Source of the DNA: a virus | Lineage: Duplodnaviria; Caudoviricetes | Strand: one strand, 5' to 3' | Virus record (IMG/VR): IMGVR_UViG_3300021426_000009 | Location: 10,121-74,120 of that record | DNA length: 64,000 nt | In this document: positions 1 through 64,000 of the stretch, piece by piece | Position numbering within the stretch: position 1 is the stretch's first letter | How the letters are laid out: the number at the start of each line of letters is the position of its first letter | Position numbers and translations under genes: made by a program | The notes under the pieces: generated by a model | The model's database searches: none | Told to the model about the DNA's origin: nothing | What the model saw: only the letters and a program-made list of their open reading frames with translations

Positions 1-165
1 GGGACGTACTACTGCGGAAACAACCATTTCACCCAGCACCTGATTGAGAAGTGGCAGTCGTTCGAGAGCAGAGGGGACGCACGTATGCTGTTCTTCTATT
101 GCGAGCTTGACAGCAATCTCAGGAAGCAGTTGATCGATTGGGTAATGGAGAACTATAGAGGATAG
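1..165 (+). CDS. Partial hypothetical protein (5' end outside window)
   Basis: Frame 1 is open from base 1 (GTYYCGNNHFTQHLIEKW...) to TAG at 163-165, followed by the next ATG at 169; codon usage is phage-like. Confidence 0.6.
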   Translation, partial: GTYYCGNNHFTQHLIEKWQSFESRGDARMLFFYCELDSNLRKQLIDWVMENYRG

Positions 166-168
166 GTT

Positions 169-375
169 ATGACGGTAGGAAAATATATCGAGTATCTGAA
201 GACACTCGACCCAGGAAAGGGGATATGGGTGCGGTATGATGGCTCAAATGATTTTGCAGCCGGAATGAGAAAGCCAGTGGTAGAGGGCACTGTCAGTAAA
301 GCCCTTTCCGAATACTCAAAGAAATGGCTTGATGAAGATGTTGAAGAAGGTGACTACTTCATCGATGTAAGTTAG
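169..375 (+). CDS. Hypothetical protein, 68 aa
   Basis: ORF track; its stop overlaps the convergent integrase stop. Confidence 0.65.
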   Translation: MTVGKYIEYLKTLDPGKGIWVRYDGSNDFAAGMRKPVVEGTVSKALSEYSKKWLDEDVEEGDYFIDVS

Positions 376-1583
376 AGTCCGAGAACGTAGTCAATGACCT
401 TGCGGTTTGCCTCGTCGACCTTCCGATAGTCGGAATTGATATAGATGGCTGTCGTCTTGTTGCCATAGGAATGGCCCAAGGCGGCAGTTATTGTCTCCCG
501 AGGTATGCCGATGCTGTCGGCTATCGTCGCCCATGTGTGTCTGGCCACATAGACGGACAGGCCGGGAAAGGCGGGATGATACACGAGTGTCTTCCTGCCG
601 TTGACGATGACGTGCTCACGGGTGCCGATCTGCTTCAGAGCCCTGTTCACGGAACTGGTGAAGGTATGGGCATCCTTGTATCTCTCGGAGAGGGACAGCA
701 GCTGCCTGGTGCCTCGGTAGCGGTCTATGATTTCCTGAGCCTCGGGCTCGACCTTGATGTTATACATGCGGTAGGTCTTGGAACGCTGATACACAACTCT
801 CCCATCAACGACTTCGAGGCCGTCACAGAGGTCTACAAGGTTGATTCCGATGAGATAAAAGACCAGCTTAAACAAATCCACATACTTCCGCTGATGAGGC
901 AACACGGGGTAGTTGAACAGCTCCCTCAGCCTCTCCACGCTGTAGGCACGCTTGGCGGTTGGCACGGGACGTACCATGAACTTGCGGAAGGGATAGTAGG
1001 AGGTCACGTCATTGTCGATGGCATCGTTGAACACGGCACGTATGTTCCTGAAATGGATGGAACGTGTGTTCTGCGATGGCTCGAAGTCCGTCAGGAACAG
1101 GTCGAACCTCGTCAGCCAGTCCTTGGTGATCTGCTCGAAGGAGAGTGTGCCAACCTTGGAGTCGAACTGCTGCAGGCGCTTCATGGTCGCCTCGTAGATT
1201 TCACGGGTACGTTTCTTCTTGCGTGTCTGGGTGTACTGCCTGAAGCGCACCATGAAGAGGCTGCCGTCCTCGCTGGGGTTGAGCATGCCTACGATGGTGT
1301 TCTTGATTTGGACGGCCGTCATCTTGGTCAGCTTCCCCTCGGTGGTCAGCCGGAACAGGAGGTTGTCGACTCTCTGCTTCTGACTCTGCAGGTAGGCATT
1401 GATGGCCGTCTTGTTGGGATTGTCCTTGACCCTGCCGTGTTCCTTGTCCCACTGGCTGGGCAGTACCCTCACGTCGAGGGATATGTATGCGCCCTGCCTG
1501 TTCTTGGTAATCTTGAGCTTTAGGGGAGCGGCCTCCCCATACTTCACAGCCCTTGTGTCGAGATAGAATTTCGTCGTTGCCAT
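372..1583 (-). CDS. int: Tyrosine recombinase / phage integrase (Bacteroidetes type with N-terminal arm-binding domain)
   Basis: Likely start MATTKFYLDTR at 1583. Catalytic motifs YVARHTWAT (HxxR), LGH and downstream Tyr (TAIY). Adjacent to att core. Confidence 0.95.
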   Translation of the reverse strand: MATTKFYLDTRAVKYGEAAPLKLKITKNRQGAYISLDVRVLPSQWDKEHGRVKDNPNKTAINAYLQSQKQRVDNLLFRLTTEGKLTKMTAVQIKNTIVGMLNPSEDGSLFMVRFRQYTQTRKKKRTREIYEATMKRLQQFDSKVGTLSFEQITKDWLTRFDLFLTDFEPSQNTRSIHFRNIRAVFNDAIDNDVTSYYPFRKFMVRPVPTAKRAYSVERLRELFNYPVLPHQRKYVDLFKLVFYLIGINLVDLCDGLEVVDGRVVYQRSKTYRMYNIKVEPEAQEIIDRYRGTRQLLSLSERYKDAHTFTSSVNRALKQIGTREHVIVNGRKTLVYHPAFPGLSVYVARHTWATIADSIGIPRETITAALGHSYGNKTTAIYINSDYRKVDEANRKVIDYVLGL

Positions 1584-1588
1584 ATCGG

Positions 1589-1927
1589 TTTGCACGTTAT
1601 TTGCACGCAAAGTGTTAAAAGACTCTCTCAGAACCCCCTGTTTACGGACATTTCGCAAAAAAGTGCTTTGCACGCTATTTGCACGCATTCAGGTGCAGAA
1701 GAGGTCAAAATGGTGCAAAATGGTTCAAAAGCAAGAATGCCCACCGACGTGGGTGAGCATCCTGAAAGCCCTTTGTTTACTGGGGTTTTAGCGGAGAGAA
1801 CAGGATTCGAACCTGCGAAACGATTTTGTCGTTTACACGCTTTCCAGGCGTGCATCCTCGCTATGTATGTTGTTAATTTACAGAGAGTTGCGAACACCGA
1901 GTTTTTGATTTGCACGCTATTTGCACG
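1589..1927. repeat. Three tandem pairs of TTTGCACG(T/C)TA-TTTGCACG, putative integrase arm-type sites
   Basis: TTTGCACG at 1589, 1600, 1667, 1678, 1909 and 1920; 11-bp spacing within each pair; pairs lie on both sides of the tRNA-derived core. Confidence 0.8.
1792..1853 (-). mobile_element. attP core: 3' portion of tRNA-Ser(GGA)
   Basis: Minus strand reads CACGC-CTGGAAA-GCGTG (anticodon GGA), a long variable arm, GCAGG-TTCGAAT-CCTGT and TCTCTCC-G. The 5' acceptor strand and D-arm are absent. Confidence 0.88.
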
Positions 1928-2046
1928 TTTTTCGGTTTCTTGACCCTAATCTAACGTATCAGTAGTGCCCTGCTCGAGACACCATCACCATGAGAGAGAA
2001 CACATCGGGCATAATGCCCTCAAATGTTAAACATTGTTAGCAAATA

Positions 2047-2097
2047 GAATATTCTAAGGATATTCTTCGTTTTTTCAGAAACTTTTTGCTACCTTTG
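2047..2097 (+). promoter_or_regulatory. Bacteroidetes-type promoter (-7 TACCTTTG at 2090-2097) with near-palindromic operator GAATATTCTAAGGATATTC at 2047-2065
   Basis: Matches the TAnnTTTG consensus; operator and -7 context are shared with the 4241-4280 promoter. Confidence 0.7.
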
Positions 2098-2167
2098 CAC
2101 TATCATTTATAAACAATGGTGCAAAAGTACTAAAAATGTACGTGCACACAAAGAAAAGTCCGAAGAA

Positions 2168-2536
2168 ATGTCAGAAACGACTGCAATTTTATCAGAAATT
2201 AAGGTTTCGGGAGCCAAAAAGCCGTCCGAACGGGATTTCATCAGGGACATCGTCAAGAAGATCGAGGAGCGCATCCTCATGGAATGCCTGACAAGTAACG
2301 ACGTGTTCCTGCGGGTCGACTACAGGTCTGGCAGCGTCGAGGTGAGGATGACGAGCAGTGGAGAGAACGAGGTCGTGGTGTACCACTCAGGCAACGACCA
2401 TGAGTCACCAGTGCTCGAGGCCACCATCACGGGCATGCTGCCGGACTGGTGGGCAATCCATGATATGGCGGTCGAGGAGGACAGGAAGGAACAGGAATTT
2501 CAGAGATACCTGTGGGACAACTGCAGGTACTGGTAA
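2168..2536 (+). CDS. Hypothetical protein
   Basis: ORF track; first gene after the 2090 promoter. Confidence 0.7.
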   Translation: MSETTAILSEIKVSGAKKPSERDFIRDIVKKIEERILMECLTSNDVFLRVDYRSGSVEVRMTSSGENEVVVYHSGNDHESPVLEATITGMLPDWWAIHDMAVEEDRKEQEFQRYLWDNCRYW

Positions 2537-2559
2537 TATTCATCTAAAAGGCAAGAGCA

Positions 2560-2775
2560 ATGAAAGAAACAAGAGAAATGTTGTCCCTTTGGAAGCATTC
2601 AGTACAATGGGAGAAGATGACAAGTAGGCAGAAGGCATTATCGGTATGGTTCTCCCTGTCGTTCGTGATGGTCGGAGCATGTGGCGGCGATATGCTGCCC
2701 TTGGCCCTGGCCTTGGTGAATTTCGGTGCAGCGACGTACTTCTGCGTGAAAAACGTCCCAATGGAGGAGGAATGA
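2560..2775 (+). CDS. Small membrane protein (two hydrophobic segments)
   Basis: Hydrophobic stretch ALSVWFSLSFVMVGAC...LALALVNFGAATYFCV; AAGAGCAATG start. Confidence 0.7.
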   Translation: MKETREMLSLWKHSVQWEKMTSRQKALSVWFSLSFVMVGACGGDMLPLALALVNFGAATYFCVKNVPMEEE

Positions 2776-2978
2776 CCATGGAGAGAATGACAAGAACTGC
2801 CCCCACCACCCAGCAGAAGACGCTGTTCGTGGACGTGATGCTGCACGAGAGGTTCGTGTTCACTCTGAAGTACAAGTTCTGTCCCCTGTTCAAGCTGAAG
2901 CTGGAGGACATCGTGGAGAAGGTATTCGAGGCAAGGCCATCCCTGAAGGGCAAGCCGATAGAACTTTACATCGACTGA
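2772..2978 (+). CDS. Hypothetical protein
   Basis: ATGA overlap with the previous gene; in frame with ORF 2646..2978. Confidence 0.65.
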   Translation: MTMERMTRTAPTTQQKTLFVDVMLHERFVFTLKYKFCPLFKLKLEDIVEKVFEARPSLKGKPIELYID

Positions 2979-2979
2979 T

Positions 2980-3183
2980 ATGGTAAACGAGGAACCTCAG
3001 GTATCTCCGACTGCAAGGTACAGCATAGGAGAGGCGGCACAGATACTGGGCATCCACAGGAACACGCTCAGGAGACACACGAACATCGGTCCGTTAGGGA
3101 TCGACTGTAAGCACAGGAAGTCCAACGGACGTAAGTACTATACGGGGCTGGACATAGTCAGGTTCTGGAGAGCAAGCGTTTAG
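2980..3183 (+). CDS. Excisionase-like / MerR-type HTH DNA-binding protein
   Basis: YSIGEAAQILGIHRNTLRRH is a classic Xis/MerR-type HTH; near attP. Confidence 0.8.
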   Translation: MVNEEPQVSPTARYSIGEAAQILGIHRNTLRRHTNIGPLGIDCKHRKSNGRKYYTGLDIVRFWRASV

Positions 3184-3186
3184 GAT

Positions 3187-3459
3187 ATGGCACAGACTAT
3201 CTTTGATTTCGAGACGAACAGGAATGCGGTGATAATCCACTATCCGCACCTGTACCCGTATGGGCCTGCATACGAAGGCGAGAGACCGACTGGATGCGTG
3301 GTACGCTTCCATGGCTACTCCATCAGCGCCTCAGTCTATCAGAAGGGCTTCAGGGTGTTCAAGAACAGCGAGAACCTGTCGAAGCCGTTCCCTACTCTCA
3401 GGGAGGCAAGGAACTTCATCATCGACAGGGTGAACAAAAGACGAAGGCTTTTCAGCTGA
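3187..3459 (+). CDS. Hypothetical protein
   Basis: ORF track; operonic spacing. Confidence 0.6.
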   Translation: MAQTIFDFETNRNAVIIHYPHLYPYGPAYEGERPTGCVVRFHGYSISASVYQKGFRVFKNSENLSKPFPTLREARNFIIDRVNKRRRLFS

Positions 3460-3464
3460 AAGCC

Positions 3465-3803
3465 TCACACATCACTTGAGCCGTCAGCCTTTGGTTGGCG
3501 GCTTCTGTTTTTCCACTTGACAGGTACGGGCACGTCGGTGCCGTCACGGAAGACAGGCCCATCCCCAGTGAGCAGCCATGTGCCGGAGACACCGAAGTCC
3601 CTGACGAGCGGTGTAAGCACCTCGGGCTTCAGGACGGTGTTGTCTGGACTCTCCTTGACATGCTGGAGGTTGCGTCTGTTGATTCCGTACTTGGACGTGT
3701 AGGTCTGGAGACCCCTGAGGTGCCTCGCATCGGTCAGCATGTCAATCACCCTGAAGAAGCGCTCGGTGACGGCCAGCCCGTCCGTGTTGATACTCATTGC
3801 CAT
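3465..3803 (-). CDS. Putative HTH DNA-binding protein co-transcribed with the repressor
   Basis: Ends in SGTWLLTGDGPVF, resembling the C-terminal end of phage repressor HTH domains; 2 bp from the upstream gene. Confidence 0.6.
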   Translation of the reverse strand: MAMSINTDGLAVTERFFRVIDMLTDARHLRGLQTYTSKYGINRRNLQHVKESPDNTVLKPEVLTPLVRDFGVSGTWLLTGDGPVFRDGTDVPVPVKWKNRSRQPKADGSSDV

Positions 3804-3805
3804 GA

Positions 3806-4204
3806 CTATTCGAATTTGCGTTCAAGGATGGAGATCAGCCTCTCGAGGTTCTGAGCGTTTAGCTTGTTGGCCTCGGCATTCATCAGGTTGGCATCAGCGT
3901 TCTTCTTGCCAAGTGCTATGAACTCCTGCATCATCCTCACCATCGCCACCATGCTCGAGCCCTGGTCATCAGTCTTAGGATATTCTAAGTCCGTGTCGTG
4001 GTTCAGCATCTCACCGAAGCCGGTCTTCAGCCAGTTGACGTTCAGCTCGGGAAAGCCTTTCTCTATGAGCAGCAGGGATCCGTCCGTGATGTTGTCGTTC
4101 ACCTTGCTGCAGAATCCGTTCGATAGCCCGCACTTGCGTTCAAATGCGGACGGCTTGAGGTTCTTTGCCTCCAAAAAGGAGTACAGCCTGTCTTTTATGC
4201 CCAT
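3806..4204 (-). CDS. CI-like phage repressor (HTH, no S24 peptidase domain seen)
   Basis: IKDRL..FL..K......FE.KCGLSNG and FPELNVNWLKTGFGEML motifs typical of Bacteroidetes phage repressors; divergent from a Cro-like gene. Confidence 0.8.
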   Translation of the reverse strand: MGIKDRLYSFLEAKNLKPSAFERKCGLSNGFCSKVNDNITDGSLLLIEKGFPELNVNWLKTGFGEMLNHDTDLEYPKTDDQGSSMVAMVRMMQEFIALGKKNADANLMNAEANKLNAQNLERLISILERKFE

Positions 4205-4240
4205 ATAAGTTAAAAATAATTAAGCAATAGCATTTTCTAC

Positions 4241-4280
4241 GGATATTCTTAGGATATTCCGAATAAATTTGCTACCTTTG
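4241..4280 (+). promoter_or_regulatory. Rightward (lytic) promoter, -7 TACCTTTG at 4273-4280, with operator GGATATTCTTAGGATATTCC at 4241-4260
   Basis: Lies in the cI/cro intergenic region; repeats the 2047-2097 motif. Confidence 0.72.
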
Positions 4281-4318
4281 CACTACCTATTTAATATAAT
4301 AATGCAAAATTAGCAAAA

Positions 4319-4567
4319 ATGAGCGAAAGAAACAAGGAAAATCAGGAAAAAGTTCGAAAAATGACCCTCAAGGGCTATTATTCGCAACTACCAGATGCGA
4401 CTCATCCGAAGACGGACTTCGTGAATGAGGTGGCCATCGAGGCGGGAGTCTCCGCTGCCACCGTCAGGAACTGGGTCATCTACGGCATGCGTCCGCAGAA
4501 CAAGAGTCATGTGGAGATCCTGTCCCGAAAGACGGGTATCTCGGTTGAAGACCTTTGGGAAGATTGA
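4319..4567 (+). CDS. Cro-like HTH regulator
   Basis: VAIEAGVSAATVRNW HTH; divergent from the repressor. Confidence 0.75.
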   Translation: MSERNKENQEKVRKMTLKGYYSQLPDATHPKTDFVNEVAIEAGVSAATVRNWVIYGMRPQNKSHVEILSRKTGISVEDLWED

Positions 4568-4568
4568 T

Positions 4569-5117
4569 ATGGAAGGCTACGAGTTCTATACGATTGACGG
4601 AGAGGTCTGGTACATCACTTCAGACGGAAGGAACGAGAGGCTGGATGAGTCCAAGACGGAAATTATAGCCCAGCTGATCGACAGGATGATGGAGTGCTAC
4701 CCCGAGGCATACAAGGCTTTGTCCGAGTACTACTCGAAGGTGGCATTGAACGTCAGCCGCTACAGGTTCATGATTGCACGTCGCTTCTGCAAGTGCAACT
4801 TCGGCAACCTCGATACGGCTGAAATGGACTGCAGGCAGTCTCAGGTGTTCAGCTTCGAGAAGGTTCAATGCCCTCTCCGAGGCGAATGTCCATATGAGAG
4901 TATCGTCTGCATGCCGAAGTTCAACTCATCCCTTTCGAAGAAGGAGCTGGAGGTAATGAGGCTTGTCTATGAGGGATGCAGCAACGAGCAGGTGGCCGAA
5001 AGGCTGTACCTCTCGCCATTCACGGTGAAGAACCACATCAAGTCGGTTTACGCTAAGCTGGGCATCCACGAGAAGTCTGAGTTCATCCAGTACGCTAATA
5101 AGAATAGTTTGTTTTAG
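4569..5117 (+). CDS. LuxR/NarL-type HTH transcription regulator with Cys-rich N-terminal part
   Basis: LSKKELEVMRLVYEGCSNEQVAERLYLSPFTVKNHIKSVYAKLG is a LuxR HTH; CPLRGEC motif upstream. Confidence 0.9.
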   Translation: MEGYEFYTIDGEVWYITSDGRNERLDESKTEIIAQLIDRMMECYPEAYKALSEYYSKVALNVSRYRFMIARRFCKCNFGNLDTAEMDCRQSQVFSFEKVQCPLRGECPYESIVCMPKFNSSLSKKELEVMRLVYEGCSNEQVAERLYLSPFTVKNHIKSVYAKLGIHEKSEFIQYANKNSLF

Positions 5118-5151
5118 TTAACATTATGTGTAATTCAAAATTTCAAGAGCA

Positions 5152-6099
5152 ATGAGTTTATTTAAGAAACCAAGCGAGTTAGAGTTTGTGACCACCATCA
5201 AGATGCTGGTCTATGGTCAGCCGGGTATCGGCAAGTCAACAATGGCACTGAGTGCACCCAATCCCGTCCTGTTCGACTTCGACGGAGGTGTACAACGAGT
5301 AAACGTAGCGTTCCAGTGTCCGACGCTGCAAGTGAAGAGCTGGGAGGAAGCACTCCAGGCCCTCGATGAGTTAAAGGCTGGCGAGGTCGATTGCAAGACA
5401 ATCGTGATTGACACGGCAGGAAAGATGCTGGACTTCATGTCCGACTACATCATGCGTAACGACTCGAAGATGAAGCAGCGTGACGGCTCTCTCAGCCTGA
5501 AGGGCTATGGCGCCCGTAAGGTGATGTTCCAGAATTTCCTCCTTCAGGTGGCCCAGATGGGCAAGAACATTGTCTTCGTAGCACATGAGCGTGAGGAGAA
5601 GGACGGTGATACAAAGATCGTCCGTCCGGAGATTGGCGGTTCTTCAGCAGGCGACCTGATGAAGGAGCTTGACCTCGTCGGCTACGTTCAGGCCGTCGGT
5701 TCTGACCGTACCGTGTACTGGACACCTCAGGAGAAGTTCTATGCCAAGAACACCTGCAATCTCCCTGCATGGCAGAAGATACCTGTCATCGTTGACGAGA
5801 AGGGCAACGTGACACAGCAGAACGACACGCTGCAGAAGGTGTTCGCCTACTACGAGGCCAACGTGAAGAAGATCGAGGAGACACGCAAGCGCTACAACGA
5901 GCTCCTTGACGAGATTGAGGTGGCCATCGAGAACATCACGGATGCCAAGTCTGCCAATGAGTTTGCCAAGGCCATCGGCACGACGGAGATTATCTGGGAC
6001 AGCAAGGTTCGTGCCCGTGAGCTGTTCAAGGCCAAGGTAGAGCAGCTGAAGCTGAAGTGGAACTCTAAGTCGAAGACCTATGAAGACGCTGCAGCCTGA
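5152..6099 (+). CDS. AAA ATPase (Sak4-like recombinase)
   Basis: Walker A GQPGIGKS, Walker B TIVIDT, AHE motif. Confidence 0.85.
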   Translation: MSLFKKPSELEFVTTIKMLVYGQPGIGKSTMALSAPNPVLFDFDGGVQRVNVAFQCPTLQVKSWEEALQALDELKAGEVDCKTIVIDTAGKMLDFMSDYIMRNDSKMKQRDGSLSLKGYGARKVMFQNFLLQVAQMGKNIVFVAHEREEKDGDTKIVRPEIGGSSAGDLMKELDLVGYVQAVGSDRTVYWTPQEKFYAKNTCNLPAWQKIPVIVDEKGNVTQQNDTLQKVFAYYEANVKKIEETRKRYNELLDEIEVAIENITDAKSANEFAKAIGTTEIIWDSKVRARELFKAKVEQLKLKWNSKSKTYEDAAA

Positions 6100-7030
6100 C
6101 TACGCATTCTCTCCATCCCTGTTGGATGCCTTCCAGCGCATGGTCGACACCAAGGCAGAAGATTTCTTCTACAAGGACGAGGCCGGTGCATGGCACCTCA
6201 ACTGGAATGAGACGGAAGAGACGCTCCACTTCTCCGAGGAGGAGGTGGACGCTCTTCTGAAGCAGGAGTTCATCGACAAGGTGAACAAGGTTCCAGAACC
6301 TCCTTCCGAGGCTGCAAGCAAGGGAACTGCGTTCAACGAGATCGTGGACTGCCTGGTGAAGAAGTGCAAGCCATCGAACCCTGCCATCGTCATCAAGACG
6401 GTGCGCAGCGGTGAGGACCTGTATGATGCTCGGGTCAGGAAGCTCTCATACGAGGCCGACTGCCTCGGCAAGGACGTCATGCCAGAGACCCTTCAGAAGG
6501 AGGACAGCATGGCTCAGTTCGCAAAGATAGGCTCTCCCTTCATCTACGCTGCCATCGACGGCTTCGAGTTCATGTACGACAAGGACTTCTGCCTCGGGGC
6601 TGCCGAGTATTTCAAGGACTGCATCTGCCAGTACTACACGAAGAGCCTGATAGAGACCTCCAAGGGTGTCGTGGAGCTTCACGGCTACATCGACTACCTG
6701 CGGTACGACAGGCTGTTCGATGCCAAGACCACCAAGCAGTATGCCTTCGGCAACTATCAGAAGAAATGGCAGAGGTACACCTATCCGTTCACGCTGATAG
6801 AGTCGGGCATGATGAAGGACGTCACGTCGTTCGAGTTCACCATCTATGTCCTGAAGGGAGGGTCGAGCCGTACACCGCTCATCACGGGCACCCAGTACAA
6901 GGAGGCCTACACTTACGACCATGAGCAGGCACGCATGATGCTCACGCAGCAGTGCGAGAGGGTTATCGAGTTCCTTGAGGAGAACAGAAGTCTAATCACG
7001 AACATGAAGGTGTTCGGTCAAACAGAATAA
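6080..7030 (+). CDS. PD-(D/E)XK-type exonuclease (recombination)
   Basis: FSPSLLD at N-terminus and HGYIDYL...FDAKTT motif; coupled to the Sak4-like gene. Confidence 0.65.
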   Translation: MKTLQPDYAFSPSLLDAFQRMVDTKAEDFFYKDEAGAWHLNWNETEETLHFSEEEVDALLKQEFIDKVNKVPEPPSEAASKGTAFNEIVDCLVKKCKPSNPAIVIKTVRSGEDLYDARVRKLSYEADCLGKDVMPETLQKEDSMAQFAKIGSPFIYAAIDGFEFMYDKDFCLGAAEYFKDCICQYYTKSLIETSKGVVELHGYIDYLRYDRLFDAKTTKQYAFGNYQKKWQRYTYPFTLIESGMMKDVTSFEFTIYVLKGGSSRTPLITGTQYKEAYTYDHEQARMMLTQQCERVIEFLEENRSLITNMKVFGQTE

Positions 7031-7033
7031 GCA

Positions 7034-7513
7034 ATGGCATTTCAGATTACAGGAAAGATCGAGCTGATTGGTGAGATTACCACCAAGGCTTCGAAGAACG
7101 GTGGACAGCCGTTCCAGAGTAGGGAGTTCGTCCTTGATGCCACACGTTTCAACCCTGACACGGGCGAGCCTTGGGAGAACCATCCAAAGTTCGAGCTCAG
7201 CAGCCGGAACGTGAACATCATAGACGGCTTCCAGATCGGACAGAGGGTGACTGTCGAGTTCGCCCTGAGAGGCGCTAAGTATGCTGACAAGGAGACTGGA
7301 GAGATAAAGTACTTCACCTCTATCAGTGCGTTCAGAATCACACCTGCCGAGCAACAGCAGGGTCAGGCACAGCAGGGTCAGGCTCAACAGCCTGCCCAGG
7401 CACCAGCAGCTGCACCGCAGCCTGCCGTCCAGCCTGCAGCCCAGCCGTTTCCACCGCAGGTTGACGAGAACGGGAACCCAGTTAGCGGAAACGCAGACGA
7501 CTTGCCCTTCTGA
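7034..7513 (+). CDS. DUF3127-like single-stranded DNA-binding protein
   Basis: FQITGKI, REFVLD and GQRVTVEFALRG motifs; Q/P-rich tail ending DDLPF. Confidence 0.85.
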   Translation: MAFQITGKIELIGEITTKASKNGGQPFQSREFVLDATRFNPDTGEPWENHPKFELSSRNVNIIDGFQIGQRVTVEFALRGAKYADKETGEIKYFTSISAFRITPAEQQQGQAQQGQAQQPAQAPAAAPQPAVQPAAQPFPPQVDENGNPVSGNADDLPF

Positions 7514-7515
7514 CC

Positions 7516-7971
7516 ATGGCGCTGTTCAATCTACACAACCCCTACGAGGCCCAGCAGTTCAAGGCCTACTGCAACAAGGTCTATGAGGAGTGCATCAAGG
7601 CACCCCTCGGCCTTGTGGAGGTCAAGAAGAAGCACAGGCAGAGGTCCGACTCTCAGAACAGATACCTGCATGTGTGCCTCGGCTACTATGCCTCGGAGTT
7701 CGGCTATTCGCTTGACGAGGTCAAGCAGGACATCTTCAAGCGGAAGCTGAACAGGGACATCTTCGAGGTTGAGAGGACGAACAGACGTGGGGAGAAGGTC
7801 AGGAGACTCAGGAGCACAAGAGACCTCGACACGGCGGAAATGACAACGGCCATAGAGCGGTTCCGCAACTGGTCGAGCGCAGTGGCGGGTCTCTATATCC
7901 CCTCCCCCAACGAGACAGAGGCTCTCTTCGCTGCACAGAAGCAGATGGAGGAGTACGAGCAGTATTTATGA
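7516..7971 (+). CDS. NinB/YbcN-like recombination protein
   Basis: RSDSQNRYLH and STRDLDTAEMTTAIE motifs. Confidence 0.65.
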   Translation: MALFNLHNPYEAQQFKAYCNKVYEECIKAPLGLVEVKKKHRQRSDSQNRYLHVCLGYYASEFGYSLDEVKQDIFKRKLNRDIFEVERTNRRGEKVRRLRSTRDLDTAEMTTAIERFRNWSSAVAGLYIPSPNETEALFAAQKQMEEYEQYL

Positions 7972-7987
7972 ACTAAAGTTTAATGAT

Positions 7988-8254
7988 ATGAAGAAGTTAA
8001 GCAGAAAAGAGATTGAAGAGAAGGTCAACGAGATTCTTGTTGACAAGTTATGTGTCACGGAAGAGGAGGTCAAGCCGGAGGCAAGCCTCGAGGACGACCT
8101 TGGAGCGGACAGCCTCGATGCCGTGGAAATCATCATGGAGATAGAGAGGGAGGTGGGCATCACCATTCCTGACGAAGAGGTGTCCGCCATGAAGTCATGT
8201 AATGTCAGCGACGTCTATGACATCGTTGAGAAGATTCAGAACCAGCAACGTTAG
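7988..8254 (+). CDS. acpP: Acyl carrier protein
   Basis: LEDDLGADSLDAVEIIMEIERE: intact phosphopantetheinylation Ser motif; acidic, 88 aa. Confidence 0.92.
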   Translation: MKKLSRKEIEEKVNEILVDKLCVTEEEVKPEASLEDDLGADSLDAVEIIMEIEREVGITIPDEEVSAMKSCNVSDVYDIVEKIQNQQR

Positions 8255-8258
8255 GACT

Positions 8259-8672
8259 ATGGAACAGGAAGTAAGATTGTATCTCTCGACCTACGACGCC
8301 CTGCAGAGGCAGTTGGAGACCAAGAAGGAGCGCATCGACGCACTGGAGAAGGAGAATGCACGTCTGAAGCAGGAGCATGAGGACGAGATCAGACAGTTAA
8401 CGGAAGAGGGCAAGGTACGCTGCATCGGTATCAAGAGACACCCATTCATTCCGTTCTTAGTCTCTGAGGAGAAGGAGTATAAGGGTTTCGATGACGTGAA
8501 GGCCGAAGTTGAGGAGCATTTCAAGGGAGAAATCCTCGACGATGAGGTGGCCAGGCGCTACGAGAAACTTCTCAAACAGGCCAAGGAACGTGAAGACCTC
8601 ATCGACAGGCTCAAGGCCGACAACAAGAGACTAAGGACACGTTCCCTGTGGGAGCGCATCAGAAACAAGTAG
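8259..8672 (+). CDS. Coiled-coil hypothetical protein
   Basis: ORF track; likely start MEQEVR at 8259. Confidence 0.65.
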   Translation: MEQEVRLYLSTYDALQRQLETKKERIDALEKENARLKQEHEDEIRQLTEEGKVRCIGIKRHPFIPFLVSEEKEYKGFDDVKAEVEEHFKGEILDDEVARRYEKLLKQAKEREDLIDRLKADNKRLRTRSLWERIRNK

Positions 8673-8695
8673 AACCATTTTAAAGTTAGAAGATT

Positions 8696-9415
8696 ATGTA
8701 TAGTGATTTGAAGGGTTACGTTCCCGAAAACGTAGAGTTTGTACTACCAGAGTACGTGAAGGAGATTTTCCCTGCCCAGCTGGATTTCTCAGCCATCGAG
8801 GGGCAGGACATCAAGAATGCCAACGATGCCATCAAGTTCATCGGCAAGGAGTTCGTGGCCACCTTCCCTGCAGGGGAGACTGTCATGAGAAAGCTGGATG
8901 ACTTCGAGATCAGCAATATCCGAGAGGAATACTGCGTGATGCAGGAGAACGAGGTGCCCAAGCGCAAGATGAACCTCGAGGAGACTTTGGAGGAAATCAA
9001 GGTCATGAAGAAGAAGGCCGAGCAGGCATACGACTCCATCCTCGAAGAGGTTGCCAAGTACGCAGCGGAGGTCAAGAGAGGGACAAGGGAGGTAGCCCTA
9101 TCGTCGAAGGAGACGTTCTGCATCGCACTGGCTGGCTACTATGCCATCTACACCTACGACAGGAACAAGAAGGTGTTCGTGCTGGCCAAGGCCTTCGAGG
9201 TGCACGACCATTCTGAGTTGTGGGCCAACGAGGAGAAGAACCGTGAGGCCATGCTGAAGCACTTCGGACTGGAGTTCCCAGAGGCACCGAAGCCCGAGGA
9301 GAACGAAGGCGATGACGATGACAAGGACAACAAGGGTGATGAAATTCCGTTCGCTGGAGAGGGTGACATCAACGACGATGAACCCGACGAGCAGGGAGAC
9401 GAATCCGAGGAGTAA
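8696..9415 (+). CDS. Hypothetical phage protein with acidic tail
   Basis: ORF track, 239 aa. Confidence 0.7.
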   Translation: MYSDLKGYVPENVEFVLPEYVKEIFPAQLDFSAIEGQDIKNANDAIKFIGKEFVATFPAGETVMRKLDDFEISNIREEYCVMQENEVPKRKMNLEETLEEIKVMKKKAEQAYDSILEEVAKYAAEVKRGTREVALSSKETFCIALAGYYAIYTYDRNKKVFVLAKAFEVHDHSELWANEEKNREAMLKHFGLEFPEAPKPEENEGDDDDKDNKGDEIPFAGEGDINDDEPDEQGDESEE

Positions 9416-9418
9416 CAC

Positions 9419-9444
9419 GGAGGGAGTAAAATCCCTCCTTTATT
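9419..9444 (+). terminator. Putative intrinsic terminator or processing hairpin
   Basis: GGAGGGA-GTAAAA-TCCCTCC followed by TTTATT. Confidence 0.5.
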
Positions 9445-9458
9445 CACTTTAGGAGAGT

Positions 9459-10634
9459 ATGCAATATCAGTTAAGAAACTATCAGAAGGCGGCAAGCGAT
9501 GCGGCAGTCGGTGCATTCACCTCGAAGAGGGAGAGCAACGGTCTGCTCATCCTGCCCACTGGTGCTGGAAAGAGCCTGGTCATTGCAGACATAGCGCACA
9601 GGCTGGATGGGCCTCTGCTCATCCTTCAGCCGTCGAAGGAGATACTGGAACAGAACTTTGCCAAGCTGCAGAGCTACGGCTGCTGGGACGCAGGCATCTA
9701 CTCGGCCTCCGTCGGCAGGAAGGACATCAACAGGATTACGTTCGCCACGATAGGCAGCGTGATGAACCACATGGAGTACTTCGAGCATTTCAGGAACGTG
9801 ATGATAGACGAGTGTCATGGGGTGAACAGCAAAGAGGGCATGTACGAGGAGTTCCTTCATGCCGTACCGAGGAAGGTTGTCGGACTGACGGCCACCCCCT
9901 ATCGTCTCGGACGTGGCTCGGAAGGCATGTCCATGCTGAAATTCCTCACTCGTACACGACCGAGGATTTTCGACAGGGTGCTGTACTATTGCCAGATCGG
10001 TGAGCTGCTGGCCAAGGGCTACCTTGCAGACCTGCACTACTACGACCTGACGACCATCAGACTTGACAGGGTCAGGAGCAACTCTACTGGAGCGGACTAT
10101 GACGAGAAGAGCTTGAAGCAAGAGTATGAGAGGAGCGGCTTCTACGACAAGCTGACAACGACCGTGCTCAGGGTCATGAAGCCGAAAAGCGGCATCCCGA
10201 GGAACGGCATACTGGTGTTCACTCGGTTCATCGAGGAGGCGGACAACCTCGTCGACAAGCTGAGGATAAAAGGCATTCAGGCTGCCATCGTGACGGGAGA
10301 GACACCCAAGCGTGAGAGGGAGAGCATACTGGAGAGGTTCAAGGCCGGAGAGATAAGGGTCGTGGCCAATGTTGGAACACTCACAACAGGCTTCGACTAC
10401 CCAGAGCTCGACACCATCATACTGGCACGTCCTACGAAGAGCCTTGCGCTGTACTACCAGATGGTGGGCAGGGCCATCCGTCCGCACAAGGGAAAGGAAG
10501 GCTGGGTCATAGACCTCGGCGGTACGTTCAGGCGCTTCGGCAACGTGGCAGACCTTAGGATAGAATGCCCTCCAGGCACGAGCAAGTGGGCCGTGTACTC
10601 GAGGGGAAGACAGTTGACAAACGTGAATTTCTGA
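9459..10634 (+). CDS. SF2 DEAD/DEAH-box helicase (RadD/YejH-like)
   Basis: LPTGAGKS, DECH, GLTATP, TGFD and QMVGRAIR motifs. Confidence 0.95.
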   Translation: MQYQLRNYQKAASDAAVGAFTSKRESNGLLILPTGAGKSLVIADIAHRLDGPLLILQPSKEILEQNFAKLQSYGCWDAGIYSASVGRKDINRITFATIGSVMNHMEYFEHFRNVMIDECHGVNSKEGMYEEFLHAVPRKVVGLTATPYRLGRGSEGMSMLKFLTRTRPRIFDRVLYYCQIGELLAKGYLADLHYYDLTTIRLDRVRSNSTGADYDEKSLKQEYERSGFYDKLTTTVLRVMKPKSGIPRNGILVFTRFIEEADNLVDKLRIKGIQAAIVTGETPKRERESILERFKAGEIRVVANVGTLTTGFDYPELDTIILARPTKSLALYYQMVGRAIRPHKGKEGWVIDLGGTFRRFGNVADLRIECPPGTSKWAVYSRGRQLTNVNF

Positions 10635-10638
10635 AGAT

Positions 10639-10974
10639 ATGGATAAGAAGATATATTTGTCAGGCCCCATAAGCGGCCATGACTATGCAAAGACGAAGGC
10701 TTTCTTCTACAAGGTGCAGAAGATGCTGGAGGAGAAGGGATATGAGGTGTACAATCCGATGGCCAACGGACTGCCGGAGGATGCGCCCACCCATGACCAC
10801 ATGCGCATGGATTTCAAGATGCTGTGCGAGTGCGACGAGATACTGATGTTCCCAAGATGGAGCCACAGCGCAGGATGCGCGAGAGAGTTTGAAAATGCGG
10901 TGTCCATCGGCTGCAGGGTGAAGTTCCTTGTCAGCGCAGATCCGTTCACCGTGGTAGACACCCAGTTCGATTAG
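10639..10974 (+). CDS. DUF4406-family protein (nucleoside deoxyribosyltransferase-like fold)
   Basis: KIYLSGPISG, VYNP and WSHSAGCARE motifs. Confidence 0.85.
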   Translation: MDKKIYLSGPISGHDYAKTKAFFYKVQKMLEEKGYEVYNPMANGLPEDAPTHDHMRMDFKMLCECDEILMFPRWSHSAGCAREFENAVSIGCRVKFLVSADPFTVVDTQFD

Positions 10975-10977
10975 CCT

Positions 10978-11472
10978 ATGTTCCAGTGGTACGGAAGAAA
11001 GAAGAAGGCCAAGAAGGACGATGAGCCGTCCCTCTTTCCCAAGACGAAGAAGACTACGGGACGCAGGGCTGCAGACCCAGTCAAGAAGCTCGACAAGGTG
11101 TTCAGCGCATACATACGTCTGCGTGACACCATGCCCAACGGATGCTTCCGCTGCATCAGCTGCGGACACATCTTCAGGTTCGAGGAGGGTGACTGCGGGC
11201 ACTTCCATTCGAGGGTTCACATGGCGACGAGGTGGGAGCCGGACAATGCGCACATGGAATGCCGTGGATGCAACAGGGTGAAGGCTGACCATCTGATAAA
11301 GTACAGGCGCAACCTCATCGAGAAGATAGGACTCGACAGGGTGGCCAGGCTCGAGACGATGGCTGACTCCACGAAGCACTGGATGGACTTCGAGCTGCAG
11401 GAGAAGATCGACTACTTCACCAGAGAGGTGAAAAGGCTCAGTCAGGAGAAAGGTATAAACGTGAAAATCTGA
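10978..11472 (+). CDS. ninG: NinG/Rap-like Holliday junction endonuclease
   Basis: LDKVFSAYIRLRD, CISCG, DCGHFHSR, TRW...N..MECRGCN motifs. Confidence 0.88.
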   Translation: MFQWYGRKKKAKKDDEPSLFPKTKKTTGRRAADPVKKLDKVFSAYIRLRDTMPNGCFRCISCGHIFRFEEGDCGHFHSRVHMATRWEPDNAHMECRGCNRVKADHLIKYRRNLIEKIGLDRVARLETMADSTKHWMDFELQEKIDYFTREVKRLSQEKGINVKI

Positions 11473-11511
11473 AAAAATGTTAGCAACAATGCGATTTCTC
11501 GGAAAAATGTG

Positions 11512-11541
11512 CTTGATTTTCAATCATTTTTTGTACCTTTG
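11512..11541 (+). promoter_or_regulatory. Promoter of the replication operon (-7 TACCTTTG at 11534) with CTTGA-TTT-TCAAT palindrome
   Basis: Near-identical architecture to promoters at 23314-23343 and 33391-33420. Confidence 0.7.
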
Positions 11542-11555
11542 CAAAAGAAATCAAA

Positions 11556-11670
11556 CATTCTGCTTAGTGACATTCGCAGAAGTAAGTGGAAAGATATTTA
11601 GGGTTCTAAGCAGTCTGGCTTCTAATGTCACCTTCGAAAGAAGAGAGGTCAGCTGTTTGGGACCTTTTAC
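11556..11670 (+). ncRNA. Structured 5' leader of the replication initiator gene
   Basis: Complementary boxes 11560-67/11606-13 and 11567-74/11624-31; CTTC-GAAA-GAAG hairpin; AGGTC/GACCT stem followed by T's. Confidence 0.5.
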
Positions 11671-11678
11671 ATACTGAT

Positions 11679-12566
11679 ATGGCGACAGGAGACATAAAGT
11701 TGAACCGCTTGATAACGGAAGACCCTCTATACAGGAAGGAGCCGTTCACGAAATGGCAGGCATGGCTTGACCTCATCCTGTCGGCCTGCTATGAGCCCGG
11801 AGACATGTTCGTCAGGGGCATCAAGGTCAAGATGAAGAGGGGGAGCGTGTACAAGAGTGCCATGGAACTGGCGGAACGCTGGAAATGGAGCCGTGGCAAG
11901 GTCGAGCGCTTCATAGCCTACCTCGCAGAGGAGAAGAGGATCGTCCTGCAGAAGAGCAAGGTCATCAGCAGTATGGCCATCGTAGGATATGACGCATATG
12001 CGATTGATGATGACGGCTCTCAGGATGCGGTGCTTCAGAAGCTCATGGCGCAGATGTCGGAACTCAAGGAGAGGGTGGATGCGAGCGAACAGCCCATCCT
12101 CACTCCCGAGGAGCCGAAGGCTGAGACGAAGAAGACCCCGAGGAAGAAGAACGTGAATCCCCTCATCACGAAGGGCAGGGAGGTCTTCGAGTCGAAGTAC
12201 TCAGACTTGTTCGACGGAGCGGCATACTACTGGCAGGCCAAGGATGCGGCAGCCATGGACTCCCTGACTAAGAAGATAATATACGCACGCAAGCAGAAGA
12301 ACATGCCCACAGAGGATGACGATGTCATCAAGGCCCTCGTGGTACTTCTTGACTCGATAGTCGACCCGTGGGTGACGAAGAACTTCAGCGTGACGAACAT
12401 AAACAGCAAGTATAACGAGATCGTTGCTCAGGCAAGGGCTGCGGTCACAAGTGGAAAAGGCAATGGAACTAATCAATCTACAAAGGAGGCTCGAGCCAAC
12501 GATGCAGCCAGCATTATCGCCCGACTTGCAGCGCAAGAAGGAAACGATGATAGCCCGGTACGGTGA
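11679..12566 (+). CDS. Phage replication initiator protein
   Basis: GDIKLNR...LY...F...QAWLDL and ELAERWKWSRGKVERFI wHTH typical of Bacteroidetes phage initiators. Confidence 0.75.
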   Translation: MATGDIKLNRLITEDPLYRKEPFTKWQAWLDLILSACYEPGDMFVRGIKVKMKRGSVYKSAMELAERWKWSRGKVERFIAYLAEEKRIVLQKSKVISSMAIVGYDAYAIDDDGSQDAVLQKLMAQMSELKERVDASEQPILTPEEPKAETKKTPRKKNVNPLITKGREVFESKYSDLFDGAAYYWQAKDAAAMDSLTKKIIYARKQKNMPTEDDDVIKALVVLLDSIVDPWVTKNFSVTNINSKYNEIVAQARAAVTSGKGNGTNQSTKEARANDAASIIARLAAQEGNDDSPVR

Positions 12567-13293
12567 CAGGCAGACGTTCCTGTCGAAGTTCAACCCTGAC
12601 CTGCAGATGAGGATCTGCAAGGACAAGCAGCTTTGCTTCTTCGGTGATGCGCCAGTGCTCTCGGAACTGAATATGACCTACGGGGAAATGACGGCAACGA
12701 TGTGGCTGATACCACAGCTGTACGACCTCTCGGAATACTGTGGATGCAAAGAGAAGCTGCAGGGACGTCCCCTCGAGCAGTGTGCCAGCGTGATAGCGGC
12801 AGAGTTCTTCTACCTGAAGGTGTCGGAGCTGATGCTGTTCTTCCATAGGTTCAAGTCGGGAAGGTACGGCAGGTTCTACGGCTCGGTTGACCCGATGGTC
12901 ATCACGACGTCACTGAGGACATTCCTCACGGAGCGTGTCACGGAAATCGAGGAGAGGGACAAGAGGGAGAAGGAGATTGCCGACAGGGAGGCACGTAAGG
13001 GAGCGATAACCTATGAGGAGTATGTGGCAAGGAACGGCAGGATGGAGAACGTCACCGCAGACCCTCTCAGGAACCCGATAGCAGCCGTTGCACGTCCGCA
13101 AAGGACGGAGAGGAAGGCGATGACAGAGGATGAGCTCTTGAAGATGGCTCATGACATCGTGGACAACATCTACAATGCCGACGAGAGTACGATGGACAGC
13201 TTCAGGAAGGCATTCAGGAGATATGCCAATGCCGACCCCGAGGACTATCTGAAGACTCACTCAGGAAACCCTCAAAGGGATTCAAGACCGTGA
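12463..13293 (+). CDS. Putative helicase loader / replication partner (DUF6633-like)
   Basis: Overlaps the initiator; LKVSELMLFFHRFKSGRYGRFYGSVDP motif. Confidence 0.6.
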   Translation: MELINLQRRLEPTMQPALSPDLQRKKETMIARYGDRQTFLSKFNPDLQMRICKDKQLCFFGDAPVLSELNMTYGEMTATMWLIPQLYDLSEYCGCKEKLQGRPLEQCASVIAAEFFYLKVSELMLFFHRFKSGRYGRFYGSVDPMVITTSLRTFLTERVTEIEERDKREKEIADREARKGAITYEEYVARNGRMENVTADPLRNPIAAVARPQRTERKAMTEDELLKMAHDIVDNIYNADESTMDSFRKAFRRYANADPEDYLKTHSGNPQRDSRP

Positions 13294-13392
13294 TTAAGAC
13301 CGAAAACGTTTGACTAAGAGCTGAAAGATGAATAACTTTAAACAATATACAGGAAACAAGATTCTAACGGAAACTGAAAGAGCAATGAAGAT

Positions 13393-14868
13393 ATGACTTA
13401 CAACGAGATAACATTATGGAGACACTTCATGCAGGGAAAGGGAGTCCTGAGTAACTTCGAGTACCTGTACAAAGCCCACAGGTTCGACAAGAGGGACCTC
13501 GACAAGTACTTGGAGGACACTCTCGCAGAGGACGTCATCCTGTCGGCATTCGACTTCACGGGAGCAGGCAACACCATCTTCGGATTCAAGTACTGGAAGG
13601 AAATGGATCAGAAGTGGCAGCTGAAGCTCCGTGAGTTCAGGATGTCTGGCAACATGATAGGAGAAATGAAGGTCGTCTGTCCGCACTGCAACCGCTCTCT
13701 CCCGAAATCGAACTTCGCCTACAACCCGAAGGGACAGCTCCACAAGCATTGCAGGGAGTGCGAGTCGGGCGAATGGGACAGGAAGAAGAAGGAGGCCGAG
13801 AAGAAGGCCCTGGAGCAGGAACGTCTTGCCAAGGAGGCACGTCAGCTGGAGAAGGAGATAGCAGAGAAGCAGGCCAAGCTCGAGAGGATGACTGCCACCA
13901 TGTCGGACACCCCAGCGGAGCCGGTCCTGAACGGAAGGGAGGAGACGGCACGTCAGCAGATAGCCGAGAGCCAGGCCAACCTCGGGAAGACCACGAAGGT
14001 ATGCAGCCATTGCGGAAAGCGCAAGCTGAAGTCGGAGTTCGACAAGTCGGACACGACGGAGGACGGCCTCCAGTCGTGGTGCAGGACATGCCAGAGTGCT
14101 GCATCCAATGTCAGCAATGAGACGGACTGGCAGTATGAACGTGAGGAGAAGAAGAAGGCCATCATCGCACAGGCGAAGCCGGTGAGCATAGAGAAGCTGA
14201 CCGCACCGAGGCTTGGCGAGTATGACGCAACCCTCCACTACAAGTCCAATCAGAAGAGCATCACGTTCAATGCAGTCCTTTCGGAACAGCTGCAGAAGGG
14301 GCAGTTCACGAAATGCTACCTGAACAGCGACAGGTCGCACCGCCAGTTCCTCATCTTCAATCGTGTGGACGGTGCCAATGTCGTGGGTGTCAGCAGCCGT
14401 GCATCCATGCTGCTGGGCATCAACTCGGCAGACATAGTCCGCAGCCTCGGAGCAAGGTTCAACCTGAATATTGGAGAGAACTACTACCTGCACATCACTC
14501 GCAACCTGTCGAGGACAAGCGACATAGTGACTGTCGAGATACTGGCCGCCCGCACAAGGGAGGAATATGTGAAGATCGCCCAGCGACGTGAGGAGAAGTC
14601 GGGCAGTGAGGAGTCGGAGGTCCAGGAACCTGAGGTGACGGAGGAGAAGCCCGTGGTGGAGACACCGAAGGAGGAAGAGAGTCAGGCATCCTCCCAGCCC
14701 CTGCTGGACTTCGACACCGAGCCGTCTCAGGGTATAAATGCAGAGAAGATACTGGAAAATCTGACAGACCGCAATCTCCTGTCGGAGCGGGACCTCGCAA
14801 AGTTCCTTCACAAGAGAGGATGGAAGCTGCAGGAGCCGGTAAGGTCATATAAGAAGTTCACGCTATGA
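13393..14868 (+). CDS. Large hypothetical protein with two Cys4 zinc-ribbon modules and a coiled coil
   Basis: CPHC...CREC and CSHC...CRTC. Confidence 0.75.
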   Translation: MTYNEITLWRHFMQGKGVLSNFEYLYKAHRFDKRDLDKYLEDTLAEDVILSAFDFTGAGNTIFGFKYWKEMDQKWQLKLREFRMSGNMIGEMKVVCPHCNRSLPKSNFAYNPKGQLHKHCRECESGEWDRKKKEAEKKALEQERLAKEARQLEKEIAEKQAKLERMTATMSDTPAEPVLNGREETARQQIAESQANLGKTTKVCSHCGKRKLKSEFDKSDTTEDGLQSWCRTCQSAASNVSNETDWQYEREEKKKAIIAQAKPVSIEKLTAPRLGEYDATLHYKSNQKSITFNAVLSEQLQKGQFTKCYLNSDRSHRQFLIFNRVDGANVVGVSSRASMLLGINSADIVRSLGARFNLNIGENYYLHITRNLSRTSDIVTVEILAARTREEYVKIAQRREEKSGSEESEVQEPEVTEEKPVVETPKEEESQASSQPLLDFDTEPSQGINAEKILENLTDRNLLSERDLAKFLHKRGWKLQEPVRSYKKFTL

Positions 14869-15062
14869 GGAAGTCGGAACAGATACTGGAGGGCATATTC
14901 GAGAGGTTCTTGGAGAGGGCACTCGAATACGGACACAGCAGGGAATCGGCAGAGCTGGTCATACAGGAGACGAAGAATACGATACATAGTCAGGACAGCC
15001 GCTATGCCAACGTGATAAGTGTTTTGAAACAAAAGTCTAACGAAATATTCAAAAGCGCATGA
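14865..15062 (+). CDS. Hypothetical protein
   Basis: ATGA-coupled ORF. Confidence 0.55.
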   Translation: MRKSEQILEGIFERFLERALEYGHSRESAELVIQETKNTIHSQDSRYANVISVLKQKSNEIFKSA

Positions 15063-16213
15063 AGAAGAAAGAGATTGAGAGGTGCACTCACATCAACCTA
15101 CGCACCAACCCGAAGGACATTCTCGAGACGATGCTGTTGGAGCTTCCGACGGTGAAGTATTTCTTTCAGAAGGACTTCGGAGGAAAGAACAAGTTCCTGA
15201 AGAAGGAGGACCAGATGCTTGACAAGGCACTGGAGGAGGAGAAGTCGCAGATAACGGACATCAGCGAGTACATATCGCCCAAGGGAAACCGATGGATGTC
15301 CTATAACTTCGTGGAGTTCTTCCCGAGAGCCAAGTATGCACAGGCATGGCCTACGTCGTTCATCTACTATGAGACCTACGGCTCATGCGGAGCCTTCTTC
15401 CCCCTGTACCGCAAGTCGAGGAAGAAGAAGAGCAACGGCAGGATAAGCGAGATTTACGGAGTGCTCGTGTTCACCTCCCATTTCTTCCAACGCATGTCTG
15501 AGCGTACTGGCAAGGCCTACAGGTCGAGGGAGCTGATTCAGGAGTTCATCACCACCAAGGAGACGCATGCCGGACAGGCCGACGAGGATGGAGAGGTCAT
15601 CATGAAGTTCAAGGGCGGTTACGGATTCGGTGTCAAGAGAAGTGACGAGCCGTATGTCCTGGAGGTGAGGACGTACCTCACGGACGAGCAACTGTCCCCA
15701 TCACAGAAGCGCAAGTGCGAGAGAATCGATGCCTTTGCGGAGCTGATAGAGGACGGCACATTCATCAAGGAGGTGTCGAACCATACTGCATACCACTCTA
15801 CGAACACCCCAGAGCAGGACATGGATAAGGCAATGCACAACCTCGAGCTGGCCAAGAAGATCGGTGCAGACCGCTTCATCATGCTCGCAGGCATGGTGCA
15901 TGTGGCCTTCCTGAAGATGATGACAGACATTCTCGGGATGAGCCTCGGTGACATCAGCGCGGCACAGAACGTGTTCATTGGCAACGAGACCCAGGAGTGC
16001 TTTTCGGACTTCGTGAACAAGTACGAGAAATTCGACGGACGGACGGCCACCAAGGAGGAGAACGACAAGTTCATGAAGGACCTCGTCGACTCCATGGAAG
16101 CTGCCGGAAAGAAGCTGAAGATTAGGAGCATGACACGGGATGCCATAGAGAAGCGCATCAGGGAGGTCGTGGAAAACAGTAAAGAGACCTGTAGGAAATT
16201 CGAAAATGGATGA
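15059..16213 (+). CDS. Hypothetical protein, 384 aa
   Basis: Long ORF with phage codon usage; ATGA-coupled. Confidence 0.75.
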   Translation: MKKKEIERCTHINLRTNPKDILETMLLELPTVKYFFQKDFGGKNKFLKKEDQMLDKALEEEKSQITDISEYISPKGNRWMSYNFVEFFPRAKYAQAWPTSFIYYETYGSCGAFFPLYRKSRKKKSNGRISEIYGVLVFTSHFFQRMSERTGKAYRSRELIQEFITTKETHAGQADEDGEVIMKFKGGYGFGVKRSDEPYVLEVRTYLTDEQLSPSQKRKCERIDAFAELIEDGTFIKEVSNHTAYHSTNTPEQDMDKAMHNLELAKKIGADRFIMLAGMVHVAFLKMMTDILGMSLGDISAAQNVFIGNETQECFSDFVNKYEKFDGRTATKEENDKFMKDLVDSMEAAGKKLKIRSMTRDAIEKRIREVVENSKETCRKFENG

Positions 16214-16538
16214 GAAGATGAAGATTCTTGAACTGCCCCTGAAGTCAACATGGTATCTGATGATAGAACTGGGTATCAAGATTGAGGAGTACCGTGAGAT
16301 AAAGCAGTACTGGTGTAAGCGGCTCCTCGGACTTGACACGACTCTCTTCTCATACAGGAACGGCTATCAGTCGTGCAACGTGAAGGGCTATACGCACGTC
16401 CGTTTCCGCTACGGATATACGAAGAGGACAATGCTCTTCAGGATAGAGGACATCGTCATCGGCAGGGGCAATCCAGAGTGGGGAGCACCTGCGGAGAATG
16501 TATTCATCATCAAGATTGGAGAAAGGACTGGAGTATGA
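16206..16538 (+). CDS. ASCH/PUA-like domain protein
   Basis: LPLKSTWYLMIELGIKIEEYRE and V.FRYGY motifs. Confidence 0.75.
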   Translation: MDEKMKILELPLKSTWYLMIELGIKIEEYREIKQYWCKRLLGLDTTLFSYRNGYQSCNVKGYTHVRFRYGYTKRTMLFRIEDIVIGRGNPEWGAPAENVFIIKIGERTGV

Positions 16539-16693
16539 TAATCGTGGAACATGACAGAGGCTATAACCTCAGCTATATGGAGAGGGAGGATCTGCTCTCC
16601 CTACGAGAACTGATAAGGAACGGAGGACTCACGGAGTCACGAAGGTGGCACGGTGTCCTTGTCGAGATAAACGCAATCTTAAAGGACAAGTGA
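16535..16693 (+). CDS. Small hypothetical protein
   Basis: ATG at 16535 overlaps the previous stop. Confidence 0.55.
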   Translation: MIIVEHDRGYNLSYMEREDLLSLRELIRNGGLTESRRWHGVLVEINAILKDK

Positions 16694-16694
16694 T

Positions 16695-16922
16695 ATGGAG
16701 AATATGTTTGCCAACGACCCTGCAATGAGACACAGGGACAAGAAAGGCCGCTACGCAACAGCAGAGCGTGCCTATGCCGATAAGGCCATTGAGGAGAACA
16801 AGATGCTCAGGCATCAGGTCGAGAAATTCAAGCGTGCATGGATGGCTGCCGTCGACAACTCGTCGATGTGGCAGAGGAAGTACACGGAGCTGCTTACCAA
16901 GGTGAGGGAGGTGGCTCTATAA
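16695..16922 (+). CDS. Hypothetical protein
   Basis: ORF track. Confidence 0.6.
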   Translation: MENMFANDPAMRHRDKKGRYATAERAYADKAIEENKMLRHQVEKFKRAWMAAVDNSSMWQRKYTELLTKVREVAL

Positions 16923-16937
16923 AACGAAGTTTCGATT

Positions 16938-17036
16938 ATGACAACGTTTTGTTTGATATTCGCAGCCGGAATGGTCGTGGGCTTTATGCTCGGAATAACT
17001 GCCGTAGCACTTTTGGGAATGAATAAGGACAAGTGA
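16938..17036 (+). CDS. 32-aa single-TM peptide (not in ORF track)
   Basis: MTTFCLIFAAGMVVGFMLGITAVALLGMNKDK; translated by hand. Confidence 0.55.
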   Translation: MTTFCLIFAAGMVVGFMLGITAVALLGMNKDK

Positions 17037-17278
17037 GCTTTATGGTATTGAGAAACATCATCCAAGACAGGTTCAGACAATATGCAAAGATAGCGTTTGA
17101 ACATGTATTTACGAGGAACGAGATTGAGTACGTGCTGAGTCAGACCATGAGGGATCTGACTGCTTCGCAGAAAAGTCGTCGTCCCTTCAGGCTGATGGAT
17201 TCTCTCAGGTCAAGGACAGACCAGGTCATGAAGGCAAGGAAAGATGTTGAGGAACTTTTAAACGAACTGAACCTATGA
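17033..17278 (+). CDS. Hypothetical protein
   Basis: ORF track; true start may be ATG 17042. Confidence 0.5.
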   Translation: MSFMVLRNIIQDRFRQYAKIAFEHVFTRNEIEYVLSQTMRDLTASQKSRRPFRLMDSLRSRTDQVMKARKDVEELLNELNL

Positions 17279-17433
17279 ATAGAGATTTCTGCTACTGCAA
17301 AGGAAGGAACTGCAGGCTCCGTGATCTGTGCAAGCGATACCTCGAAGGGACGAGAATCAACGAGGACGCTGGCAACTACTGGTGGATAGATAATTGTGAC
17401 GAGGAGACAAGAGAGTGTTATATCAGGGAATAG
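17275..17433 (+). CDS. 52-aa Cys-rich protein (not in ORF track)
   Basis: MNRDFCYCKGRNCRLRDLCKRYLEGTRINEDAGNYWWIDNCDEETRECYIRE; ATGA-coupled to the upstream gene. Confidence 0.65.
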   Translation: MNRDFCYCKGRNCRLRDLCKRYLEGTRINEDAGNYWWIDNCDEETRECYIRE

Positions 17434-17436
17434 GAC

Positions 17437-17724
17437 ATGGCAAAGAAGTACAAGTACAAGCGTGAGCATTTCGACTCCAACGAGGAGTATGCCAGTTTCA
17501 GGAAGCGTGCTACGGCTGGCTACAGGAAATGGCTCGAAAAGCATGAGAAGGAGCATCCTGAATACAAGGAACGCAGGATTCTCCGTCAGAGGCTTTACTC
17601 GAGGTACTACTGGCATGGGGACGGCAGGCAGACGTTCGCACAATGGCTGGAGGAGAACCTCGGGATAAAGGACATCAAGGTGGTTCCATTGGAGGATCTG
17701 AGGGTCATCGCAAGCAAAAGTTAA
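17437..17724 (+). CDS. Basic hypothetical protein
   Basis: ORF track. Confidence 0.6.
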   Translation: MAKKYKYKREHFDSNEEYASFRKRATAGYRKWLEKHEKEHPEYKERRILRQRLYSRYYWHGDGRQTFAQWLEENLGIKDIKVVPLEDLRVIASKS

Positions 17725-17843
17725 ACATTCTGAATATCAGGACGTTAGCCCGAAAATACTTGCGTTTTTCCTTGGTCATTTGCAAAAAAATGACTACCTT
17801 TACACTATAAAAAAAGAAACTCATCTAAAAGTTAAGAGCAATG
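17713..17843 (+). repeat. Promoter cassette repeat copy R1 (TTG-N20-TACCTTTA ... AAGAGCAATG)
   Basis: Shares AAAAGTTAAACATTCTGAA and an identical TTGCAAAAAAATGACTACCTTTACACTATAAA core with 31132-31257 and 38213-38342. Confidence 0.9.
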
Positions 17844-18221
17844 GATAAGAAACAAGAAATCGAGATTTTGCAGTCCCTAAAAGGTGACACCTACTTCGCA
17901 GACTTTTTCGGAAGTCATGACATCGACCAGATGTGCGAGAACATCAAGAACGACTTCGGGCTGGAATACTGCTGCACGTTCTATCAGAAGGCTTCCATCT
18001 TCGAGCAGCAGGTCAAGGAAGCCAAGAAAAAAGCCCAGGAGGACAAGCAGAACTTTGTTCGAGGTCTGATTGAGGACTTCGAGGGTAGCATTCCGATGCA
18101 GATTTATGACCGACTGGTTGATGCCGTCGGACAGTTGTTCATCATCAACTTCAAGAGAGAACAGAACTATCCGCTGACGGAAGCCGAGATCGACTGGCTC
18201 GTAAAGGAAGCGAACAAGTAA
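17841..18221 (+). CDS. Hypothetical protein (island 1)
   Basis: First gene behind R1. Confidence 0.75.
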   Translation: MDKKQEIEILQSLKGDTYFADFFGSHDIDQMCENIKNDFGLEYCCTFYQKASIFEQQVKEAKKKAQEDKQNFVRGLIEDFEGSIPMQIYDRLVDAVGQLFIINFKREQNYPLTEAEIDWLVKEANK

Positions 18222-18278
18222 GAAGTTATAGGTAACGGGAGGGGTAACCGCCCTCCCACTAAGAGCAATATAAGAAAC

Positions 18279-19196
18279 ATGGAAGTAAAGATTTTAGGAT
18301 GGTCGCCATCCAAGACATTCAGAGAGGATGGAAGCAACATGAAGATTAACGTTCATGTACGTCTGCATGACGAGTGTAAGAACGGGCATTACGACTTCAG
18401 CATCACAGGCGAGGTGTACAGACAGGCCGCTAACGGACGATGGGTCGATGACAGATGCGGTTGCATCCATGAGGACATCGAGAGACTGTTCCCTCAGCTG
18501 AAGAAGTTCATCCCCCTGCATTGCTGCAACTACCTCGGACACCCGATGTACCCTGAGGCCAACGGCCAGTACTTCATCAGGGAGAAGGGCAAGGAGGTTG
18601 CGATGGAGCAGCTTCGTATCACGGAGAAGGAGTACGACATTCTCAGCCTCGCAGCAGATGACGAGGAGCGTCCGTATTTCAAGTACCTGCTGTTCACTCT
18701 CGGAATCGTTGATCGCTGGAAGCAGGAAGCCGACGAGTTCATCAAGTTCCTCGAGGAGAAGACAGGCAATACGTGGGTCAACCCATACAAACCCGAGGAA
18801 GAGCGCAACATCATGCGCCTGACAGAGGATGAGCGCAATGAGATTAAGAAGAAGATCGATGAGGGCTACTATTCGGTGGAAGCCCAGAAGGCACGTAGGG
18901 AGGCACGCTACAAGGCTGCCCAGGATGCCATCAGGAACAGAATCATCGAGAGATACGAAGAGACGGAGAGGAAAGCCCGTGAGGAGCGTGACATCAAGCT
19001 GTACATCTTCGACAGCGGGATGCCCATCGACAACGTGATTTACTACGACCACACGAAGCAGGTGGTGTTCAACTGGCAGGACTGGGAAAAGAAGGTCACT
19101 CAGGAGCAGTTCGTGGATTTCGTCAACAAGGTCGACTACTCAAAGCTGCCGGAGGGTGTGACGTTCCACTTCGGCAAGGATGACAGGAAGAAGTAA
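18279..19196 (+). CDS. Hypothetical protein with Cys/His motifs (island 1)
   Basis: DECKNGHYDFSITG, GCIHEDI and LHCCNYLGHPMY motifs. Confidence 0.75.
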   Translation: MEVKILGWSPSKTFREDGSNMKINVHVRLHDECKNGHYDFSITGEVYRQAANGRWVDDRCGCIHEDIERLFPQLKKFIPLHCCNYLGHPMYPEANGQYFIREKGKEVAMEQLRITEKEYDILSLAADDEERPYFKYLLFTLGIVDRWKQEADEFIKFLEEKTGNTWVNPYKPEEERNIMRLTEDERNEIKKKIDEGYYSVEAQKARREARYKAAQDAIRNRIIERYEETERKAREERDIKLYIFDSGMPIDNVIYYDHTKQVVFNWQDWEKKVTQEQFVDFVNKVDYSKLPEGVTFHFGKDDRKK

Positions 19197-19226
19197 CATG
19201 AGTATTAACGAATAAAGATTAAGAGT

Positions 19227-19877
19227 ATGGAATTTTTCAAGACGATTGCAGATTTCCTGCAGGACGGCCAACAGGTTACGATGGCCATCAGAAAGAGCGG
19301 TGGCAACATCGCAGTGAGTATCATGCCCGACAACCGAGGTGTCAAGGATAAGGCAGTGGAGAACATCACTCCGCTGGTCATGAGCGGCACACCCGAAGAC
19401 TTCGAGGAAGGCTTCAAGGATGCCCTCAAGCCGCTGGCACAGGCTCAGGGACTGGTGTCCAACATCAAGGAGTTCGAGGAGGGAACGGAGAAGGCAAAGC
19501 GTGAGTCCGAAATGGCTAAGAAGCTCAAGGACGAGGCGGCCAAGCAGAAGAAGGAGTTCAACGACCTCATCACTCTCGCACGTAAGAACAAGGACGAGCA
19601 CAAGTTCAAGGATGCACGTTCCATCCTCGCCAAGGCATCGGCACTGCCGTCTGCCGACAAGGCTCTCATCGGTAAGGTGATGAAGGAGATCGACGATACA
19701 GCCGGTGTGGGCAACATGTTCATACAGGAGGAGGACAAGAGTGACGGCAAGGACTTGGGAGCCAAGGCTCCTGAGAAACCTTCAGAGGCAAAGCCCGAAG
19801 ATGCAGCAGCTGCTGACGCTTTTGCTCAGGCAATGGAGTTAGATGACAATGATAACGAAAACGAAGAGGAGGAATAG
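19227..19877 (+). CDS. PRTRC system protein E
   Basis: MEFF..IA, I.VS..P and PLVMSGTPEDFEEGF..AL..P motifs; first gene of the cassette. Confidence 0.85.
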   Translation: MEFFKTIADFLQDGQQVTMAIRKSGGNIAVSIMPDNRGVKDKAVENITPLVMSGTPEDFEEGFKDALKPLAQAQGLVSNIKEFEEGTEKAKRESEMAKKLKDEAAKQKKEFNDLITLARKNKDEHKFKDARSILAKASALPSADKALIGKVMKEIDDTAGVGNMFIQEEDKSDGKDLGAKAPEKPSEAKPEDAAAADAFAQAMELDDNDNENEEEE

Positions 19878-19880
19878 TAT

Positions 19881-20093
19881 ATGGCACTGAATGTAACAGG
19901 AATGAAGCGTGTGTTCAAGCATGGAACACGAGAGTTGGAAGACCCCGACAAGAACATGTCCCCTGAAGAGGTGATGCAGTTCTACTCGGCTACCTATCCA
20001 GAGTTGACGACGAGTAACGTACACGGCCCGAAGGTCGATGACCGTAACAGGGCTGTGTATGAGTTCAAGACGACAGTTGGTACTAAGGGATGA
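19881..20093 (+). CDS. PRTRC system protein C (ubiquitin-like, C-terminal Gly)
   Basis: LEDPDKNMSPEEVMQFYSATYPELTT ... TTVGTKG-stop. Confidence 0.9.
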   Translation: MALNVTGMKRVFKHGTRELEDPDKNMSPEEVMQFYSATYPELTTSNVHGPKVDDRNRAVYEFKTTVGTKG

Positions 20094-20097
20094 AGAA

Positions 20098-21285
20098 ATG
20101 CAACAAGGAGCTACCAGAGTTTCACAAGGCTTTGTATTCGGTACTGGAGTCAGAACGAAGGCAAGAGTTCAGGGCAAGGGACGAGGAGCGGCAACCGCTG
20201 CTCCCTCCCTCTGCGCCCCTGCTTTTCTGACCTCCCCGATACGACCGATACGTCCGACGAGCGAAGATACCGCTGCAAGGCTGGAGATAGACATAGACAA
20301 GAGCTATGCCAACGTCTCCGCAAGCCTTAGGCGGTTCTTCAAGGTCGTTGGTATCGAGTACGACTACGAGCCGAAGAAGGACCTCACAAGGGCTCAGCAG
20401 CTTGGAGAGCTGATAGACTACGGAGAGAAGAAGATGGATTCTCTCGGACTTTCCCTTGCGGTCAGTAAGAAGGATTGTCAAGGAGGCGATGTCGATACCC
20501 TTGAATGTGTGGTGTATCGGTGGGGTAAGGAGTTAGAGGACACGATCGTCATCCTCTATTGTGCCCCTGCTGTATATATGTCCCCTGAAGGTTGTCAGAT
20601 GTACAAGCGGTTCATGAAGTTCGTCACGGTGAGCACGGGAATACCTCTCGGCATCCCTGAGCATACGGAGAACTTCTACCTTGACTGCATCGTCAACATG
20701 GATGATGACTACATGTACGAGGATGAAGAGGAAGAGGAAAAAGACCCTGTCATCCTGAAGTACAGGCAGGACGGTGAGTTCTGGAACCTCTTCGACGAGA
20801 TTGGAGGACTGCCTAAGGAGAAGCCTGGCGATCTGTATGCAGCACTCGATGACTACCGCCAGCGATGTCCGGATGATGAGACAGAGGTGGTGGAGGCCAT
20901 GATGGAGGGCATAGACATCATCAAGTATGCGAACTACTACTGGTTCGAGTTCAACCCAGACGATGACGGGCTTCCCAACGAGTGGGGCAACGACAGCGCA
21001 GACGGATATGCAAGCAGCGTGTTCGCCTCTGCCATCCTCTTCTCCGAGCAGGACGGAATCTCAGAGCAGCTGCTGGACACCGTGAACAACGAAGTGAATG
21101 CCGGTATCATGATGACTGGCTGGAATATTCATCAATGGCTGTCACCGAAGACGGCGAAGGCCGACATACTCGAGTTCATGCGATGCAAGGACCTGTGCGC
21201 ATCACTCGATGACTGGCTGAGGACGTTCTATCGGGCAACCGAGAAATTTGACTTATATGGGAAATCTGAGCAAGATACTGAATGA
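20098..21285 (+). CDS. PRTRC-associated protein (protein F position)
   Basis: Sits between C and B; acidic, about 395 aa; likely start MQQG at 20098. Confidence 0.6.
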   Translation: MQQGATRVSQGFVFGTGVRTKARVQGKGRGAATAAPSLCAPAFLTSPIRPIRPTSEDTAARLEIDIDKSYANVSASLRRFFKVVGIEYDYEPKKDLTRAQQLGELIDYGEKKMDSLGLSLAVSKKDCQGGDVDTLECVVYRWGKELEDTIVILYCAPAVYMSPEGCQMYKRFMKFVTVSTGIPLGIPEHTENFYLDCIVNMDDDYMYEDEEEEEKDPVILKYRQDGEFWNLFDEIGGLPKEKPGDLYAALDDYRQRCPDDETEVVEAMMEGIDIIKYANYYWFEFNPDDDGLPNEWGNDSADGYASSVFASAILFSEQDGISEQLLDTVNNEVNAGIMMTGWNIHQWLSPKTAKADILEFMRCKDLCASLDDWLRTFYRATEKFDLYGKSEQDTE

Positions 21286-21955
21286 GAAACTGGAGGCTAC
21301 CGATGCTTTGGTGTTCTACAAGAGCAACCTCAATGAGGGTGCGTATGTGGAGCATCGTCCAATCATAAACGGAGCGATGTGCGCAGGTAAGCCTCTCGAA
21401 GTCGATGTCATAGCAAAGCTGCTGAAGACGGTCGACAAGTATGCGCACGGAACAACGTCGATGGTGTCACTCCATGGAGAGATACCTGAGAACCTGCTGT
21501 ATGCCAGTACGAGCATCGACTCCTACCGACTGGTGTGGTACAGGAAGCCGGAGAAGAGAATGTTCTTTTTCTCCGAGAGCCTCGGCATACCGAACGGGGA
21601 GGTGATGGTTCCTGGTCTTGTCTATGTGACGGACGGCAAAGGCCTCTCGATGTATGCCTTCAAGGGAAGGAAGCCGAAGAAGCTGCTGTATCAGGCTCCG
21701 TTCTTCAATACGAGCACAAACGTATGCCTCGGAAACGGAAAGCTGCCAAAGCCGAAGGATCAGACCTATGCGAACTGGATGGCCTACTGGGAGGAGCTGT
21801 TTTGGAAGACGGAGTTCTCCCACCTGATGGGCGGCAACCCTGTCAAGGGTAACCTCTCCATCATCATGAAGGAGTGCATAAGCGGTCACAAACCGTTCCC
21901 TGTGAACTCACTGATAGCAACAAGAACAACCCTACAAGCATTATACAGGAAATGA
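21257..21955 (+). CDS. PRTRC system protein B (prokaryotic E2-like)
   Basis: LVWYRKPEKR..FF, VPGLVY and LYQAPFFN...NVCLGN (candidate catalytic Cys), WEELFWKTEFSH. Confidence 0.88.
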   Translation: MGNLSKILNEKLEATDALVFYKSNLNEGAYVEHRPIINGAMCAGKPLEVDVIAKLLKTVDKYAHGTTSMVSLHGEIPENLLYASTSIDSYRLVWYRKPEKRMFFFSESLGIPNGEVMVPGLVYVTDGKGLSMYAFKGRKPKKLLYQAPFFNTSTNVCLGNGKLPKPKDQTYANWMAYWEELFWKTEFSHLMGGNPVKGNLSIIMKECISGHKPFPVNSLIATRTTLQALYRK

Positions 21956-22728
21956 AGTACAAGCATTATGTTCATCCGTACATTTTAGACCCTGCGCATC
22001 CGCTGACGGTAGCCTTGATAGGTGCCGGAGGGACAGGCTCACAGGTGTTGACCTCCCTCGGTAGGATGAATTACGCATTGAGGGAGCTCGGCCATCAGGG
22101 CCTGCATGTGAAGGTGTATGACGCAGACATCGTGACAGCTGCCAACTGCGGACGTCAGCTTTTCTCCCCAGTGGAGGTAGGACGGAACAAGGCAGAGGTG
22201 TTGACAACGAAGCTGAACATGTTCTTCGGAACGTCATGGGAAAGCATCCCCGAAATGTATGACGAGAGGACTGGACACACGAACTTCGTGATTTCATGCG
22301 TCGATACGGTTGCATCGAGGCTGGCCATCAGGAAGAACATTATCAGGGAGGACTCAAGAGCCGCCCGTGGCTATGACATGGAGAGAAGCTACTACTGGCT
22401 GGACTTCGGCAACACGCAGTCCACAGGTCAGGTGATACTCGGAACGACGAGAGACCTCTCCTGCAACAAGCGGAAGGATAATGTCGGTCTGTTAAGGTGC
22501 GTGACGGACTTCTTCGACCTCAGCAAGGTCAACGAGAAGAAGAGCGGCCCAAGCTGCTCACTCGCTGAAGCACTGACGAAGCAAGACCTGTTCATCAACT
22601 CTACTCTCGCCCAGATAGGCATGGCGATTCTTTGGAAGATGTTCTCGAAGGGAGTACTGGAGACACAGGGTGCCTTCCTGAACCTCGATACGATGAAAGT
22701 GAATCCGATAAAGGTAGAGAAGATATGA
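21952..22728 (+). CDS. PRTRC ThiF-family E1-like enzyme
   Basis: LIGAGGTGSQV, D.D.V..ANCGRQ, ISCVD, WLDFGN and PSCSLAEAL..QDLFIN motifs. Confidence 0.92.
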   Translation: MKYKHYVHPYILDPAHPLTVALIGAGGTGSQVLTSLGRMNYALRELGHQGLHVKVYDADIVTAANCGRQLFSPVEVGRNKAEVLTTKLNMFFGTSWESIPEMYDERTGHTNFVISCVDTVASRLAIRKNIIREDSRAARGYDMERSYYWLDFGNTQSTGQVILGTTRDLSCNKRKDNVGLLRCVTDFFDLSKVNEKKSGPSCSLAEALTKQDLFINSTLAQIGMAILWKMFSKGVLETQGAFLNLDTMKVNPIKVEKI

Positions 22729-23003
22729 AGAAGTTCAAGTTCACTCAGGCCGTCAGGATAGGCAAGAACATCAGCGACATCTTTAAGCTGAGGTGTGTTA
22801 GCTTCATCAGCAAGAACCCTCCGATATGCGGTCCGCATTTTCACCTGTACCCAGGTCTGATGTGGGACTACAAGGAGGATCTGTCGCACAGGCACGTTGC
22901 CCATGAGGGTGACTGGCTTTGCGAGGACGAGGATGGTCTTTGGCATATCCTCAGTGACGACGAGTATCAGAAGGACTACGGAAATGATGTCAATCAGGAA
23001 TGA
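22725..23003 (+). CDS. Hypothetical protein
   Basis: ATGA-coupled; AHEGDWLCEDEDGLW motif. Confidence 0.6.
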   Translation: MKKFKFTQAVRIGKNISDIFKLRCVSFISKNPPICGPHFHLYPGLMWDYKEDLSHRHVAHEGDWLCEDEDGLWHILSDDEYQKDYGNDVNQE

Positions 23004-23266
23004 GTATGGGAAGGCCGGTAGGTAACGGACTGATTGAGTTGGTCGATGAGAAGTCTCATGACAGAGGCTTCTTCTGTATGGAATTGACGGCATTCATCAG
23101 GAAGGAGTCAAAGGAGTCTGGACGGACGATAGCCGATCTGTGGGACGAGCGTTTCGGGGAGGCAAGAAGCGGTGTATGCCGCTATCGCAACACCTGCCAC
23201 ATCTATGCGAGAACGATGGGCAAGGTAGAGAAAAGACCGATACAGCTCCAGTTGGAGTTTCTTTGA
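23000..23266 (+). CDS. Hypothetical protein
   Basis: ORF track. Confidence 0.55.
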   Translation: MSMGRPVGNGLIELVDEKSHDRGFFCMELTAFIRKESKESGRTIADLWDERFGEARSGVCRYRNTCHIYARTMGKVEKRPIQLQLEFL

Positions 23267-23313
23267 GAAATGTTAAATAACTCTTAAATTAGGCTATTTT
23301 AATGCACTTTGTG

Positions 23314-23343
23314 CGTTATTTTCAAGCATTTTTTGTAACTTTG
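23314..23343 (+). promoter_or_regulatory. Promoter (-7 TAACTTTG at 23336) upstream of the DUF488/tRNA/modification/terminase block
   Basis: TTTTCAAGCATTTTTTGTAACTTTGCA closely resembles the 11512 and 33391 promoters. Confidence 0.7.
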
Positions 23344-23363
23344 CATAATAAATCAAAACATAT

Positions 23364-23762
23364 ATGAAGATATATACAAGTTATTTCGGAAACCTCAGAG
23401 CGTTAGGAAACGCTGGCATAATGCCGATCAGCATAGCAAGATATTCGCCAAAATGGTATGACGGGGCACGTTTCCCTGGTGTCGCTCCGACGAGTTACAT
23501 GCTCAGCGGTGCTTGCAGCCATGAGGAATACCTGAAGAAGTATCAGGAGATACTGAACAGACTGGACCCTCATCAGGTGATTAAGAACATTCAGGCATTC
23601 AGCGGAGGCAGGGACGTGGCTCTCTGCTGCTACGAGAAGCCTGGCGATTTCTGTCACCGACACCTCCTTTCGGAATGGCTGAGGAACAACGGCTATGATG
23701 TGAATGAATGGAAGCCGGAGGAGAAGAAGGAGGAAGTCCAGCAGCTGTCGCTATTCGATTAG
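23364..23762 (+). CDS. DUF488-like protein
   Basis: MKIYTSYF, ISIAR..PKWY, LAP-like GVAPT and LCCYEKPGDFCHRHL motifs. Confidence 0.8.
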   Translation: MKIYTSYFGNLRALGNAGIMPISIARYSPKWYDGARFPGVAPTSYMLSGACSHEEYLKKYQEILNRLDPHQVIKNIQAFSGGRDVALCCYEKPGDFCHRHLLSEWLRNNGYDVNEWKPEEKKEEVQQLSLFD

Positions 23763-23837
23763 GTTGTGTTTTTCTTTAGAGCCATATAAGTAAAATGAAT
23801 ACTCAGAAGGTCTGCCATCCGTGAGGAACGCAGATTT

Positions 23838-23911
23838 GGACCGATAGCTCAGCAGGATAGAGCGGCTGCCTCCTAAGCAGCAGGTCGGGGGTTCGAATCC
23901 CTTTCGGTTCA
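23838..23911 (+). tRNA. tRNA-Arg(CCT)
   Basis: Full cloverleaf: GGACCGA/TCGGTTC, GCTC/GAGC, GCTGC-CTCCTAA-GCAGC, GGGGG-TTCGAAT-CCCTT. Confidence 0.92.
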
Positions 23912-23968
23912 CAGACTGGAGAAGATGTAGGGGTCAGGGTGAAATCCATAAGCCCTGATGAGTAAAGG

Positions 23969-24021
23969 GAAGCCAGATGTGGATGCTGGCAAACATGCAG
24001 GTTCGAATCCTGTCAGCTTCA
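23969..24021 (+). ncRNA. Truncated tRNA-like element (acceptor-like stem, one hairpin, perfect T-arm)
   Basis: GAAGC/GCTTC, GCCAG/CTGGC and GCAGG-TTCGAAT-CCTGT; no canonical D plus anticodon arms. Confidence 0.45.
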
Positions 24022-24027
24022 AAGGTT

Positions 24028-24097
24028 TAGCAGTTAGCTCAAGTAGAGCGCCCGATCGCTAATCGGGAGGTTAAGGGTTCGAGTCCCTTACTGCGCA
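24028..24097 (+). tRNA. Non-canonical tRNA-like RNA, anticodon GCT in a class-I body
   Basis: CCCGA-TCGCTAA-TCGGG arm with C33; short variable loop; only 5 acceptor pairs (GCAGT/ACTGC); 5-nt D loop. Confidence 0.6.
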
Positions 24098-24185
24098 TCT
24101 ATATCGGTGTTCCGTTACGGAGCGAGTAAGTCCAGGAAAAGAGGCACGCAGTCCAATCGACATGACCGAAACGGACACCGAAAAT

Positions 24186-24257
24186 CGCGGAGTAGAGCAG
24201 TGGTAGCTCGCTACGCTCATAACGTAGAGGTCGCAGGTTCGAGCCCTGTCTCCGCAA
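24186..24257 (+). tRNA. tRNA-Met(CAT), initiator-like body
   Basis: CGCGGAG/CTCCGCA with C1:A72 mismatch; CTACG-CTCATAA-CGTAG anticodon arm. Confidence 0.88.
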
Positions 24258-24332
24258 CAGAGAGAGTACTTAGCCGTAGAGGAAACTCCCCAATAAACAC
24301 GAAACGGCATGAACGTGCGAGTCGTCATGGTA

Positions 24333-24419
24333 GAACAAGTAGCTATAAGTCGGTAGTCCGACATTGGTGAGAGCCCCGTCGTGTACGGGAGGTTTTGGGT
24401 TCGAGTCCCGACTTGTTCA
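24333..24419 (+). tRNA. Non-canonical tRNA-like RNA (nominal anticodon GTG) with a hairpin inserted in the D loop
   Basis: GAACAAG/CTTGTTC 7-bp acceptor; GTCGG-TAGT-CCGAC insert; CCCG-TCGTGTA-CGGG; TTGGG-TTCGAGT-CCCGA. Confidence 0.55.
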
Positions 24420-24436
24420 CGAGAAATATCATTGTC

Positions 24437-25504
24437 ATGAAAGTAGCAATTATCGGAACTGGGAACGTCGGCATCGCCATAGCTGCCGACTTGTCTATCA
24501 GGGAGCATGAGGTGTCCCTGATAAAGACGTCAAATGTGAGATCGGAGGCCTATGACAGGCTTCTCAGGAACAACAACCGTGTGTACTTAAAGGAGGACGG
24601 AACCTATACGCAGACCACCATCAAGGAGGTAACACGGGACATCACTAAGATTTCGGATGCGGAGGTGGTCATCGTGACCATCCAGAGCACCTACCACGAA
24701 GAGCTGTACAAGAGGATAGCCCCGTATCTGAAAGGCAGTCAGGTGGTGCTCATCATCTGCAGCTATATGTCTTCTTTCTACCTGTCGAAGTATTGTCAGG
24801 TGCTGCCTGCCATCGCAGAGGCTACTGGCCCCTACCTCGAGGGTCGTGTGGAACTGAACGATATGAAGGAAGAGGTGGTATTTAGGGTAGGATGCAGGCT
24901 TACGAGAAGCCCGCTGTCGGTGTTCCATCCAAATCGTGCCAATGAGTGCATGGAGAAGCTGAAAGCCCTGTACAAGGGCCTGAGCAACGACTACTCTGTC
25001 ATAGAGTCAGCCCTGCTGAACCCGAACCTCGTGATTCACACCGTAGGAGCCGTCATGAGCATCCCTCGCATCGAGTACAGCGACGGGAACTTCTGCATGT
25101 ATCGTGAGGCTTACAGTCACAAGAACCAGGCCACGCTCAACGTCATGTTCAAGCTGGATGAGGAGAAGAAGAAAGTTCTGATAGCGCTCAACAGCAGGGG
25201 TATCGACATCTTGGAGGCCGGTGGCTTCCTGAAGGGCATGGAGAGCTTCTATGAGTATTCCGAGTCGGAAGACAGGGCCATCAGTCCGACCTCGATACAC
25301 TCGAGATACATCACGGAGGACGTTTCTCAGGGACTGGTACTGATGGAGAGCATAGCCAACTATCTCGGTATCATCGTGCCAGTTACGACTTCTCTCATAG
25401 ACCTCGCAAGCGCAGCCCTCGGCATTGATTTCAGGCTCGAGGGACGCAGTATATTCTCGCTGGATGCCGACAGATACATTGACCACCTGACGCATAGACT
25501 ATGA
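24437..25504 (+). CDS. NAD(P)-dependent opine (octopine/nopaline) dehydrogenase family protein
   Basis: MKVAIIGTGNVG Rossmann motif; LLNPNLVIHTVG and SRYITEDVSQGL match Octopine_DH domain motifs. Confidence 0.88.
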   Translation: MKVAIIGTGNVGIAIAADLSIREHEVSLIKTSNVRSEAYDRLLRNNNRVYLKEDGTYTQTTIKEVTRDITKISDAEVVIVTIQSTYHEELYKRIAPYLKGSQVVLIICSYMSSFYLSKYCQVLPAIAEATGPYLEGRVELNDMKEEVVFRVGCRLTRSPLSVFHPNRANECMEKLKALYKGLSNDYSVIESALLNPNLVIHTVGAVMSIPRIEYSDGNFCMYREAYSHKNQATLNVMFKLDEEKKKVLIALNSRGIDILEAGGFLKGMESFYEYSESEDRAISPTSIHSRYITEDVSQGLVLMESIANYLGIIVPVTTSLIDLASAALGIDFRLEGRSIFSLDADRYIDHLTHRL

Positions 25505-27576
25505 ATATCGGAGAAGACCTGAAGACCCGAACCTTCGGTGTGGAGATAGAAATGTGTAACCTCGACAGGCAACTGGTCAAGCTGCCGGATGGTTACTCAT
25601 GGAGCAAGGATGAGGAAATCGTGAATACGGACGGGTCGAGCAACAAGCGTTTCGGTGGAGAGGTGAACACCCCTCCACTCTGTGTTTACAGCATGAAGGA
25701 CCTCCACAGCCTGAAGGCCTGCTATGACTCCATGAGGGAGGCTGGAGGTGTGATAAAATGGACTACCTACACGCACGTCCATGTTTATGCAGGAGACCTG
25801 ACTGTCGAGCATATAAAGAAGGTATGGCTCTTCTTCTATATCTGCTACCCTTGGTGGAAGAGATACACGAAACTCTCCGACTGGGACGAGCTGACGTTCA
25901 ACTGCCAGCCGCTGCCGACAGAGAAGTACTACAAGGGACTGCTGGAGGCAGAGACCTTCGAGGACATCAACAAGCTGTTCACGAACCAGTCGAAGAAGGG
26001 ATTCATCAGGCATGCCTGCAATATCTCAGCATACTTCAAGACGAAGACCATAGAGTTCAGGACATATCACGGCACGAGCGATTTCAGGGAGGCCATGAAC
26101 TGCGTCCTCTCGACGTACCGTCTGTTCTACTATGCCGTCAACCATGATTTGGATGACTACAAATCCATTTCCTCATATGAGCAGTTTTTGCAGGCTACGG
26201 GACTCAAATACGAGGTCCCAAGAGAGCTTGTTCCTCTACTCTACCAAGGAAACCCCTATAGTGCCATCGAGACGTTCCAGACGAGATCCCTGCCGTATAA
26301 CTCGAAGCAGGCATCGGCATTGTGGGAGGCCGTCAAGAATCACGGGCACAAGGAGCTCTGCATCGTGAACGGCTTCATGTACTACTACGAGCTGTTCTTT
26401 ATGGACAAGGTGAAGCTCTCCATCTATGCCCAGGACCCGTACTGCCATCTGCTGTGGATGATAGCCAACGGCAAGATAACGCTGAAGTACAAGGAGAAGT
26501 TGTCATGGCTGGAGGACTATAATAACGAAACCCCGTCACGGCAGCTTGCGATTGCCTTGTATGCGGAGAAACTGCAGAAGTTCTCAATGAGCGATTCCAA
26601 GAGGAACGAGGCTGTCATCGAGTCGGTCAAGATACGTGCCAAGGAATCCATCGAGAAGACGGAGAAGGGCTGCGAACGTCTCATGAAGCTGCTGACCACC
26701 TGCGAGTACCATGTTGGAACGCTTCAGGATGCCATACCTCAGAAGAGCGTGATATTCTTCAACTACGGCAAGGACAAGACGCAGAAGCGAACGTTCAAGC
26801 TGATAGCGGAGAACAGCGACTTGGAAATGGAGTTCAACTGCAAGCGCAATGACTACTACGAGGTGATAGAGTCCCTGCCAAAGGAGTCATACTTCTATTA
26901 CTTCAGCAACAGCCCGTACCTGCGTAACATGCACAAGCTGGCCATGTGGGACTCGTCAAGCGGAGACAGGTGGTCTGCAGGCCGTTTCCTGTACTGCAAC
27001 AAGCCGAGCAACCAGAATCAGGTCAGCACGTCATACAAGTCGAACCATGTGGAGGTGAACGAGATCGTCCCGCCTGATGACCTGGTCATCGACAACCCGA
27101 ACAGCCTGAAGATAGTAAGGGTCAGCTCATCGTCACTCCATTGTCTTCAGAAGAAGTACATCAAGAAGGTCGACCAGTGCAGCATGTGCACCTATGCCTT
27201 CGTCGTGATGTACGAGAAGTACACCCTCGGAGGCTTCGGCTTCACGCTTCCTCAGCACAAGGGCTACGACCTGTTCCAGCTGACGGATTTCTGCACGAAC
27301 AACAATATCCCACGACTGGCGAAGCTGATACTGCTCTGCATACAGACGGCCGGTGTGCAGAAGGAACTCTCACGAAGGATGCACAAGCTGTGCGAGAAGG
27401 TCATATCATGTGCCTATACGCACAAGCCTGTCAGTATGAAGTACAGGGGTGTCTATACGAAGGTGAAGGAGCATTGCACAACCTCATACCTCGCATACGA
27501 GGGACAGCTGGGCAAGTTCGCCACCAACAAGGAGGTAATAGAGAAATATCGTAAAATGTTGAATAATGGAAATTGA
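25501..27576 (+). CDS. Three-domain protein: amidoligase (COOH-NH2 ligase type 2), degenerate adenine-MTase-like domain, Mom/GNAT-like C-terminus
   Basis: N-term RTFGVEIEM, DGS, GEVNTPPL, HVHV, TIEFR. C-term LTDF...RLAKLILL...CAYT.KPVSMKYRG resembles ParB-linked phage DNA-modification proteins. No NPPY/DPPY-type motif is visible in the middle domain. Confidence 0.72.
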   Translation: MNIGEDLKTRTFGVEIEMCNLDRQLVKLPDGYSWSKDEEIVNTDGSSNKRFGGEVNTPPLCVYSMKDLHSLKACYDSMREAGGVIKWTTYTHVHVYAGDLTVEHIKKVWLFFYICYPWWKRYTKLSDWDELTFNCQPLPTEKYYKGLLEAETFEDINKLFTNQSKKGFIRHACNISAYFKTKTIEFRTYHGTSDFREAMNCVLSTYRLFYYAVNHDLDDYKSISSYEQFLQATGLKYEVPRELVPLLYQGNPYSAIETFQTRSLPYNSKQASALWEAVKNHGHKELCIVNGFMYYYELFFMDKVKLSIYAQDPYCHLLWMIANGKITLKYKEKLSWLEDYNNETPSRQLAIALYAEKLQKFSMSDSKRNEAVIESVKIRAKESIEKTEKGCERLMKLLTTCEYHVGTLQDAIPQKSVIFFNYGKDKTQKRTFKLIAENSDLEMEFNCKRNDYYEVIESLPKESYFYYFSNSPYLRNMHKLAMWDSSSGDRWSAGRFLYCNKPSNQNQVSTSYKSNHVEVNEIVPPDDLVIDNPNSLKIVRVSSSSLHCLQKKYIKKVDQCSMCTYAFVVMYEKYTLGGFGFTLPQHKGYDLFQLTDFCTNNNIPRLAKLILLCIQTAGVQKELSRRMHKLCEKVISCAYTHKPVSMKYRGVYTKVKEHCTTSYLAYEGQLGKFATNKEVIEKYRKMLNNGN

Positions 27577-28267
27577 AGACAGATGGAAGTACGATGTGGT
27601 TGACATCAACCTCATCGACGAGGCGGAACTGAACGCCAATGAAATGACTGGAGAGGACTTCGCCACCTTGTGTGAGAACATCGGCAAGTCCGGACTGAGC
27701 AGTGTCCCGTGCTGCTACAAGAAGAAGAACGGAAGGTTCGGCATGATAAGCGGCCACCACAGGCTCAGGGCATGCAAGAAGAACCATTTCGCCAAGATCG
27801 GCATCCTTTGGTGTGACGAGGATGAGCTGTCTCAGGATGAGATTATAGCCATCCAGCTGTCTCACAACTCGCTGCACGGAGAGGACAACAAGAGCATCCT
27901 GAAGAAGTTGTTCGAGCAGATTCAGAGCATAGACTTCAAGAAGTTCGCCCACATCAACATCGACGAGGTGGCTCCCGTCAGCACGGACGGCATCAGCATC
28001 TTCGCCTTGAAGGAGAACTTCGTGTTCACGATAATACTCTACCCCAACTCGTTCGAGAACCTTGACGAGCTGTACGGGGACATACGTGAGCAGGCAAAGA
28101 AGAGCGATGCCCTCATTCTCGCAGACCAGACCAACGAAATGCTTCTGCTGAAGCTGCAGCAGGACATCGGCAACCAGTATAACATCAAGTCGCCATCCAT
28201 CACGTTCGCCAAGCTGCTGGAGCTGGCCAAGGAGAGGCTTGAGGAAGTGAAGGAGGGCAAGGAATGA
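27566..28267 (+). CDS. ParB/Srx-like protein
   Basis: ELNANEM, ISGHHRLRA and QLSHNSLHGED motifs. Confidence 0.88.
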   Translation: MEIEDRWKYDVVDINLIDEAELNANEMTGEDFATLCENIGKSGLSSVPCCYKKKNGRFGMISGHHRLRACKKNHFAKIGILWCDEDELSQDEIIAIQLSHNSLHGEDNKSILKKLFEQIQSIDFKKFAHINIDEVAPVSTDGISIFALKENFVFTIILYPNSFENLDELYGDIREQAKKSDALILADQTNEMLLLKLQQDIGNQYNIKSPSITFAKLLELAKERLEEVKEGKE

Positions 28268-29130
28268 TCTGGACGATAGTAAGCAAGGCCGAAATGGAGG
28301 GGTATGCCATCCCTCCAGTCTTCCAGTATTACAGGGAGGTAATAGGCAGGGAGAACATCAGCCTGTCTGTAGTGGACGAGGATGACCCTCTCGACTTCAT
28401 CAGATATGGTGATTTGGTGCTGTTACGCACGGCAAGCAGGAAGCTCATCGAGACGATAGAGAGTAAGGGTGTGGCCACTACGGCAGAGCACTACTCGGTC
28501 TATCAGCAGGCAAGCGACAAGGCAGAGCTGGGACGCTTTCTCTTCGAGCATGGCATCAAGGTGCCGAGACAGTACAGCATCGACAACCTCCAGCCGGGAA
28601 GCACGTATTTCGTCAAGCCTCGTTACGGAAGCGAGAGCTTCGGCATTACGGAACACAATATATGCCACAGCAAGGAAGATGTCAGGTTTCAGGTCATGCG
28701 GCTGCAGGAACTGGGCTATGAGAGTATCATCGAGGAGTTCATCGATGGAAATGATGCGACTGTAGCCTGCTATTACAATCCTGAGAACAGCGTAGTGTAT
28801 GCCCATGCCATTGCCGTCGATTGTGAGACGAAGGGCTCCATTCAGACGCACAAGGGCAAGTTCGACTACAATGAGTACTGCTATGCACTGAGAGGATCTG
28901 TAGGCAAGAAGGCTTGCGCCATGAGCAGGGAGGTGTTCAGATTACTCGGCATCAGGCATCATGCGAGGATAGACTTCCGCTTCACGGAGAGAGGTGATGT
29001 GTACCTCATCGACGTGAACCTGCTGCCCGGCCTCGGTCCGTCGGCTCATTTCTCGAAATGCCTGCTTCTGACGGAGAACATTTCGTATGCGGACACCATC
29101 ATGAACATTTTGAAATCAGCAAGAGGATAG
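28264..29130 (+). CDS. ATP-grasp ligase (Ddl/RimK-like)
   Basis: SDK, FVKPRYGSESFG, EEFIDG, RIDFR and IDVNLLPG motifs. Confidence 0.9.
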   Translation: MIWTIVSKAEMEGYAIPPVFQYYREVIGRENISLSVVDEDDPLDFIRYGDLVLLRTASRKLIETIESKGVATTAEHYSVYQQASDKAELGRFLFEHGIKVPRQYSIDNLQPGSTYFVKPRYGSESFGITEHNICHSKEDVRFQVMRLQELGYESIIEEFIDGNDATVACYYNPENSVVYAHAIAVDCETKGSIQTHKGKFDYNEYCYALRGSVGKKACAMSREVFRLLGIRHHARIDFRFTERGDVYLIDVNLLPGLGPSAHFSKCLLLTENISYADTIMNILKSARG

Positions 29131-29132
29131 AT

Positions 29133-29486
29133 ATGGCAAAGAACATTTCGATTGAGGACATCGTAAAGATGTACGAGAAGAAGGGTTGCAACATCACGGC
29201 AACCTGTGCTGCCCTGAATATCTCCCGTAAGACTTTCTACGAATGGAAGGAGAAGAAGAAGAAGCTCGCAGAGGGTCTGGAGGAGGCAGAGGAGGCTGTC
29301 CTCGACTGGGCAGAGAGCAAGCTGAAGGAGCATATCCAGAACGATGATCTGCAGGCCCTGATATTCTTCCTGAAGACGAAGGGTAAGAAGAGGGGCTATG
29401 TAGAGAAGACGGAGACCGACGTGAACATCAACCAATTCGAAAAGCTCATGCAGGAAACGGAGGATGATGACGATGACGATGAGTAA
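29133..29486 (+). CDS. terS: Terminase small subunit
   Basis: N-terminal HTH (CNITATCAALNISRKTFYEW), ALIFFLKTKGKKRGY; directly precedes terL. Confidence 0.82.
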   Translation: MAKNISIEDIVKMYEKKGCNITATCAALNISRKTFYEWKEKKKKLAEGLEEAEEAVLDWAESKLKEHIQNDDLQALIFFLKTKGKKRGYVEKTETDVNINQFEKLMQETEDDDDDDE

Positions 29487-30997
29487 TGGGTAGTTCCGAC
29501 AAGCGACATAACAAGATGCGAGCGTGGCGCAAGGACTGGTGTTTATTCGCCAAGCAAGTGCTCCACGCTCGTCTCGACAAAGAGCAGAAGGAAATCCTGC
29601 GAGCCATACAGAATGAACGCATGGTTGCCGTAGCTTCGGGTACAGCCCGAGGCAAGGACTATATTGCCGCTGTCGCATGCCTGTGCTTCATGTACCTCAC
29701 TCCCCGATGGAAGGACGGCCGTCTGGTGAAGAATACCAAGATTGCGATGACGGCTCCTACCGACCGACAGGTGAGGAACATCATGGTTCCTGAGGTCAGA
29801 CGTCTCTACAAGGCCGCTCAGGTGCTGCCTGGCCGTCTTGTCGGCTATGACATACGAACGGAGTATGAGGAATGGTTCCTGACAGGCTTCAAGTCGAGTG
29901 CGGACAATACGGAGGCATGGTCTGGATTCCATGCCGTGAACACGATGTTCGTGGTGACGGAGGCATCGGGTATCTCGGAGACTATTTACAATGCCATCGA
30001 GGGTAACCTGCAGGGCAACTCACGACTGCTGCTTGTGTTCAACCCGAACGTAACTACTGGCTATGCGGCCAATGCCATGAAGTCGGCACGTTTCAAGAAA
30101 TTCAGGCTCAACTCCCTGAATGCCGAGAACGTTGTCAGGAAGAAGAACGTCATCCCAGGTCAGGTGGACTATGAATGGGTGAAGGATAAGGTCGAGAACT
30201 GGTGCATCCCCATCAGGGAGGAAGATGTCAACGAGGGAGAGGGAGACTTCTTCTGGGAAGGACGCTGGTACAGACCGAACGACCTCTTCCGTGTCAAGGT
30301 TCTCGGAATGTTCCCGAAGGTGGCGGAGGACGTGCTCATACCATACGAATGGGTGGAGATTGCCAACAGACGATGGCTGGAGCTTCAGGAGGAGGGCTTC
30401 ACCACGAAGAAGAAATGCAGACTCGGTGTCGACGTGGCCGGTATGGGTCGAGACTCGTCCGTCCTGTCCCCGAGATACGGTAACTACCTCGGAGAGTTCG
30501 AAGTCCACAACTCCGCTGGTGTGGCAGACCACATGCACGTCGCAGGCATGGTGTCCAACTACCTCGTCAAGAAAGGCACGAAGGCCTTCATCGATACCAT
30601 CGGTGAGGGTGCAGGTGTCTATTCGAGGCTGAAAGAACTCGGCTACGACTATGCCTATTCGTGCAAGTTCTCGGAGAATGCCAACGGCCTCCATGACATC
30701 ACGGAGGTCTATACGTTCGCCAATATGCGTGCCTACCTGTACTGGGCTGTCAGGGACTGGCTGAACCCGAAGAACGGCTTCGAGCCTGCCGTACCGCCAA
30801 ACGATCTGTTTATGCAGGAGTGTACGGAGGTGCACTGGAAGTTCCAGAGCAGCGGAAGCATCATCATAGAGAGCAAGGATGACATCAAGAAGCGCCTCGG
30901 AAGGTCTCCTGACTACCTCGATTCGGTGGCCAACACGTTCTACCCGAGGGACTACGAGACACTGCAGGAAAGCGAGATTTTCGGAGATTTCCTCTAA
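29486..30997 (+). CDS. terL: Terminase large subunit
   Basis: SGTARGKDY, Walker B VVTEASG, coupling motif FNPN, nuclease motifs GVDVAGMG.D and SPDYLDS. Confidence 0.93.
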   Translation: MGSSDKRHNKMRAWRKDWCLFAKQVLHARLDKEQKEILRAIQNERMVAVASGTARGKDYIAAVACLCFMYLTPRWKDGRLVKNTKIAMTAPTDRQVRNIMVPEVRRLYKAAQVLPGRLVGYDIRTEYEEWFLTGFKSSADNTEAWSGFHAVNTMFVVTEASGISETIYNAIEGNLQGNSRLLLVFNPNVTTGYAANAMKSARFKKFRLNSLNAENVVRKKNVIPGQVDYEWVKDKVENWCIPIREEDVNEGEGDFFWEGRWYRPNDLFRVKVLGMFPKVAEDVLIPYEWVEIANRRWLELQEEGFTTKKKCRLGVDVAGMGRDSSVLSPRYGNYLGEFEVHNSAGVADHMHVAGMVSNYLVKKGTKAFIDTIGEGAGVYSRLKELGYDYAYSCKFSENANGLHDITEVYTFANMRAYLYWAVRDWLNPKNGFEPAVPPNDLFMQECTEVHWKFQSSGSIIIESKDDIKKRLGRSPDYLDSVANTFYPRDYETLQESEIFGDFL

Positions 30998-31002
30998 AAA
31001 AC

Positions 31003-31033
31003 TTGTTTGTTTCGGGAAAATTGCCTATCTTTG
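31003..31033 (+). promoter_or_regulatory. Promoter TTG-N20-TATCTTTG
   Basis: TATCTTTGCAGCGTT (31026-31040) is identical to the portal promoter at 33413-33427; no plus-strand ORF before the terminator at 31082-31120. Confidence 0.72.
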
Positions 31034-31039
31034 CAGCGT

Positions 31040-31120
31040 TTCTTATAATGAAGCTGCGTTTCAGCAGATTCATTGCTCTTGCCAGTCCAAGTCGTGAGAC
31101 TATGGGCTGGTTATTTTTTT
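31040..31120 (+). ncRNA. Candidate ~80-nt small RNA containing TTCATTGCTCTTG, antisense to AAGAGCAATG start motifs
   Basis: Promoter upstream; hairpin AATGAA/TTCATT plus CTGC/GCAG; intrinsic terminator CCAGTCCA-AGTC-GTGA-GACT-A-TGGGCTGG-TTATTTTTTT. Confidence 0.6.
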
Positions 31121-31131
31121 GTGTGCTTTTG

Positions 31132-31257
31132 AAAAAGTTAAACATTCTGAATATCAAGTTGTTAGCTTGAAAAAAGGCACGAAAAAATTTGGAAAATTGC
31201 AAAAAAATGACTACCTTTACACTATAAATAAGAAACATAAAAAACAGAAGAGCAATG
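31132..31257 (+). repeat. Promoter cassette repeat copy R2
   Basis: Aligns with R1 and R3; TTTG-N20-TACCTTTA; TATCAAGTTGTTA matches the IHF consensus WATCAANNNNTTR. Confidence 0.9.
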
Positions 31258-31422
31258 AAGAAAGAAGAATTGAAAAAGCAGCTCAGAAATCGTTCAAACG
31301 AAGAACTGAGGGAGGCAATGAGAATCCTCTACACCGCAAAGGTCCCGAACCACGAGGAACTGGTTGAGACGGCAAACGTCTATTCGGAAGTGCTGAAGGA
31401 AAGAGGAGTAGCAGAAGCATAA
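31255..31422 (+). CDS. 55-aa protein (not in ORF track), island 2
   Basis: MKKEELKKQLRNRSNEELREAMRILYTAKVPNHEELVETANVYSEVLKERGVAEA. Confidence 0.7.
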   Translation: MKKEELKKQLRNRSNEELREAMRILYTAKVPNHEELVETANVYSEVLKERGVAEA

Positions 31423-31464
31423 GAGTTATAAGAAACATAGTATTCATCTAAAAAGACAAGAGCA

Positions 31465-31857
31465 ATGAAGGAAGTTAAGAAGTTTTTGGTTTACTACAAC
31501 GAAAGTAGAGAGTTGATCGGAATGAGGGAACACCACTTCGATTGGGAAGAGGGTGACACCATCACGACCGATGGAGTAAGCACCGTGATTTTCGGCATCT
31601 TCGAGGGAACGAAGAAGAACCTGAGTCTGGCACACAGGATGTTCGACACCCTCCGCAAGTACCTGCCGAAGAAGAAGGAGGTGAGAGTCCTCGATGAGGG
31701 CTTCGTGAAGACCGGTGATGCGTTCGAGGATATGATGAACGCAATGCTCCACAGCCACTATGAGTTGGTGGACGTTCACAAGAAGGTATGGAGAGACTTC
31801 GATGCACAGCTGGACTTCGTAGACAGCGTGTTCGCAGAAATGGAAGAAATGAAGTAA
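31465..31857 (+). CDS. Hypothetical protein, island 2
   Basis: AAGAGCAATG start. Confidence 0.7.
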   Translation: MKEVKKFLVYYNESRELIGMREHHFDWEEGDTITTDGVSTVIFGIFEGTKKNLSLAHRMFDTLRKYLPKKKEVRVLDEGFVKTGDAFEDMMNAMLHSHYELVDVHKKVWRDFDAQLDFVDSVFAEMEEMK

Positions 31858-31871
31858 GAAAGGAGGACGAT

Positions 31872-32033
31872 ATGAGACAGGTTATCATCGACATCATCAA
31901 GGAAGGTTGGAAGAAGAACCAAGATGTACTTGACGTTATAGGGAACATAGTGAAGGCGACAGGACTGCATGAGCGTTTTGCAAGGGAGCAGTTCTGCAAG
32001 CTTGTATTCGTAGCGAAGGAGGAAGAGTCATGA
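31872..32033 (+). CDS. Small hypothetical protein, island 2
   Basis: AAGGAGGACGAT-ATG start. Confidence 0.6.
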   Translation: MRQVIIDIIKEGWKKNQDVLDVIGNIVKATGLHERFAREQFCKLVFVAKEEES

Positions 32034-32272
32034 AGCATTTGGGAAAGTTCAAGATACCTGAGTATGCTATATGTGCCATCGAGTATGGGGATTTCAGTGG
32101 CCTCTCTGACGAGGATGAACAGAACGTCAATGAGTTCCTGGAGCGTGAATGTCCGAACGGCTGCGTCGTTGACTGGCATTCGGACGATGAGGATAATGAG
32201 CCATACTTCTGCAGCTACCCAGAGTTCGGGCTGGCTGCAACGGTGGTGGATGCTGATTTTTACGAACCATAA
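32030..32272 (+). CDS. Acidic hypothetical protein, island 2
   Basis: ORF track; ATGA-coupled. Confidence 0.7.
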   Translation: MKHLGKFKIPEYAICAIEYGDFSGLSDEDEQNVNEFLERECPNGCVVDWHSDDEDNEPYFCSYPEFGLAATVVDADFYEP

Positions 32273-32284
32273 AAGATAAGAGCA

Positions 32285-32683
32285 ATGAAGACTGTAGTAG
32301 AATGGAAGAATAAGAAAATTGAGGTCAGCAGCCGATATGTCGGCTACGACACCCCTCCCTTCGGTGGTAACAAGCGTAGTCATTTCAAGGTGTCAATAGC
32401 CGTGTCAGGCAAGGGAGGTGACAGGATTTTCAGGTCGGACTTTTGGCAGAGGGACAAGAAGATGAGAGCCCAGGATCTGCGTGAAGCCCTTGAGTGCTTC
32501 TGCAGCGATGCCATCGGAGGAGACATGAGCGTAGAGGATTTCAGGGACGAGTTCGGCTATGATGACATCGACAGGCTGTTCAAGGTGCACAATGCCTGCA
32601 AGGACTGTTTCGAGAACTTCAGGCACCTCGGCCTTGACCCCTATGAGCTGAGCAACTGGCTCAGGGAGAAGTACGATATATAA
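32285..32683 (+). CDS. Hypothetical protein, island 2
   Basis: AAGAGCAATG start. Confidence 0.7.
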   Translation: MKTVVEWKNKKIEVSSRYVGYDTPPFGGNKRSHFKVSIAVSGKGGDRIFRSDFWQRDKKMRAQDLREALECFCSDAIGGDMSVEDFRDEFGYDDIDRLFKVHNACKDCFENFRHLGLDPYELSNWLREKYDI

Positions 32684-32726
32684 TCGCGATTAGAGCAAAT
32701 TGATTGCTCTTCAATAGATGAAGACC

Positions 32727-32762
32727 CCTATGCTGGTCTGTGAAGATAGGCATAGGTTTTTC
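32727..32762 (+). terminator. Intrinsic terminator with GTGA tetraloop
   Basis: CCTATGC ... GTCT-GTGA-AGAT ... GCATAGG-TTTTTT. Confidence 0.7.
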
Positions 32763-32775
32763 GGAAACCCTTTAA

Positions 32776-33036
32776 ATGAATGAAGATATGAGACTACAAG
32801 TTGAAATCCATGTAATGGCAGAGCAGGAAGCTCTCGCAAGTTATCACCTCAACTGGGACGCTGCACTCAGGGAGCAGTTCGACTATCAGGGTGGTGGTGT
32901 ATGGTATTCGTCTGGCAGATATGAGGTCGGCTATGACGATGAGGCAGCCAAATCTCTCAAGGAGTTCGCAGACGAGCGATTGAAGGAGCATGGTGTGACG
33001 GAGTTCTACACCGAGATAAACGAGATAGACGATTAG
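32776..33036 (+). CDS. Hypothetical protein, island 2
   Basis: ORF track. Confidence 0.6.
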   Translation: MNEDMRLQVEIHVMAEQEALASYHLNWDAALREQFDYQGGGVWYSSGRYEVGYDDEAAKSLKEFADERLKEHGVTEFYTEINEIDD

Positions 33037-33038
33037 CT

Positions 33039-33326
33039 ATGGGCAAGGTATTCGAGAACACGGGAAAGAAACTCTGCATCTACAGCGACAGCGGAGAGTT
33101 CAGGCTGACCGCAACGAGAAGGGCTCTGATGGACGAGTGGAACGGGGCAATGCACTTCGTCGGCTCACGATGGTATATCGAGACGCACAGGAGAGATGGG
33201 TACAACTACGTGCCGTACCGATTCGCAGGTCTGGAGTACATCGTCAAGAAGAAGCAGGACATCATGAACCAGCTCAGACGGTCTGTCCAGTTCAAGCAGG
33301 CATATGCCGAATTGAGCAGCGGTTGA
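33039..33326 (+). CDS. Hypothetical protein, island 2
   Basis: ORF track. Confidence 0.6.
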   Translation: MGKVFENTGKKLCIYSDSGEFRLTATRRALMDEWNGAMHFVGSRWYIETHRRDGYNYVPYRFAGLEYIVKKKQDIMNQLRRSVQFKQAYAELSSG

Positions 33327-33390
33327 AGGCCGCAGACATACAAAAAGAAGTGAAAACGCTTGGAATTTAGCAAATTTTTCAGAAAAAATG

Positions 33391-33420
33391 CTTGATTTTC
33401 AAGCGTTTTTTATATCTTTG
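33391..33420 (+). promoter_or_regulatory. Portal-operon promoter with perfect CTTGA-TTT-TCAAG palindrome and -7 TATCTTTG
   Basis: Read directly from sequence. Confidence 0.72.
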
Positions 33421-33444
33421 CAGCGTTATAACACTTTTTTGAGC

Positions 33445-34887
33445 ATGCCTTTAGATGAAATTTTCAATGGTGATTCGGCTGGAACCATCATATCCAAGCT
33501 GAAGAAGAAGTCAGTGGAGGTCCCCAGTTGGGATGTTCTGCTGAAGGATTACGAGCCTACCATGCACAAGATCGTCGGCGACATCTTGGGACGCAAGGAC
33601 AGGCAGCGTTCTGACGGTGTCATGGAGTACGCAAGCCGTATCTATGTCGGTATGGAGAAGCTCCTGTGCCGTAGATACAACGAGTACACGTTCTCTCTCC
33701 CCGTGAAGCGCAACTATTCGAACATTGACGATAACGAGACAAGACAGGAGATTGCCAATGCCATTGAAGCCATCTACAAGCATGCACGTATCGATGCCGT
33801 GAACCTCAAGCGAGGCCTTGCATACTATGCCTGCTGCGAGATATTCACGATATGGTACACGGTGGACAAGCCGAACACTCTCTACGGCTTCAACAGCCCG
33901 TACAAGCTGAAATGCAAGACGTACTCTCCGATGGAGGGCTATTCACTCTATCCCCTGCTCGACGAAATGGATGACATGATAGCCATGTCCATCGAGTACA
34001 AGAAGAAGATCGACAACACAGACGTGACGTTCTTCGAGACCTTCACGGCAGACAAGCACTACAAGTGGAGACAGGACGGCAACAGCGTTGACGGATGGTC
34101 TCCAGTAGCCATTGAAGGCTCCAAGGAAGGTGAGTCGGTGGGCAGCGTTTCCATCGAGATCGAGAAGATTCCAGGAGCATACCTTTGGAGGCCCGCCCCT
34201 GTGTATCACGGGCTGACATACCTGCGTGAGGAGATTGAGTACACCCTCTCCCGCAACAGCGATGTCATTGCGTACAACTCCGCACCTGTCCTGAAGATTT
34301 CAGGAGAGATAAAGGGTGAGGAGGCCAAGGGAGAGTCACGTCGTGCCTTCCGCATGGAGAATGGCGGTGATGTGTCCTACGTGTCATGGAACCAATCGGT
34401 GGAAGCCCTGAAGTACCATATCGACATGCTGATAAAGCTGTTCTTCATGCAGGCACAGATGCCGGACGTTTCCTTCGACAACCTGAAGGGACTCGGTAGC
34501 ATCGGCTATGATGCAAGGCAGACCCTGTTCACGGATGCGCACCTGAAGATCGGTGACGAGGCAGGACCTTGGGTGGAGTTCCTTGAGCGTGAGTGCAATG
34601 TTATCAAGGCCTTCCTGAAGAAGATGAATGTCAAATGGGCAAATGAGATTGACAATGTGGACATCGAGCACATCATCACTCCGTTCGTACAGAACGACGA
34701 GAAGTACGAGATTGAGAAGTGGATGAAAGCCAATGGCGACAAGCCTCTTGTCGGACATCTTGAATCCATCCGCAAGGCAGGTGTCTCGGAAGACCCTGAT
34801 GCAGCATACGAGGAGTATAACAGGGAGCAGAACGAATCGCTCGAGAGCCGTGTCCAGAACATCTTCGGAGGAGCGTCCGCTGAATAG
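33445..34887 (+). CDS. Portal protein (SPP1 gp6-like)
   Basis: About 480 aa after terL; SRNSDVIAYNSAPVL, G.V.YVSW.Q..E and SG-like GSIG.DARQ motifs. Confidence 0.9.
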   Translation: MPLDEIFNGDSAGTIISKLKKKSVEVPSWDVLLKDYEPTMHKIVGDILGRKDRQRSDGVMEYASRIYVGMEKLLCRRYNEYTFSLPVKRNYSNIDDNETRQEIANAIEAIYKHARIDAVNLKRGLAYYACCEIFTIWYTVDKPNTLYGFNSPYKLKCKTYSPMEGYSLYPLLDEMDDMIAMSIEYKKKIDNTDVTFFETFTADKHYKWRQDGNSVDGWSPVAIEGSKEGESVGSVSIEIEKIPGAYLWRPAPVYHGLTYLREEIEYTLSRNSDVIAYNSAPVLKISGEIKGEEAKGESRRAFRMENGGDVSYVSWNQSVEALKYHIDMLIKLFFMQAQMPDVSFDNLKGLGSIGYDARQTLFTDAHLKIGDEAGPWVEFLERECNVIKAFLKKMNVKWANEIDNVDIEHIITPFVQNDEKYEIEKWMKANGDKPLVGHLESIRKAGVSEDPDAAYEEYNREQNESLESRVQNIFGGASAE

Positions 34888-34910
34888 TCAACCGATAGAA
34901 TGAGTGTGTC

Positions 34911-35162
34911 ATGGCAGGAAGGGGTGCAAACAAAAATCCTGAGCCGAAGCAGCCGGCCGTCGTGCATTTCTGCAGGGAGTGTGCCAACTGCACGGAGGTG
35001 TGGGAACCATCAAACCTCCTATCTCTCAAAGGAGAGCCGACACTCGGCACATGTCCGTACTGGACTCAGTCAAGATGCGTACTGCTCAGCCAGAAGGCAT
35101 GCAAGGAACATTTCAAACCAAGGAAGCAAGATGCCACCAGTAATAGCGTTCAGCAAGTTTAA
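34911..35162 (+). CDS. Small Cys-rich protein
   Basis: CRECANC ... CPY ... C ... C. Confidence 0.6.
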   Translation: MAGRGANKNPEPKQPAVVHFCRECANCTEVWEPSNLLSLKGEPTLGTCPYWTQSRCVLLSQKACKEHFKPRKQDATSNSVQQV

Positions 35163-35499
35163 GTTCGAGGAGAGCCGTTACCATCGTGGGAAGAAGTATT
35201 GGATGGCCACCACTCTCCTGAAGGCGGTTCAGGACCAGGAGCTTGAGCCGTTCGACTATCCAGTAGCCGCATATGACATGAGCAACAGGTATTTCGACCT
35301 GAATAACATGGATGATTTCTGCTGGCAGATGAAGAGGACTCTCGAGGCAGACTATAAGAACAACCCGATAATACTTGATGACTTCGGACAGGTAGCAGAC
35401 GGCAACCACCGCCTGTGCCATGCCATCCTTGACGGTGAGAGTACCGTGAAGGCCTATCGTCTGATAAGTATGCCGGAGCCTGATTTTACAGAGGAATGA
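35131..35499 (+). CDS. ParB/Srx-like small protein
   Basis: PIILDDFGQVADGNHRLCHA motif. Confidence 0.7.
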   Translation: MPPVIAFSKFKFEESRYHRGKKYWMATTLLKAVQDQELEPFDYPVAAYDMSNRYFDLNNMDDFCWQMKRTLEADYKNNPIILDDFGQVADGNHRLCHAILDGESTVKAYRLISMPEPDFTEE

Positions 35500-35500
35500 A

Positions 35501-38014
35501 ATGGCAAGACCAAAAGGTATCAATCAGAAAGCCAAGTGGCGAGCACACTCCATCCGTCTGGCACGTTATGCGGACAGGGTGCAGTTGGTGTATGATACCT
35601 TGAATAGGGAGATTGCCAATTCCGTAGTAAGGGCGGGATATGACGGCACGGAGCCGTTCAGCTTCTCTGACTACCCCCTGACGAAGAAGAAGTTCGAAGA
35701 GGTGCAGGCTGCTTTCGTTAGCGACCTGCGCTCTGTCATTTTCTCGGGTACGTCACAGGAATGGAAGGAGAGCAACCTCATGCAGGATCTGCTTGCGGAC
35801 AAGGTTCTGAAGTTCTATGGTGTGAAGAAGGACGGCAAGAAGCACCGTGTCTATTACCAGTCGAACAACGATGCGCTGAAGGCATTCCAGCAGAGGAAGG
35901 AGAACGGCCTCGGTCTCTCGGAAAGACTTTGGAACCAGTCGAAGAACTACAAGGAGGAAATGGAGTATGCCATTTCGTCTGCCATCGAGAAGGGTACGTC
36001 TGCCGTCAAGTTGTCTAAGCGCCTGAGTAAGTATCTGCAGGATTTTCCATCACTCAAGCACGACTACAAGGAGAAGTTCGGAAAGGCCGTCAAGTGTCAG
36101 GACTGCGAGTACCGCTCCATCCGTCTGGCGAGGTCGGAGATAAACATGGCTTACAGGACTGCTGAGCAGGAACGCTGGAAGCAGTTTGATTTTGTATTGG
36201 GCTATGAGGTGAAGCTGACTCAGAATGGCCGTCATGTGCCGGACATCTGCGACGACCTTGCAGGCAAGTACCCGAAGGACTTCAAGTTCATGGGCTGGCA
36301 CCCGAACTGCATGTGCTATGTCATCCCAATCCTCAAGACTGAGGAGCAGTTCTGGAACGATGAGGATGCACCTGAGATTGCCGAGCCTCCTAAGAACTTC
36401 ACCGACTGGCTGAAGGATAATGCAGAGCGCATTGACAAGGCTGCGGAGAATGGTTCCCTCCCCTACTGGTACACGGACAATGAAAAGTATGTGAACTTTA
36501 GAGGTAAAAGTTCTTACGACCTTCTTGCTATGCCGGAAGGACTTCCATCGAAATACAGGGAGAAATTTGACGAGTTGGTTTCAAAAGCTGAAAGCCAAAT
36601 TGAGAACAAGGAGCAGTTCAGGTCATTCCAAGTGAACATCAAGCGTCTTGCTGAAATGCTTGCTGATGATAACGCAAGAGGAATGGTCGAGGAGCAGATG
36701 GGAGAATATTTCCTTGCATACATGGAAGATTATGCCAAGGGTAAGTCTATATATGTGTTTGAGGACCAAGTAAGAAAGTTCCAGGAGCGTTCGGGATTTG
36801 TCCGCAAACCGATAGAGCTGCGAATGCCAAAAATGGGAACTCTGCCATGTAATGCCGATGAAATTGTACGTTATCTCAATTCCGTAGAGTCGTTGGAGGA
36901 GTTTTATATAAGATATGGCTATCGGTCATACGATGAGTTCTTTGACGCTATTGGAGGCATAGATAAGATTGAGGATAAGCTTCAGTCCATAGCCGATGAA
37001 AGCCGTGTCTATATGTGCCTTGATTCAAGCACGTTCGAAAAGCAGATTCTCAAAGGTGATGGCAAGTTCAAAAACTCTCTTGAAACAGGAAAGGGTACGT
37101 TTAAGACTGTAGGAGAAGAACGTGCAACAAAGGAGCGTATCATGTTTGGTCTTTCGGATGCAGACTATGATGTTATGCCAAAGTATGGGTTCGTGGCAGG
37201 AAGAGAGACTATGGACTATGAGCAGATCGTCAGCTTTGGATATGGAGATACCTATGTGAGGTTTAGGGACGCTTCTGTTCGTGGAAGAACATCGATAACG
37301 TGCGGTGACTCATATGATGGCAATAGGCTTCTGAAGGGAAGGATGGGATATAGCATGTCCTCTCCAGCTGTACCGTTGGATCAGCCGGACGCTAATTTCT
37401 CTCTCGGCATTCTGTCTCATTCGAGGGATGGAGAGGTGGCTATCGAGAAACTGACGTCAGCAACGAAGCTATCGGAAATTCAAACATCTACCTATGTGGA
37501 GGCGCAGATATATGGTGTCCTTCGTATAGAAGATGTTGATGCAGTGTTCGTACAATCGAAAAAGCAGATGACTTCTCTGACCAAGCTCTTAAAGAAACAG
37601 GGTCTGGATATTGAGGTATTGCCGTGTGAATATGACACACGACTAAAGTATCTTGCCGATGGATTTACAAATTATGAAGGAAAGGCTTCGAAATATGCCC
37701 ATTCGCTGACGGACGGAGATTTGGACTTGCTTGGGGATTTCTACATCGATGGCCTCACGAAGAGGTTGGCCGACCCGAAGAACAGGTGGTGGGAAAAGAT
37801 TTCCATGCCTGACGAGTTTATGGAAACCATGAAGAAGATCGCTGATGGGGCAGCCACTTCATCGGAGAAGAGGGCATGGCTCAAATCCTACTACGCTGAG
37901 CTGAGGAAGAAAGGAAATGGTGTGTTCCCGAAGGTTTGGTGGCAGGACTATTCGCCAAGCTACGGTGGATGGGTATCGGATGTTTTGAACGAGAAATTAC
38001 TGAAAGGATTGTAA
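35501..38014 (+). CDS. MuF/SPP1 gp7-like head morphogenesis protein with long C-terminal extension (putative ADP-ribosyltransferase-like, DUF3626-like domain)
   Basis: RLARSEINMAY, CDDLAGKYPKDF.F.GWHPNCMC (MuF). C-terminal FKNSLETG, PKYG, YGD, TCGDS and YVEAQIYG motifs. Confidence 0.8.
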   Translation: MARPKGINQKAKWRAHSIRLARYADRVQLVYDTLNREIANSVVRAGYDGTEPFSFSDYPLTKKKFEEVQAAFVSDLRSVIFSGTSQEWKESNLMQDLLADKVLKFYGVKKDGKKHRVYYQSNNDALKAFQQRKENGLGLSERLWNQSKNYKEEMEYAISSAIEKGTSAVKLSKRLSKYLQDFPSLKHDYKEKFGKAVKCQDCEYRSIRLARSEINMAYRTAEQERWKQFDFVLGYEVKLTQNGRHVPDICDDLAGKYPKDFKFMGWHPNCMCYVIPILKTEEQFWNDEDAPEIAEPPKNFTDWLKDNAERIDKAAENGSLPYWYTDNEKYVNFRGKSSYDLLAMPEGLPSKYREKFDELVSKAESQIENKEQFRSFQVNIKRLAEMLADDNARGMVEEQMGEYFLAYMEDYAKGKSIYVFEDQVRKFQERSGFVRKPIELRMPKMGTLPCNADEIVRYLNSVESLEEFYIRYGYRSYDEFFDAIGGIDKIEDKLQSIADESRVYMCLDSSTFEKQILKGDGKFKNSLETGKGTFKTVGEERATKERIMFGLSDADYDVMPKYGFVAGRETMDYEQIVSFGYGDTYVRFRDASVRGRTSITCGDSYDGNRLLKGRMGYSMSSPAVPLDQPDANFSLGILSHSRDGEVAIEKLTSATKLSEIQTSTYVEAQIYGVLRIEDVDAVFVQSKKQMTSLTKLLKKQGLDIEVLPCEYDTRLKYLADGFTNYEGKASKYAHSLTDGDLDLLGDFYIDGLTKRLADPKNRWWEKISMPDEFMETMKKIADGAATSSEKRAWLKSYYAELRKKGNGVFPKVWWQDYSPSYGGWVSDVLNEKLLKGL

Positions 38015-38016
38015 GT

Positions 38017-38202
38017 ATGAAGGTAAGGTTCCAAGAATATGACAAGAAATGGTTGTACGACACCAAGAAGAAGATGTTGTACGACATTGTAGATAACGAC
38101 TGCTACAAGTCGAAGATTGATATGATACAGCTGACGAAGTTCAATCCCTTCGCCAAGCTGACGCACACATACGTCATCAATCCGTATAGAGTCCGAAAAT
38201 GA
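38017..38202 (+). CDS. 61-aa protein, candidate immunity protein of the MuF toxin
   Basis: ATG 2 bp after the MuF stop; MKVRFQEYDKKWLYD... Confidence 0.5.
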   Translation: MKVRFQEYDKKWLYDTKKKMLYDIVDNDCYKSKIDMIQLTKFNPFAKLTHTYVINPYRVRK

Positions 38203-38212
38203 CGGCCATACG

Positions 38213-38342
38213 GCAAAAGTTAAACATTCTGAAAACCAGATTGTTAGCCGAAAAATACTTTGAAAAACGTTTGGTCATTTGCAAAAAAATGACTACCTTT
38301 ACACTATAAAATAAGAAACATTATTAAACAAGAAGAGCAATG
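38213..38342 (+). repeat. Promoter cassette repeat copy R3
   Basis: Aligns with R1 and R2; GTCATTT-GCAAAA-AAATGAC inverted repeat between the -33 and -7 boxes. Confidence 0.9.
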
Positions 38343-38639
38343 AAAAATCAGTTGGAAAAAGAAGTAAAGAGCATGATCGAAGGGTTAATCTCGGATGCCA
38401 AGGTCTATGAAGGCCTGAATCAGACGCACGATGATTTCAGGGTGTTTGTCGATGAGGGCAACCAGCAGTTGGCCATCATGTTCAAGGATGTCACTAACCA
38501 GTTCGGTCATGAGTGGAACGGACACCTGTATGAGATACAGGATGATAAACTCGAAATCGTAGAGTATGGAGCCTTCGACTGCATGGCCATCGAGGACTGG
38601 ACAAACTGCGATTTCGTTGAAGTTGAATTGAAGTGGTGA
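38340..38639 (+). CDS. Acidic hypothetical protein, island 3
   Basis: AAGAGCAATG start. Confidence 0.7.
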   Translation: MKNQLEKEVKSMIEGLISDAKVYEGLNQTHDDFRVFVDEGNQQLAIMFKDVTNQFGHEWNGHLYEIQDDKLEIVEYGAFDCMAIEDWTNCDFVEVELKW

Positions 38640-38699
38640 CCTTTAAGAAGATAAGAGTTATAAGAAACATAGTATTCACCTATTTAAAAATTAAGAGCA

Positions 38700-39368
38700 A
38701 TGAAGAAAGAAGAGTTGAAAGCAGCAATCACGAAGAATTTTGCTGAAAATGAGTTTGACAAGGCAATGGAGCTGAACAAGGATCTGTTCCAGGAGTATGA
38801 GAACGTGGCAGGCAAGCGCAGCCTTACCGCCCTTGTGACCTACTGGAAGAAGAGGTCAGAGGATGAGGGTATCAAGGAAGAAGGTACTCTCGAGCCTGTC
38901 GAGGAAACCATCACATCGGAGGAGTCAGGAGAGCTGGAGGAAGCCCTCGGCATCCCTGCACCCGAAGAGGTGAAGGTCGAGGAGCCTGAGCACCAGTTCA
39001 TACTGGGAGAGACACTTGACACGGCACAGATAGAGACCCTGCTGGAGAGAGGCAACAAGGCTCTCACACGCTACTGCATCGTCAAGGAGGAGTTCAAGCA
39101 GATTAGCGACACGGAGCGTTTCATCAAGACCTCAATGATGGTCAAGGAGGACGGCTTCGGATGGAAGAGCTTCGAGTCGGCTATGGGAGTCCTCGGAGGC
39201 AAGAAAGGTATCACTGAGCGCAGGCTCGGCAGCTTCTGGAGATCGGAGTGCGGACTACCTGTCGGAGAGGAAATCACGAAGAAGACCATCTACAAGGTCG
39301 GAGAGGCATTGCGAAAGTTCGCCTTCCGTCTGAACGAGTCTGCCATCACATGTGTAACCAGCATCTAA
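38700..39368 (+). CDS. Hypothetical protein, island 3
   Basis: AAGAGCAATG start; begins MKKEELK like 31255..31422. Confidence 0.7.
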   Translation: MKKEELKAAITKNFAENEFDKAMELNKDLFQEYENVAGKRSLTALVTYWKKRSEDEGIKEEGTLEPVEETITSEESGELEEALGIPAPEEVKVEEPEHQFILGETLDTAQIETLLERGNKALTRYCIVKEEFKQISDTERFIKTSMMVKEDGFGWKSFESAMGVLGGKKGITERRLGSFWRSECGLPVGEEITKKTIYKVGEALRKFAFRLNESAITCVTSI

Positions 39369-39382
39369 GGAAGGAGGACGAT

Positions 39383-39583
39383 ATGTTAGGACTGACTGAG
39401 AGTGTAAGCCGTAGTCTCGAGATTTCCGAAGAGGAGGCTGACAAGATAATAGATGAGCAGGCACAGCTCGGACTGGACATGATGTCCGATGAGGGACTGG
39501 ACATAGAGGACGTAGAGGATCTGATGGCGGACATGGGAATAGAGCCGGACTTAATGGAGGAGTTCCTACTGCGAATGTGCTGA
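39383..39583 (+). CDS. Small acidic protein, island 3
   Basis: AAGGAGGACGAT-ATG start. Confidence 0.65.
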   Translation: MLGLTESVSRSLEISEEEADKIIDEQAQLGLDMMSDEGLDIEDVEDLMADMGIEPDLMEEFLLRMC

Positions 39584-39612
39584 CTACCCTCACAACTATC
39601 CACCTGTAAAGA

Positions 39613-39646
39613 ATTAGGGGCCTAAGCAAGTTCTTAGACCCCTAAT
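39613..39646. terminator. Hairpin between convergent genes (likely bidirectional terminator)
   Basis: ATTAGGGG-C-CTAAG-CAAGTT-CTTAG-A-CCCCTAAT. Confidence 0.6.
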
Positions 39647-39653
39647 TTAGTGT

Positions 39654-39968
39654 TTAATCGACCTCTTTCAAATGCCTATCGAGAACCCATACTTCCCTGC
39701 CTGAAGAAAGCCGAACTTGGACTTTCCAGTCCTTTACCTGAAGGATTGTGCCAAGCTGTCCGTTGAACAGAAGGATTGTGCTGTCGGATTCCACCATGCT
39801 GTCGAACTCCGCAGCATTCTTGTTGGTTGCATGATATGTCAGCTGCTCCAGACAGCTCTCACTATAGCAGCCGACGCAGTTGGTCTTGACTTTCACCTTC
39901 GAGCCTGTCTTGATTCCTCCACAGGCCGTCAGGATGACGAGAATGGATATAAATATGATTTTCTTCAT
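39654..39968 (-). CDS. Lipoprotein moron on the opposite strand
   Basis: Signal peptide II MKKIIFISILVILTA-C. Confidence 0.75.
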   Translation of the reverse strand: MKKIIFISILVILTACGGIKTGSKVKVKTNCVGCYSESCLEQLTYHATNKNAAEFDSMVESDSTILLFNGQLGTILQVKDWKVQVRLSSGREVWVLDRHLKEVD

Positions 39969-40042
39969 GCCGCAAAGTTAGGAAAAGTTTTCGAGAATGT
40001 GCAAAGGTAGATACAAAAACAGGCGAGTTTAGAAAAATTATG

Positions 40043-40083
40043 CTTGAAAATCAAGCAGATTTGAATAAGAATTGATAATTTTG
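40043..40083 (+). promoter_or_regulatory. Head-operon promoter: CTTGA-AAA-TCAAG palindrome, -7 TAATTTTG
   Basis: Read directly from sequence. Confidence 0.6.
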
Positions 40084-40193
40084 TGGCAGAAAGCGTATGC
40101 AGATGCGCAAAATGAAGGCCCTGCTCTTTTGGAAGGTACCTGCAATGCGTTCATCGCAACGCAAGAGTAGTAACCATCTAAATTTGTAGTTCA

Positions 40194-40973
40194 ATGAACA
40201 AGAGACAGAGAAGGGTTTTCACCCTGTTGAGAACGAAGACTAAGGCAATCGGTCTCAATCGTAAGGAGTTAGAGAGTCTTGCTATCAAGATTGACAAGAA
40301 TCTGGAACTCGAAGAAGATGCCTCGGACGAGGACGTTGACGCTGCAGCAGAAGCTGCGATTGATGCGGCACTCCCGTTCTTAGAAGTGAGCCAGTCCGTG
40401 GCTCAACGCTCTATCCAAACAGCTTTGCAGCGTCGCCAGACCCAGCAGGACGATGACGATGATGATGTGATCGACGATGATGATGTCAATGATGATGACG
40501 ACCCCGATGACGTCAACCGACAGAACCAGCGTCAGCCGAAAGGAAAGGGCAAGAAAAACCGCAGCACTAAGTCGGAGGACAGTGAACTCTTGAAGATTCT
40601 GAAGAAGCAGAACGAATCCATCGAAGCGTTGCAGAAGACGATTGCCGGCATGCAGGGCGACCGTGTCAACGAGACGAGACGTGCAAGGCTGAAGAAGCTG
40701 GTGGAGAACACAGGCACGTTCGGCAAGGCCGCACTCAGGCAGTTCGACCTGATGACCTTCAAGGATGACGAAGCTTTCGATGATTATCTCGACGAGGTGC
40801 AGAAGGATTTGGACGACCTCAATCAGGAGCGTGCTAACGAGGGCCTCGGCAAGCTCGGAGACGTGCCTGGCGGTGGAGGTAAGAAGAACCCAGAGACTCA
40901 AAACAAGCCGGAGGTGATGTCTGACGAAGCTATCATTGCTATGGCAGGCGGAACTCCACAAACAACAAAGTAA
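40194..40973 (+). CDS. Capsid scaffolding protein
   Basis: Position before the capsid genes; acidic, coiled-coil, poly-Asp linker. Confidence 0.7.
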   Translation: MNKRQRRVFTLLRTKTKAIGLNRKELESLAIKIDKNLELEEDASDEDVDAAAEAAIDAALPFLEVSQSVAQRSIQTALQRRQTQQDDDDDDVIDDDDVNDDDDPDDVNRQNQRQPKGKGKKNRSTKSEDSELLKILKKQNESIEALQKTIAGMQGDRVNETRRARLKKLVENTGTFGKAALRQFDLMTFKDDEAFDDYLDEVQKDLDDLNQERANEGLGKLGDVPGGGGKKNPETQNKPEVMSDEAIIAMAGGTPQTTK

Positions 40974-40985
40974 AAGTAAAAGATT

Positions 40986-41396
40986 ATGGGCGCACAAGCT
41001 AATTTGAACCAAGAAGGCATGAAGATCCTGTCAGCCAATGACAGCATCATCATCCGCAAGTATGGTGCAGGTATCAATGGCGGTCGTACCCTTGACATGA
41101 GCGATTTCCCCGCTTCGGAGAAGTGCATCAAGGCCGGTCACGTTGTTATCCGCAGCATTGAGGACGAGACGCTTTACAAGCCTATGCCTGTCTCTGAGGA
41201 CGGCAAGAGCTATGCCTCTCTCCCTGAAGGGTACGAGTATGTTGGTGTAGTCGTAGCCACCAAGCCTGTTGACTATCCTCTCGTAGGTATTATGTACGCA
41301 GGCGAGGTGAACGATGTGGCCAGCCCCTACCCAGTGAGTGATATAAAGTCCGACCTGAAGACTGCACTTCCCGGACTCGTGTTCATGCACGACTAA
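40986..41396 (+). CDS. Head decoration / capsid-associated protein
   Basis: Position between scaffold and MCP; GGRTLD...KAGHV motif. Confidence 0.65.
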   Translation: MGAQANLNQEGMKILSANDSIIIRKYGAGINGGRTLDMSDFPASEKCIKAGHVVIRSIEDETLYKPMPVSEDGKSYASLPEGYEYVGVVVATKPVDYPLVGIMYAGEVNDVASPYPVSDIKSDLKTALPGLVFMHD

Positions 41397-41431
41397 GTTG
41401 CAGAAACGACGTATAAACAGAAGATAAGGAT

Positions 41432-43024
41432 ATGCAAGAATCATTGTTTATTCAGTTTGTCATGGCTCTCTTCCCGAAGCTGTCGCTTTACGTGAAGACG
41501 AAGGTCAACAACGGCCAGGCCATGACCTACCTCCACAAGACGATGCTGAACCCTGTGTACAGTGCCGATCAGAAGTGGGAGGGTACCTCTGCCAATACGG
41601 TGTATGTAGCTGCTGACATGGTGGCCATGGATTCTCCCCTGCCCATTAAGAGACGTGACTCTATCGCTACGTCGAACGGCAAGCTGCCAAAGATTGGTAT
41701 GGAGAAGAAGAAGGGTGAGACCGACATCAACACCCTGAACATCATGAATGCGCAGTATCAGGCAATGGTGGCCGTCGGCAACCAGGCTGCTGCTGCCTCT
41801 CAGCGTCAGCGCATCATCCAGCAGTTCGCAAACGACTCTGTCTATTGCTCTGTTGGTATCGACGAGAAGAACGAGGCCAACTTCCTGACCGCACTCTCTG
41901 ACGGTGTCATGGCTGTTCCCGATGAGGAGAACACTGGTACCGCACTGCGTGTCAGCTTCGGCTACGAGAAGTTCCCTGGCAACCACTTCGGTGTAGAGGT
42001 GAAGGGCCACGTCAGCCGTGAGGACATCGAGCGTGTGTTCACAAAGGCTGAGCAGTTGGGTATCACCATCACCACTATCGCCATCGCCCTGTCGACCTAT
42101 CGTAACATGAAGAAGGAGCGCTGGGCACGCGAGCTCGTCGCCAACGCTAAGGATATGTCGTACACGGACGACACGAAGCTCCCCATTCCTCCTGCAGAGG
42201 CATTCGACGATGCCTTCGCTACGGAGTTCGGTGGTGCTCAGTTCCTGAAGATCGACCGTACCGTGTACTTCGAGAAGAACGGCAGGCGCACACCTGTTAA
42301 GCCGTTCAACCCGAACAAGCTGGTGTTCCTGACCTCTACGATGGTCGGTTCGCTTGTATGGGGTACACTTGCTGAGGCAAGCCATCCCGTTGCCGGTGTC
42401 CAGTACGCTACCATCGACGAGTACAAGCTGATTTCGGAGTTCTCTACCACTAAGCCCCTCATCGAGCATACTACTGGTGAGGCACTTGTCATCCCTGTCA
42501 TCGAGAACGTTGACAACATTCTCACTATCGACATCACTGATGCCGAGGAGATCGACCCGAAGGCCGAGGAGGAGGACGTTGAGGACAGCTTCGTGACCAT
42601 CGGAGGCTTCACATACAGCAAGCTCGAGGCCATCGCCAAGCTGAAGGCCCTCGGCCAGAACGTTCCTGCCAAGGCAAGTGACAATGATGTCATCAAGGCA
42701 TTCAACGGCCTGAGCGACGAGGAAGAGACTGCATTCCGCAAGGATGTCATCTATGTTCCGAAGCTGAGCCCGAAGAGCCTGTCATTCGCAGCTGCCGCTG
42801 ACGAGACTGGCAAGACCGTGAAGGTGTCGAGCAACGACAAGGACAACCTCGCAGCCGCTTCAGTAGCTGCCGACAAGGAATGGATTACCGCCTCTATCGC
42901 CAATGGCGTGGTGACCGTCAAGGTTGCAGCCAACAGCGGTGAGGGTGCTGCAGAGCGCTCAGGTAACGTGACCGTTACCGTAGGCAGCCGCAGCGCAGTG
43001 ATCGCAGTGACTCAAACCGCCTAA
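41432..43024 (+). CDS. Major capsid protein with C-terminal BACON/Ig-like domain
   Basis: About 370-aa capsid part (VAADMVAMDSPLP, GKLPKIG), then a linker and KEWITAS...VTVKVAAN...ERSGNVTVT...VTQ. Confidence 0.82.
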   Translation: MQESLFIQFVMALFPKLSLYVKTKVNNGQAMTYLHKTMLNPVYSADQKWEGTSANTVYVAADMVAMDSPLPIKRRDSIATSNGKLPKIGMEKKKGETDINTLNIMNAQYQAMVAVGNQAAAASQRQRIIQQFANDSVYCSVGIDEKNEANFLTALSDGVMAVPDEENTGTALRVSFGYEKFPGNHFGVEVKGHVSREDIERVFTKAEQLGITITTIAIALSTYRNMKKERWARELVANAKDMSYTDDTKLPIPPAEAFDDAFATEFGGAQFLKIDRTVYFEKNGRRTPVKPFNPNKLVFLTSTMVGSLVWGTLAEASHPVAGVQYATIDEYKLISEFSTTKPLIEHTTGEALVIPVIENVDNILTIDITDAEEIDPKAEEEDVEDSFVTIGGFTYSKLEAIAKLKALGQNVPAKASDNDVIKAFNGLSDEEETAFRKDVIYVPKLSPKSLSFAAAADETGKTVKVSSNDKDNLAAASVAADKEWITASIANGVVTVKVAANSGEGAAERSGNVTVTVGSRSAVIAVTQTA

Positions 43025-43037
43025 CCATTAACAAGCG

Positions 43038-43367
43038 ATGAAGACAGTCAGGCAGGCGCTCCTCGATGAGATTATCTACCCGATGCCCGAAGGGCTTGTG
43101 GAGAACAAGATGATAGCCCGTGGTCTCACTGGAGACAGCGAGTACGACCACGAAACGGCCATGTCGAAATCCTTCAAGGGATGCTATGCCGACTGCCTCG
43201 TTGCATTGGTTCAGACCGTGAATTTCTCGGAAGCCGACAAGAGCGTGGGCTCTCTCTCCGACGAGTCGAAGAAGAGGCTTCTGAAGATAGCCAACAATAT
43301 CTATGATGAGATCGGTGAGGAGGAGGTAGAAGCCGAGGCCAAGCCGACCGTTTATATCAACTGCTGA
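43038..43367 (+). CDS. Head-tail connector (adaptor)
   Basis: Synteny and size. Confidence 0.7.
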   Translation: MKTVRQALLDEIIYPMPEGLVENKMIARGLTGDSEYDHETAMSKSFKGCYADCLVALVQTVNFSEADKSVGSLSDESKKRLLKIANNIYDEIGEEEVEAEAKPTVYINC

Positions 43368-43368
43368 C

Positions 43369-43707
43369 ATGCCCGTACTGAAGATGATGCCCCACAAGCT
43401 CTCCGTGCTTTCCGTCAGGGAGGCATACGAGGACGAGAACGGTGACTTCCACAAGGGTACTGAGGAATGGGAAGAGCTGTGCAGATGTGATGCCGTACCA
43501 GCCGGAGAGGCAAGGGAGATAGCACTTCCTGACGGCACGAAGACAGCATACAGCTATACCATCTACCTTCCAAAGAAGACGAGGGAGTTCAGGACTGGCG
43601 AGAAGGTACGCATCAGCTTCTTCGGGAAAGGCATGTTGGAGGAGAAGAAGGAGTTCACGGTGAAAGGGTTCCACGCTTATCAGCACCAGTGCAAGATGTG
43701 GGTATGA
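43369..43707 (+). CDS. Head closure protein
   Basis: Synteny; YEDENGD ... W.... C.C motif. Confidence 0.65.
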   Translation: MPVLKMMPHKLSVLSVREAYEDENGDFHKGTEEWEELCRCDAVPAGEAREIALPDGTKTAYSYTIYLPKKTREFRTGEKVRISFFGKGMLEEKKEFTVKGFHAYQHQCKMWV

Positions 43708-44195
43708 AGGATATCAGGCTTGCCACGTCAACAAAGGCCATCGACGAGCTGTTCCGAAAAGCTGCGGAAATTCTCGTAGAGCGCATCAAGTACAACCTCA
43801 ACTATCTCGGCCTTACCTGTGTCAGGAGAATAAAGGACAGAACGGGAAGTGAGAGCTGGTACGACCAGACGGGAAACCTCAGGAGTTCAATCGGCTATGC
43901 CATCTATTCATACGGAAGGAAGCAGATAGAGTCCAAGTTCCAGTCGGTGCTCAACGGAAGCGAAGGTGCCCAGAAGGGACGCAAGATGGTGGATGAGTTG
44001 GCAGGCAGCTACTCGGAGACCTACGCACTGGTAGTCGTGGCGGCAATGGAATATGCGGAGTACGTGGAGGCGATGGAGTCGAAGGACGTCCTCGCATCGA
44101 CTGAAATCTATGCCAAGCAGGAGGTTGAGCGATACCTCCAGAAGGCTGTACGTGAAGCAGAGAAGAAAATCCAGCAAATCGAAATCACCCTATGA
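43704..44195 (+). CDS. HK97 gp10-like neck protein
   Basis: DQTGNLRSSIGY and AMEYAEYVE motifs. Confidence 0.85.
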   Translation: MKDIRLATSTKAIDELFRKAAEILVERIKYNLNYLGLTCVRRIKDRTGSESWYDQTGNLRSSIGYAIYSYGRKQIESKFQSVLNGSEGAQKGRKMVDELAGSYSETYALVVVAAMEYAEYVEAMESKDVLASTEIYAKQEVERYLQKAVREAEKKIQQIEITL

Positions 44196-44587
44196 GGTCA
44201 GACGAAGACATAAAGACGGACATCTTCAAGTTCATCAAGGGATCTGAGCTGCATCGCTCGGTCAGCGGTAAGCTGAGCAAGAGGAAGAGGCCGAAGGGCT
44301 CCGACAAGGAGGACATCTTAATCTCCATCCTCGCCAACGAGAACGGACAGGTCCAGACGGCATACGTCAACGTGAACATCTATGTCAGGGACGTCAACGT
44401 CGACGGACAGGATGAGGAGGACACGCTCAGGATAGCCTCTCTCTCCACACTCGCAGACAACCTGCTTGGAGAGTTCTACGGACAGGAGTACACCCTCAAG
44501 ATGCTCTCGCAGAGGGTACTGGAGGTTCCTGGAGCCGCAGAGCATGTGATAAACAACAAGGTAGAATACAAAACTTTAAACGAATAG
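44192..44587 (+). CDS. Tail terminator / completion protein
   Basis: Synteny; VNVNIYV motif. Confidence 0.65.
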   Translation: MRSDEDIKTDIFKFIKGSELHRSVSGKLSKRKRPKGSDKEDILISILANENGQVQTAYVNVNIYVRDVNVDGQDEEDTLRIASLSTLADNLLGEFYGQEYTLKMLSQRVLEVPGAAEHVINNKVEYKTLNE

Positions 44588-44591
44588 AACT

Positions 44592-45047
44592 ATGGCAGTA
44601 AAGAAGCTTATCGGTTGGGGCAAGTGCTCGGTCAAGGACGGTACCAAGACCTATGATGACATCAAGGAGGGAACCGCCAGTCTGTCAGTAGAAGAAGGCA
44701 GCATCGAGGAAGCCCTCATTGAAGGTGGTGAGGCAGAGGCAACTCGCTCAATGCCCGACAAGTATATCCTTGAGTTCGACCGTCGTATCGGTGCTGAGGC
44801 AGAGGTGACCCCAGGCTATACTGAGGATGCCGGTGACGTTATCATCACTCCTCCGACAGTCGGTGCCATCGGTGTCAAGCTGATGAACGTATGCCGTAAG
44901 ATTACCCTGAAGGGTGACTCTACGGACGGTCTGATGGCTCACTACTGGTACAAGACCAAGGGTGCCCATGACGATAACGGCAACATCACGGATGTCGTTG
45001 CAGTCAAGAAGACCGCCACACAGAGCGGTTCGGGCACTGGAAACTAA
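44592..45047 (+). CDS. Major tail protein
   Basis: Synteny; IGWGKC ... IKEGTASL motifs. Confidence 0.7.
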   Translation: MAVKKLIGWGKCSVKDGTKTYDDIKEGTASLSVEEGSIEEALIEGGEAEATRSMPDKYILEFDRRIGAEAEVTPGYTEDAGDVIITPPTVGAIGVKLMNVCRKITLKGDSTDGLMAHYWYKTKGAHDDNGNITDVVAVKKTATQSGSGTGN

Positions 45048-45120
45048 AGATTCCTCCTTTCATTAGAGAGACGTGTGGAGAGACACCCCTTGGAAGTTCG
45101 GCAGGATAGAATTTCCGCAT

Positions 45121-45194
45121 GCGGAGATAGCTCAGCTGGTCAGAGCGTGGCAATTCCATTGTCAAGGTCGGTGGTCCGACTCCACCTCTCCGCT
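45121..45194 (+). tRNA. tRNA-Gly(TCC) inside the tail operon
   Basis: GCGGAGA/TCTCCGC plus U73; GCTC-AGCTGGTCA-GAGC; TGGCA-ATTCCAT-TGTCA; GGTGG-TCCGACT-CCACC (atypical T loop). Confidence 0.78.
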
Positions 45195-45196
45195 CT

Positions 45197-45937
45197 ATGG
45201 ATGAGAAGAAGACTAACATTGAATATGACATCGCAGACGTAGTGATCGGTCGCCCCTATGGATTCTCCGTAGGGAAAAAGCATTTCAATCTCTACCCAGT
45301 GACGCTTGCGAAGATGTACCTGCTGAAGAGGCAGATAGACAACCTCGCAATCGACCAGGCCATCCTGAAGGTGAACCCGTACATGGAAGCCATCCGTCTG
45401 GTGAAGAAGGACAGGGAGACATGCTGCAGGATTCTCTCATACCATACAGCCCCGAACACATATAAGGATCTGTACGACCAGAAAGCCATCACCATCCGAA
45501 AGAACCTCTTCGAGAAGGAACTGACGGAAGAGGAGCTGGCAACCATGCTTATCATGTGTCTCACGTCGGACAAGTCAGACCAGATAATGAGCCACCTCGG
45601 CATCGACAAGGAGAGGGAAAGGCTCTCCAGTGTCATGGAGGTCAAGCGCAGGAGCGACAAGAACAACGTGTCGTTCGGAGGACTCTCAGTGTTCGGGACA
45701 TTCATCGGACAGCTCAAGGAGATGGGATTCACCACCGACGAGATACTGTACGAGAGGAGCTATGCGTTCCTGCGCCTGATGCTCGCAGACAAGGTGACGT
45801 CGATATACCTCACCGACGAGGAGAGGGATCAGGTGTCTGCCCTGCAGATGGGAGGCGTGGACGCAAGCAACCCAGAGAACGCAGACATGGTGCTCGCAGC
45901 CTTCAAGAACAAGGAGATACCCATCGAGGAGGAATGA
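45197..45937 (+). CDS. Tail assembly chaperone
   Basis: Lies between the MTP and the tape measure gene. Confidence 0.7.
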   Translation: MDEKKTNIEYDIADVVIGRPYGFSVGKKHFNLYPVTLAKMYLLKRQIDNLAIDQAILKVNPYMEAIRLVKKDRETCCRILSYHTAPNTYKDLYDQKAITIRKNLFEKELTEEELATMLIMCLTSDKSDQIMSHLGIDKERERLSSVMEVKRRSDKNNVSFGGLSVFGTFIGQLKEMGFTTDEILYERSYAFLRLMLADKVTSIYLTDEERDQVSALQMGGVDASNPENADMVLAAFKNKEIPIEEE

Positions 45938-46003
45938 GCCCGAGTTAACGAAAGTAACAGCCCACACGCACGTGCGAGGCCATCACGATAAAAGAGAAGA
46001 ACA

Positions 46004-49000
46004 ATGGCATTGAAGTTTGACATCGTAGGAGACAACCGCAATTTCCTTCAGGCGCTCGACCAGAGCGTTGACGGAGTCCACAGGGCTTCGAGGGAGATTC
46101 AGCAGAGTGGCATGGGCATAGAGGATATGTTCAAGCGCATAGCTGCTGCAGCCGGTATTGCCTTCACGCTCGACCAGGCCAAGGGCTTCGTGAATCAGGT
46201 GATGACCGTCAGGGGTCAGTTCCAGCAGCTGGAGATAGCATTCTCAACCATGCTCCAGTCTGAGGAGAAGGCCAAGGAGCTGATGGATCAGTTGGTGGAG
46301 ACGGCAGCCAAGACTCCGTTCGACCTGAAGGGAGTGTCAGAGGGTGCCAAGCAGCTGCTTGCATACGGCATTCAGGCAGAGGAAGTCAACGAGACGATAA
46401 CGAGGCTGGGTGACATTGCGGCTGGACTCTCCATCCCTCTCGGAGACCTTGTATATCTTTATGGTACTACGATGACTCAGGGCAGGATGTTCACGATGGA
46501 CCTCCGTCAGTTCATGGGTCGAGGTATTCCGATGGCCGAGGAGCTTGCCAAGCAGTTCGGGGTGGCCAAGGAAGAGGTGGCCGGACTCGTCACCGCAGGC
46601 AGGGTCAGCGCAGAGGCTGTCAAGAATGCCATCTGGGGCATGACTGAGGAAGGAACCAAGTTCGGTGGACTCATGGCGAAGCAGTCAGCAAGTATCACGG
46701 GTCAGATTTCGAATATTCAGGATGCCATCGACAATATGTTCAACGACATAGGACAGCAGAATGAAGGTCTCATCAACTCAGGCCTGAAGGGTGTGTCCTA
46801 CCTCGTCGAGCATTATGAGGCTATCGGAAAGGTTCTCCTGCAGCTCGTTGCCATCTACGGAAGCTACAAGGCTGCCGTGATAGCATATGTCGCCATACAG
46901 AAAGTCCATGCCACATGGATAGCCCTGGAGCAGACGGCACACCTTCAGAACGCTCTGGCCACGGAGGCTGAGATTGCAGCCAAGGGTAAGGCTACTGTCG
47001 CAACGGTAGTCCTCGACAAGGCTACCAAGGCTCTGAATGCCACGATGCTTGCCAACCCCTATGTGTTGGTGGCAGCCGGTATCATGACGCTCGTAAGTGC
47101 CATCTACCTGTTCGGCAACCGAACGGACGAGGCAGCTGAGGCTCAGAAGAAACTTGACGAGGCCACAAGGGACCTGAAGTCGGAGATAGCCTCTGAGCGT
47201 GCCAATATAGACACCCTCTTCAACAAGCTGAGGAATGCCAAGGAAGGCACGGAGGAATACAAGAAGGTGAAGGATCAGATTCTCGGCCAGTACGGAAAGT
47301 ACCTGCAGGGTCTGAGTGATGAAATATCCACCCTGAAAGATGTGGAGGGTGCCTACAAGGCCGTCACAAAGGCTGCAAGGGAGGCATCCATCGCAAGGGG
47401 CAGGGAAGCAGCCCTGAAGGACGTTCAGGACACCTACGGCAAGAACTACGCATATAGCATAGAGAAGCTTCAGAACGCTCTCAACAGCCGTGTCGGAGGC
47501 AAGCAGGCTACCGATGCGCTCACCAAGATACAGACTGAGCTTCAGAAGACAGGAACCATCAGCGCCAAGACGGAGCAGCAGATTAAGGAAATGTTCCGTG
47601 GCACTGCCGACTACGGCAACTCGGGAGCATGGCTTACAGGCCTGAAGAACAACGAGAAGTACCTGAATGACTACACCAGGCTTGTCGAGCAGAGATTCCA
47701 GTTCGAGGATGAGACAGGCAAGAAGGCCAATGAGTCCAAGAAGAAGAGGAACAAACAGGCCATCGAGGAGGAACGCAAGAACCTTCAGGGTCAGCTTGAA
47801 GCCCTCGAGCAGTCGGAGGCCATCGGCAAGAAGGGTGCTGAACTGAAGAGGAAGATCGCTAACCTCGACAAGGAATTGAAAGCCTACAACACGTCGGGCA
47901 AGTCAGGCTCCAGTGCAGCCACAGATGCAGCAAACCGCAGGCAGAAGGAGTTCGAGCTCGACCTCAAGCAGACGGAATACCAGGCTGCACAATCACGGGC
48001 AACCCGTGATGCCATTGAGCAGGCACGTATCGCTGCCATCAAGAATGACGGTGAGCGTGAAAGGGAGGCACAGGAAGAGCAGCATCGTCTGAACCTTCAG
48101 GCCATCAGTGACAAGGAGGAGGAAATGAAGAAGGCTCTCTATGCGTACAACAAGAGCGTATGGGAGAACCAGAACAAGAACAAGAATCAGAAGTACTCGG
48201 ACACAGAGGAAGGAAAGGCCGGCTGGGAGGCCGTCTCTCTCTCCGAGGACCAGATAAAGGAGCTGAAGGCACTCCGAGACAAGGAGAATGCCGACTATGA
48301 ACGCTCCATCCGTGACCGCTATAAGGAAGAGGCACGTCAGATGCGTGAGTTCCTGAAGCAGTACGGCTCGTTTGAGCAGAGGAAACTCGCTCTTGCAGAG
48401 GAATACAGCCAGAGGATAGCCGATGCACGCACAGAGGGTGAACGTCGCTCACTCAGGAAGGAGCAGGCACAGGAAGAGGCCAAGCTGCAGTTCGAGACCA
48501 TTTCTATGGGCATCGACTGGAAGTCGCTCTTCAGTGGTGTCAGCAACCTGAACAAGCAGATGATGAAACCCATCATGGACCAGCTGAAGGCCTACACCCA
48601 GACCGATGAGTACGCACGTGCCAATGCTGATACGCAGCAGAGGATAGCAGACCTCATCGTGGAACTGCGTACATTCCTCGGCAGCGACCATGATGCCACA
48701 TGGCAGAACCTCGAGACGGCAATGAACGACTTCATGGCTTCCGTTGACAAGTACAACCAGGCCGTGGAGAATGAGAAGGAGGCCGTGGCAAGGCTCACCT
48801 CTGCGAAGACCCAGCTCGACAATGGCGAGATCAGTCAGGAGGAATATGACAAGCTGAAGAAGGAGACGGAACAGCTCGGAGAGGAGACGGCCAATGCCAA
48901 GGACTCTATGGGCAACTTCGCCAGAGCGTTGAACAACACTACGGATGAGGTGGAGCATTATACGTCAAGCCTCTCGACATTCCTTAACAACCTGAAAGGC

Positions 49001-50704
49001 CTGAACGGAATAGAGGGCGGCAATGAGCTGAAGGTGGCCATATCCAACTTCGATGCCTTGAAGGGAGACTTCGATGCCACCCTTGCAGGAATGCAGGATG
49101 GCACGACGAAGGAGATTGGCTCAGCCATTTCCAACGCTATCGGTGAGGGCATGAACTTCATCGGCAACGGACTGACAAGCATCCTTGGCGAGGGTATCGG
49201 AAGCATCGTGCTCATAGTGGCACAGATACCGAAGCTGATTCTTCAGATTGTCGGAGCCATCAAGAACATCATCACAGGCATCCTCGATGCCATCACGGAG
49301 CTTATCTCTCTCCGATGGATAGACGACCTGATTAACAGCATCCTCGATGCCATAGGCAATCTGATAGACACCATCCTTGACCTGCCGGAGAATATCGCCA
49401 AGGTCATCGGTTCGGTGCTCGAGGGTGTCGGCGGTCTCGTCGAGGGAGTCCTCGGACGTGTAGGCAACATCGTCACTCTCGGCCTTCTCGACAGCAACTG
49501 GCTTTCGAACTGGCTGTTCGGTGACAACTCGGCATACGAGGCTGCCATAGACAAGTGGGGATGGCTGCTCGACACTTGGGAGGATAACCTCGAGTACGAG
49601 AAGAGCCTTATGGAGAAGGCCTACGGTGAGAATGCCATCGACATTCAGCAGTACACGGAAGGTATGCTGAAGAACACCATGCAGGCAGCGCGTGAGGTCT
49701 ATGAGGGATGGGCTGGCTCAGGTGCCGGTCTGTTCTCGCACTCCAACGGCTACGATGCTAACAATGATGCACGTTGGGACTACCTCATAAAGTCGAATCC
49801 CGAGATTGCAAAGAAGCTCGGAGTCTACAATGTGCATACCAACTGGTTTGACTTCGTTGCTGGTGGAGACATTTCGAAGCTGTTCGACCTTGACTGGAAG
49901 GAACTCGATAAGCTGAAGCATGAAAACACCCAGTTCTGGCAGTCGCTGTATGAAGAGGCCAGGAACTACCTCGACCAGTACATAGAGGCTGGCAAGGCCA
50001 TCGAGGAAATTCAGAACACCCTCAATGAGCGTCTTACGACCACCACGAAGGAAAATGTGTTCGATGATTTCCTGAAATCCCTCTACGACCTCGCAGACGG
50101 TTCGGAGGATGTGTTCGACAACATTGCCGACGCATGGCAGAAGATGGTCAACAAGATGGTCATCAACAACCTTGTCGGCAAGCAGTTCCAGCAGAGCCTC
50201 GAGGAATGGTACCAGAAGCTCGCAGACATGCAGAGACAGCGTACAGAGGGCAACATGGATGACGAGTGGTATAAGGATCAGCTGGAGTCATTGAAGAATG
50301 AGTACAAGGGCTATGTGGAGGATGCACAGAAGCAGATAGAGGATCTGCGCAGCATGGGAATCATCAATGCATCGGGCGCAAGCAGCAGCAGCGAGTACTC
50401 TCAGGAAGCCTCCAAGAGAGGTTTCGCCTCGATGTCTCAGGACACGGGCGAGGAGCTGAACGGAAGGTTCACGGCCCTCCAGATAGCGGGCGAGAGCATC
50501 AACAATCAGGTGATACTCATCACCTCGCAGCTCGTGGCGATGGCAGAGCTCCAGACGGGATGCAACAGCTACCTTAGCGAGATACGCAACATGATGATAC
50601 AGGGCAACTCGTTCCTCGAGGACATTGCCAAGTATTCGAAGAGGATATACCTTGACTTCCAGGAGAAGATCGAGGACATTGTAAAGAACACGAAAAATAT
50701 GTAA
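46004..50704 (+). CDS. Tape measure protein
   Basis: 1566 aa, helical; tape-measure motif AAKTPFDL..V..GAKQLLAYG; ELNGRFTALQ near the C-terminus. Confidence 0.95.
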   Translation: MALKFDIVGDNRNFLQALDQSVDGVHRASREIQQSGMGIEDMFKRIAAAAGIAFTLDQAKGFVNQVMTVRGQFQQLEIAFSTMLQSEEKAKELMDQLVETAAKTPFDLKGVSEGAKQLLAYGIQAEEVNETITRLGDIAAGLSIPLGDLVYLYGTTMTQGRMFTMDLRQFMGRGIPMAEELAKQFGVAKEEVAGLVTAGRVSAEAVKNAIWGMTEEGTKFGGLMAKQSASITGQISNIQDAIDNMFNDIGQQNEGLINSGLKGVSYLVEHYEAIGKVLLQLVAIYGSYKAAVIAYVAIQKVHATWIALEQTAHLQNALATEAEIAAKGKATVATVVLDKATKALNATMLANPYVLVAAGIMTLVSAIYLFGNRTDEAAEAQKKLDEATRDLKSEIASERANIDTLFNKLRNAKEGTEEYKKVKDQILGQYGKYLQGLSDEISTLKDVEGAYKAVTKAAREASIARGREAALKDVQDTYGKNYAYSIEKLQNALNSRVGGKQATDALTKIQTELQKTGTISAKTEQQIKEMFRGTADYGNSGAWLTGLKNNEKYLNDYTRLVEQRFQFEDETGKKANESKKKRNKQAIEEERKNLQGQLEALEQSEAIGKKGAELKRKIANLDKELKAYNTSGKSGSSAATDAANRRQKEFELDLKQTEYQAAQSRATRDAIEQARIAAIKNDGEREREAQEEQHRLNLQAISDKEEEMKKALYAYNKSVWENQNKNKNQKYSDTEEGKAGWEAVSLSEDQIKELKALRDKENADYERSIRDRYKEEARQMREFLKQYGSFEQRKLALAEEYSQRIADARTEGERRSLRKEQAQEEAKLQFETISMGIDWKSLFSGVSNLNKQMMKPIMDQLKAYTQTDEYARANADTQQRIADLIVELRTFLGSDHDATWQNLETAMNDFMASVDKYNQAVENEKEAVARLTSAKTQLDNGEISQEEYDKLKKETEQLGEETANAKDSMGNFARALNNTTDEVEHYTSSLSTFLNNLKGLNGIEGGNELKVAISNFDALKGDFDATLAGMQDGTTKEIGSAISNAIGEGMNFIGNGLTSILGEGIGSIVLIVAQIPKLILQIVGAIKNIITGILDAITELISLRWIDDLINSILDAIGNLIDTILDLPENIAKVIGSVLEGVGGLVEGVLGRVGNIVTLGLLDSNWLSNWLFGDNSAYEAAIDKWGWLLDTWEDNLEYEKSLMEKAYGENAIDIQQYTEGMLKNTMQAAREVYEGWAGSGAGLFSHSNGYDANNDARWDYLIKSNPEIAKKLGVYNVHTNWFDFVAGGDISKLFDLDWKELDKLKHENTQFWQSLYEEARNYLDQYIEAGKAIEEIQNTLNERLTTTTKENVFDDFLKSLYDLADGSEDVFDNIADAWQKMVNKMVINNLVGKQFQQSLEEWYQKLADMQRQRTEGNMDDEWYKDQLESLKNEYKGYVEDAQKQIEDLRSMGIINASGASSSSEYSQEASKRGFASMSQDTGEELNGRFTALQIAGESINNQVILITSQLVAMAELQTGCNSYLSEIRNMMIQGNSFLEDIAKYSKRIYLDFQEKIEDIVKNTKNM

Positions 50705-50707
50705 GAT

Positions 50708-51169
50708 ATGCCAGCAGGACAGTTGTACATAAAGAATGCAAGCGGAAGCTATGTGGATGCCTACACGACATGGGGCATCAGCCTCACGGACAGCTCACTG
50801 GCCGCACTGATGACACCTCCTCCCATCAAGGAGCTGATAGAGAGCACCTACCGCAAGAAGGCAGGCAGGATAGTCATCATGAAAGATGCGGTGTATGCAG
50901 ACAGGGACGTAAGCCTACAGATGCACCTCACGGCTGCGTCGAAGTCGGAGTTCCTGAGCCGCTACCAGTCGTTCTGCAACGTGCTGGCCAAGGGAAAGGT
51001 GGAACTGCAGACCACGCTCATGCCTGGTGTGTATTTCCGCTTCATCTATGTTTCATGCGTGCAGTTCTCGGAGTTCATGGGCAGGATGGCCAAGTTCTCC
51101 CTGAAGCTGAACGAGCCGGACCCGACGAACAGGGCGGCAACTGACAAGAATACGAGTTTTGTAGACTGA
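50708..51169 (+). CDS. Distal tail protein (Dit-like)
   Basis: Follows the TMP; DAYTTWG and LNEPDP motifs. Confidence 0.75.
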   Translation: MPAGQLYIKNASGSYVDAYTTWGISLTDSSLAALMTPPPIKELIESTYRKKAGRIVIMKDAVYADRDVSLQMHLTAASKSEFLSRYQSFCNVLAKGKVELQTTLMPGVYFRFIYVSCVQFSEFMGRMAKFSLKLNEPDPTNRAATDKNTSFVD

Positions 51170-51173
51170 GGAT

Positions 51174-54100
51174 ATGGGAGTGCTTGAACTAAGGAGATTG
51201 GACGGAACGCTGCTCAGGAGCTTCAACGAGGTTCCCGAGGGTACTGTTGTTCACCGTGAGATAATGGGTGAGCACTACCTGAAGCTGCCCTTCACGACGA
51301 AGAGCCCGTTCTACCTGCGTATCGGTGACTATGTGAACACCGACTACGGCAAGTTCGAGCTGACGAAGCCATACAAGCCGAGATACAATACCCGTACCAG
51401 CGGCTATGACTATGACCTCCAGTTGGATGCGTACTACATGAAGTGGAAGAACAAGAAGGTACGCTACATGCCGGAGTACGGAGCCAAGGAGGTCACCTTC
51501 AAGCTGACGGCTAACATCGACACCCACCTGAACGTGGTGCTGAGGACGGTCAATGCCCTTGCCACGAAGGATGCGAACTTCAGGTACAACGGACGCAACT
51601 ATGACGTGCAGCTGCTGAACTTCCCTGCCGACAAGCGCACGACCGCCAAGTACTACCTGTACGACAGGACGGACATCATATCGGCCCTCGACGGACTGGC
51701 ACAGCTCTATGACTGCGAGTGGTGGGTAGAGGACAACATCATATTCTTCGGCAAGTGCGAGATAGGATCTGACAGCATTGAGTTCAACATCGACGTGAAT
51801 GTGGACGAAATGTCACGCTCGGAGTCCGACACGCAGTATGCCACGAGGCTCTATGCCTTCGGCTCGACACGAAACCTCCCACATAACTACGAGGACGTTG
51901 GTGCAGACGTGACGGTGGACGGAGTGGTTCAGAAGCGCCTCCCCCTGCCTGCCAGCCTGTGTCCCAACGGCTATCTGCAGGACGTGCAGGTGAGGAACGA
52001 GACGGAGGCCATCGAGGGTGTGCTGGTCAACGAGGACATCTATCCGAAGGTGGAATGCGTGGTCGGAGAGGTCACAACCTATGACTCTGAGGTCGAGGAG
52101 GATGACGGCACGACCACCAAGCAGACGTTCTACCGCCTGAAGGACTCGTCGGGCTTCCAGTTCAGCGAGGACATGATTCTCGAGGGCGAGAGCCTTCATA
52201 TACTCTTCCAGTCGGGAAGCATGAACGGCATGGACTTCGAGTGCCACTACGATAATGAGGGCAAGTACTACGAGGTCATCGTCAACGAGGACTACGGACG
52301 TATGCTGCCGGATGCCACCCTGCATCCAGAGGTGGGCATGAAGTTCGTGCTGTACAACTGGGATGCGACGAAGATCGAGAGCACGGGTATCATCGAGACT
52401 GCCAAGAGAAAGCTCTTCGACTACACGTTCGAGTACCTGAAGGAGTCGAAGATAGACCCGTCGACATACGACTGCACCATGAAGAGCGTATGGGTGTATA
52501 ACGACGGCCTTCACTTCAGGACGTTCGACATCGGCTCGAGGGTCAGGCTCGTCAACGATGCCTTCTTCGAGGAGTCACGCACGTCAAGGATAATAGGCTT
52601 CGAGATAAAGCTTGACAAGCCCTATGACACCCCGAAGTACACGGTCGGTGAGAAGGCTGCCTACTCACGTCGCAAGGACATGGAGAGGCAGATAGAGTCC
52701 GTGACGGTCAACGGCAATGCCTATGCGCCATACAGCGGCTCTGGCATCGGTGGCGGTGGCGGCACTGGAGGCGGAACCTCCATATACGTCATCAAGCGCT
52801 ACGACGGTGCCATCCCGTCCGACTACAACGTGTTCTCTGCCAAGCGTGCCCAGGATGAGTTCCTGAGCCGCAAGGACAATGACACGGCACTGGGACACAT
52901 CAACTTCAAGAAGGGCCTGACGGCAGAAATGCTCTCCAAGTTCATCGGAGGCGCATACTTCGGCACGTTCATAGAAGGCCTGAAGGGAGGAAAGATAGAC
53001 GAGAACGGTGACGCTGAGCTGAACAACCTCATCGTGCGCCTGAAGGCCGTCATCAACGAGCTGAAGGTGCAGGGCAGGTCGGAGTTCGGTGACTCGCTGA
53101 TGTCCGACGATTTCACGTCAGGCTTCATCGGAGGCAAGGGCTGGGCCATCATGAAGGAGAGGGTGCAGAACGCTCTGGGTGTCTATGAGAACAAGTACAC
53201 GGGCGAGTTCGACAACCTCGTGATACGTGGCGCACTGAGGATATTCACTCTTGTGGTGAGCCAGCTGCTGGGCGAGAACGACAACCGCATCTTCACGGCC
53301 ATGCTCGAGGTGCACCACTACGACCCGACAACGGGAAGGGTGTGGTTCGACACCCGCAACGGCAAGCTGTACAACCCCTTCCGTGTGGGTGACTACATCA
53401 TGGTGCAGCAGTACAACGGCATGCCGGACAGCTCCAATGAGTACTATGTGACGAAGCACTACGAGTGTGTGGTCACTGGAGCCGGACTCGGCAATATGTC
53501 GGACGGAGAGAACCGCCTTGACTGGGTGACCATCAAGAACTTCCTCTCTGCCGACGGCAAGCTGCCAAACGACGTCATCAAGAAGGGTGACACCTTCTGC
53601 CGTGTGGACAACGAGACGGACGCTGACCGCAAGGGTATCATCCAGATTATCACGGTTGGTGCGCAGACACCTTATATGGATATTCACTACGGACTGAAGA
53701 CAAGTCCGCAGGACGCTCATAAGGGACGTATCGGAAATCTGAAGGGCATCAACCACTATCTGTTCGGACAGCTGCAGGACTTCGGTGCCTATCTCATCAA
53801 CCTGTATGCGGTTGGTGACTTCCGTGTCAAGCGCACTGGCGAGAGCGTGGATGCTCAGATCGAGATGCTGAAGAACCAGTTCGCCACCCAGTTCCAGCAG
53901 ACGACATACGAAATGACGGAGGATGACAACTACCTGACGAACGCAAGCTTCACTCAGAATATGGAGGGGTGGACTACGCAGACGGACAAGACGACAATGC
54001 TGACGATTGACGGAACACCTCTCGTCATCAACGGAGCAACGTCCATCTACGGCATGAGCTTCGCAAGGATAGAGAACTACGAGGGCAGGAGGATGCTCCG

Positions 54101-57077
54101 TCTGAGGAAGACCCAGATAGAGCAGATAAACGGCCTTATCAGGAAGCCCTCGACACACAAGGAGTACGACACCCCGTCGGGTGAGACCACCGACACATAC
54201 AAGGAGGTACGTGACAAGCTGTACCTCTCCATCAGGTACTATGTGGTTGGTGACGGCAAGATGACCCTCGGCTTCAAGCAGAGCGCAGCGGACATCGCAG
54301 ACGAGCCGGCAGATGAGAGGGCCAAGTTCATGCCGTTCATGAACCAGCAGACCAAGCAGGTCACTGGCAAGTGGGTCACGGAGCAGTTCGAGGGCACATG
54401 GAACGGCAAGGGCACATTCGTCCTGTCGTTCACTGGCGAGCTGTTCGTCTCCATGCTCAGCGTGACAGACCATCCCCTCGACGAGTTCAAGAGGACTGTC
54501 AGCACGCAGATTATGCAGGACTCGGAGAACGTGAAGATTCTCGGCCAGAACATTTCGTTGAACGGAGCGGCCATCACGAACCTCGGCATAGAGCTGCGTG
54601 CGAAGGACCAGGAGATAGAGCTGTACATCAACAAGGAGATAGGCAACGTGACGAGCCTTATCAACACCGCCAACAAGGCCATCAGCGACCTCGAGGACGC
54701 TACGAACAAGCTCCGCAACCTCACGGACGAGGTCTTCAAGGACGGCATCGTGGACAATGCGGAGAGGATCGCCATCGAGAAATACCTGAACGACCTCGCT
54801 ACGGCCTACAGGCAGATGGAGGGCGCATACATCGACATGAAGGACAACGTGTACCTGAACAAGACGGAGAACGCTGGCAAGAAGACCAACCTCGTCAACG
54901 CATGGAAGAGCCTTGACACATACTATCAGACATTGGTGAACACCATCACGGCAGTCATTGCCGACGGGCTGGCCACCGATACGGAGATAGCGCAGGTCAA
55001 CACGGCCTTCACGAACTACAACTCTGCCGTGAAGACGTTCAACGTCCGGCTGAAGGAGGCTGAGGAGGCTATCGAGGACTGGATAAAGAACTATGTCGAT
55101 GCGGAGTCTGTCCGCCTCGGCTTGCTGATTGACGGTGTCAACGAACAGGTGACGATATATGCCAACAAGCTGACAACGGAATACTACACGGCAGCACAGA
55201 TTGACGTGAAGATAGGTGCCATCAACCTTGCGGTCACGCAGATGGATGCCGACTACCAGAAGAAGATCAGCGACATCAACGGTGACATTTCCGCAGCCCA
55301 GACGGCCATCACGAACCTGCAGGAGGCTACTGGAGACCTCAGCACGTATATCGACGGAGCCTTCTATGACGGCATCATTGAGAACGCAGAGAAGGTGGGC
55401 ATAGAGAAGTACCTCAATGACCTTGCGACAGCCTACAACCTGATGAATGCGACGTACTCTAAGATATACGACAATGAGTACCTGAAGAAGAACACTACGG
55501 GTACGAACACGGCAAGGAGCAACCTCGCAACGGCCAAGACGAACCTCGACACGTACTACAATGCGCTGAGGAACAAAATCAACTCGGTCATCGCTGACGG
55601 CAAGGTCACCACCTCGGAGAAGAACGAGGTGAACACGGCTTTCTCCAATTATAACTCTGCCGTGACCACGCTCAACCAGCGCTTCGAGGAGGCACAGAAA
55701 GCCATCGAGGACTGGATGAAGGACTATGTGGACTCGGAGAACGCTTCCCTGCAGGCCAAGGCGGAGCAGCTTGCAGCCGCTGCAGCCCTCGGAGAGTACT
55801 ACGAGCAGGGCAATAACCCATGGAACAGCTGGCCGTCAGGCTCGGAGATAAAGCATATCGGTGCCAAGTGGAAGGTGACCTCAGGCACGGCAAGCAGGAC
55901 GTACTACGAGTATGACGAGAGCGGCAACCTCACGAGGAAGACCGTGGAGACGGGCAAGCTGTACCGCTTCATCGGCAGTTCTTCGGGACAGAACGTGTGG
56001 GAGTCCATCGACGACATGCAGAAGTCCATCGCCTACCTCGCCATCAGGAAGGACTACATAGCAGCCGTGGCCGCCAACTTCGACACCAACGGCAACGTCC
56101 GCAGCAGCTCGAGCATCGTGACGAATGCCTGGAGCAATATCCTCGCAGTGAACGAGGGAGATCTGACGAGTAAGATTCAGCAGGTGGCAGGAGCCATCAC
56201 AATCTCTGCCGACAGGATTCACCTCGAGGGCTACGTGACGGCCAACTACGGCTTCTCGATAGACCGTTACGGCACGATGTCGTGCACCAATGCTAACGTC
56301 AGCGGAAAGGTCACGGCCACCAGCGGTTCGATAGGAGGCTTCACCATCAGCGGCAACGGCCTGACGAACACATCGGCCAACTCGAGCTTCGACAACGATG
56401 CGTACATCATCCTCAGGAACGACCAGAGGAAATGCTTCGTCGGCATAGGCCCTAACGTCACCCCTGCCTACAGCTCGCTGAGGGCACTGGGACGCTTTGA
56501 GATAGAGGACAGCTCGTCATGGTGGGGCGGCTACAACGCTGCACTGGTGCTCCATGCCAAGAACGGGGCTCAGAACAACTTCGCCTTCGTGGGAAGCGGC
56601 AACGGTGTGCTCAACGGATGGATAGCAGGATATATGTACAGCAGATATGTGTGCACGTCGAACAACACGATATACGACGGCTACATCACGCTGAAGGACA
56701 ACAACCAGTGGATCGTCCGCTCCAGCGCCTCGAACTCAGGAGTGGCACTCCCGAAGCTGACGGCAGTGAGGAACGCTCTGGGCATAGGTACGTCAACGAA
56801 GTTCTGTCTCAGGCTCCTCATCACGGCAGACCTCGGCACCAACGACTACTCGGTCTACGGCAGGAACGGCAAGCAGAGCTCCAGCGGCACGTACCCATGG
56901 AAGACCGACGAGCTTCCCCTGATAACGCACTGGGACGGAGGAAGGTGGGAGGATGTCGGAATGGCTGCCGGAGACACCATAGAGTTCCTGCTCGTCTACG
57001 ACCCTTCGAGGTCACAGAAGATAGACGACTTCACGACGTACTACACAGCGAGAATCATCAATTTACAGAATAGCTAA
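51174..57077 (+). CDS. Baseplate hub / large tail protein with internal duplication
   Basis: 1967 aa; ATRLYAFGSTRNLP hub motif; SDYNVFSAKR ... FLSRK.ND.A.G.I.F motif; two ~150-aa repeats. Confidence 0.88.
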   Translation: MGVLELRRLDGTLLRSFNEVPEGTVVHREIMGEHYLKLPFTTKSPFYLRIGDYVNTDYGKFELTKPYKPRYNTRTSGYDYDLQLDAYYMKWKNKKVRYMPEYGAKEVTFKLTANIDTHLNVVLRTVNALATKDANFRYNGRNYDVQLLNFPADKRTTAKYYLYDRTDIISALDGLAQLYDCEWWVEDNIIFFGKCEIGSDSIEFNIDVNVDEMSRSESDTQYATRLYAFGSTRNLPHNYEDVGADVTVDGVVQKRLPLPASLCPNGYLQDVQVRNETEAIEGVLVNEDIYPKVECVVGEVTTYDSEVEEDDGTTTKQTFYRLKDSSGFQFSEDMILEGESLHILFQSGSMNGMDFECHYDNEGKYYEVIVNEDYGRMLPDATLHPEVGMKFVLYNWDATKIESTGIIETAKRKLFDYTFEYLKESKIDPSTYDCTMKSVWVYNDGLHFRTFDIGSRVRLVNDAFFEESRTSRIIGFEIKLDKPYDTPKYTVGEKAAYSRRKDMERQIESVTVNGNAYAPYSGSGIGGGGGTGGGTSIYVIKRYDGAIPSDYNVFSAKRAQDEFLSRKDNDTALGHINFKKGLTAEMLSKFIGGAYFGTFIEGLKGGKIDENGDAELNNLIVRLKAVINELKVQGRSEFGDSLMSDDFTSGFIGGKGWAIMKERVQNALGVYENKYTGEFDNLVIRGALRIFTLVVSQLLGENDNRIFTAMLEVHHYDPTTGRVWFDTRNGKLYNPFRVGDYIMVQQYNGMPDSSNEYYVTKHYECVVTGAGLGNMSDGENRLDWVTIKNFLSADGKLPNDVIKKGDTFCRVDNETDADRKGIIQIITVGAQTPYMDIHYGLKTSPQDAHKGRIGNLKGINHYLFGQLQDFGAYLINLYAVGDFRVKRTGESVDAQIEMLKNQFATQFQQTTYEMTEDDNYLTNASFTQNMEGWTTQTDKTTMLTIDGTPLVINGATSIYGMSFARIENYEGRRMLRLRKTQIEQINGLIRKPSTHKEYDTPSGETTDTYKEVRDKLYLSIRYYVVGDGKMTLGFKQSAADIADEPADERAKFMPFMNQQTKQVTGKWVTEQFEGTWNGKGTFVLSFTGELFVSMLSVTDHPLDEFKRTVSTQIMQDSENVKILGQNISLNGAAITNLGIELRAKDQEIELYINKEIGNVTSLINTANKAISDLEDATNKLRNLTDEVFKDGIVDNAERIAIEKYLNDLATAYRQMEGAYIDMKDNVYLNKTENAGKKTNLVNAWKSLDTYYQTLVNTITAVIADGLATDTEIAQVNTAFTNYNSAVKTFNVRLKEAEEAIEDWIKNYVDAESVRLGLLIDGVNEQVTIYANKLTTEYYTAAQIDVKIGAINLAVTQMDADYQKKISDINGDISAAQTAITNLQEATGDLSTYIDGAFYDGIIENAEKVGIEKYLNDLATAYNLMNATYSKIYDNEYLKKNTTGTNTARSNLATAKTNLDTYYNALRNKINSVIADGKVTTSEKNEVNTAFSNYNSAVTTLNQRFEEAQKAIEDWMKDYVDSENASLQAKAEQLAAAAALGEYYEQGNNPWNSWPSGSEIKHIGAKWKVTSGTASRTYYEYDESGNLTRKTVETGKLYRFIGSSSGQNVWESIDDMQKSIAYLAIRKDYIAAVAANFDTNGNVRSSSSIVTNAWSNILAVNEGDLTSKIQQVAGAITISADRIHLEGYVTANYGFSIDRYGTMSCTNANVSGKVTATSGSIGGFTISGNGLTNTSANSSFDNDAYIILRNDQRKCFVGIGPNVTPAYSSLRALGRFEIEDSSSWWGGYNAALVLHAKNGAQNNFAFVGSGNGVLNGWIAGYMYSRYVCTSNNTIYDGYITLKDNNQWIVRSSASNSGVALPKLTAVRNALGIGTSTKFCLRLLITADLGTNDYSVYGRNGKQSSSGTYPWKTDELPLITHWDGGRWEDVGMAAGDTIEFLLVYDPSRSQKIDDFTTYYTARIINLQNS

Positions 57078-57089
57078 GATAAAAGAGTT

Positions 57090-57395
57090 ATGGAAACAAG
57101 AAAGTACAATTTCGACAGGCCGTTCGTAGGACTCGACGGCAAACCTCTCCTCATGAATGGAGAGGCAGTCATCATGAGTGAGCGTCTGGGATTCATCCTG
57201 TTCAACCTGTCATCGATGAACAACCAGCTGATTTCACAAGAGAAGAAGTATCAGGCCTACAAGCTGATGCGTAAGATACAGGCCGGCGGAGAGATCGAGC
57301 TGTCTCAGGACGAGAAGGAAATCATCAAGGACGCTGCATCGGATGCGTTCTCCGTTGGCGCCTATGGTCAGATAATTGATATTCTCGGTGAGTAA
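57090..57395 (+). CDS. Hypothetical tail-region protein
   Basis: ORF track. Confidence 0.65.
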   Translation: METRKYNFDRPFVGLDGKPLLMNGEAVIMSERLGFILFNLSSMNNQLISQEKKYQAYKLMRKIQAGGEIELSQDEKEIIKDAASDAFSVGAYGQIIDILGE

Positions 57396-57432
57396 TCACC
57401 ATAGTTATTAACAATTTAAAGCGTTTTAGATT

Positions 57433-57711
57433 ATGCGAGAAATTACGAACAATTCGACACAGACCTTTGAGCCTGAGGTTATCAGCGACTCCTGCAAGGT
57501 CGAGTTCACTAAGGTGACTAATGCCGCTGGTGTTACCATCAACGGAAAGATTCTGAAGGACGGAGTCCAGTCGGGCAATATCTCGATGGATGCCGACTCT
57601 TTCTTGGTAGTGTCCCTGAAGCCACGCAATGCCTTCACCGCTGACGAGGTGGCCGCAATCTTCACCAACACGCCTGGCTATATTGCCGAGCTTACTGGAG
57701 AGTCTGAATAA
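57433..57711 (+). CDS. Hypothetical tail-region protein
   Basis: ORF track. Confidence 0.65.
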   Translation: MREITNNSTQTFEPEVISDSCKVEFTKVTNAAGVTINGKILKDGVQSGNISMDADSFLVVSLKPRNAFTADEVAAIFTNTPGYIAELTGESE

Positions 57712-57723
57712 TACTGAAAGGCT

Positions 57724-58902
57724 ATGGGAGCAATACAGACTAACCAGAGGGAGAACGAGGCTCTGTTCGCAGGCATCCTGCCGGAGTTCTTCGACTACGT
57801 GAAGCGGAACAGCGACGAGGTGAACACCATCGAGATCGCCCGTTCCCTTGACGGCATCTACTCCCTGCCTGCATACTACCAGTCTGGTGGTGTGGAGAAG
57901 ATTGTACTTGCCCCTCTCTCCCTACTCACGAAGAACATTGACGCACTCATTGCGGACTGCAGGGCAGCGACCACCAGTGCCAACACGGCTGCTGCCGCTG
58001 CGGATGCCGCTGCTGCGAGAATCACCACCGCCATTCAGGAGCTGACGGCCCTCCATGACGATGTCGTGGCGCAGACACAGCTCTGCAGCGACGTCACGGA
58101 TGCGGCCAACGAGGCCAAGGAGAGGTGTGATGCAGCCTACACCCAGAGCGTCAATGCGACAGCCGCCTGTCAGGCAGCCACGGCAGACTGCTCGGCCATG
58201 ACAACGGCCTGCACCGTCGTCTACCAGCAGTGCAATGCTTCCAAGGAGGCCTGTGACAAGGCCGCTGCGGACACTCAGGCAGCCATCGAGGAGGCCTATG
58301 CAGCCGCACAGTCCGTCACGGATGCCATCCTTGACATCGCAACGGAGAAGGAACTGGCCATCGCTGCAGCCGCCAATGCGAATACCGCTGCCGACAATGC
58401 CAACGCATCACGTCAGAGGTTGGAGGCCAACGAGCAGACGAGGCAGAACAACGAGCTGGAACGTATCTCCAAGGAGAACGAGAGGCTGGCCTCGGAGGTC
58501 GCACGTATATCCAAGGAGAATGAGCGTCAGGCTGCTGAGCTTGTGCGTATCTCCTCGGAGAACACACGTCTGTCGAACGAGCGGACAAGGCAGTCGAACG
58601 AGTCCACAAGGCAGGCCAACGAGTCGCAGCGCCAGGCCGGAGAGCTTGAGCGTCAGGCCAACGAGGAGGTCCGCAAGAACGGCACGTTCCGCCAGAACGT
58701 CGACACGGGTATGTGGGAGAGGCTTGACCAGCACACTGGCCAATGGGAGAGCACGGGCAACTACTGGCTTGGTGGCCTGATAGCCTACCGCTTCTATACC
58801 AACCCGAAGACAGGCCGAATCCATGTGGTGAAGAACAATACCGACAGGGTGAACTTCTCTCTCGTGAACGGCAGGCTGAAGGGTTCTTATGTAGGTTCAT
58901 AA
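57724..58902 (+). CDS. Tail fibre-like coiled-coil protein with Ala-rich and 14-residue repeats
   Basis: ERISKENERLASE/VARISKENERQAAE/... repeats; AANA motifs. Confidence 0.7.
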   Translation: MGAIQTNQRENEALFAGILPEFFDYVKRNSDEVNTIEIARSLDGIYSLPAYYQSGGVEKIVLAPLSLLTKNIDALIADCRAATTSANTAAAAADAAAARITTAIQELTALHDDVVAQTQLCSDVTDAANEAKERCDAAYTQSVNATAACQAATADCSAMTTACTVVYQQCNASKEACDKAAADTQAAIEEAYAAAQSVTDAILDIATEKELAIAAAANANTAADNANASRQRLEANEQTRQNNELERISKENERLASEVARISKENERQAAELVRISSENTRLSNERTRQSNESTRQANESQRQAGELERQANEEVRKNGTFRQNVDTGMWERLDQHTGQWESTGNYWLGGLIAYRFYTNPKTGRIHVVKNNTDRVNFSLVNGRLKGSYVGS

Positions 58903-58914
58903 AAGTAACAGACT

Positions 58915-59796
58915 ATGGATATTGATTTCGGACAGATATTGCCAAACCCGACCGATGCCACCTATAGCGCATCGATGACGTACTCGGCCATGCAGACCTG
59001 CATCGACCAGTACAAGTCCGAGTGGCTGTCGCTGGTTGACAATAACAGGAACCATCCCCTGCCGGGCTATAACGTGGACGGCTCTGCGAAGGTCTCCGAC
59101 TACTGGAGGTGCATCGTCAACGTGTACCGCACTGGGGCAGCTGCCAACAATGCGGACGCTAAGGCTGCACTGGCACAGGAGAAGGCAGACCTTGCCAACC
59201 AGAGGGCTCAGGAGGCACAGGAGGCCGCAAGCCTTGCCGAGCAGAAGGCCGCAAAGGCCGAGCAGGCTGCCAACGACAGCACTCAGAAGACCACCGAGGC
59301 AGGCAGGGTGAACGCTACGCTCGAAGGCAACACCCTCACCATCACCGACCGCCTCGGCTCGTCCAAGACCATCAACGTCAAGGGTGAGAAGGGTGAGAAG
59401 GGCGACGGCCTGAACTACTCGTCGATGACTCCTTCGGAGAAGGATGAGCTGGAACAGGGTATCGCAGAGCAGATATCGCAGCAGGGCGGCTATGCCATCA
59501 TCCCTGTAGACGAGTCATCTATCTCTCCGACGGCCACGTACCCGATGAACTCGGTGCTCGTCCTCGACGGTGTCATCTACAAGGCGAAAAAGGACACTCA
59601 GAACCTCCCCTTCCCGATGGTCGTGGAGGACGGCAGGATTCTGACGGTGACTCTCTATGGAAAGACCGTGCTGGTCAGGGCTTCCAACGTGAAGTCCGCA
59701 GACTGGGACGTCTGGCTCGACGCATCGAACGACTTGCGCTTCAGACAGCTGGAGGACAGGGTCGCAAGACTTGAAACCATCATAAGCAGACTGTAG
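58915..59796 (+). CDS. Tail fibre-like protein
   Basis: Ala-rich coiled coil and collagen-like KGEKGEKGDG; C-terminal domain paralogous to 62236..62796. Confidence 0.7.
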   Translation: MDIDFGQILPNPTDATYSASMTYSAMQTCIDQYKSEWLSLVDNNRNHPLPGYNVDGSAKVSDYWRCIVNVYRTGAAANNADAKAALAQEKADLANQRAQEAQEAASLAEQKAAKAEQAANDSTQKTTEAGRVNATLEGNTLTITDRLGSSKTINVKGEKGEKGDGLNYSSMTPSEKDELEQGIAEQISQQGGYAIIPVDESSISPTATYPMNSVLVLDGVIYKAKKDTQNLPFPMVVEDGRILTVTLYGKTVLVRASNVKSADWDVWLDASNDLRFRQLEDRVARLETIISRL

Positions 59797-59798
59797 AC

Positions 59799-60020
59799 AT
59801 GAAAAAGAAAGACGTGTTCATCAGGGTCAGGAAGGTAGCCCCCAAGCGCTATCAGATAGAGCAGAAGCGGAAGTTCCTGTTCTTCTGGGAGTTCTGGCAG
59901 AAGGGCTGTCCCTCTCTCGGGCTGAAGAAGTTCTACTCGAGCAAGCTGACCGCCAAGACGGCTGTCTATACACATGCCGAGAAGCATAACAGGAGGCCGG
60001 TGCTGATATTTGTAAATTAG
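59799..60020 (+). CDS. Small basic hypothetical protein
   Basis: ORF track. Confidence 0.55.
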   Translation: MKKKDVFIRVRKVAPKRYQIEQKRKFLFFWEFWQKGCPSLGLKKFYSSKLTAKTAVYTHAEKHNRRPVLIFVN

Positions 60021-60033
60021 AAGGAGAACGATT

Positions 60034-60510
60034 ATGGAAATCTACAACGGAATGCTCGAGAACGTCCGCAGGCGCTACGACTCACTGGCTCACTTCGTGG
60101 GCGAGAACAAGGTTCACCTGCCAGGAGACGTGCTCTGTGTGTCCACAAAGAACAACAACGTCTATGACATGTTCATCGTCGCTGACGGCATACATACGTT
60201 CCTGCAGCTCTACAAGATGAAGAAGGAAGGCAAGGAGCCATCTGGCGATGGCGGCGGCAATATCCCGTCGGAAGGCAACCATGACGGAGCCGTGAACACC
60301 TTCTCGGAGATTGTGGATCTGCTGCAGGGACTGCCCGAGGGCTCGAATCTGAAGGCCATCCTCGACAACATCAACACCGAGGCTCTGACACAGGAGGAGA
60401 AGCAGGCGCTCGAAGACCTCATCAACGGCCCGGAGATTACCGAGGAGGAGCTTCAGGACGACTGGGAGGATGCCATGCGCAATGCCATGGACGAAAAAGA
60501 AGGAGAGTGA
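60034..60510 (+). CDS. Hypothetical tail-region protein
   Basis: AVNTFSEIVDLL motif. Confidence 0.65.
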   Translation: MEIYNGMLENVRRRYDSLAHFVGENKVHLPGDVLCVSTKNNNVYDMFIVADGIHTFLQLYKMKKEGKEPSGDGGGNIPSEGNHDGAVNTFSEIVDLLQGLPEGSNLKAILDNINTEALTQEEKQALEDLINGPEITEEELQDDWEDAMRNAMDEKEGE

Positions 60511-60546
60511 CAACTCACCATAGTATTAACGAAAAAGAGAAAAGTT

Positions 60547-61266
60547 ATGAAAAGACTGATTTTTGAAAGCCTGGCGATTATCGCCCTCATAGGCTTCAGC
60601 AGCTGCAACGGCTGCAAGGGGGAAACCCCGAAGATTGATGACCCCGTGGTGGCTTACCACGATTACGACGGGGTGGTGCAGGACTTCACGGCTGGAGTAT
60701 CGCACATTCAGGCTTTGCACAGGCAGACGATGTACGGTCTGATTCAGCATCTGCAGGACGAGGGGCACACGATTGCCCTGAACGGCAAGTACCAGTGGCG
60801 CAACAGCCGTGTGATACTGAACGACACGGTGACCGCTGAGAATATCGACGACCTGCATGTGGTGGCTGTGAACGATGTGTTTTTCTATTGGGACAGCCAG
60901 AAGGGACCGATGGTGCAGTACATCAACTCGCATGTGAAGTACGGTGTGCAGATTCCATACCCCATTAACGACGTATGGATTGAGGATGCCGACATGAGCG
61001 AACAGCCTATTAAGATTTCTGCCGAGCAGGCGCTGATGAGACTGAAGGAATGGAACGGCATACTGCCCAAGGACTGCAACTTCATCACGCTACGCTATCC
61101 CGTAGGCCCAAAGGACTGCAACGTGCAGTGGGTGTTCGGCGATGTGTACGACGTGCTTTTTATAGACGCTGTGACGGGCGAGATCAGAGATTACGACCCT
61201 GCCTTCAGCGCGAACGACAAGCCAAAGGGAGGCGATATAGAAAAGCCCCTCGGAGAATGGCCCTGA
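60547..61266 (+). CDS. Lipoprotein with PepSY-like C-terminal motif
   Basis: Lipobox IGFSS-C; ISAEQAL ... LFIDAVTGEI. Confidence 0.72.
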   Translation: MKRLIFESLAIIALIGFSSCNGCKGETPKIDDPVVAYHDYDGVVQDFTAGVSHIQALHRQTMYGLIQHLQDEGHTIALNGKYQWRNSRVILNDTVTAENIDDLHVVAVNDVFFYWDSQKGPMVQYINSHVKYGVQIPYPINDVWIEDADMSEQPIKISAEQALMRLKEWNGILPKDCNFITLRYPVGPKDCNVQWVFGDVYDVLFIDAVTGEIRDYDPAFSANDKPKGGDIEKPLGEWP

Positions 61267-61340
61267 TTGAATGAGCAAGGCAGCAATGCCTCTCAGATAT
61301 AGTTCACTTTATTTATTAACATTTTTAAAATTCAAGTATT

Positions 61341-62147
61341 ATGGATTTCAAAAAAATCGTAACCAAGGTTCGCCTCCAGTTTGTGCTGAACCTCATCGCA
61401 GCTACTATCGTAGCAAGTCTTAACTCTGCAAAGGCCTAAGCTGACGGCTTGAAGGAAGCCCTCACGGCTGGCGACATTGCGTTCACTCACGCTTCGTTCG
61501 CCCAGACAACAGCCAACGTTGAGGATGCCCTCATCGAGCTGGCCGGCAAGGCAGCCAACGACGCTGTCTCCTTCGAGGTTCTGCAGAGCCCGAACACTGG
61601 CAAGCTGAAGACCTACCGCTTCACAAAGGGTACAGGTGCAACAGCCACTACCATGGACATCGACATCGAGAAGGACCTGCTGAACGGTACGTTTAGCCTT
61701 GTAACCATCACCGAGAACGACGGCCACTACTATGACGGCCAGACCGAGGTGACTGCCGCTCAGGGTGTCACTGGTGCCGGTGTGTACATGAAGTACAACT
61801 CGAATGCCGCAGGTGAGGCCGAGACCTTCAGTTATGCCGACATGAGCCGCTGTATCGAGTACCTGACCGTTGGCGATCAGACTGGCAAGGTCGTTACCCT
61901 GTCCATCGACCCACAGACCCACACCATCACAGCCGACATCGCTGACAAGGCTGTTACAAAGGCAAAGCTGGAGCAGAGCGTACAGGATTCACTCGACCAC
62001 GCTGATACTGCTTTCGGTTGGGGTGACCACTCTAAGGCCGGCTACAGCGTACCTGCTGACTTCGACGAGATTACCGAGGCTGAGTGCACCCAGGCATGGG
62101 AGGCTGCCGTAGCTGCTGCCGAGACTCCTGCCAACAGCGGAGAGTAA
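61341..62147 (+). pseudogene. Tail-region gene interrupted by a single in-frame TAA (61437-61439)
   Basis: MDFKKIVTKV...LNSAKA*ADGLKEALTAG continues in frame into ORF 61449..62147. Confidence 0.7.
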
Positions 62148-62155
62148 ACGTTAAA

Positions 62156-62209
62156 GGCTGGAGGGGCATGAACTGAATGTTATCCTGTCTCTTGACTGCC
62201 CCTCCAGTC
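62156..62209 (+). other. 13-bp-stem intergenic hairpin
   Basis: GGCTGGAGGGGCA ... TGCCCCTCCAGTC. Confidence 0.5.
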
Positions 62210-62235
62210 AGTTTCAAACCTCAAAACATCGCATT

Positions 62236-62796
62236 ATGAGTAACGTGGCACTTCATACTTCGATTCTGGCTTTTATGCAAAAGCTGTACAAGCCCATATA
62301 CGTGTGGGCAAAGGCAAACCTCGCCACAAAGACAGAACTGAGCCAGAACGAGGCTGAACACCTCCACCCCATAAGCATCAGCTCGCTCACACCGTCGAGC
62401 ACGTTTGGGAAAAACTCAGTCATCGGCATCAACGGTGTGCTGTACCGCTCAACACAGGAGACAAGCAATTTCCCCGTGACACTTGTGGTGCAGGACGGAG
62501 CGTTCGTAACGAACGTCGTGAACGGCAAGGTAGCCTTTGTCGTCGCTGACCCTACCATCAAAAGCGGATGGGAGATATTCACGGACGCATCCATCGAGTA
62601 TTGGGTGGAAGCCCTGAATGCAGCCCTCTCTTCAAAGCAGGGCACCATCAGCGACATCGAGGCCATCAGGAGCAATTCCTCTGCTGCCGTCAAGCCGTCT
62701 GACACCTATCAGGTAGGAAATGTCTCGTACACTGTCGACGAGCTTCTGCAGGCTGTTGCAAACCTCATGTCGAAGACGGTGGTTGTTCAGAATTAG
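62236..62796 (+). CDS. Tail fibre-associated protein, paralogue of the C-terminal domain of 58915..59796
   Basis: Alignment by eye. Confidence 0.7.
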   Translation: MSNVALHTSILAFMQKLYKPIYVWAKANLATKTELSQNEAEHLHPISISSLTPSSTFGKNSVIGINGVLYRSTQETSNFPVTLVVQDGAFVTNVVNGKVAFVVADPTIKSGWEIFTDASIEYWVEALNAALSSKQGTISDIEAIRSNSSAAVKPSDTYQVGNVSYTVDELLQAVANLMSKTVVVQN

Positions 62797-62827
62797 AAAC
62801 AAGTAAAACATTAAATTCGTAAAAGAA

Positions 62828-63901
62828 ATGGATAGTATTTCAACTTTGAATGCTTTGAAGGCGGTTCAGGCTGCACTCTCGCAGGCTGCCCCTGGAGCTA
62901 ACCAGTACGTCATGCTCTTCAACGCTGATGGTACTCCTGCAAACAAGTACCCTGCACGTCAGCTTATTCAGGACATGGCAACGGCTGGTAACGGTATCGC
63001 AGTCTGCTCAACGGCTGCAGGTACTCCCGCTAAGGTAGTCAGCGTGTCTGACTTCATACTCTTGAAGAACGGTATCGTGAGTGTCCGCTTCACCAACGGA
63101 ATCAGCGTGGCCAATGCCACATTGAACGTCAGCTCGACCGGAGCAAAGCCCATTCAGATTGACGGCATAGCACTCCCTGCGAAGGCCATCCCTGAGAACA
63201 CTACGGTTGCGATGCAGTATGACGGATCTGCGTGGCAGATTATCGCTGTGAACAACTCTGCTGTTTCGTCGGACGAGCTGCTTGTTGACCTCGGCCTGCC
63301 ATCGGGACTGCGCTGGGCAACACGCAACATAGATGTCACACAGCCTAACAAGTTCGCTGCAAGCCCGTTCCAATACGAGTGCTCTTTCGTCTCTTGGGGT
63401 AACACGGAAATGTACAACCCAATCAGCGCATCTGCATTCCAGCACGACTTTGGAACGAACAACGAAGGTCCGTATGCCTCGACTCCTGGTGCTGCCCTGA
63501 CGGCAGACGCAGGTCTCGGCTACGATGCAGCGAGAGCCAACCTCGGAGGACCTTGGAGACTGCCTACGACCACAGAGTTCGCTGAGCTGTTCGCAAACAT
63601 CGACTATCTTGATGCCGATGGCGCTGTCATAGACGCTGCAACCGCTGACAAGCGTTGCAACTATAATGGTGTCATGGGTCTTAGACTCCGTTCTAAGATT
63701 AACGGCAAAGAGATATTCTTTGCTTGCTCAGGCTACGGTATTGGTACTTCTTGGTACGGTCGTGGTTCGAACGGCTACTACTGGTCTGCATCGCTCTACT
63801 CCGCAACGAATGGTCGGTACTTGTACTTCAGCAGTGGTGGTGTCGGCCCACAGGGCAACAACAATCGGTTCTTCGGGTTCGCTGTTCGGCCGGTTCAGTA
63901 A
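62828..63901 (+). CDS. Tail adhesin / receptor-binding protein with C-type-lectin-fold C-terminus (DGR target type)
   Basis: CSTAAGTPAK ... TLNVSSTGAKPI tail motif; VDLGLPSGLRWA, WRLPT..E..EL, G.YWS.SL and R..G.AVRPV. Confidence 0.85.
   Translation: MDSISTLNALKAVQAALSQAAPGANQYVMLFNADGTPANKYPARQLIQDMATAGNGIAVCSTAAGTPAKVVSVSDFILLKNGIVSVRFTNGISVANATLNVSSTGAKPIQIDGIALPAKAIPENTTVAMQYDGSAWQIIAVNNSAVSSDELLVDLGLPSGLRWATRNIDVTQPNKFAASPFQYECSFVSWGNTEMYNPISASAFQHDFGTNNEGPYASTPGAALTADAGLGYDAARANLGGPWRLPTTTEFAELFANIDYLDADGAVIDAATADKRCNYNGVMGLRLRSKINGKEIFFACSGYGIGTSWYGRGSNGYYWSASLYSATNGRYLYFSSGGVGPQGNNNRFFGFAVRPVQ
63720..63901 (+). repeat. Putative DGR variable region (VR)
   Basis: Variable positions use NNC/NNT codons (TAC, GGT, ATT, AGC, GGC, TTC) next to residual AAC AAC AAT; ends cggccggttcagtaa. 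No matching TR in the window. Confidence 0.7.
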
Positions 63902-63942
63902 TATCGTTCTGCCCAGCAGGACAAAACCAACCCTCTTTCATT

Positions 63943-63993
63943 CGGAAGCGTGCCACCAGGCCGCTCCCCAAGCGGCCACAAGGCACACTTCCG
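63943..63993 (+). other. GC-rich hairpin/cruciform downstream of the VR
   Basis: GGCCGCT-CCCCA-AGCGGCC extended by GTGCC/GGCAC and CGGAAG/CTTCCG. Confidence 0.7.
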
Positions 63994-64000
63994 CAATGGG

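Follow-up and report, generated by a model that had tools for sequence, protein, structure and literature searches.

Phages P1 and P7 (c4) and P4 (CI) make trans-acting antisense RNAs whose short exposed seeds recognize repeated sites in the phage's own transcripts; the pairing covers the ribosome-binding region and holds lytic or anti-repressor functions down, and P1 c4 does so with two seeds. T4 RegA, a protein, stops the translation of many early mRNAs via a short element overlapping their start codons, and the L5 stoperators are asymmetric DNA sites, present in multiple copies, bound by the repressor and oriented with transcription. The c4 antisense RNA is mentioned in PMC8198154 and mycobacteriophage stoperators in PMC3203893. 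In Bacteroides, experiments have shown that the small RNA GibS pairs across the start codons of mRNAs lacking a Shine–Dalgarno (SD) sequence and represses them (PMC7366714), a precedent for the mechanism proposed below. Finally, the function of the start-associated sequences (SAS and ESAS) of Cluster K mycobacteriophages is still open, and no cognate RNA has been reported for them.

Here, we describe a short tag, AAGAGCAATG, at gene starts of a temperate Bacteroidales phage and a candidate small RNA (sRNA) gene carrying its complement. A close analogue in layout is the Cluster K SAS (PMC3203893): in these temperate phages, too, many non-structural genes have a short asymmetric motif at their starts, which is found on genes of varied families, is absent from the host genome and has a near-uniform orientation, with a single complementary-strand copy in several genomes (PMC3203893). 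At about half of the SAS sites there is a further element upstream, which can be likened to the second box found here. The SAS differs in being a 13-bp sequence, GGGATAGGAGCCC, that contains an SD core and lies 3–7 bp upstream of the start codon, whereas the tag includes the ATG, and its hosts are Actinobacteria using SD pairing, unlike the Bacteroidota here. The tag matches the Cluster K sites neither in the 13-bp consensus nor in placement, and the resemblance is one of layout only.

In the kind of factor proposed, close analogues are c4 (RF01695) of P1/P7 and CI of P4, both phage-encoded trans-acting antisense RNAs with exposed seeds. They act, however, on two to four sites in one operon and are processed from the same transcript; the tag of this phage marks the very start codon of some 13 scattered genes, in Bacteroidota hosts that lack SD pairing and Hfq, and the candidate RNA matches Rfam C4 neither in sequence nor in structure. 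T4 RegA resembles the proposal as one phage factor serving many elements that overlap start codons; it is a protein of loose specificity, whereas the factor proposed here is an RNA and its site an exact 10–12-mer. GibS of Bacteroides thetaiotaomicron has a conserved single-stranded seed and two adjacent seed regions (PMC7366714), features comparable to those predicted for the RNA here, but it is chromosomal, with a long unstructured 5′ seed, imperfect pairing and a few metabolic targets, which have no shared exact tag, and the two RNAs are not homologous.

The tag at start codons

The window, a stretch of 64,000 nucleotides, comprises bases 10121–74120 of a complete 74,120-bp virus record with terminal repeats of 127 bp. 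The tag occurs in it 10 times, nine in sense and one in antisense orientation, while dinucleotide-preserving shuffles of the window contained 0.25 tags on average and three at most, none of the 100 reaching 10. The nine plus-strand copies that an earlier note on this DNA had listed (2553, 5145, 13378, 17834, 31248, 31458, 32278, 38333 and 38693) are all exact. That list omits the tenth copy, at 31071–31080 on the minus strand, the single antisense one in the window. The complete 74,120-bp genome holds 13 sense copies and one antisense copy. The tagged sites of the window and the promoter cassettes near some of them are the following:

2553–2562, plus strand: tag copy; ATG 2560 opens a 71-aa ORF; complementarity to the sRNA reaches 15 nt
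5145–5154, plus strand: tag copy; ATG 5152 opens a 315-aa Sak4-like AAA_24 protein
13378–13396, plus strand: tag copy with mini-ORF 13385–13396 (M-K-I-stop)
17716–17811, plus strand: promoter cassette of family D1, heading a tag-bearing island
17834–17853, plus strand: tag copy; ATG 17841 opens 126 aa; a second box, ATAAGAAAC, follows directly at 17845–17853
18261–18281, plus strand: variant site; AAGAGCAAT, ATAAGAAAC and ATG 18279 of a 305-aa gene
31133–31228, plus strand: second copy of the promoter cassette, directly 3′ of the sRNA terminator
31248–31257, plus strand: tag copy; ATG 31255 opens a 55-aa ORF, the first gene after the promoter cassette
31458–31467, plus strand: tag copy; ATG 31465 opens a 130-aa ORF; ATAAGAAAC box 30 nt upstream (31428)
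32278–32287, plus strand: tag copy; ATG 32285 opens a 132-aa ORF
38215–38310, plus strand: third window copy of the cassette, a repeat of D1
38333–38342, plus strand: tag copy; ATG 38340 opens a 99-aa ORF; ATAAGAAAC box 22 nt upstream (38311)
38693–38702, plus strand: tag copy; ATG 38700 opens a 222-aa ORF; ATAAGAAAC box 33 nt upstream (38660)

In the D1 cassette, a palindrome of 7 bp spans the spacer, and a −7-like box, TACCTTTA, is present. Genome-wide, 12 of the 13 sense copies supply the ATG of an ORF, and the remaining one opens a 3-codon mini-ORF overlapping the ATG of the following gene. The earlier view that all nine listed copies provide start codons is thus right for eight of them (ORFs of 55–315 aa) and wrong for the copy at 13378: since its ATG opens only the mini-ORF, it is not the start codon of the 491-aa endonuclease-VII/HNH-like gene, whose ATG 13393 the mini-ORF's TGA overlaps. 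As to the conservation of the mini-ORF, no orthologue of the 491-aa gene was found in the related loci examined. The decayed copy reported at 18261 was recovered as AAGAGCAAT followed by ATAAGAAAC and ATG 18279, and so was the AAGAGT-ATG variant ahead of PRTRC-E (19227). The tag had also been described as missing from capsid and tail gene starts, and none of the virion-module starts at 40194–62828 carries it, the nearest sequence there being AAGAACAATG at 45997.

The register and the restriction to this phage group are observed well beyond the one genome. In relatives, the tag heads at least 71 protein families that are unrelated to one another, and the genes are non-structural in every case; it persists where terL has diverged to 72% identity; at the start of the Sak4-like gene it is exact down to 64% protein identity, with diverged flanks. 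In 28 related records, 4–20 tags lie on one strand and 0–3 on the other, and the reversed tag, used as a control, gave at most one copy. Among 206 unique sense contexts, 90% open an ORF of at least 40 aa, and the flanks are dominated by A at −7 (79%), −6 (89%), +4 (81%) and +5 (75%). Other repeated start tags were sought in the relatives, and none comparable was found. By tblastn, the closest GenBank phage terL has <30% identity; neither this search nor megablast of the virion module gave a close named relative among GenBank phages, so that no published transcriptome is usable.

Tag density is 189 per Mb in the phage against 3.9 per Mb in 61 host-family genomes, a 48-fold difference, and only 2 of the 20 host copies checked are possibly at gene starts: the tag is no host-wide start context. 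The earlier note would have been refuted by a motif equally common at host gene starts, and this comparison, now run, went the other way. Its inference of selection is well supported by the 48-fold density, the low host count at starts, the conservation at the Sak4-like gene and the spread over at least 71 families.

A candidate small RNA gene after terL

The antisense copy is located in a predicted RNA gene just after the terminase gene, at the 3′ end of the terminase operon, with the following parts:

31003–31033, plus strand: sRNA promoter, with TTG at 31003–31005, a 20-nt spacer and a TAnnTTTG-type −7 box, TATCTTTG, at 31026–31033
31037–31120, plus strand: candidate small RNA of ~84 nt, holding the sole antisense tag copy; predicted, no transcript seen
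31038–31046, plus strand: 5′ seed of the sRNA, GUUUCUUAU
31046–31075, plus strand: sRNA hairpin P1
31071–31080, extended 31069–31083, plus strand: main seed of the sRNA, CAUUGCUCUU
31081–31111, plus strand: GUGA-capped terminator hairpin of the sRNA, with a U run at 31114–31120

The gene is syntenic after terL in G063, G065, G066 and G067, and the unit is present in 70 of 80 terL-anchored related loci. An IMG/VR scan with a 14-base promoter-plus-5′-seed pattern returned 117 stretches, almost all of them chance matches and only two true homologues, and the homologues were recovered instead by anchoring on terL. The alignment of the 24 non-redundant homologues averages 57% identity per column; invariance is confined to the 9-nt seed and the GUGA loop, and each of the 24 has a TAnnTTTG box in the corresponding position. 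The terminator helix shows covariation, with 93.8% of cells paired, compared with 62.5% in shuffles, and a covariation score of 0.863 compared with 0.274, none of 500 shuffles scoring as high. The fold z-scores range from −4.7 to −6.0, with the seed between hairpins, and a second, unrelated RNA scaffold presents the same seed in a hairpin loop. With its own promoter, an intrinsic terminator and no ORF, the gene has, in silico only, the observed architecture of an independent transcription unit. In the predicted folds, the conserved seed falls in an unpaired region, but for this phage's own RNA the prediction places the 5′ half of the seed within a paired stretch of P1, so that pairing in this phage needs strand invasion. 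Of the options left by the earlier note, it was the reading of the tag as a shared regulatory target that gained most, as the lone antisense copy is the seed of a promoter–hairpin–seed–terminator unit conserved in 70 of 80 related loci.

The antisense copy was also considered as the start of a minus-strand gene and rejected, the ORF being 4–62 aa across homologues and unconserved. Rfam searches of 30900–31300 gave no family match, the best being Aar with 25.2 bits against a cut-off of 60, and none to C4 (RF01695) at E up to 10. The sRNA terminator hairpin escaped a simple terminator scanner; its stem is bulged, and an offset of 3 nt separates it from the U run. In the sub-lineage G068–G070, there are 4–6 sense tags, and no antisense seed was found in records that are 61–90% complete; a variant-seed candidate in G070 was rejected as lying inside a coding sequence, without promoter or terminator.

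An exact sRNA complement of 10–15 nt is observed at 13 start regions, so in terms of sequence the complementarity does fall at putative functional sites. Net binding energies from cofolding are −13.6 to −15.5 kcal/mol at tagged starts, as against −3.7 and −6.0 at two untagged ones. A genome-wide duplexfold search using a 22-nt probe lacked specificity, with 804 windows reaching −15 kcal/mol or lower, and we therefore rely on the exact complement and the cofold net energies. The second box, ATAAGAAAC, occurs eight times, always in sense orientation, six of them 20–33 nt upstream of a tag, and its only reverse complement is the 5′ end of the sRNA; the box and the 5′ seed co-occur in this clade only, and cofolding at 17834 predicts both sRNA seeds to pair colinearly. 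Compensatory covariation of seed and tag cannot be shown because their cores never vary, and a comparison of the flank 3′ of the seed with tag position −7 gave no covariation. Among start-site variants, the pair-breaking G-to-A changes number 7 and 5 against 12 wobble-compatible C-to-T changes, a substitution spectrum that favours wobble-compatible changes only weakly.

Readings of the tag

We think it probable that a phage sRNA uses the tag as its address and blocks initiation at these structure-free start regions, with the reservation that no transcript has been seen. The address tag would be AAGAGCAAUG, usually extended to AAGAGCAAUGAA, in the start regions of about a dozen non-structural genes, and it would be the pairing site for the trans-acting sRNA at 31037–31120, whose predicted unpaired seed, UUCAUUGCUCUU, is the exact complement; as the tag mirrors an exposed stretch of the sRNA, all tagged genes are probably under translational control by a single RNA. 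Being A-rich and almost structure-free, the tagged starts should initiate efficiently on the SD-blind ribosomes of Bacteroidia. If the sRNA then accumulates—its production, like the pairing itself, being inferred from sequence—a duplex of 10–15 bp spanning −7 to +5 would make the start codon inaccessible to the 30S subunit, and the inferred repression would be a joint translation shut-off of all tagged genes, probably followed by mRNA decay; the resulting change in target expression is likewise an inference. Weighing against this reading are the absence of covariation between seed and tag, the weak bias of the substitution spectrum, the sub-lineage G068–G070 with tags and no seed in its incomplete records, the unspecific duplex search, the seed half buried in P1 and the hairpin that the terminator scanner did not pick up. 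In this clade, the 5′ seed GUUUCUUAU could also pair with the second leader box, AUAAGAAAC, which would make the binding stronger. The timing is a guess: we suggest a late shut-off because the terminase operon has the sRNA gene at its 3′ end and the sRNA promoter is of a type common with the portal gene, sharing 15 nt with the portal promoter (33387–33434). The alternative is a damping of the tagged genes in the lysogen.

It is possible, if rather unlikely, that the tag is merely an intrinsically strong non-SD initiation context of Bacteroidia that spread with leader and promoter cassettes, the complementary RNA being incidental or secondary. The start regions do have the character expected of such a context: they are A-rich and nearly unstructured, features that favour initiation in Bacteroidia (PMC6847099), with a mean minimum free energy of −1.5 kcal/mol compared with −5.3 at other starts (p = 1.7e-5). 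The second codon is mostly AAA or AAG, five of the genome's copies lie at the end of a repeated promoter cassette, and other phage starts show a looser, purine-rich TAAAAG-spacer-ATG context. The described positive determinant in Bacteroidia, however, is A at −3 (PMC6847099), and −3 is G in 100% of the 206 unique sense contexts; with G and never A there, the tag does not fit the Kozak-like Bacteroidia context, and the A(−3) preference that the earlier note had cited does not apply to any copy. Virion genes are also without the tag, host-family genomes almost never have it at starts, and a strong context alone would leave unexplained its invariant exact complement in two different promoter–terminator RNA scaffolds. 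An SD-like element was rejected as well: Bacteroidia ribosomes sequester the anti-SD (PMC7797042), and the 16S rRNA 3′ end of one host-family genome, ACACCTCCTTTCT, lacks a complement of the tag, at most ~4 nt of it being able to pair.

Two readings involving a protein seem improbable. In the first, a DNA-binding phage regulator recognizes the tag in the manner of the L5 stoperators, and all 14 copies, the reversed one included, are bound as double-stranded DNA. A short, asymmetric, intergenic motif in many copies, oriented near-uniformly to transcription, would suit such a site, but the exact ATG register in 90% of the 206 contexts is a sign of translation, both unrelated RNA scaffolds always present the reversed copy in an unpaired stretch of their structure, the +4/+5 extension matches the RNA seed, and no candidate binding protein was identified. 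The second, to which we give as little credence, has the tag read on the mRNA by a protein, either a RegA-like repressor or a RegB-like endoribonuclease, with the RNA gene serving some other role. RegA and RegB of T4 have as their targets short motifs in the start regions of numerous early mRNAs, and the confinement of the tag to non-structural genes agrees with this; against it, the proteins scanned, in a scan that was not exhaustive, included none resembling RegA or RegB, and a protein site predicts no conserved exact complement in an RNA gene, while a decoy would be in sense orientation. That the tags are functionless leftovers of the recent duplication of one leader is highly improbable and already contradicted by the conservation data: some copies do share 30–100 nt of upstream sequence, but several others share nothing past ~12 nt, the tag persists at a terL identity of 72% and on 71 unrelated families, and at the orthologous Sak4 start it remains exact while the flanks diverge.

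Wider significance

Whether the proposed sRNA address extends to the temperate phages of gut and rumen Bacteroidales as a genome-wide post-transcriptional switch, with a fixed tag built into the start codons of acquired accessory or early genes and read by one or two master sRNAs, seems to us an evenly balanced question; the same principle, with many sense copies and one antisense copy, may also explain the Cluster K SAS. Hundreds of IMG/VR contigs belong to the phage group concerned, and many of these are integrated proviruses. The invariance of the seed in all sampled lineages is plausibly due to the many targets that depend on it, and start-codon occlusion would be especially effective in Bacteroidota because their ribosomes are SD-blind. 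The tag could mark early and accessory genes in these phages, including morons and possibly anti-defence genes, with their early expression as yet unverified, and tag and sRNA together could provide an orthogonal switch for genetic tools in Bacteroides and Prevotella. If the proposal is true, it offers a testable mechanism for the mycobacteriophage start-associated sequences, which have been unexplained since 2011, and the regulon would be the first of its kind, a self-directed sRNA regulon with many targets, to be described for Bacteroidota phages. Provided that the pairing is real, 10–12 bases at the start codon would suffice to put any acquired gene under common translational control, and the scheme would hold for hundreds of uncultured temperate phages whose hosts are gut and rumen bacteria.

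Start codons marked by the tag

The 10-mer AAGAGCAATG, which includes the ATG of a start codon and is here called the tag, occurs ten times in the window, nine times on the plus strand and once on the minus strand (pattern search); dinucleotide-preserving shuffles contain 0.25 copies on average, and 0 of 100 attain ten. All nine plus-strand copies claimed by the earlier note were recovered at exactly the coordinates reported, and the full 74,120-bp genome, a complete record with terminal repeats of 127 bp in which the window spans bases 10121-74120, holds 13 copies in the orientation of the tagged genes (sense) and one antisense copy. In all sense copies but one (12 of 13), the ATG is the first codon of an ORF of 55-315 aa. 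The tagged genes encode a Sak4-like AAA_24 protein, an endonuclease-VII/HNH-like protein and small proteins without a family match. The claim that the tag supplies the start codon at all nine sites stands except at 13378: the ATG there yields only M-K-I-stop, a three-codon mini-ORF at 13385-13396 whose TGA overlaps the ATG (13393) of a 491-aa endonuclease-VII/HNH-like gene (ATGA), and the tag thus heads a leader mini-ORF, not the gene itself. Termination-reinitiation coupling at 13385-13396 is possible and would place the nuclease-like gene under control of the tag; no orthologue of this gene was found among the relatives' loci compared. The absence of the tag from capsid and tail gene starts, also claimed before, is borne out by every virion-module start from 40194 onward, the closest variant there being AAGAACAATG, which precedes a 1566-aa gene at 46004.

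The tag is conserved beyond its surroundings. At the orthologous Sak4 start it is exact in relatives with protein identity as low as 64%, the 30 nt upstream having diverged, and it is altered or missing only in the most distant relatives (60-78% identity). Five near-complete relatives carry the 10-mer 7-13 times in sense and 0-2 times in antisense orientation; in 28 further records, one strand has 4-20 copies of its 9-mer core and the opposite strand 0-3, with at most one copy of the reversed control. Among 206 distinct sense contexts pooled from all loci compared, the tag starts an ORF of 40 aa or longer in 186 (90%), and A at -7 (79%), -6 (89%), +4 (81%) and +5 (75%) extends the motif to a 12-nt consensus. 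The tagged ORFs encode 181 distinct proteins from 71 BLASTP families, so the tag moves independently of any single gene.

The phage and start contexts of its host family

The phage is assigned to Bacteroidales on three grounds taken together: the domains of its integrase, a BACON domain that it encodes, and promoters with the TTG ... TAnnTTTG form of Bacteroidetes. A contig from the bin of an Alloprevotella MAG carries a Sak4 gene of 92% identity, and many relatives of the phage are assigned to the provirus class. No GenBank phage matches the terminase at 30% identity or more, which leaves the group without a cultured or named representative in that collection.

372-1688, minus strand: integrase with Bacteroidetes-type arm-binding and SAM-like domains (domain content)
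29486-30997: large terminase (terL), 503 aa
17765-17790, 31182-31207 and 38264-38289: palindrome regions of the D1 promoter cassettes
11508, 23310 and 33387: canonical TACCTTTG-class promoters

The stretch separating the minus-strand integrase from the rightward genes holds, at 1586-1936, three copies of a repeat of roughly 31 nt (family D14) in which TTTGCACG stands twice; they form a candidate operator array for the lysis-lysogeny switch. The D1 cassettes have a 7-bp palindrome, GTCATTT, a 6-nt spacer and AAATGAC, across the promoter spacer, and their -7 box is TACCTTTA, with A as the final base in place of G; they suggest an operator-controlled promoter class, separate from the canonical one. 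Just upstream of terS/terL, 25501-27576 encodes a 691-aa protein in which an amidoligase is fused to a phage DAM-like domain 2 and a phage GNAT-like domain; it probably belongs to a DNA-hypermodification cluster.

Across 61 genomes of the MAG's family, the tag occurs 679 times in 173.4 Mb, or 3.9 per Mb, and its density in the phage, 189 per Mb, is 48-fold higher. All 20 copies in two complete genomes of the family were inspected, and at most two are possible ORF starts, of merely 41-43 aa; the remaining copies lie within, or out of frame with, long ORFs. The earlier note had inferred selection, to be refuted if the tag were equally frequent at host gene starts; given this excess in the phage and the few host starts, that refuting condition does not hold. 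Within the host family the tag is about three times as dense as its reversed control (1.3 per Mb), with copies mostly within ORFs, an unexplained excess that is probably an effect of codons or composition.

The 16S rRNA of a host-family genome ends in ACACCTCCTTTCT, with which the tag can pair over at most about 4 nt, ruling out an SD sequence. A(-3) is the positive determinant of initiation described for Bacteroidia (PMC6847099), whereas every copy of the tag carries G there, which rules out the Kozak-like context of Bacteroidia; the preference for A at -3 cited in the earlier note fails throughout the 206 contexts.

A candidate RNA complementary to the tag

The lone antisense copy belongs to a candidate phage sRNA at 31037-31120, in which the complement of the tag forms the seed.

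31071-31080, minus strand: antisense copy of the tag (pattern search)
31003-31033, plus strand: sRNA promoter, with TTG, a 20-nt spacer and the -7 box TATCTTTG

On the plus strand, 31071-31080 is the exact complement of the tag, 74 nt past the terL stop. The candidate sRNA, about 84 nt long and without a conserved ORF on either strand, is laid out as a hairpin, the seed, a long GUGA-capped hairpin and a U run, and has a fold z-score of -4.7. The unit of promoter, hairpin, seed and terminator also follows terL in four related records (G063, G065, G066 and G067), and the 9-nt seed is present in 70 of 80 terL-anchored IMG/VR loci. Neither tag nor seed was found in three distant Sak4 relatives (L022, L023 and L028). 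Three incomplete records of one sub-lineage (G068-G070, the records behind L156, L157 and L160; 61-90% complete) have 4-6 sense tags and no antisense seed that we could find, their sole near-match being rejected as it lies inside coding sequence. In an alignment of 24 non-redundant homologues, with a mean column identity of 57%, invariance is confined to the nine seed positions and the GUGA loop. The terminator helix shows compensatory changes at all six pairs, 93.8% of its cells are paired versus 62.5% in shuffles, and its covariation score is 0.863 versus 0.274 (0 of 500 shuffles as high; slid controls at most 0.17). Rfam holds no family matching the candidate, and a bulge, together with an offset of 3 nt ahead of the U run, kept a simple terminator scanner from detecting its hairpin. 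After the terminator, a conserved AAAAGTTAAA element opens a promoter cassette (31125-31145); it lies at the same place in nearly all relatives (L152-L155, L166, L186 and others), in sequence otherwise diverged.

The first nine bases of the sRNA, its 5' seed, are the sole reverse complement in the genome of a leader box, ATAAGAAAC, which has eight copies, all on the plus strand; in six cases the box precedes a tag by 20-33 nt. The clade of this phage (G000, L152 and L155) has both box and 5' seed, and the other clades have neither. At 17834 and 18261 the tag box and the leader box are adjacent, in an order allowing colinear pairing of both seeds around hairpin P1 of the sRNA. Many relatives have a second RNA of about 115 nt, not found in this window, with three hairpins, a different scaffold and its own TAnnTTTG promoter and terminator; the apical loop of the middle hairpin presents the same UCAUUGCUCU seed.

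L166:17161-17274, second RNA
L167:14895-14995, second RNA
L161:16948-17066, second RNA
L162:14721-14835, second RNA

Proposed joint repression and its alternatives

Folded from -30 to +21, tagged start regions are nearly structure-free (30% GC), with a mean MFE of -1.5 versus -5.3 kcal/mol for the other 74 starts (p = 1.7e-5). Cofolding gave a net sRNA binding of -13.6 to -15.5 kcal/mol at five tagged regions and -3.7 and -6.0 kcal/mol at two untagged starts; a cruder duplex scan over start regions also ranks the tagged ones top (mean -19.9 versus -11.6), but is unspecific genome-wide and so not relied on. We propose that the tag is an address read by the sRNA, whose pairing over -7 to +5 would mask the start codon, with the second box-seed contact adding to the pairing in this clade, and that translation of all tagged genes would be repressed jointly. 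Repression, not activation, is inferred from the lack of any inhibitory structure in the targets that pairing could open, and GibS is a precedent for such repression on SD-less Bacteroides mRNAs (PMC7366714). The invariance of the seed fits a constraint by many targets; as the seed never varies, its covariation with the tag is not demonstrable, and none was found between tag position -7 and the seed flank. Single-mismatch variants at starts comprise 12 of the wobble-compatible C(-2)-to-T change versus 7 and 5 of pair-breaking G-to-A changes, a spectrum that leans only mildly towards wobble.

Strong initiation could still be a second role of the tag; as a pure signal of this kind, the tag would leave unexplained the G at -3, the virion genes without a tag and the conserved complement in an RNA. 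The orientation bias agrees with a stoperator-like DNA site, whereas the start-codon register and the RNA-structure context of the reversed copy do not. For a site bound by a RegA- or RegB-like protein, no candidate protein was identified, and such a site does not predict a complement. The conservation data contradict simple duplication.

The sRNA maps to the 3' end of the terS/terL operon, and its promoter has 15 nt in common with that of the portal gene. Both features suggest that the RNA accumulates late and shuts off early or accessory proteins; this timing is only inferred, the main alternative being constitutive damping in the lysogen.

By proposed mechanism, the closest systems are the c4 RNA of P1/P7 and the CI RNA of P4, with GibS also among them; the sRNA does not belong to Rfam C4. 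In layout, the tag system is closest to the start-associated sequences (SAS) of Cluster K mycobacteriophages, many copies in one orientation at starts of non-structural genes from different families, missing from the host (PMC3203893) and with a function still open in 2025 (PMC12699233), although sequence and spacing differ and exclude membership. In Cluster K1 phages, just one SAS copy is reported to lie on the complementary strand (PMC3203893, legend to Fig. S3), a pattern like the lone antisense copy of the tag, and by analogy an antisense RNA may explain SAS too. Since membership failed for Rfam C4, SAS, SD and Kozak-like contexts alike, we file the system as a novel variant of antisense-RNA control in phages, outside any named family.

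Follow-up and report, generated by a model that had tools for sequence, protein, structure and literature searches.

A phage gene module associated with tRNA-Gly and its proposed role in glycine-based DNA adenine hypermodification

A 691-amino-acid protein that joins a COOH-NH2 ligase, a Dam-like domain and a GNAT domain is encoded in a conserved module directly ahead of the terminase genes of a 74-kb temperate Bacteroidales phage from the ruminant gut; we analyzed a window of 64,000 nucleotides of this phage, to which all coordinates refer. Genes for this enzyme almost always lie beside a tRNA-Gly gene, a new and very strong genomic association which suggests that the probable product of the enzyme is a new glycine-based adduct on adenines of phage DNA. 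With middling confidence, we propose that the module carries out ParB-assisted, tRNA-Gly-dependent glycylation of DNA adenine and that amide ligases extend the product on the base. The literature searched contained no characterized pathway with this enzyme set, as the first-pass annotation of this DNA had also judged.

Gene order and domain content

The operon comprises four translationally coupled genes that run into terS and terL, all on the + strand in the ORF list: an opine dehydrogenase family enzyme (24395/24437..25504; 355 amino acids from the ATG at 24437), the fusion (25501..27576), a ParB/Srx-like protein (27566..28267; 233 amino acids) and a D-Ala-D-Ala-ligase-like ATP-grasp ligase (28264..29130; 288 amino acids). 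ATGA overlaps join the dehydrogenase to the fusion (25501/25504) and the ParB-like gene to the ATP-grasp gene (28264/28267), the fusion and ParB-like genes overlap by 11 nt (27566/27576), and a gap of 2 nt (29130/29133) precedes the HTH-type small terminase subunit (terS, 29133..29486, 117 amino acids; phrog_309, 2e-12, with a weak GP3_package match), which overlaps the large subunit (terL, 29486..30997, 503 amino acids; phrog_2, 1e-29) by 1 nt at 29486. This coupled arrangement had been described in the first-pass annotation and is borne out by the ORF list, as is every one of its domain calls by our searches of Pfam, PHROGs and NCBIfam profiles. Upstream, on the same strand, lie a DUF488-N3a protein of 132 amino acids (23364..23762; PF22751, 3e-11) and, between it and the operon, a tRNA slot (23838..24419).

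The full-length fusion matches phrog_2443. Its N-terminal COOH-NH2 ligase (residues 1 to 230; 25501..26190, + strand) matches Amidoligase_2 (PF12224) over residues 46 to 200 (4e-16; 60 bits against a cutoff of 22), a call with which the Atlas feature search agrees, and the Dam-like Rossmann domain (residues 239 to 502; 26215..27006, +) matches DAM-like-phage2 (PF22556) over residues 239 to 419 (1.6e-95). The GNAT domain (residues 530 to 685; 27088..27555, +) matches GNAT-phage-like (PF22559) over residues 535 to 685 (5e-41). Invariant residues are retained in the ligase (E15, E17, H94, R170, E185 and R187, across an alignment of 23 sequences with as little as 22% identity) and in the GNAT domain (G577, D596, S645-MKYRG-650 and Y666). 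The alignment of the Dam-like domain has almost no invariant residues and lacks both the FxGxG SAM motif and the [DNS]PP[YFW] DPPY motif; judged by its motifs, this domain is catalytically dead, and we propose that it may bind DNA and present adenine.

An AlphaFold model of residues 225 to 691 (pLDDT 88.8) places E. coli Dam closest to the Dam-like domain (4rtn; Z 10.8, rmsd 4.6, 191 residues) and phage Mu Mom closest to the GNAT domain (8bv8_A; Z 11.2, rmsd 3.0, 134 residues), although Mom leads ordinary GNATs by just ~1 Z unit; Foldseek recovered the same two folds, with GNATs at 2e-4. The earlier reading of a methyltransferase-like domain thus holds as a Dam fold stripped of its catalytic motifs, and the GNAT/Mom fold on which that reading had depended is upheld by a GNAT model with Mom as its best structural neighbor. 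The likeness to Mom stands at the level of fold but not of sequence, since sequence and profile comparisons with the Mom family found no relationship and place the domain outside that family. We propose the GNAT domain as a candidate glycyl transferase.

The ParB-like protein carries an SGHHRLRA motif and matches phrog_7405 (6e-72), with further matches to several ParB phrogs, none better than ~1e-9; it has no Pfam match, its NCBIfam parB_part match falls under the cutoff, and its homologs show weak PF02195 matches. We propose that it may act as a DNA loader or activator. The opine dehydrogenase has a Rossmann N terminus in addition to its Octopine_DH match (1e-26), aligns over its full length with CENDH (1bg6, 4e-12), conserves His202 and the RY..ED motif, and recovered no family in the PHROGs search. 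The ATP-grasp protein matches ATP-grasp_3 as well as Dala_Dala_lig_C (3e-14), with Ddl and VanA as its PDB matches, and its identity to relatives (29 to 88%, versus 68 to 90% for the fusion) shows that it diverges fast.

A conserved core, variable accessory enzymes, and tRNA-Gly

Across ~270 related loci the core consists of DUF488, the fusion (or a two-domain Dam-like/GNAT form), ParB, terS and terL, and it is retained at 24 to 36% identity and in the two-domain family, where the adjacent ParB belongs to the same family as here (hhalign, 99.7%). The fusion-ParB-ATP-grasp order occurs in 80 of 80 IMG/VR contigs, which also carry terS (79), terL (76), the upstream DUF488 gene (77) and the opine dehydrogenase (67); the loci counted are mutually related, so these raw counts overstate independence, but the constancy of the order indicates that the arrangement is not due to chance. 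This is the outcome of the neighborhood survey that had been suggested as a check, and it redraws the unit first put forward, which had left out DUF488 and had counted the opine dehydrogenase and ATP-grasp ligase as core: the dehydrogenase is missing from 13 of the 80 close loci, and both are absent from all distant relatives examined. These two genes are accessory, and DUF488, lying upstream, is a conserved part of the module.

The DUF488 proteins share invariant TSY, C89 and FCHRH (96 to 100) residues (alignment A3). Their C termini bear what appears by sequence to be a β-sliding-clamp-binding motif, a new observation: the tail here is QQLSLFD (motif QLSLF), a Q..[LMI][FWY] terminus is present in 101 of 120 homologs, and a DUF488 protein adjoining a two-domain enzyme ends in QLNLGL. 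Such a clamp-tethered protein, a phosphatase- or rhodanese-like Cys enzyme, could act with the fusion on replication or packaging termini or nicks, so that DNA ends would be processed or capped, for example with an aminoacyl or peptidyl group that blocks exonucleases, rather than internal bases modified. Clamps are located at 3' ends, the module always adjoins terS and terL, DUF488 shows weak fold matches of the DUSP and RapZ-C types, and a comparative-genomics study of the rhodanese-phosphatase superfamily from 2023 reportedly predicted that the RapZ-C/DUF488/DUF4326 clade processes DNA ends in virus-host conflict. We nonetheless consider end capping unlikely, given that an internal, flipped adenine is the substrate to expect of a Dam-like domain joined to a Mom-like GNAT, that ordinary phage methylases also usually precede terminase genes, and that the fold matches of DUF488 to DUSP, tetrapyrrole-methylase and RapZ-C types do not exceed Z 6 and so fall short of showing kinship.

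Amino acids or peptides are the substrates of those accessory enzymes whose family could be confidently assigned, and these enzymes change around a constant core. The opine dehydrogenase and ATP-grasp ligase give way in distant relatives to a GNAT and what may be a PLP enzyme, the latter with weak Ala_racemase_N and D-ser_dehydrat matches, and a gamma-glutamyl cyclotransferase lies beside phrog_2443 in Clostridium prophages (PMC11318856). Peptidoglycan metabolism, too, typically involves D-Ala-D-Ala-ligase-like, possibly racemase-like and Fem-like (Gly-tRNA) chemistry, which counts against a DNA substrate. The module might instead assemble or alter a peptide that resembles a peptidoglycan stem or an opine, its opine dehydrogenase acting as those of opine metallophore pathways do, and might thereby exclude superinfecting phages, time lysis or influence host metabolism. 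This proposal, which we regard as rather improbable, draws on D-Ala-D-Ala ligases as the closest relatives of the ATP-grasp protein, on the weak racemase-type matches in distant relatives, on the retained catalytic residues of the opine dehydrogenase and on Gly-tRNAGly as the Fem donor; phage amidoligases have also been proposed as cell-wall modifiers (cited in PMC11318856). It gives no reason for a Dam-like domain, for an obligatory ParB partner, for a DUF488 that binds the clamp or for the fixed position beside the packaging genes, its cell-wall-like enzymes are variable parts rather than core, and no FemX-type chain is among the 50 structural neighbors listed.

A protein substrate, whether a virion protein, the terminase or a host DNA-bound protein, is improbable as well. 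GNAT-fold aminoacyl-tRNA protein transferases are known (PMC13219725), structural genes lie close to the module, and the GNAT domain could move glycine from tRNA in the manner of L/F-transferases before ligases extended a peptide tag; the Dam-like fold and ParB favor a nucleic acid, however, and there is no conserved candidate target protein between module and terminase. COOH-NH2 ligases and ATP-grasp enzymes do often tag proteins.

In this phage the tRNA slot contains Arg(CCT), Met(CAT) and a "Ser(GCT)" that has no long arm, together with two tRNA-like elements that are degenerate (ARAGORN and Rfam). ARAGORN called no tRNA-Gly inside it, and the only tRNA-Gly called in this phage, tRNA-Gly(TCC), lies elsewhere (45121..45195, +). 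Nearly all relatives have tRNA-Gly in the same slot, and the gene at 45121 belongs to the sequence family of those slot genes (GCGGAGATAGCTCAG...CTCTCCGC-U73, as in L078 and L014; alignment A5). tRNA-Gly or Gly-like genes account for 166 of 198 tRNA genes called in related neighborhoods, usually directly upstream (105 Gly plus 19 Gly-like of 150 at fusion loci, 27 of 32 at two-domain loci, and 13 plus 3 of 16 at loci in prokaryote genomes). Counted by independent clusters at 50% identity, 11 of 20 have tRNA-Gly, mostly 21 to 360 nt upstream on the same strand; some relatives lack it (L004-L006 and L085-L089). Many of the linked genes have odd anticodon arms, with ACC anticodons or six-base anticodon loops, reminiscent of the dedicated tRNA-Gly isoacceptors of staphylococci, which are poorly suited to translation and serve the FemXAB enzymes, GNAT-fold proteins that take glycine from Gly-tRNAGly; Fem enzymes, however, target lipid II and have no DNA-binding domains, ParB or terminase linkage. 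The odd arms suggest non-ordinary decoders, and together with the strong linkage they would fit a translation-control device in which the GNAT acylates or alters Gly-tRNAGly, as the toxin TacT acetylates it (PMC13219725), with the phage tRNAs as substrates, decoys or replacements, but we hold this the least probable of the alternatives: the nearest structure is Mom rather than a toxin GNAT, and the Dam-like domain, ParB, clamp motif and terminase linkage go unexplained.

Known systems and a proposed pathway

Several characterized systems resemble parts of the proposed adenine glycylation. Mom (PF25680) moves glycine from Gly-tRNAGly to N6-dA, giving an unstable glycyl adduct (PMC13219725); like the fusion it is phage-encoded, has a GNAT fold and is expressed late, as we propose here, and its link to tRNA-Gly is biochemical where that of the fusion is genomic. 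Mom is a single protein of 231 to 241 amino acids with its own HTH-like DNA-binding insertion, whereas the fusion presumably delegates DNA binding to the dead Dam-like domain and ParB, has an amide ligase fused to a GNAT with nil sequence or profile similarity to Mom, and is expected to yield a product larger than carbamoylmethyl. The CmoA/CmoX/CmoY system of Synechococcus phage S-B43, which makes 5-glycylcarboxymethyl-cytosine, likewise combines a methyltransferase-fold DNA enzyme with an ATP-dependent amide ligase that glycylates a DNA base, and ParB-domain genes co-occur with it (PMC12783734); our module is proposed to form a comparable base-glycine amide. CmoX, however, is an active C5-methyltransferase homolog that uses carboxy-SAM, and it is paired with an asparagine-synthetase-type (AMP-forming) ligase; in our module cofactor motifs are missing from the methyltransferase-like domain, the ligase belongs to the glutamine-synthetase/GCS2 type, glycine is probably delivered on tRNA, and no CmoA was found among the genes scanned.

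Experimental precedent for a ParB partner, which the first-pass annotation had invoked, comes from the 5mYOX T-dioxygenases of phages, post-replicative enzymes that require an adjacent small ParB-like protein for activity and often have the terminase nearby (PMC13229309). The gene arrangement is the same here, although enzyme class and target base differ and the ParB-like protein is a putative partner. Two-domain phage proteins (PF22555 plus PF22559; phrog_7858) have homologous Dam-like and GNAT domains and share the neighborhood, with DUF488, same-family ParB, terS/terL and tRNA-Gly directly upstream. Neither the amidoligase domain nor the accessory ligase and dehydrogenase occurs with them; a Gly-rich VGCSGN stretch and, as a remnant of motif IV, PTY persist in their Dam-like domain, and they probably make a simple glycyl or carbamoylmethyl adduct.

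From these comparisons we infer a substrate, a glycine donor, an order of steps and a biological role. The module would be a late-expressed, post-replicative DNA hypermodification system placed ahead of the packaging genes. The ParB-like protein would load onto phage DNA and recruit or activate the fusion, whose dead Dam-like domain would grip the duplex and present the target adenine; the GNAT domain would then move glycine from Gly-tRNAGly, supplied in most relatives by a dedicated phage tRNA gene, to the base, most likely at N6. Before a Mom-type rearrangement of the adduct, the fused ligase would trap the labile glycyl amine, or a derived carboxylate, as an ATP-dependent amide, and lineage-specific enzymes (the ATP-grasp ligase and opine dehydrogenase here; a GNAT and possible PLP enzyme, or gamma-glutamyl cyclotransferase, elsewhere) would supply or lengthen the side chain. 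The first-pass annotation had the group built first and then transferred; because of the strong tRNA-Gly association and the mechanism of Mom (PMC13219725), we consider installation of glycine followed by extension on the base more likely. DUF488, tethered to the host sliding clamp, would act on the same DNA, and the resulting peptide- or opine-like adenine adduct may shield the packaged DNA from host nucleases.

Gene context and the conserved unit

Our ORF list reproduced exactly the reading frames and overlaps reported by the first-pass annotation, and searches against Pfam, PHROGs, and NCBIfam confirmed its domain calls for six consecutive plus-strand genes: an opine dehydrogenase (24437 to 25504), a 691-residue fusion protein (25501 to 27576), a ParB-like protein (27566 to 28267), an ATP-grasp enzyme (28264 to 29130), terS (29133 to 29486), and terL (29486 to 30997). 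The grouping of the first four genes into a single pathway stood only in part, as the fusion and ParB are kept throughout the related loci that we compared, while the opine dehydrogenase and ATP-grasp enzyme vary by lineage and are absent from distant relatives. Among 80 close loci on IMG/VR contigs (fusion identity, 68 to 90%), the fusion, ParB, and ATP-grasp genes were present in all 80, terS in 79, terL in 76, and the opine dehydrogenase in 67; a DUF488-N3a gene, found upstream of the operon in the window (23364 to 23762, plus strand), was present in 77. More distant fusions (24 to 36% identity) retain DUF488, ParB_N, and an HTH-type small terminase, together with a terminase-sized gene where the contig reaches. 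A two-domain family of about 435 residues (DAM-like-phage1 plus GNAT-phage-like; phrog_7858) likewise occurs with DUF488, a ParB of the same family (hhalign, 99.7%), terS, and terL. Given this shared context in close, distant, and two-domain loci, the conserved unit is DUF488, a Dam-like/GNAT enzyme with or without the ligase, ParB, and the terminase. In many related loci (L012 and L014 to L059; e.g., L014:9653-11388), terL begins 1.4 to 2.8 kb past terS instead of abutting it, reflecting an insertion between the terminase genes.

The opine dehydrogenase matches Octopine_DH (PF02317; 1e-26, 94 bits against a cut-off of 30) and contains both this and the NAD(P) Rossmann domain; its residues 4 to 342 align with CENDH (1bg6) at full length, with the catalytic His202 and the positions of the RY..ED motif kept. 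The ATP-grasp protein scores 53 bits (cut-off, 24) in its match to the C-terminal ATP-grasp domain of Ddl, but we rejected its assignment as a true Ddl because it scores far under the equivalog cut-offs of all NCBIfam Ddl models. A PHROG search found no family for either enzyme. ATP-grasp identity spans 29 to 88% in relatives whose fusion stays at 68 to 90%, and the 13 close loci without an opine dehydrogenase carry their own ATP-grasp type. In the distant fusion loci both enzymes are absent, and a small GNAT lies directly upstream, together with a protein that weakly matches Ala_racemase_N and D-ser_dehydrat in Pfam; the PDB profile match of this protein was to diaminopimelate decarboxylase (E of 0.31), and we tentatively regard it as a candidate PLP enzyme. 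In Clostridium prophages, phrog_2443 adjoins a gamma-glutamyl cyclotransferase (PMC11318856). The lineage-variable enzymes are arranged around the conserved unit, and those that can be placed in a family with confidence have amino acids as substrates.

The window covers bases 10121 to 74120 of the 74,120-bp IMG/VR record, which has direct terminal repeats and an estimated completeness of 100%. The window encodes a Bacteroidota-type tyrosine integrase on the minus strand (372 to 1688), with nearly all of its remaining genes on the plus strand. DNA near-identical to the window was found, in whole or in part, among the contigs of 20 runs from nine studies of sheep, bovine, and other animal gut, mostly ruminant, and close protein relatives carry the names Bacteroidales or Caudoviricetes. 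A megablast search of the 5-kb operon region against 50,697 cultured-phage records gave no match, and the sole tblastn matches of the fusion in cultured phages were to a stretch of the GNAT domain at 22% identity in ten Mycobacterium phages; among these records, from which near-identical phages may be missing, there is thus no cultured model phage. Full-length homologues are present in cultured lysogens, namely, Prevotella sp. KH2C16, P. vespertina A2879, Muribaculaceae MF13079, and Capnocytophaga catalasegens KC07084. The complete chromosome of Muribaculaceae bacterium MF13079 (CP061009.1) holds two copies of the triple fusion (L262 and L263; 33 to 34% identity to that of the window), each with its own upstream tRNA-Gly (TCC and ACC, respectively). 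The early region of the window (4425 to 16538) encodes a LuxR/GerE-type regulator, an AAA_24 ATPase, DUF3127, an SNF2/DEAD-type helicase, NinG, and DUF6633; a Pfam scan of the 20 ORFs between 4425 and 23263 identified no DNA polymerase, dUMP hydroxymethylase, or active DNA methyltransferase, with about half of these ORFs matching nothing. A PRTRC-type cassette lies just upstream of the module (19227 to 22728; PRTRC_E, prokaryotic E2 family D/PRTRC_B, and a PRTRC ThiF E1), but it was found in the six closest relatives only and is therefore separable; we rejected it as a module member. PADLOC assigned none of the fusion, ParB, opine dehydrogenase, or ATP-grasp proteins to a defense-system family.

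Domains of the fusion and its ParB-like partner

The fusion comprises Amidoligase_2, DAM-like-phage2, and GNAT-phage-like domains and matches phrog_2443 at 2.8e-198. Its N-terminal domain scores 60 bits against Amidoligase_2 (PF12224; cut-off, 22), identifying it as a COOH-NH2 ligase. Over 23 full-length fusions with identities as low as 22%, the invariant residues fall in the ligase (E15, E17, H94, R170, E185, and R187) and GNAT domains (G577, D596, the SMKYRG block at 645 to 650, and Y666); hardly any position of the Dam-like domain is invariant, and none is of catalytic type. This middle domain matches DAM-like-phage2 at 1.6e-95 and has a Rossmann methyltransferase fold with a Dam-like DNA-binding region, and both SAM motif I (FxGxG) and catalytic motif IV ([DNS]PP[YFW]) are absent from all 12 members checked. 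Judged by the loss of these motifs together with the near lack of invariant positions, the domain is a dead methyltransferase, and it would most simply be viewed as a DNA-binding, base-presenting module. Residues 224 to 273, which link the ligase to the Dam-like domain, have the consensus P....PLIFxG. A weak polyubiquitin match of the same profile columns (window 26170 to 26319; E of 7e-4) was judged spurious, as no single stretch passes and the model there is mostly coil.

An AlphaFold2 model of fusion residues 225 to 691, built on 34 sequences (mean pLDDT, 88.8), recovered GNATs (2e-4), Rossmann methyltransferases (7e-4), Mom (3e-3), and Dam (6e-3) in Foldseek searches. VIA-align placed the phage Mu adenine modifier Mom (8bv8_A) first, with a Z of 11.2 and an rmsd of 3.0 over 134 residues (fusion 530 to 672), and the E. 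coli N6-adenine methyltransferase Dam (4rtn) second, with a Z of 10.8 over 191 residues (fusion 264 to 502); DpnM reached a Z of 9.2. The C-terminal domain thus models as the GNAT/Mom fold that the first-pass annotation had anticipated, with Mom as the closest crystal structure. The next GNAT has a Z of 10.2, and with a margin of only about 1 Z unit over ordinary GNATs, the modeled ranking indicates a fold and a lead, not kinship. In sequence comparisons, the Mom family (PF25680) matched neither the fusion at an E of ≤0.01 nor any of 34 family members at an E of ≤10, hhalign against Mu Mom found nothing, and a comparison with a 22-sequence Mom profile gave an E of 0.085 over 24 columns, which we counted as negative for a sequence link; membership in the Mom family by sequence was therefore rejected. 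By eye, MPRNSES and VVYQASNF of Mom resemble VPRLSK and SMKYRGxF of the fusion, respectively. The essential residues of Mom are R111, S124, D149, and R151, and Mom has an HTH-like insertion at 175 to 209; this insertion is probably absent from the fusion, since only 134 of the 222 Mom residues align with the model.

The ParB-like protein belongs to phrog_7405, with other PHROG ParB families matching at about 1e-9, and carries an invariant SGHHRLRA motif. It scores 25 bits against NCBIfam parB_part, below the cut-off of 58, and a Pfam scan of the window's own protein gave no match; its homologues have weak matches to PF02195 (ParB_N). A complex prediction for the fusion and ParB scored 0.01, a value that counts neither for nor against interaction. 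Phage T-dioxygenases depend on ParB (PMC13229309), and ParB genes co-occur with CmoX (PMC12783734); by analogy with these systems, ParB may act as a loader or activator of the fusion on phage DNA.

The tRNA-Gly link and the DUF488 protein

The region between DUF488 and the operon (23838 to 24419 in the window) holds one or two tRNA-Gly genes (ACC, CCC, TCC, or GCC anticodon) or an odd tRNA in 76 of the 80 close loci, and alignment shows the odd tRNAs to be tRNA-Gly-like (GCGGAGA...TCTCCGC, U73, an NCC anticodon, and a six-base loop). Among tRNAs called by ARAGORN, 105 Gly and 19 odd were counted out of 150 at fusion loci, 27 Gly out of 32 at two-domain loci, and 13 Gly and 3 odd out of 16 at loci in prokaryote genomes; in sum, 166 of the 198 called tRNAs are Gly or Gly-like, and a GNAT-only genome locus has one further tRNA-Gly. 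The share of tRNA-Gly among phage tRNA genes is well under a tenth. The prokaryote-genome loci include Muribaculaceae and Dysgonomonas fusions of 24 to 35% identity, where the tRNA lies 30 to 110 nt before the gene. The two-domain family was collapsed at 50% identity to the 20 clusters having upstream DNA; a tRNA-Gly was found in 11, mostly 21 to 360 nt upstream on the same strand, and one cluster had a non-Gly tRNA only. True Mom loci (L171 to L250) contain few tRNA genes (4 in 604 kb, of which 3 are tRNA-Gly), possibly host genes at prophage borders, and were dropped as a base-rate control because these are too few.

The window itself is an exception, as its intervening region holds an Arg tRNA, an aberrant "Ser(GCT)," a Met tRNA, and two degenerate tRNA-like elements (23921 to 24021 and 24333 to 24419) that score 22.9 and 29.7 bits against the Rfam tRNA model and are not called by ARAGORN; a tRNA-Gly(TCC) at 45121 to 45195 belongs, by alignment, to the sequence family of the tRNA-Gly genes found at this position in relatives. 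The degenerate elements have long insertions in the D or variable region, and 17 nt separate the end of the second from the start codon of the opine dehydrogenase gene. The tRNA with the GCT (Ser) anticodon (24027 to 24099) has no long variable arm and is conserved in a close relative (L003:4764-4838); it would not be expected to fit the usual SerRS identity rules. Many related loci carry a tRNA-Gly whose anticodon is ACC, which is uncommon in bacteria, or whose anticodon loop has six bases, reported by ARAGORN as "???(tc/ac)" (e.g., L014:4766-4839, L084:5076-5147, and L263:2893-2967). These genes retain G1-C72, C2-G71, G3-C70, and U73, and they look as if selected for charging, not decoding.

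The DUF488 protein (132 residues) matches DUF488-N3a (PF22751) with 44 bits against a cut-off of 27 and has conserved TSY, C89, FCHRH, and E115. Its C-terminal end is QQLSLFD, following a variable charged linker of low pLDDT; a Q..[LMI][FWY] terminus occurs in 101 of 120 homologues, and the DUF488 adjoining a two-domain enzyme at L090 ends in QLNLGL. The bacterial beta-clamp-binding motif has two classical forms, QL[SD]LF and the QLVLGL of Pol IV. These tails fit the motif (QL[SD]LF or QLxLxL after a flexible linker) and are predicted to bind the clamp, which argues that the module acts on DNA. Foldseek found nothing for DUF488 in the PDB at an E of ≤0.001, and VIA-wide gave weak matches (Z of ≤6) to dual-specificity phosphatases, tetrapyrrole methylases, and RapZ-C.

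Proposed chemistry and its implications

The substrate of the module is probably DNA of some kind. Processing or capping of DNA ends is an unlikely alternative account of its activity. Peptidoglycan or small-molecule chemistry appears somewhat less likely still, and tagging of proteins is improbable; neither accounts for the Dam-like domain, ParB, the clamp motif, or the link to the terminase. The same four features go unexplained if tRNA is the target, the least probable of these readings.

For modification of DNA, we propose the following division of labor. The Dam-like domain would bind DNA and present adenine, as suggested by its fold and the loss of its catalytic motifs, and the GNAT domain would be a glycyl transferase, as suggested by its Mom-like fold and the tRNA-Gly link. 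Mom takes glycine from Gly-tRNAGly to the N6 of adenine in duplex DNA, and the glycyl adduct, being an unstable N6-acyl adenine, then turns into carbamoylmethyl by rearrangement (PMC13219725, which mentions neither phage tRNA genes nor this family). We consider the prospects of Gly-tRNAGly being the donor here to be about evenly balanced, and those of N6-adenine being the target to be somewhat poorer. The fused ligase may act on a short-lived N6-glycyl intermediate, a substrate for which its physical fusion would make sense; the CmoY glycine ligase (PMC12783734) is a natural precedent for an ATP-dependent enzyme that forms an amide on a DNA base. Supply or extension of the side chain would fall to the ATP-grasp enzyme and opine dehydrogenase, and their replacement by other enzymes across lineages is expected of tailoring steps. 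The order would be glycine first and extension after, which differs from the first-pass annotation, where the group was built and then transferred.

Taken as a whole, the scheme is a tentative one that we regard as possible while doubting that every part of it holds: these widespread phage enzymes may carry out tRNA-dependent non-ribosomal peptide synthesis on DNA. Dedicated phage tRNA-Gly, many of them poorly suited to decoding, would be the source of glycine, which a Mom-like GNAT would attach to adenine under the guidance of a dead Dam domain and a ParB loader; fused and accessory ligases and the opine dehydrogenase would then grow a peptide- or opine-like adduct that varies by lineage, and a clamp-tethered DUF488 would participate. 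The proposed likeness to Mom is tRNA-dependent adenine modification; the difference is that amide-forming enzymes, both fused and accessory, together with a partner ParB and the clamp-tethered DUF488, would elaborate it here. The existence of Pfam domain families means that curators have met the architecture. In our literature search, PF22556, PF22559, this architecture, its chemistry, and the tRNA-Gly link were all undescribed, though comparative-genomics work may already predict a nucleic-acid-modifying role; papers of the Aravind group from 2009, 2013, and 2023 may discuss the architecture.

Cultured lysogens or an E. coli expression host would allow a direct test of the hypothesis, and the module enzymes could serve as tools for site-specific DNA labeling. 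If it is correct, it would provide a function for three uncharacterized Pfam families (DAM-like-phage1/2, GNAT-phage-like, and DUF488-N3a), extend dependence on a partner ParB to a second class of enzymes, and explain the lone, odd tRNA-Gly carried by many phages. It would also imply new adenine adducts in phages of Prevotella, Bacteroides, Muribaculaceae, Alistipes, and Capnocytophaga, among other hosts, and such adducts affect restriction, CRISPR, and the sequencing of gut viromes. Mom has so far been a single-enzyme oddity; tRNA-dependent adenine modification would instead be a broad and elaborated strategy of gut phages.

Follow-up and report, generated by a model that had tools for sequence, protein, structure and literature searches.

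The window analysed here, a 64,000-nucleotide stretch of the genome of a gut phage of the Prevotella type, carries just ahead of its DNA-packaging genes a gene encoding a large fusion protein, P0001 (Table 1). The start of the P0001 gene shares an ATGA with the stop of the upstream gene, and its 3' end overlaps the following ParB-like gene by 11 nt. Five tRNA-like genes (23838..24419, plus strand) lie between the DUF488 gene and the enzyme genes; the opine dehydrogenase-like frame is open from a TTG at 24395, with its first ATG falling after the last tRNA-like element.

Table 1. Genes, protein domains and tRNA-like elements of the P0001 locus (window coordinates).
Feature	Position	Strand	Remarks
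DUF488-N3a gene	23364..23762	+	conserved upstream module member; in 77/80 IMG/VR loci
tRNA-Arg(CCT)	23838-23912	+	tRNA array
Odd tRNA-like element	23921-24021	+	tRNA array
'Ser'(GCT) tRNA without long arm	24027-24099	+	tRNA array
Initiator-like tRNA-Met(CAT)	24186-24258	+	tRNA array
Odd tRNA-like element, second	24333-24419	+	tRNA array
Opine (octopine/CENDH-type) dehydrogenase-like gene	24437..25504	+	Octopine_DH E 1e-26; PDB 1bg6 E 3.6e-12; 65/80 relatives
Three-domain ORF P0001	25501..27576	+	691 aa, ATG start, zero internal stops
Amidoligase domain, glutamine synthetase/gamma-glutamylcysteine ligase fold	25501..26238	+	residues 1-246; PF12224; YbdK structure match
Dam-like domain, D12-class methyltransferase fold	26287..27006	+	residues 263-502; PF22556; E. 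coli Dam structure match
PPDD, linker before GNAT domain	27070..27081	+	residues 524-527; conserved in 21-22/26 family members
GNAT-like domain	27088..27573	+	residues 530-691; PF22559; Mu Mom structure match
ParB N-terminal (CTPase-fold)-like gene, ISGHHR box	27566..28267	+	Noc/ParB E 2e-6; directly after fusion in 80/80 relatives
D-Ala-D-Ala-ligase-like ATP-grasp gene	28264..29130	+	in 80/80 close relatives
Small terminase gene	29058..29486	+	directly downstream of module
Large terminase gene	29486..30997	+	directly downstream of module
tRNA-Gly(UCC)	45121..45195	+	acceptor stem GCGGAGA...UCUCCGC-U identical to relatives' module-linked tRNA-Gly

Fold and conservation of the three domains

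A reading of the sequence alone had proposed that P0001 is an amidoligase fused to a methyltransferase-like and a Mom-like domain, and this architecture was borne out. The reading frame is intact, and all the motifs quoted in support are present, namely FGVEIEM (residues 12-18), GGEVNTPP (52-59), HVHVY (92-96) and TIEFRTY (183-189) in the amidoligase part, KLSWLEDY (333-340) and VIFFNYG (417-423) in the middle part, and LTDF (594-597), RLAKLIL (605-611) and SMKYRG (645-650) in the C-terminal part. The AF2 model (mean pLDDT 87.9) resolves three domains with the boundaries given in Table 1. Full-length relatives were found down to 22% identity. The domains are already represented in Pfam and PHROGs, where they are defined by shape only, and we found no paper on the three-domain architecture or on PF22555, PF22556 and PF22559. 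NCBIfam and PADLOC searches gave zero matches for the fusion protein, comparison with PDB sequences (phmmer, hmmsearch) yielded nothing real, and megablast and tblastn searches of the phage collection recovered no near relative, only the GNAT part being matched, to mycobacteriophage genes. Residues 225-274 weakly resemble ubiquitin (E 0.04, boosted by polyubiquitin repeats), but we rejected this match because the model shows a helix followed by coil in this region rather than a beta-grasp.

The N-terminal domain is an amidoligase of the glutamine synthetase type, predicted from its sequence and model to form amide bonds in an ATP-dependent manner. Amidoligase_2 (PF12224) matches residues 46-200 well above the Pfam cut-off (E 4e-16, 60 bits versus 22), and the structural matches are YbdK (1tt4/1r8g) and the plant gamma-glutamylcysteine ligase 2gwc (Z 11.5, 205-216 residues aligned). 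An alignment of 26 sequences reaching down to 22% identity shows no variation at E15, E17, G52, T57, P59, H94, R170, T183, E185 or R187 and at least 90% conservation of E54, in line with the motifs that had been recognized in residues ~1-240. Within this set, E15, E17, E54, H94, R170, E185 and R187 presumably bind metal and phosphate, as residues of this kind do in the fold. P0001 has the fold and the invariant acidic, histidine and arginine residues in common with Amidoligase_2 proteins, YbdK, gamma-glutamylcysteine ligase and glutamine synthetase but, unlike these ligases, bears them at the N-terminal end of an enzyme of the nucleic-acid type. Thymidine hypermodification clusters have been described to contain amidoligase genes of putative function, but in no such fusion (PMC8989533).

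The middle domain adopts a methyltransferase-type Rossmann fold, as had been proposed, although not of the expected class: whereas the sequence-only reading had likened it to the ParB-linked N6_N4 (beta) methylases, its nearest relatives by structure are the Dam/D12 (alpha) enzymes. The DAM-like-phage2 profile (PF22556) is matched over its whole length by residues 239-419 (E 1.6e-95, 318 bits versus the Pfam cut-off of 27), and among solved structures residues 263-502 align with E. coli Dam at Z 10.5 (185 residues, rmsd 4.5). When the domain was folded alone, Dam (9.3), Mcbe1 (8.6), T4 Dam (8.1) and DpnM (7.8) ranked 1 to 4 of 48,161 chains, and all but one of the remaining matches listed were Rossmann folds of the SAM-methyltransferase type. 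In common with the D12 class (E. coli Dam, T4 Dam and DpnM), the domain has a helical insert between strands 3 and 4, made of five helices (residues 332-400) and placed like the target-recognition region of Dam, and its FSNS (468-471) resembles ISNH of Dam; the beta-hairpin of the DNA-reading region of Dam is not seen in the model. At the sequence level, P0001 does not match the D12 model PF02086 at E values up to 1, compared with 273 bits for E. coli Dam itself, hhalign of the three-domain family against E. coli Dam is not significant (E 0.27), and a feature search of the ESM Atlas with the middle domain gave no usable match.

The motifs characteristic of methyl transfer are missing from this domain, both in P0001 and across the family. 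Matched by strand order and position, the SAM loop that follows strand 285-289 reads N290-G-F-M-Y (family consensus V-N-P-x-x-Y) instead of FxGxG, and after strand 417-420 (VIFF), NYGK (family consensus Q and then variable residues) takes the place of DPPY. VIFFNYG spans and just follows the strand that corresponds by position to SVVYC-DPPY of Dam, in keeping with the earlier remark that it stands where a PP-type motif is expected. Furthermore, no position in residues 263-401 is at least 90% conserved, whereas the flanking domains contain 5.3-5.6 invariants per 100 residues. Yet the domain evolves under strong purifying selection (dN/dS 0.05-0.10). Because the SAM-loop and DPPY motifs are missing and half of the domain lacks a conserved residue while dN/dS stays this low, the sequence and the model indicate that the middle domain is a constrained, non-methylating module.

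The C-terminal domain matches the GNAT-phage-like profile PF22559 (residues 535-685, E 5e-41, 141 bits versus the Pfam cut-off of 27), and among solved structures residues 530-672 align best with Mom of phage Mu (8bv8, chain A; Z 11.1, rmsd 3.0 over 134 residues). The lead of Mom, 1.4 Z units over the next GNATs (Z 9.7, including CoA-bound GNATs at 9.3-9.7), is modest. The proposed Mom likeness holds for the GNAT fold but not for the sequence: the Mom model PF25680 was not matched at E values up to 10 with the isolated domain or up to 1 with the whole of P0001, and neither hhalign against Mu Mom (E 0.82) nor the comparison of the GNAT profile with the Mom profile (E 0.09) was significant. Both proteins are phage-encoded and basic (the net charge of the P0001 GNAT domain is +14), and both lack the canonical CoA loop; in P0001, the stretch between strand 4 and helix 3 where the Q/RxxGxG/A pyrophosphate loop would lie is the glycine-free TNNNIPRLAK (family consensus NNxVPRLSK).

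Mu Mom moves glycine from Gly-tRNAGly onto N6-dA of double-stranded DNA and requires R111, S124, R151 and an HTH-like insertion (residues 175-209) for activity (Silva et al. 2026, PMC13219725). The invariant set of the GNAT domain of the P0001 family, namely G577, D596, S645-M-K-Y-R-G650 (with K647, Y648 and R649) and Y666 in the alignment of 26 sequences, differs from that of Mom. Placed by strand position only, the possible counterpart of S124 is residue 606, an alanine in P0001 and serine or alanine in relatives, and the loop after strand 4 carries P603-R604. At about 162 residues versus 231, the domain is approximately 70 residues shorter than Mom and has no counterpart of the HTH-like insertion, the strand at 664-669 being followed by only six residues and one terminal helix. 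Unlike Mom, it is also fused to Dam-like and amidoligase domains, and its gene is always accompanied by those for the ParB-like and DUF488 proteins.

Relatives, gene order and linked tRNA genes

At least 482 viral contigs of IMG/VR carry a member of the three-domain family, which also occurs in Prevotella, Alistipes, Muribaculaceae and Capnocytophaga prophages. Proteins without the amidoligase, consisting of DAM-like-phage1 and GNAT-phage-like domains (phrog_7858; e.g., gene 74 of Mycobacterium phage Argie), are homologous to the P0001 family across the whole Dam-like and GNAT part (hhalign E 3.9e-45, 412 columns) and have the SMKYRG and D-F motifs in common with it. Alignment with these unfused homologues showed that their Dam-like domain retains GCSGNF..E, SND and PTYxGGYE, motifs that are degenerate in the three-domain family; E297 and D312 of P0001 align with a glutamate and an aspartate that never vary in the two-domain proteins. 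The two-domain family is itself not significantly similar to Dam by hhalign. In phage Argie, a tRNA-Gly(UCC) lies upstream of the two-domain gene and a ParB-like gene downstream, as in the three-domain loci.

The gene context is decisive for reading the role of the fusion. The order of DUF488, the fusion, the overlapping ParB_N gene and the small and large terminase genes is kept at 24-73% identity and in 80 IMG/VR loci. The ParB-like gene is also found in distant loci of the family, several of which are missing the ATP-grasp gene. The slot before the fusion is variable, being occupied among relatives by opine dehydrogenase-like or radical-SAM lysine-2,3-aminomutase-like genes, as is the N terminus of the fusion, which in some relatives carries an extra acetyltransferase domain. 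A PRTRC-type E1/E2 cassette located upstream in the window is missing from the relatives' loci examined and was therefore treated as separate from the module. The phage's own genome has no thymidylate synthase-like or TGT-like gene, a finding that speaks against the pre-replicative route known for pyrimidines and against the deazaguanine route. The site next to ParB-fold and terminase genes is one at which phages place ParB-linked DNA methylases (10.1101/2025.10.10.680097).

In 79 of the 80 IMG/VR loci, tRNA genes are located within 2 kb upstream of the fusion and nowhere else in the locus; a tRNA-Gly(UCC) lies directly upstream in L013 and L015 too. Gly-type acceptors are present in 123 of the 151 module-linked tRNAs of these loci, the anticodons include ACC, and some anticodon loops are of abnormal size. 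In 55 module-linked tRNAs of relatives, TGC replaces TTC in the T loop, a substitution that marks the staphylococcal non-proteogenic tRNAGly (PMC7826273); the T loop of the tRNA-Gly(UCC) in the window has TCC at this place. Fem-type aminoacyl-tRNA transferases of Staphylococcus are likewise of GNAT fold and draw on charged tRNA for a purpose other than translation, but their fold is duplicated and their substrates are peptidoglycan precursors (PMC7826273). The tRNA linkage is not universal in the three-domain family, since tRNA and Rfam scans found no nearby tRNA gene in four distant loci.

A candidate module for tRNA-dependent DNA hypermodification

What we observed directly are three domain folds, the loss of motifs, purifying selection, a conserved order of genes and, in relatives, linked tRNA genes; the modification, its donor, its target base and the binding of DNA are what we infer from these. 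Our best reading, in which we place roughly even confidence, is a post-replicative, probably tRNA-dependent hypermodification of phage DNA of the aminoacyl type, extended by the amidoligase; P0001 has about the same chance of being the core 'writer' of a terminase-linked module that adds an amino-acid-derived group to the phage's own DNA after replication. A charged tRNA would donate an aminoacyl or short acyl group, which the basic GNAT-like domain would attach to the exocyclic amine of a base in DNA, most likely adenine at N6 by analogy with Mu Mom and Gly-tRNAGly; Mom uses a charged tRNAGly, and P0001 relatives carry tRNA-Gly genes of their own adjoining the fusion gene. The Dam-like domain, having apparently lost methyl transfer, would serve as a fixed scaffold positioning the nucleic-acid substrate; this could be DNA presenting its target base, as it does to Dam, or the tRNA with its aminoacyl-adenosine end. 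The amidoligase, using ATP, may extend or cap the adduct by adding another amide bond, either to the adduct itself or to its donor, for instance by a gamma-glutamyl-type ligation. The opine dehydrogenase-like and ATP-grasp neighbours may supply or add further amino-acid chemistry, and the ParB-like and DUF488 proteins may work with the writer on DNA around the time of packaging; the probable gain would be virion DNA shielded from host nucleases. Channelling of substrates within the single chain, as suggested by the sequence-only reading, is plausible.

Several observations weigh against this reading: the tRNAs adjacent to the module in the window are not of the Gly type, the Gly-type tRNA being 17 kb away; four distant loci have no nearby tRNA gene; the Dam-like domain, with a net charge of about +5, is not notably basic compared with the GNAT domain; and amidoligases are common in phages as standalone proteins. 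Also on this side are the lack of a link to Mom or Dam at the sequence level, the narrow margin of Mom over ordinary GNATs, the missing HTH-like insertion and the alanine at the possible counterpart of S124.

The foremost alternative, which we regard as unlikely, is that the target is not DNA, P0001 modifying tRNA, other RNA or protein, or assembling a small peptide- or opine-like metabolite on tRNA or a free substrate. DNA binding by P0001 is itself a prediction, Amidoligase_2, ATP-grasp and opine dehydrogenase enzymes are typical of small-molecule and peptide biosynthesis, and tRNA-dependent non-ribosomal peptide chemistry has a precedent (PMC7826273). However, the fold of the middle domain is nearest to DNA adenine methyltransferases, including the helical target-recognition insert, the fusion is invariantly coupled to ParB-fold and terminase genes, the site of ParB-linked DNA methylases (10.1101/2025.10.10.680097), and the best GNAT match, Mom, works on double-stranded DNA (PMC13219725).

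A different donor is more doubtful again: DNA would be modified, but from acyl-CoA or another thioester or ester, with the nearby tRNAs acting as ordinary translation helpers. Most GNATs are CoA-dependent, CoA-bound GNATs are among the structural matches, the distant loci without tRNA genes would be accounted for, and the tRNAs adjacent to the fusion in the window include ordinary-looking Arg and Met species. Against this stand the loop after strand 4, which lacks the pyrophosphate-binding motif, the confinement of tRNA genes to one position in nearly all relatives, the anticodons and T loops of the linked tRNAs, which look unfit for decoding, and the top structural match, which is the tRNA-dependent Mom. 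Finally, it is highly improbable that the middle domain is a still-active SAM-dependent methyltransferase with very divergent motifs, by which P0001 would methylate DNA too: its fold is intact and under purifying selection, and E297 and D312 correspond to invariant residues of the siblings that retain the GCSGNF loop and SND, but the glycine-rich loop is replaced, non-conserved residues take the place of DPPY, residues 263-401 lack conserved positions and the D12 model is unmatched even at E 1.

Returning to tRNA-dependent DNA hypermodification, we tentatively put forward a fuller version, in which the adduct assembled on the DNA base would have several parts and be peptide- or opine-like. Here, a Mom-type GNAT may load an amino acid from a non-decoding phage tRNA, and the glutamine synthetase-type amidoligase may extend it on DNA or on a tRNA-borne donor, which would be the first known case of such a ligase acting there. 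The dead Dam may provide site recognition, and the opine dehydrogenase, lysine aminomutase, ATP-grasp and extra acetyltransferase, being exchangeable between loci, may diversify the chemistry from phage to phage.

To our knowledge, Mu Mom is the only tRNA-dependent DNA hypermodification enzyme characterised, in 2026, and the P0001 family is far more elaborate. Cultured carriers exist both for the three-domain module (Prevotella sp. KH2C16, P. vespertina A2879 and Muribaculaceae MF13079) and for the two-domain sibling (Mycobacterium phage Argie). If the reading is true, abundant gut phages would contain DNA adducts of a new class, the methyltransferase fold would have gained a new use after the loss of catalysis, and tRNAs set aside for a task other than translation would be known from a second system, the first being staphylococcal cell-wall synthesis. 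Adducts of this kind would have consequences for restriction and CRISPR targeting, and for how gut phage DNA is sequenced and cloned.

Three-domain architecture of the fusion protein

The parent IMG/VR virus record (74,120 bp), of which the window covers bases 10121–74120, carries direct terminal repeats and is rated as complete, and nearly all long ORFs of the window lie on the plus strand. The fusion gene encodes 691 uninterrupted residues, is translationally coupled with both neighbours and contains, in place, all strings quoted in the sequence-only reading, whose observation is real. Pfam recognizes the three domains separately, and PHROGs assigns the entire protein to phrog_2443, "amidoligase enzyme"; therefore, the architecture has already been seen by database curators and named by shape only. 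The fusion had no match in NCBIfam or PADLOC, and our literature search found no study on this architecture. Full-length relatives are hosted by Bacteroidota genomes, namely, Prevotella isolates (74% identity), Prevotella MAG fragments (89%), Alistipes, Muribaculaceae, Paludibacteraceae and Capnocytophaga, and the lone GNAT-like domain is distributed over many phyla.

An AlphaFold2 model built on an alignment of 26 relatives (22–90% identity) had a mean pLDDT of 87.9 and, when Foldseek candidates were aligned anew, matched three solved folds, in line with the domain parsing proposed earlier as a check. Since single domains may blur in a large model, residues 255–535 were also folded alone (pLDDT 73) and aligned, without Foldseek, to 48,161 representative chains. 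The first 4 ranks were all D12-class enzymes (E. coli Dam, Z 9.3; Mcbe1, 8.6; T4 Dam, 8.1; DpnM, 7.8), and all but one of the remaining listed matches were SAM-methyltransferase-type Rossmann folds with Z of 7.5 or below. The middle domain thus adopts the anticipated Rossmann MTase fold, its structural relative being Dam instead of the ParB-fused beta-class proteins named in the sequence-only reading. The weak resemblance of the family profile at residues 225–274 to the ubiquitin "IPPDQQRLIFAGKQ" region (E 0.04 versus polyubiquitin) was rejected as chance, the model having a helix followed by coil and no beta-grasp.

Features of the window, the fusion protein and the loci of relatives
Feature	Position	Remarks
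PRTRC-type cassette	window 19227-22728	5' of the module
PRTRC_E	window 19227-19877	cassette
Prok-E2_D	window 21248-21955	cassette
ThiF-like E1	window 21874-22728	cassette
DUF488-N3a gene	window 23364-23762	first in local order
Five tRNA-like genes	window 23838-24419	after DUF488-N3a
Long tRNA-like elements	window 23921-24021; 24333-24419	Rfam tRNA 22.9; 29.7 bits
UAGCAGU ... ACUGCG tRNA body	window 24027-24099; L017 2614-2689; L018 2741-2812; L019 2764-2838; L021 2736-2808	closest relatives
Opine-dehydrogenase-like gene		between tRNA-like genes and fusion
Fusion gene	window 25501-27576 (+)	691 aa
Amidoligase_2	residues 46-200	Pfam
PF22556, Phage DNA adenine methylase-like domain 2	residues 239-419	Pfam, E 1.6e-95
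PF22559, Phage GNAT-like domain	residues 535-685	Pfam
Amidoligase fold	residues 1-246	best solved matches YbdK, glutamate-cysteine ligase, glutamine synthetase; Z 11.5
Dam-like fold	residues 263-502	best solved matches E. coli Dam (185 residues, rmsd 4.5), DpnM; Z 10.5; 9.4
Mom-like fold	residues 530-672	Mu Mom 8bv8 (134 residues, rmsd 3.0), Z 11.1; ordinary GNATs, Z 9.7 or less
Ubiquitin-like profile segment	window 26173-26322	rejected
ParB-fold gene		directly after fusion; ISGHHR box
Ddl-like ATP-grasp gene		between ParB-fold gene and terS
terS, terL		end of local order
837-residue ORF	window 35501-38014	after portal gene; no Pfam match at E 0.001
Gly-type tRNA	window 45121-45195	T loop TCC
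Paired ACC/CCC tRNA-Gly genes	~100-1200 nt upstream of fusion	L027, L029, L044 and ~45 other IMG/VR loci
873-aa distant relative	L010 2635-6400	additional N-terminal acetyltransferase domain
Large terminase (886 aa)	L013 9970-12630	LAGLIDADG-type mobile insert

Among the 26 relatives, ten residues of the amidoligase (E15, E17, G52, T57, P59, H94, R170, T183, E185 and R187) are invariant, bearing out the motifs noticed in the N-terminal region, as are G577, D596, S645-M-K-Y-R-G650 and Y666 of the GNAT-like domain, and both domains look active at the sequence level. The GNAT-like domain is strongly basic (net charge +14). The proposed Mom-like nature of the C-terminus held for the fold, but not for sequence membership, with neither the Pfam Mom model nor profile–profile comparison yielding a match. 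Thus, the likeness to Mu Mom is one of structure only. Furthermore, Mu Mom carries an essential HTH-like insertion (PMC13219725), for which there is no space in the modelled GNAT-like domain of the fusion.

Degeneration of the Dam-like domain

Correspondences with the Dam motifs were set by strand order and aligned ranges. Strand 1 and the FVGAG loop of Dam correspond to residues 285–294 (ELCIV-NGFMY; family consensus VNPxxY), and SVVYC-DPPY of Dam corresponds to residues 416–424 (SVIFF-NYGK; family consensus Q, then variable residues), exactly where VIFFNYG had been noted in place of an (S/D/N)PP-type motif. No position within residues 263–401 is ≥90% conserved among the 26 sequences, invariant residues per 100 numbering 5.3 in the amidoligase and 5.6 in the GNAT domain, and the D12 Pfam model does not match the fusion even at E 1. 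With both the SAM-loop and DPPY motifs replaced, the apparent inactivity of the domain is, as far as sequence can tell, well supported. Its dN/dS against six relatives (83–90% identity) is 0.05–0.10, similar to that of the flanking domains, and the domain is not decaying.

The two-domain sibling family (DAM-like-phage1 + GNAT-phage-like, ~430 residues), which has no amidoligase, is homologous across the entire Dam-like and GNAT part (hhalign E 3.9e-45) and retains the motifs GCSGNF..E, SND and PTYxGGYE, from which the fusion retains only E297 and D312. Therefore, the three-domain lineage is a further-degenerated form of an already atypical Dam-like domain. In P0243, a 770-aa sibling, an HNH domain sits within the Dam-like domain as a mobile insert.

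A terminase-linked module with tRNA genes

The core of the module (DUF488 … fusion, ParB_N, terS–terL) is maintained in relatives of 24–73% identity, whereas the variable slots hold opine-dehydrogenase-like or radical-SAM lysine-2,3-aminomutase-like genes, or uncharacterised proteins of 250–300 residues; an extra N-terminal acetyltransferase domain is another variable component, and only some of these relatives carry the ATP-grasp gene. Fusion relatives are encoded by at least 482 viral contigs, and across 80 sampled IMG/VR loci (61–90% identity) the gene order is constant, with ParB-like and ATP-grasp genes in all 80, DUF488 in 77 and the opine-dehydrogenase-like gene in 65. A constant writer with exchangeable amino-acid enzymes around it is what characterises a hypermodification cluster that is diversifying. 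In L010, a radical-SAM lysine-2,3-aminomutase-like gene precedes the 873-aa relative, suggestive of a building block of the beta-lysine type in this lineage. The PRTRC-type cassette of the window was absent from the relatives' loci examined.

In 79 of the 80 loci, the 2 kb preceding the fusion contain tRNA genes on the plus strand, and none were found elsewhere in these loci. A Gly-type acceptor (GCG…CGC, U73) is present on 123 of the 151 module-linked tRNAs, the anticodons of the Gly-type tRNAs being ACC (50), CCC (44), UCC (10) and GCC (2), with loops of abnormal size in 18. In 55 module-linked tRNAs, TGC replaces TTC in the T loop, exactly the substitution reported for those tRNAGly species of staphylococci that escape EF-Tu and function in cell-wall synthesis (PMC7826273). 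The paired genes combine an ACC tRNA-Gly with the TGC T loop and a CCC tRNA-Gly with a normal one. In L013 (73% identity) and L015 (39%), the gene immediately before the fusion is tRNA-Gly(UCC), and the cultured Mycobacterium phage Argie encodes tRNA-Gly(UCC), the two-domain sibling and a ParB-like gene in succession. Given that Mom is an N6-dA transferase dependent on Gly-tRNAGly (PMC13219725), this linkage is the strongest functional clue.

The four distant three-domain loci scanned have no tRNA near the fusion. In the window, the fusion-adjacent tRNAs are not Gly-type, and the Gly-type tRNA further downstream has an acceptor identical to that of the relatives' tRNAs. The conserved UAGCAGU ... 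ACUGCG body carries a different anticodon in different phages (GAU, CCU, GCU or GUU), and this anticodon seems free of decoding constraint; the window copy has GCU, C at position 33 and two mismatches atop the acceptor stem. In the long tRNA-like elements, the acceptor and T arms are well formed, but the D and anticodon region contains insertions of 27–60 nt.

Proposed function of the fusion

The most coherent reading, in which our confidence is about even, is that the fusion is a post-replicative DNA hypermodification writer, a function that we infer strongly from folds and context. The GNAT domain would catalyse aminoacyl transfer, probably from a tRNA donor, the constrained and catalytically dead Dam-like domain would act as a positioning module, and the amidoligase would extend or cap the adduct in an ATP-driven reaction. 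The substrate positioned by the Dam-like domain may be DNA with its target base, as proposed in the sequence-only reading, or else the tRNA terminus bearing aminoacyl-adenosine, a group that, like SAM, combines adenosine with an amino acid. No thymidylate-synthase-like or TGT-like gene is encoded in the genome, and hence a direct post-replicative route is likelier than the 5-hmdU and deazaguanine pathways already known.

A non-DNA target or a small-molecule product is unlikely. Slightly less probable still is a CoA-type donor for the GNAT-like domain, which lacks the glycine-rich CoA loop. That the middle domain, despite its Dam-like fold, is a still active methylase is highly improbable.
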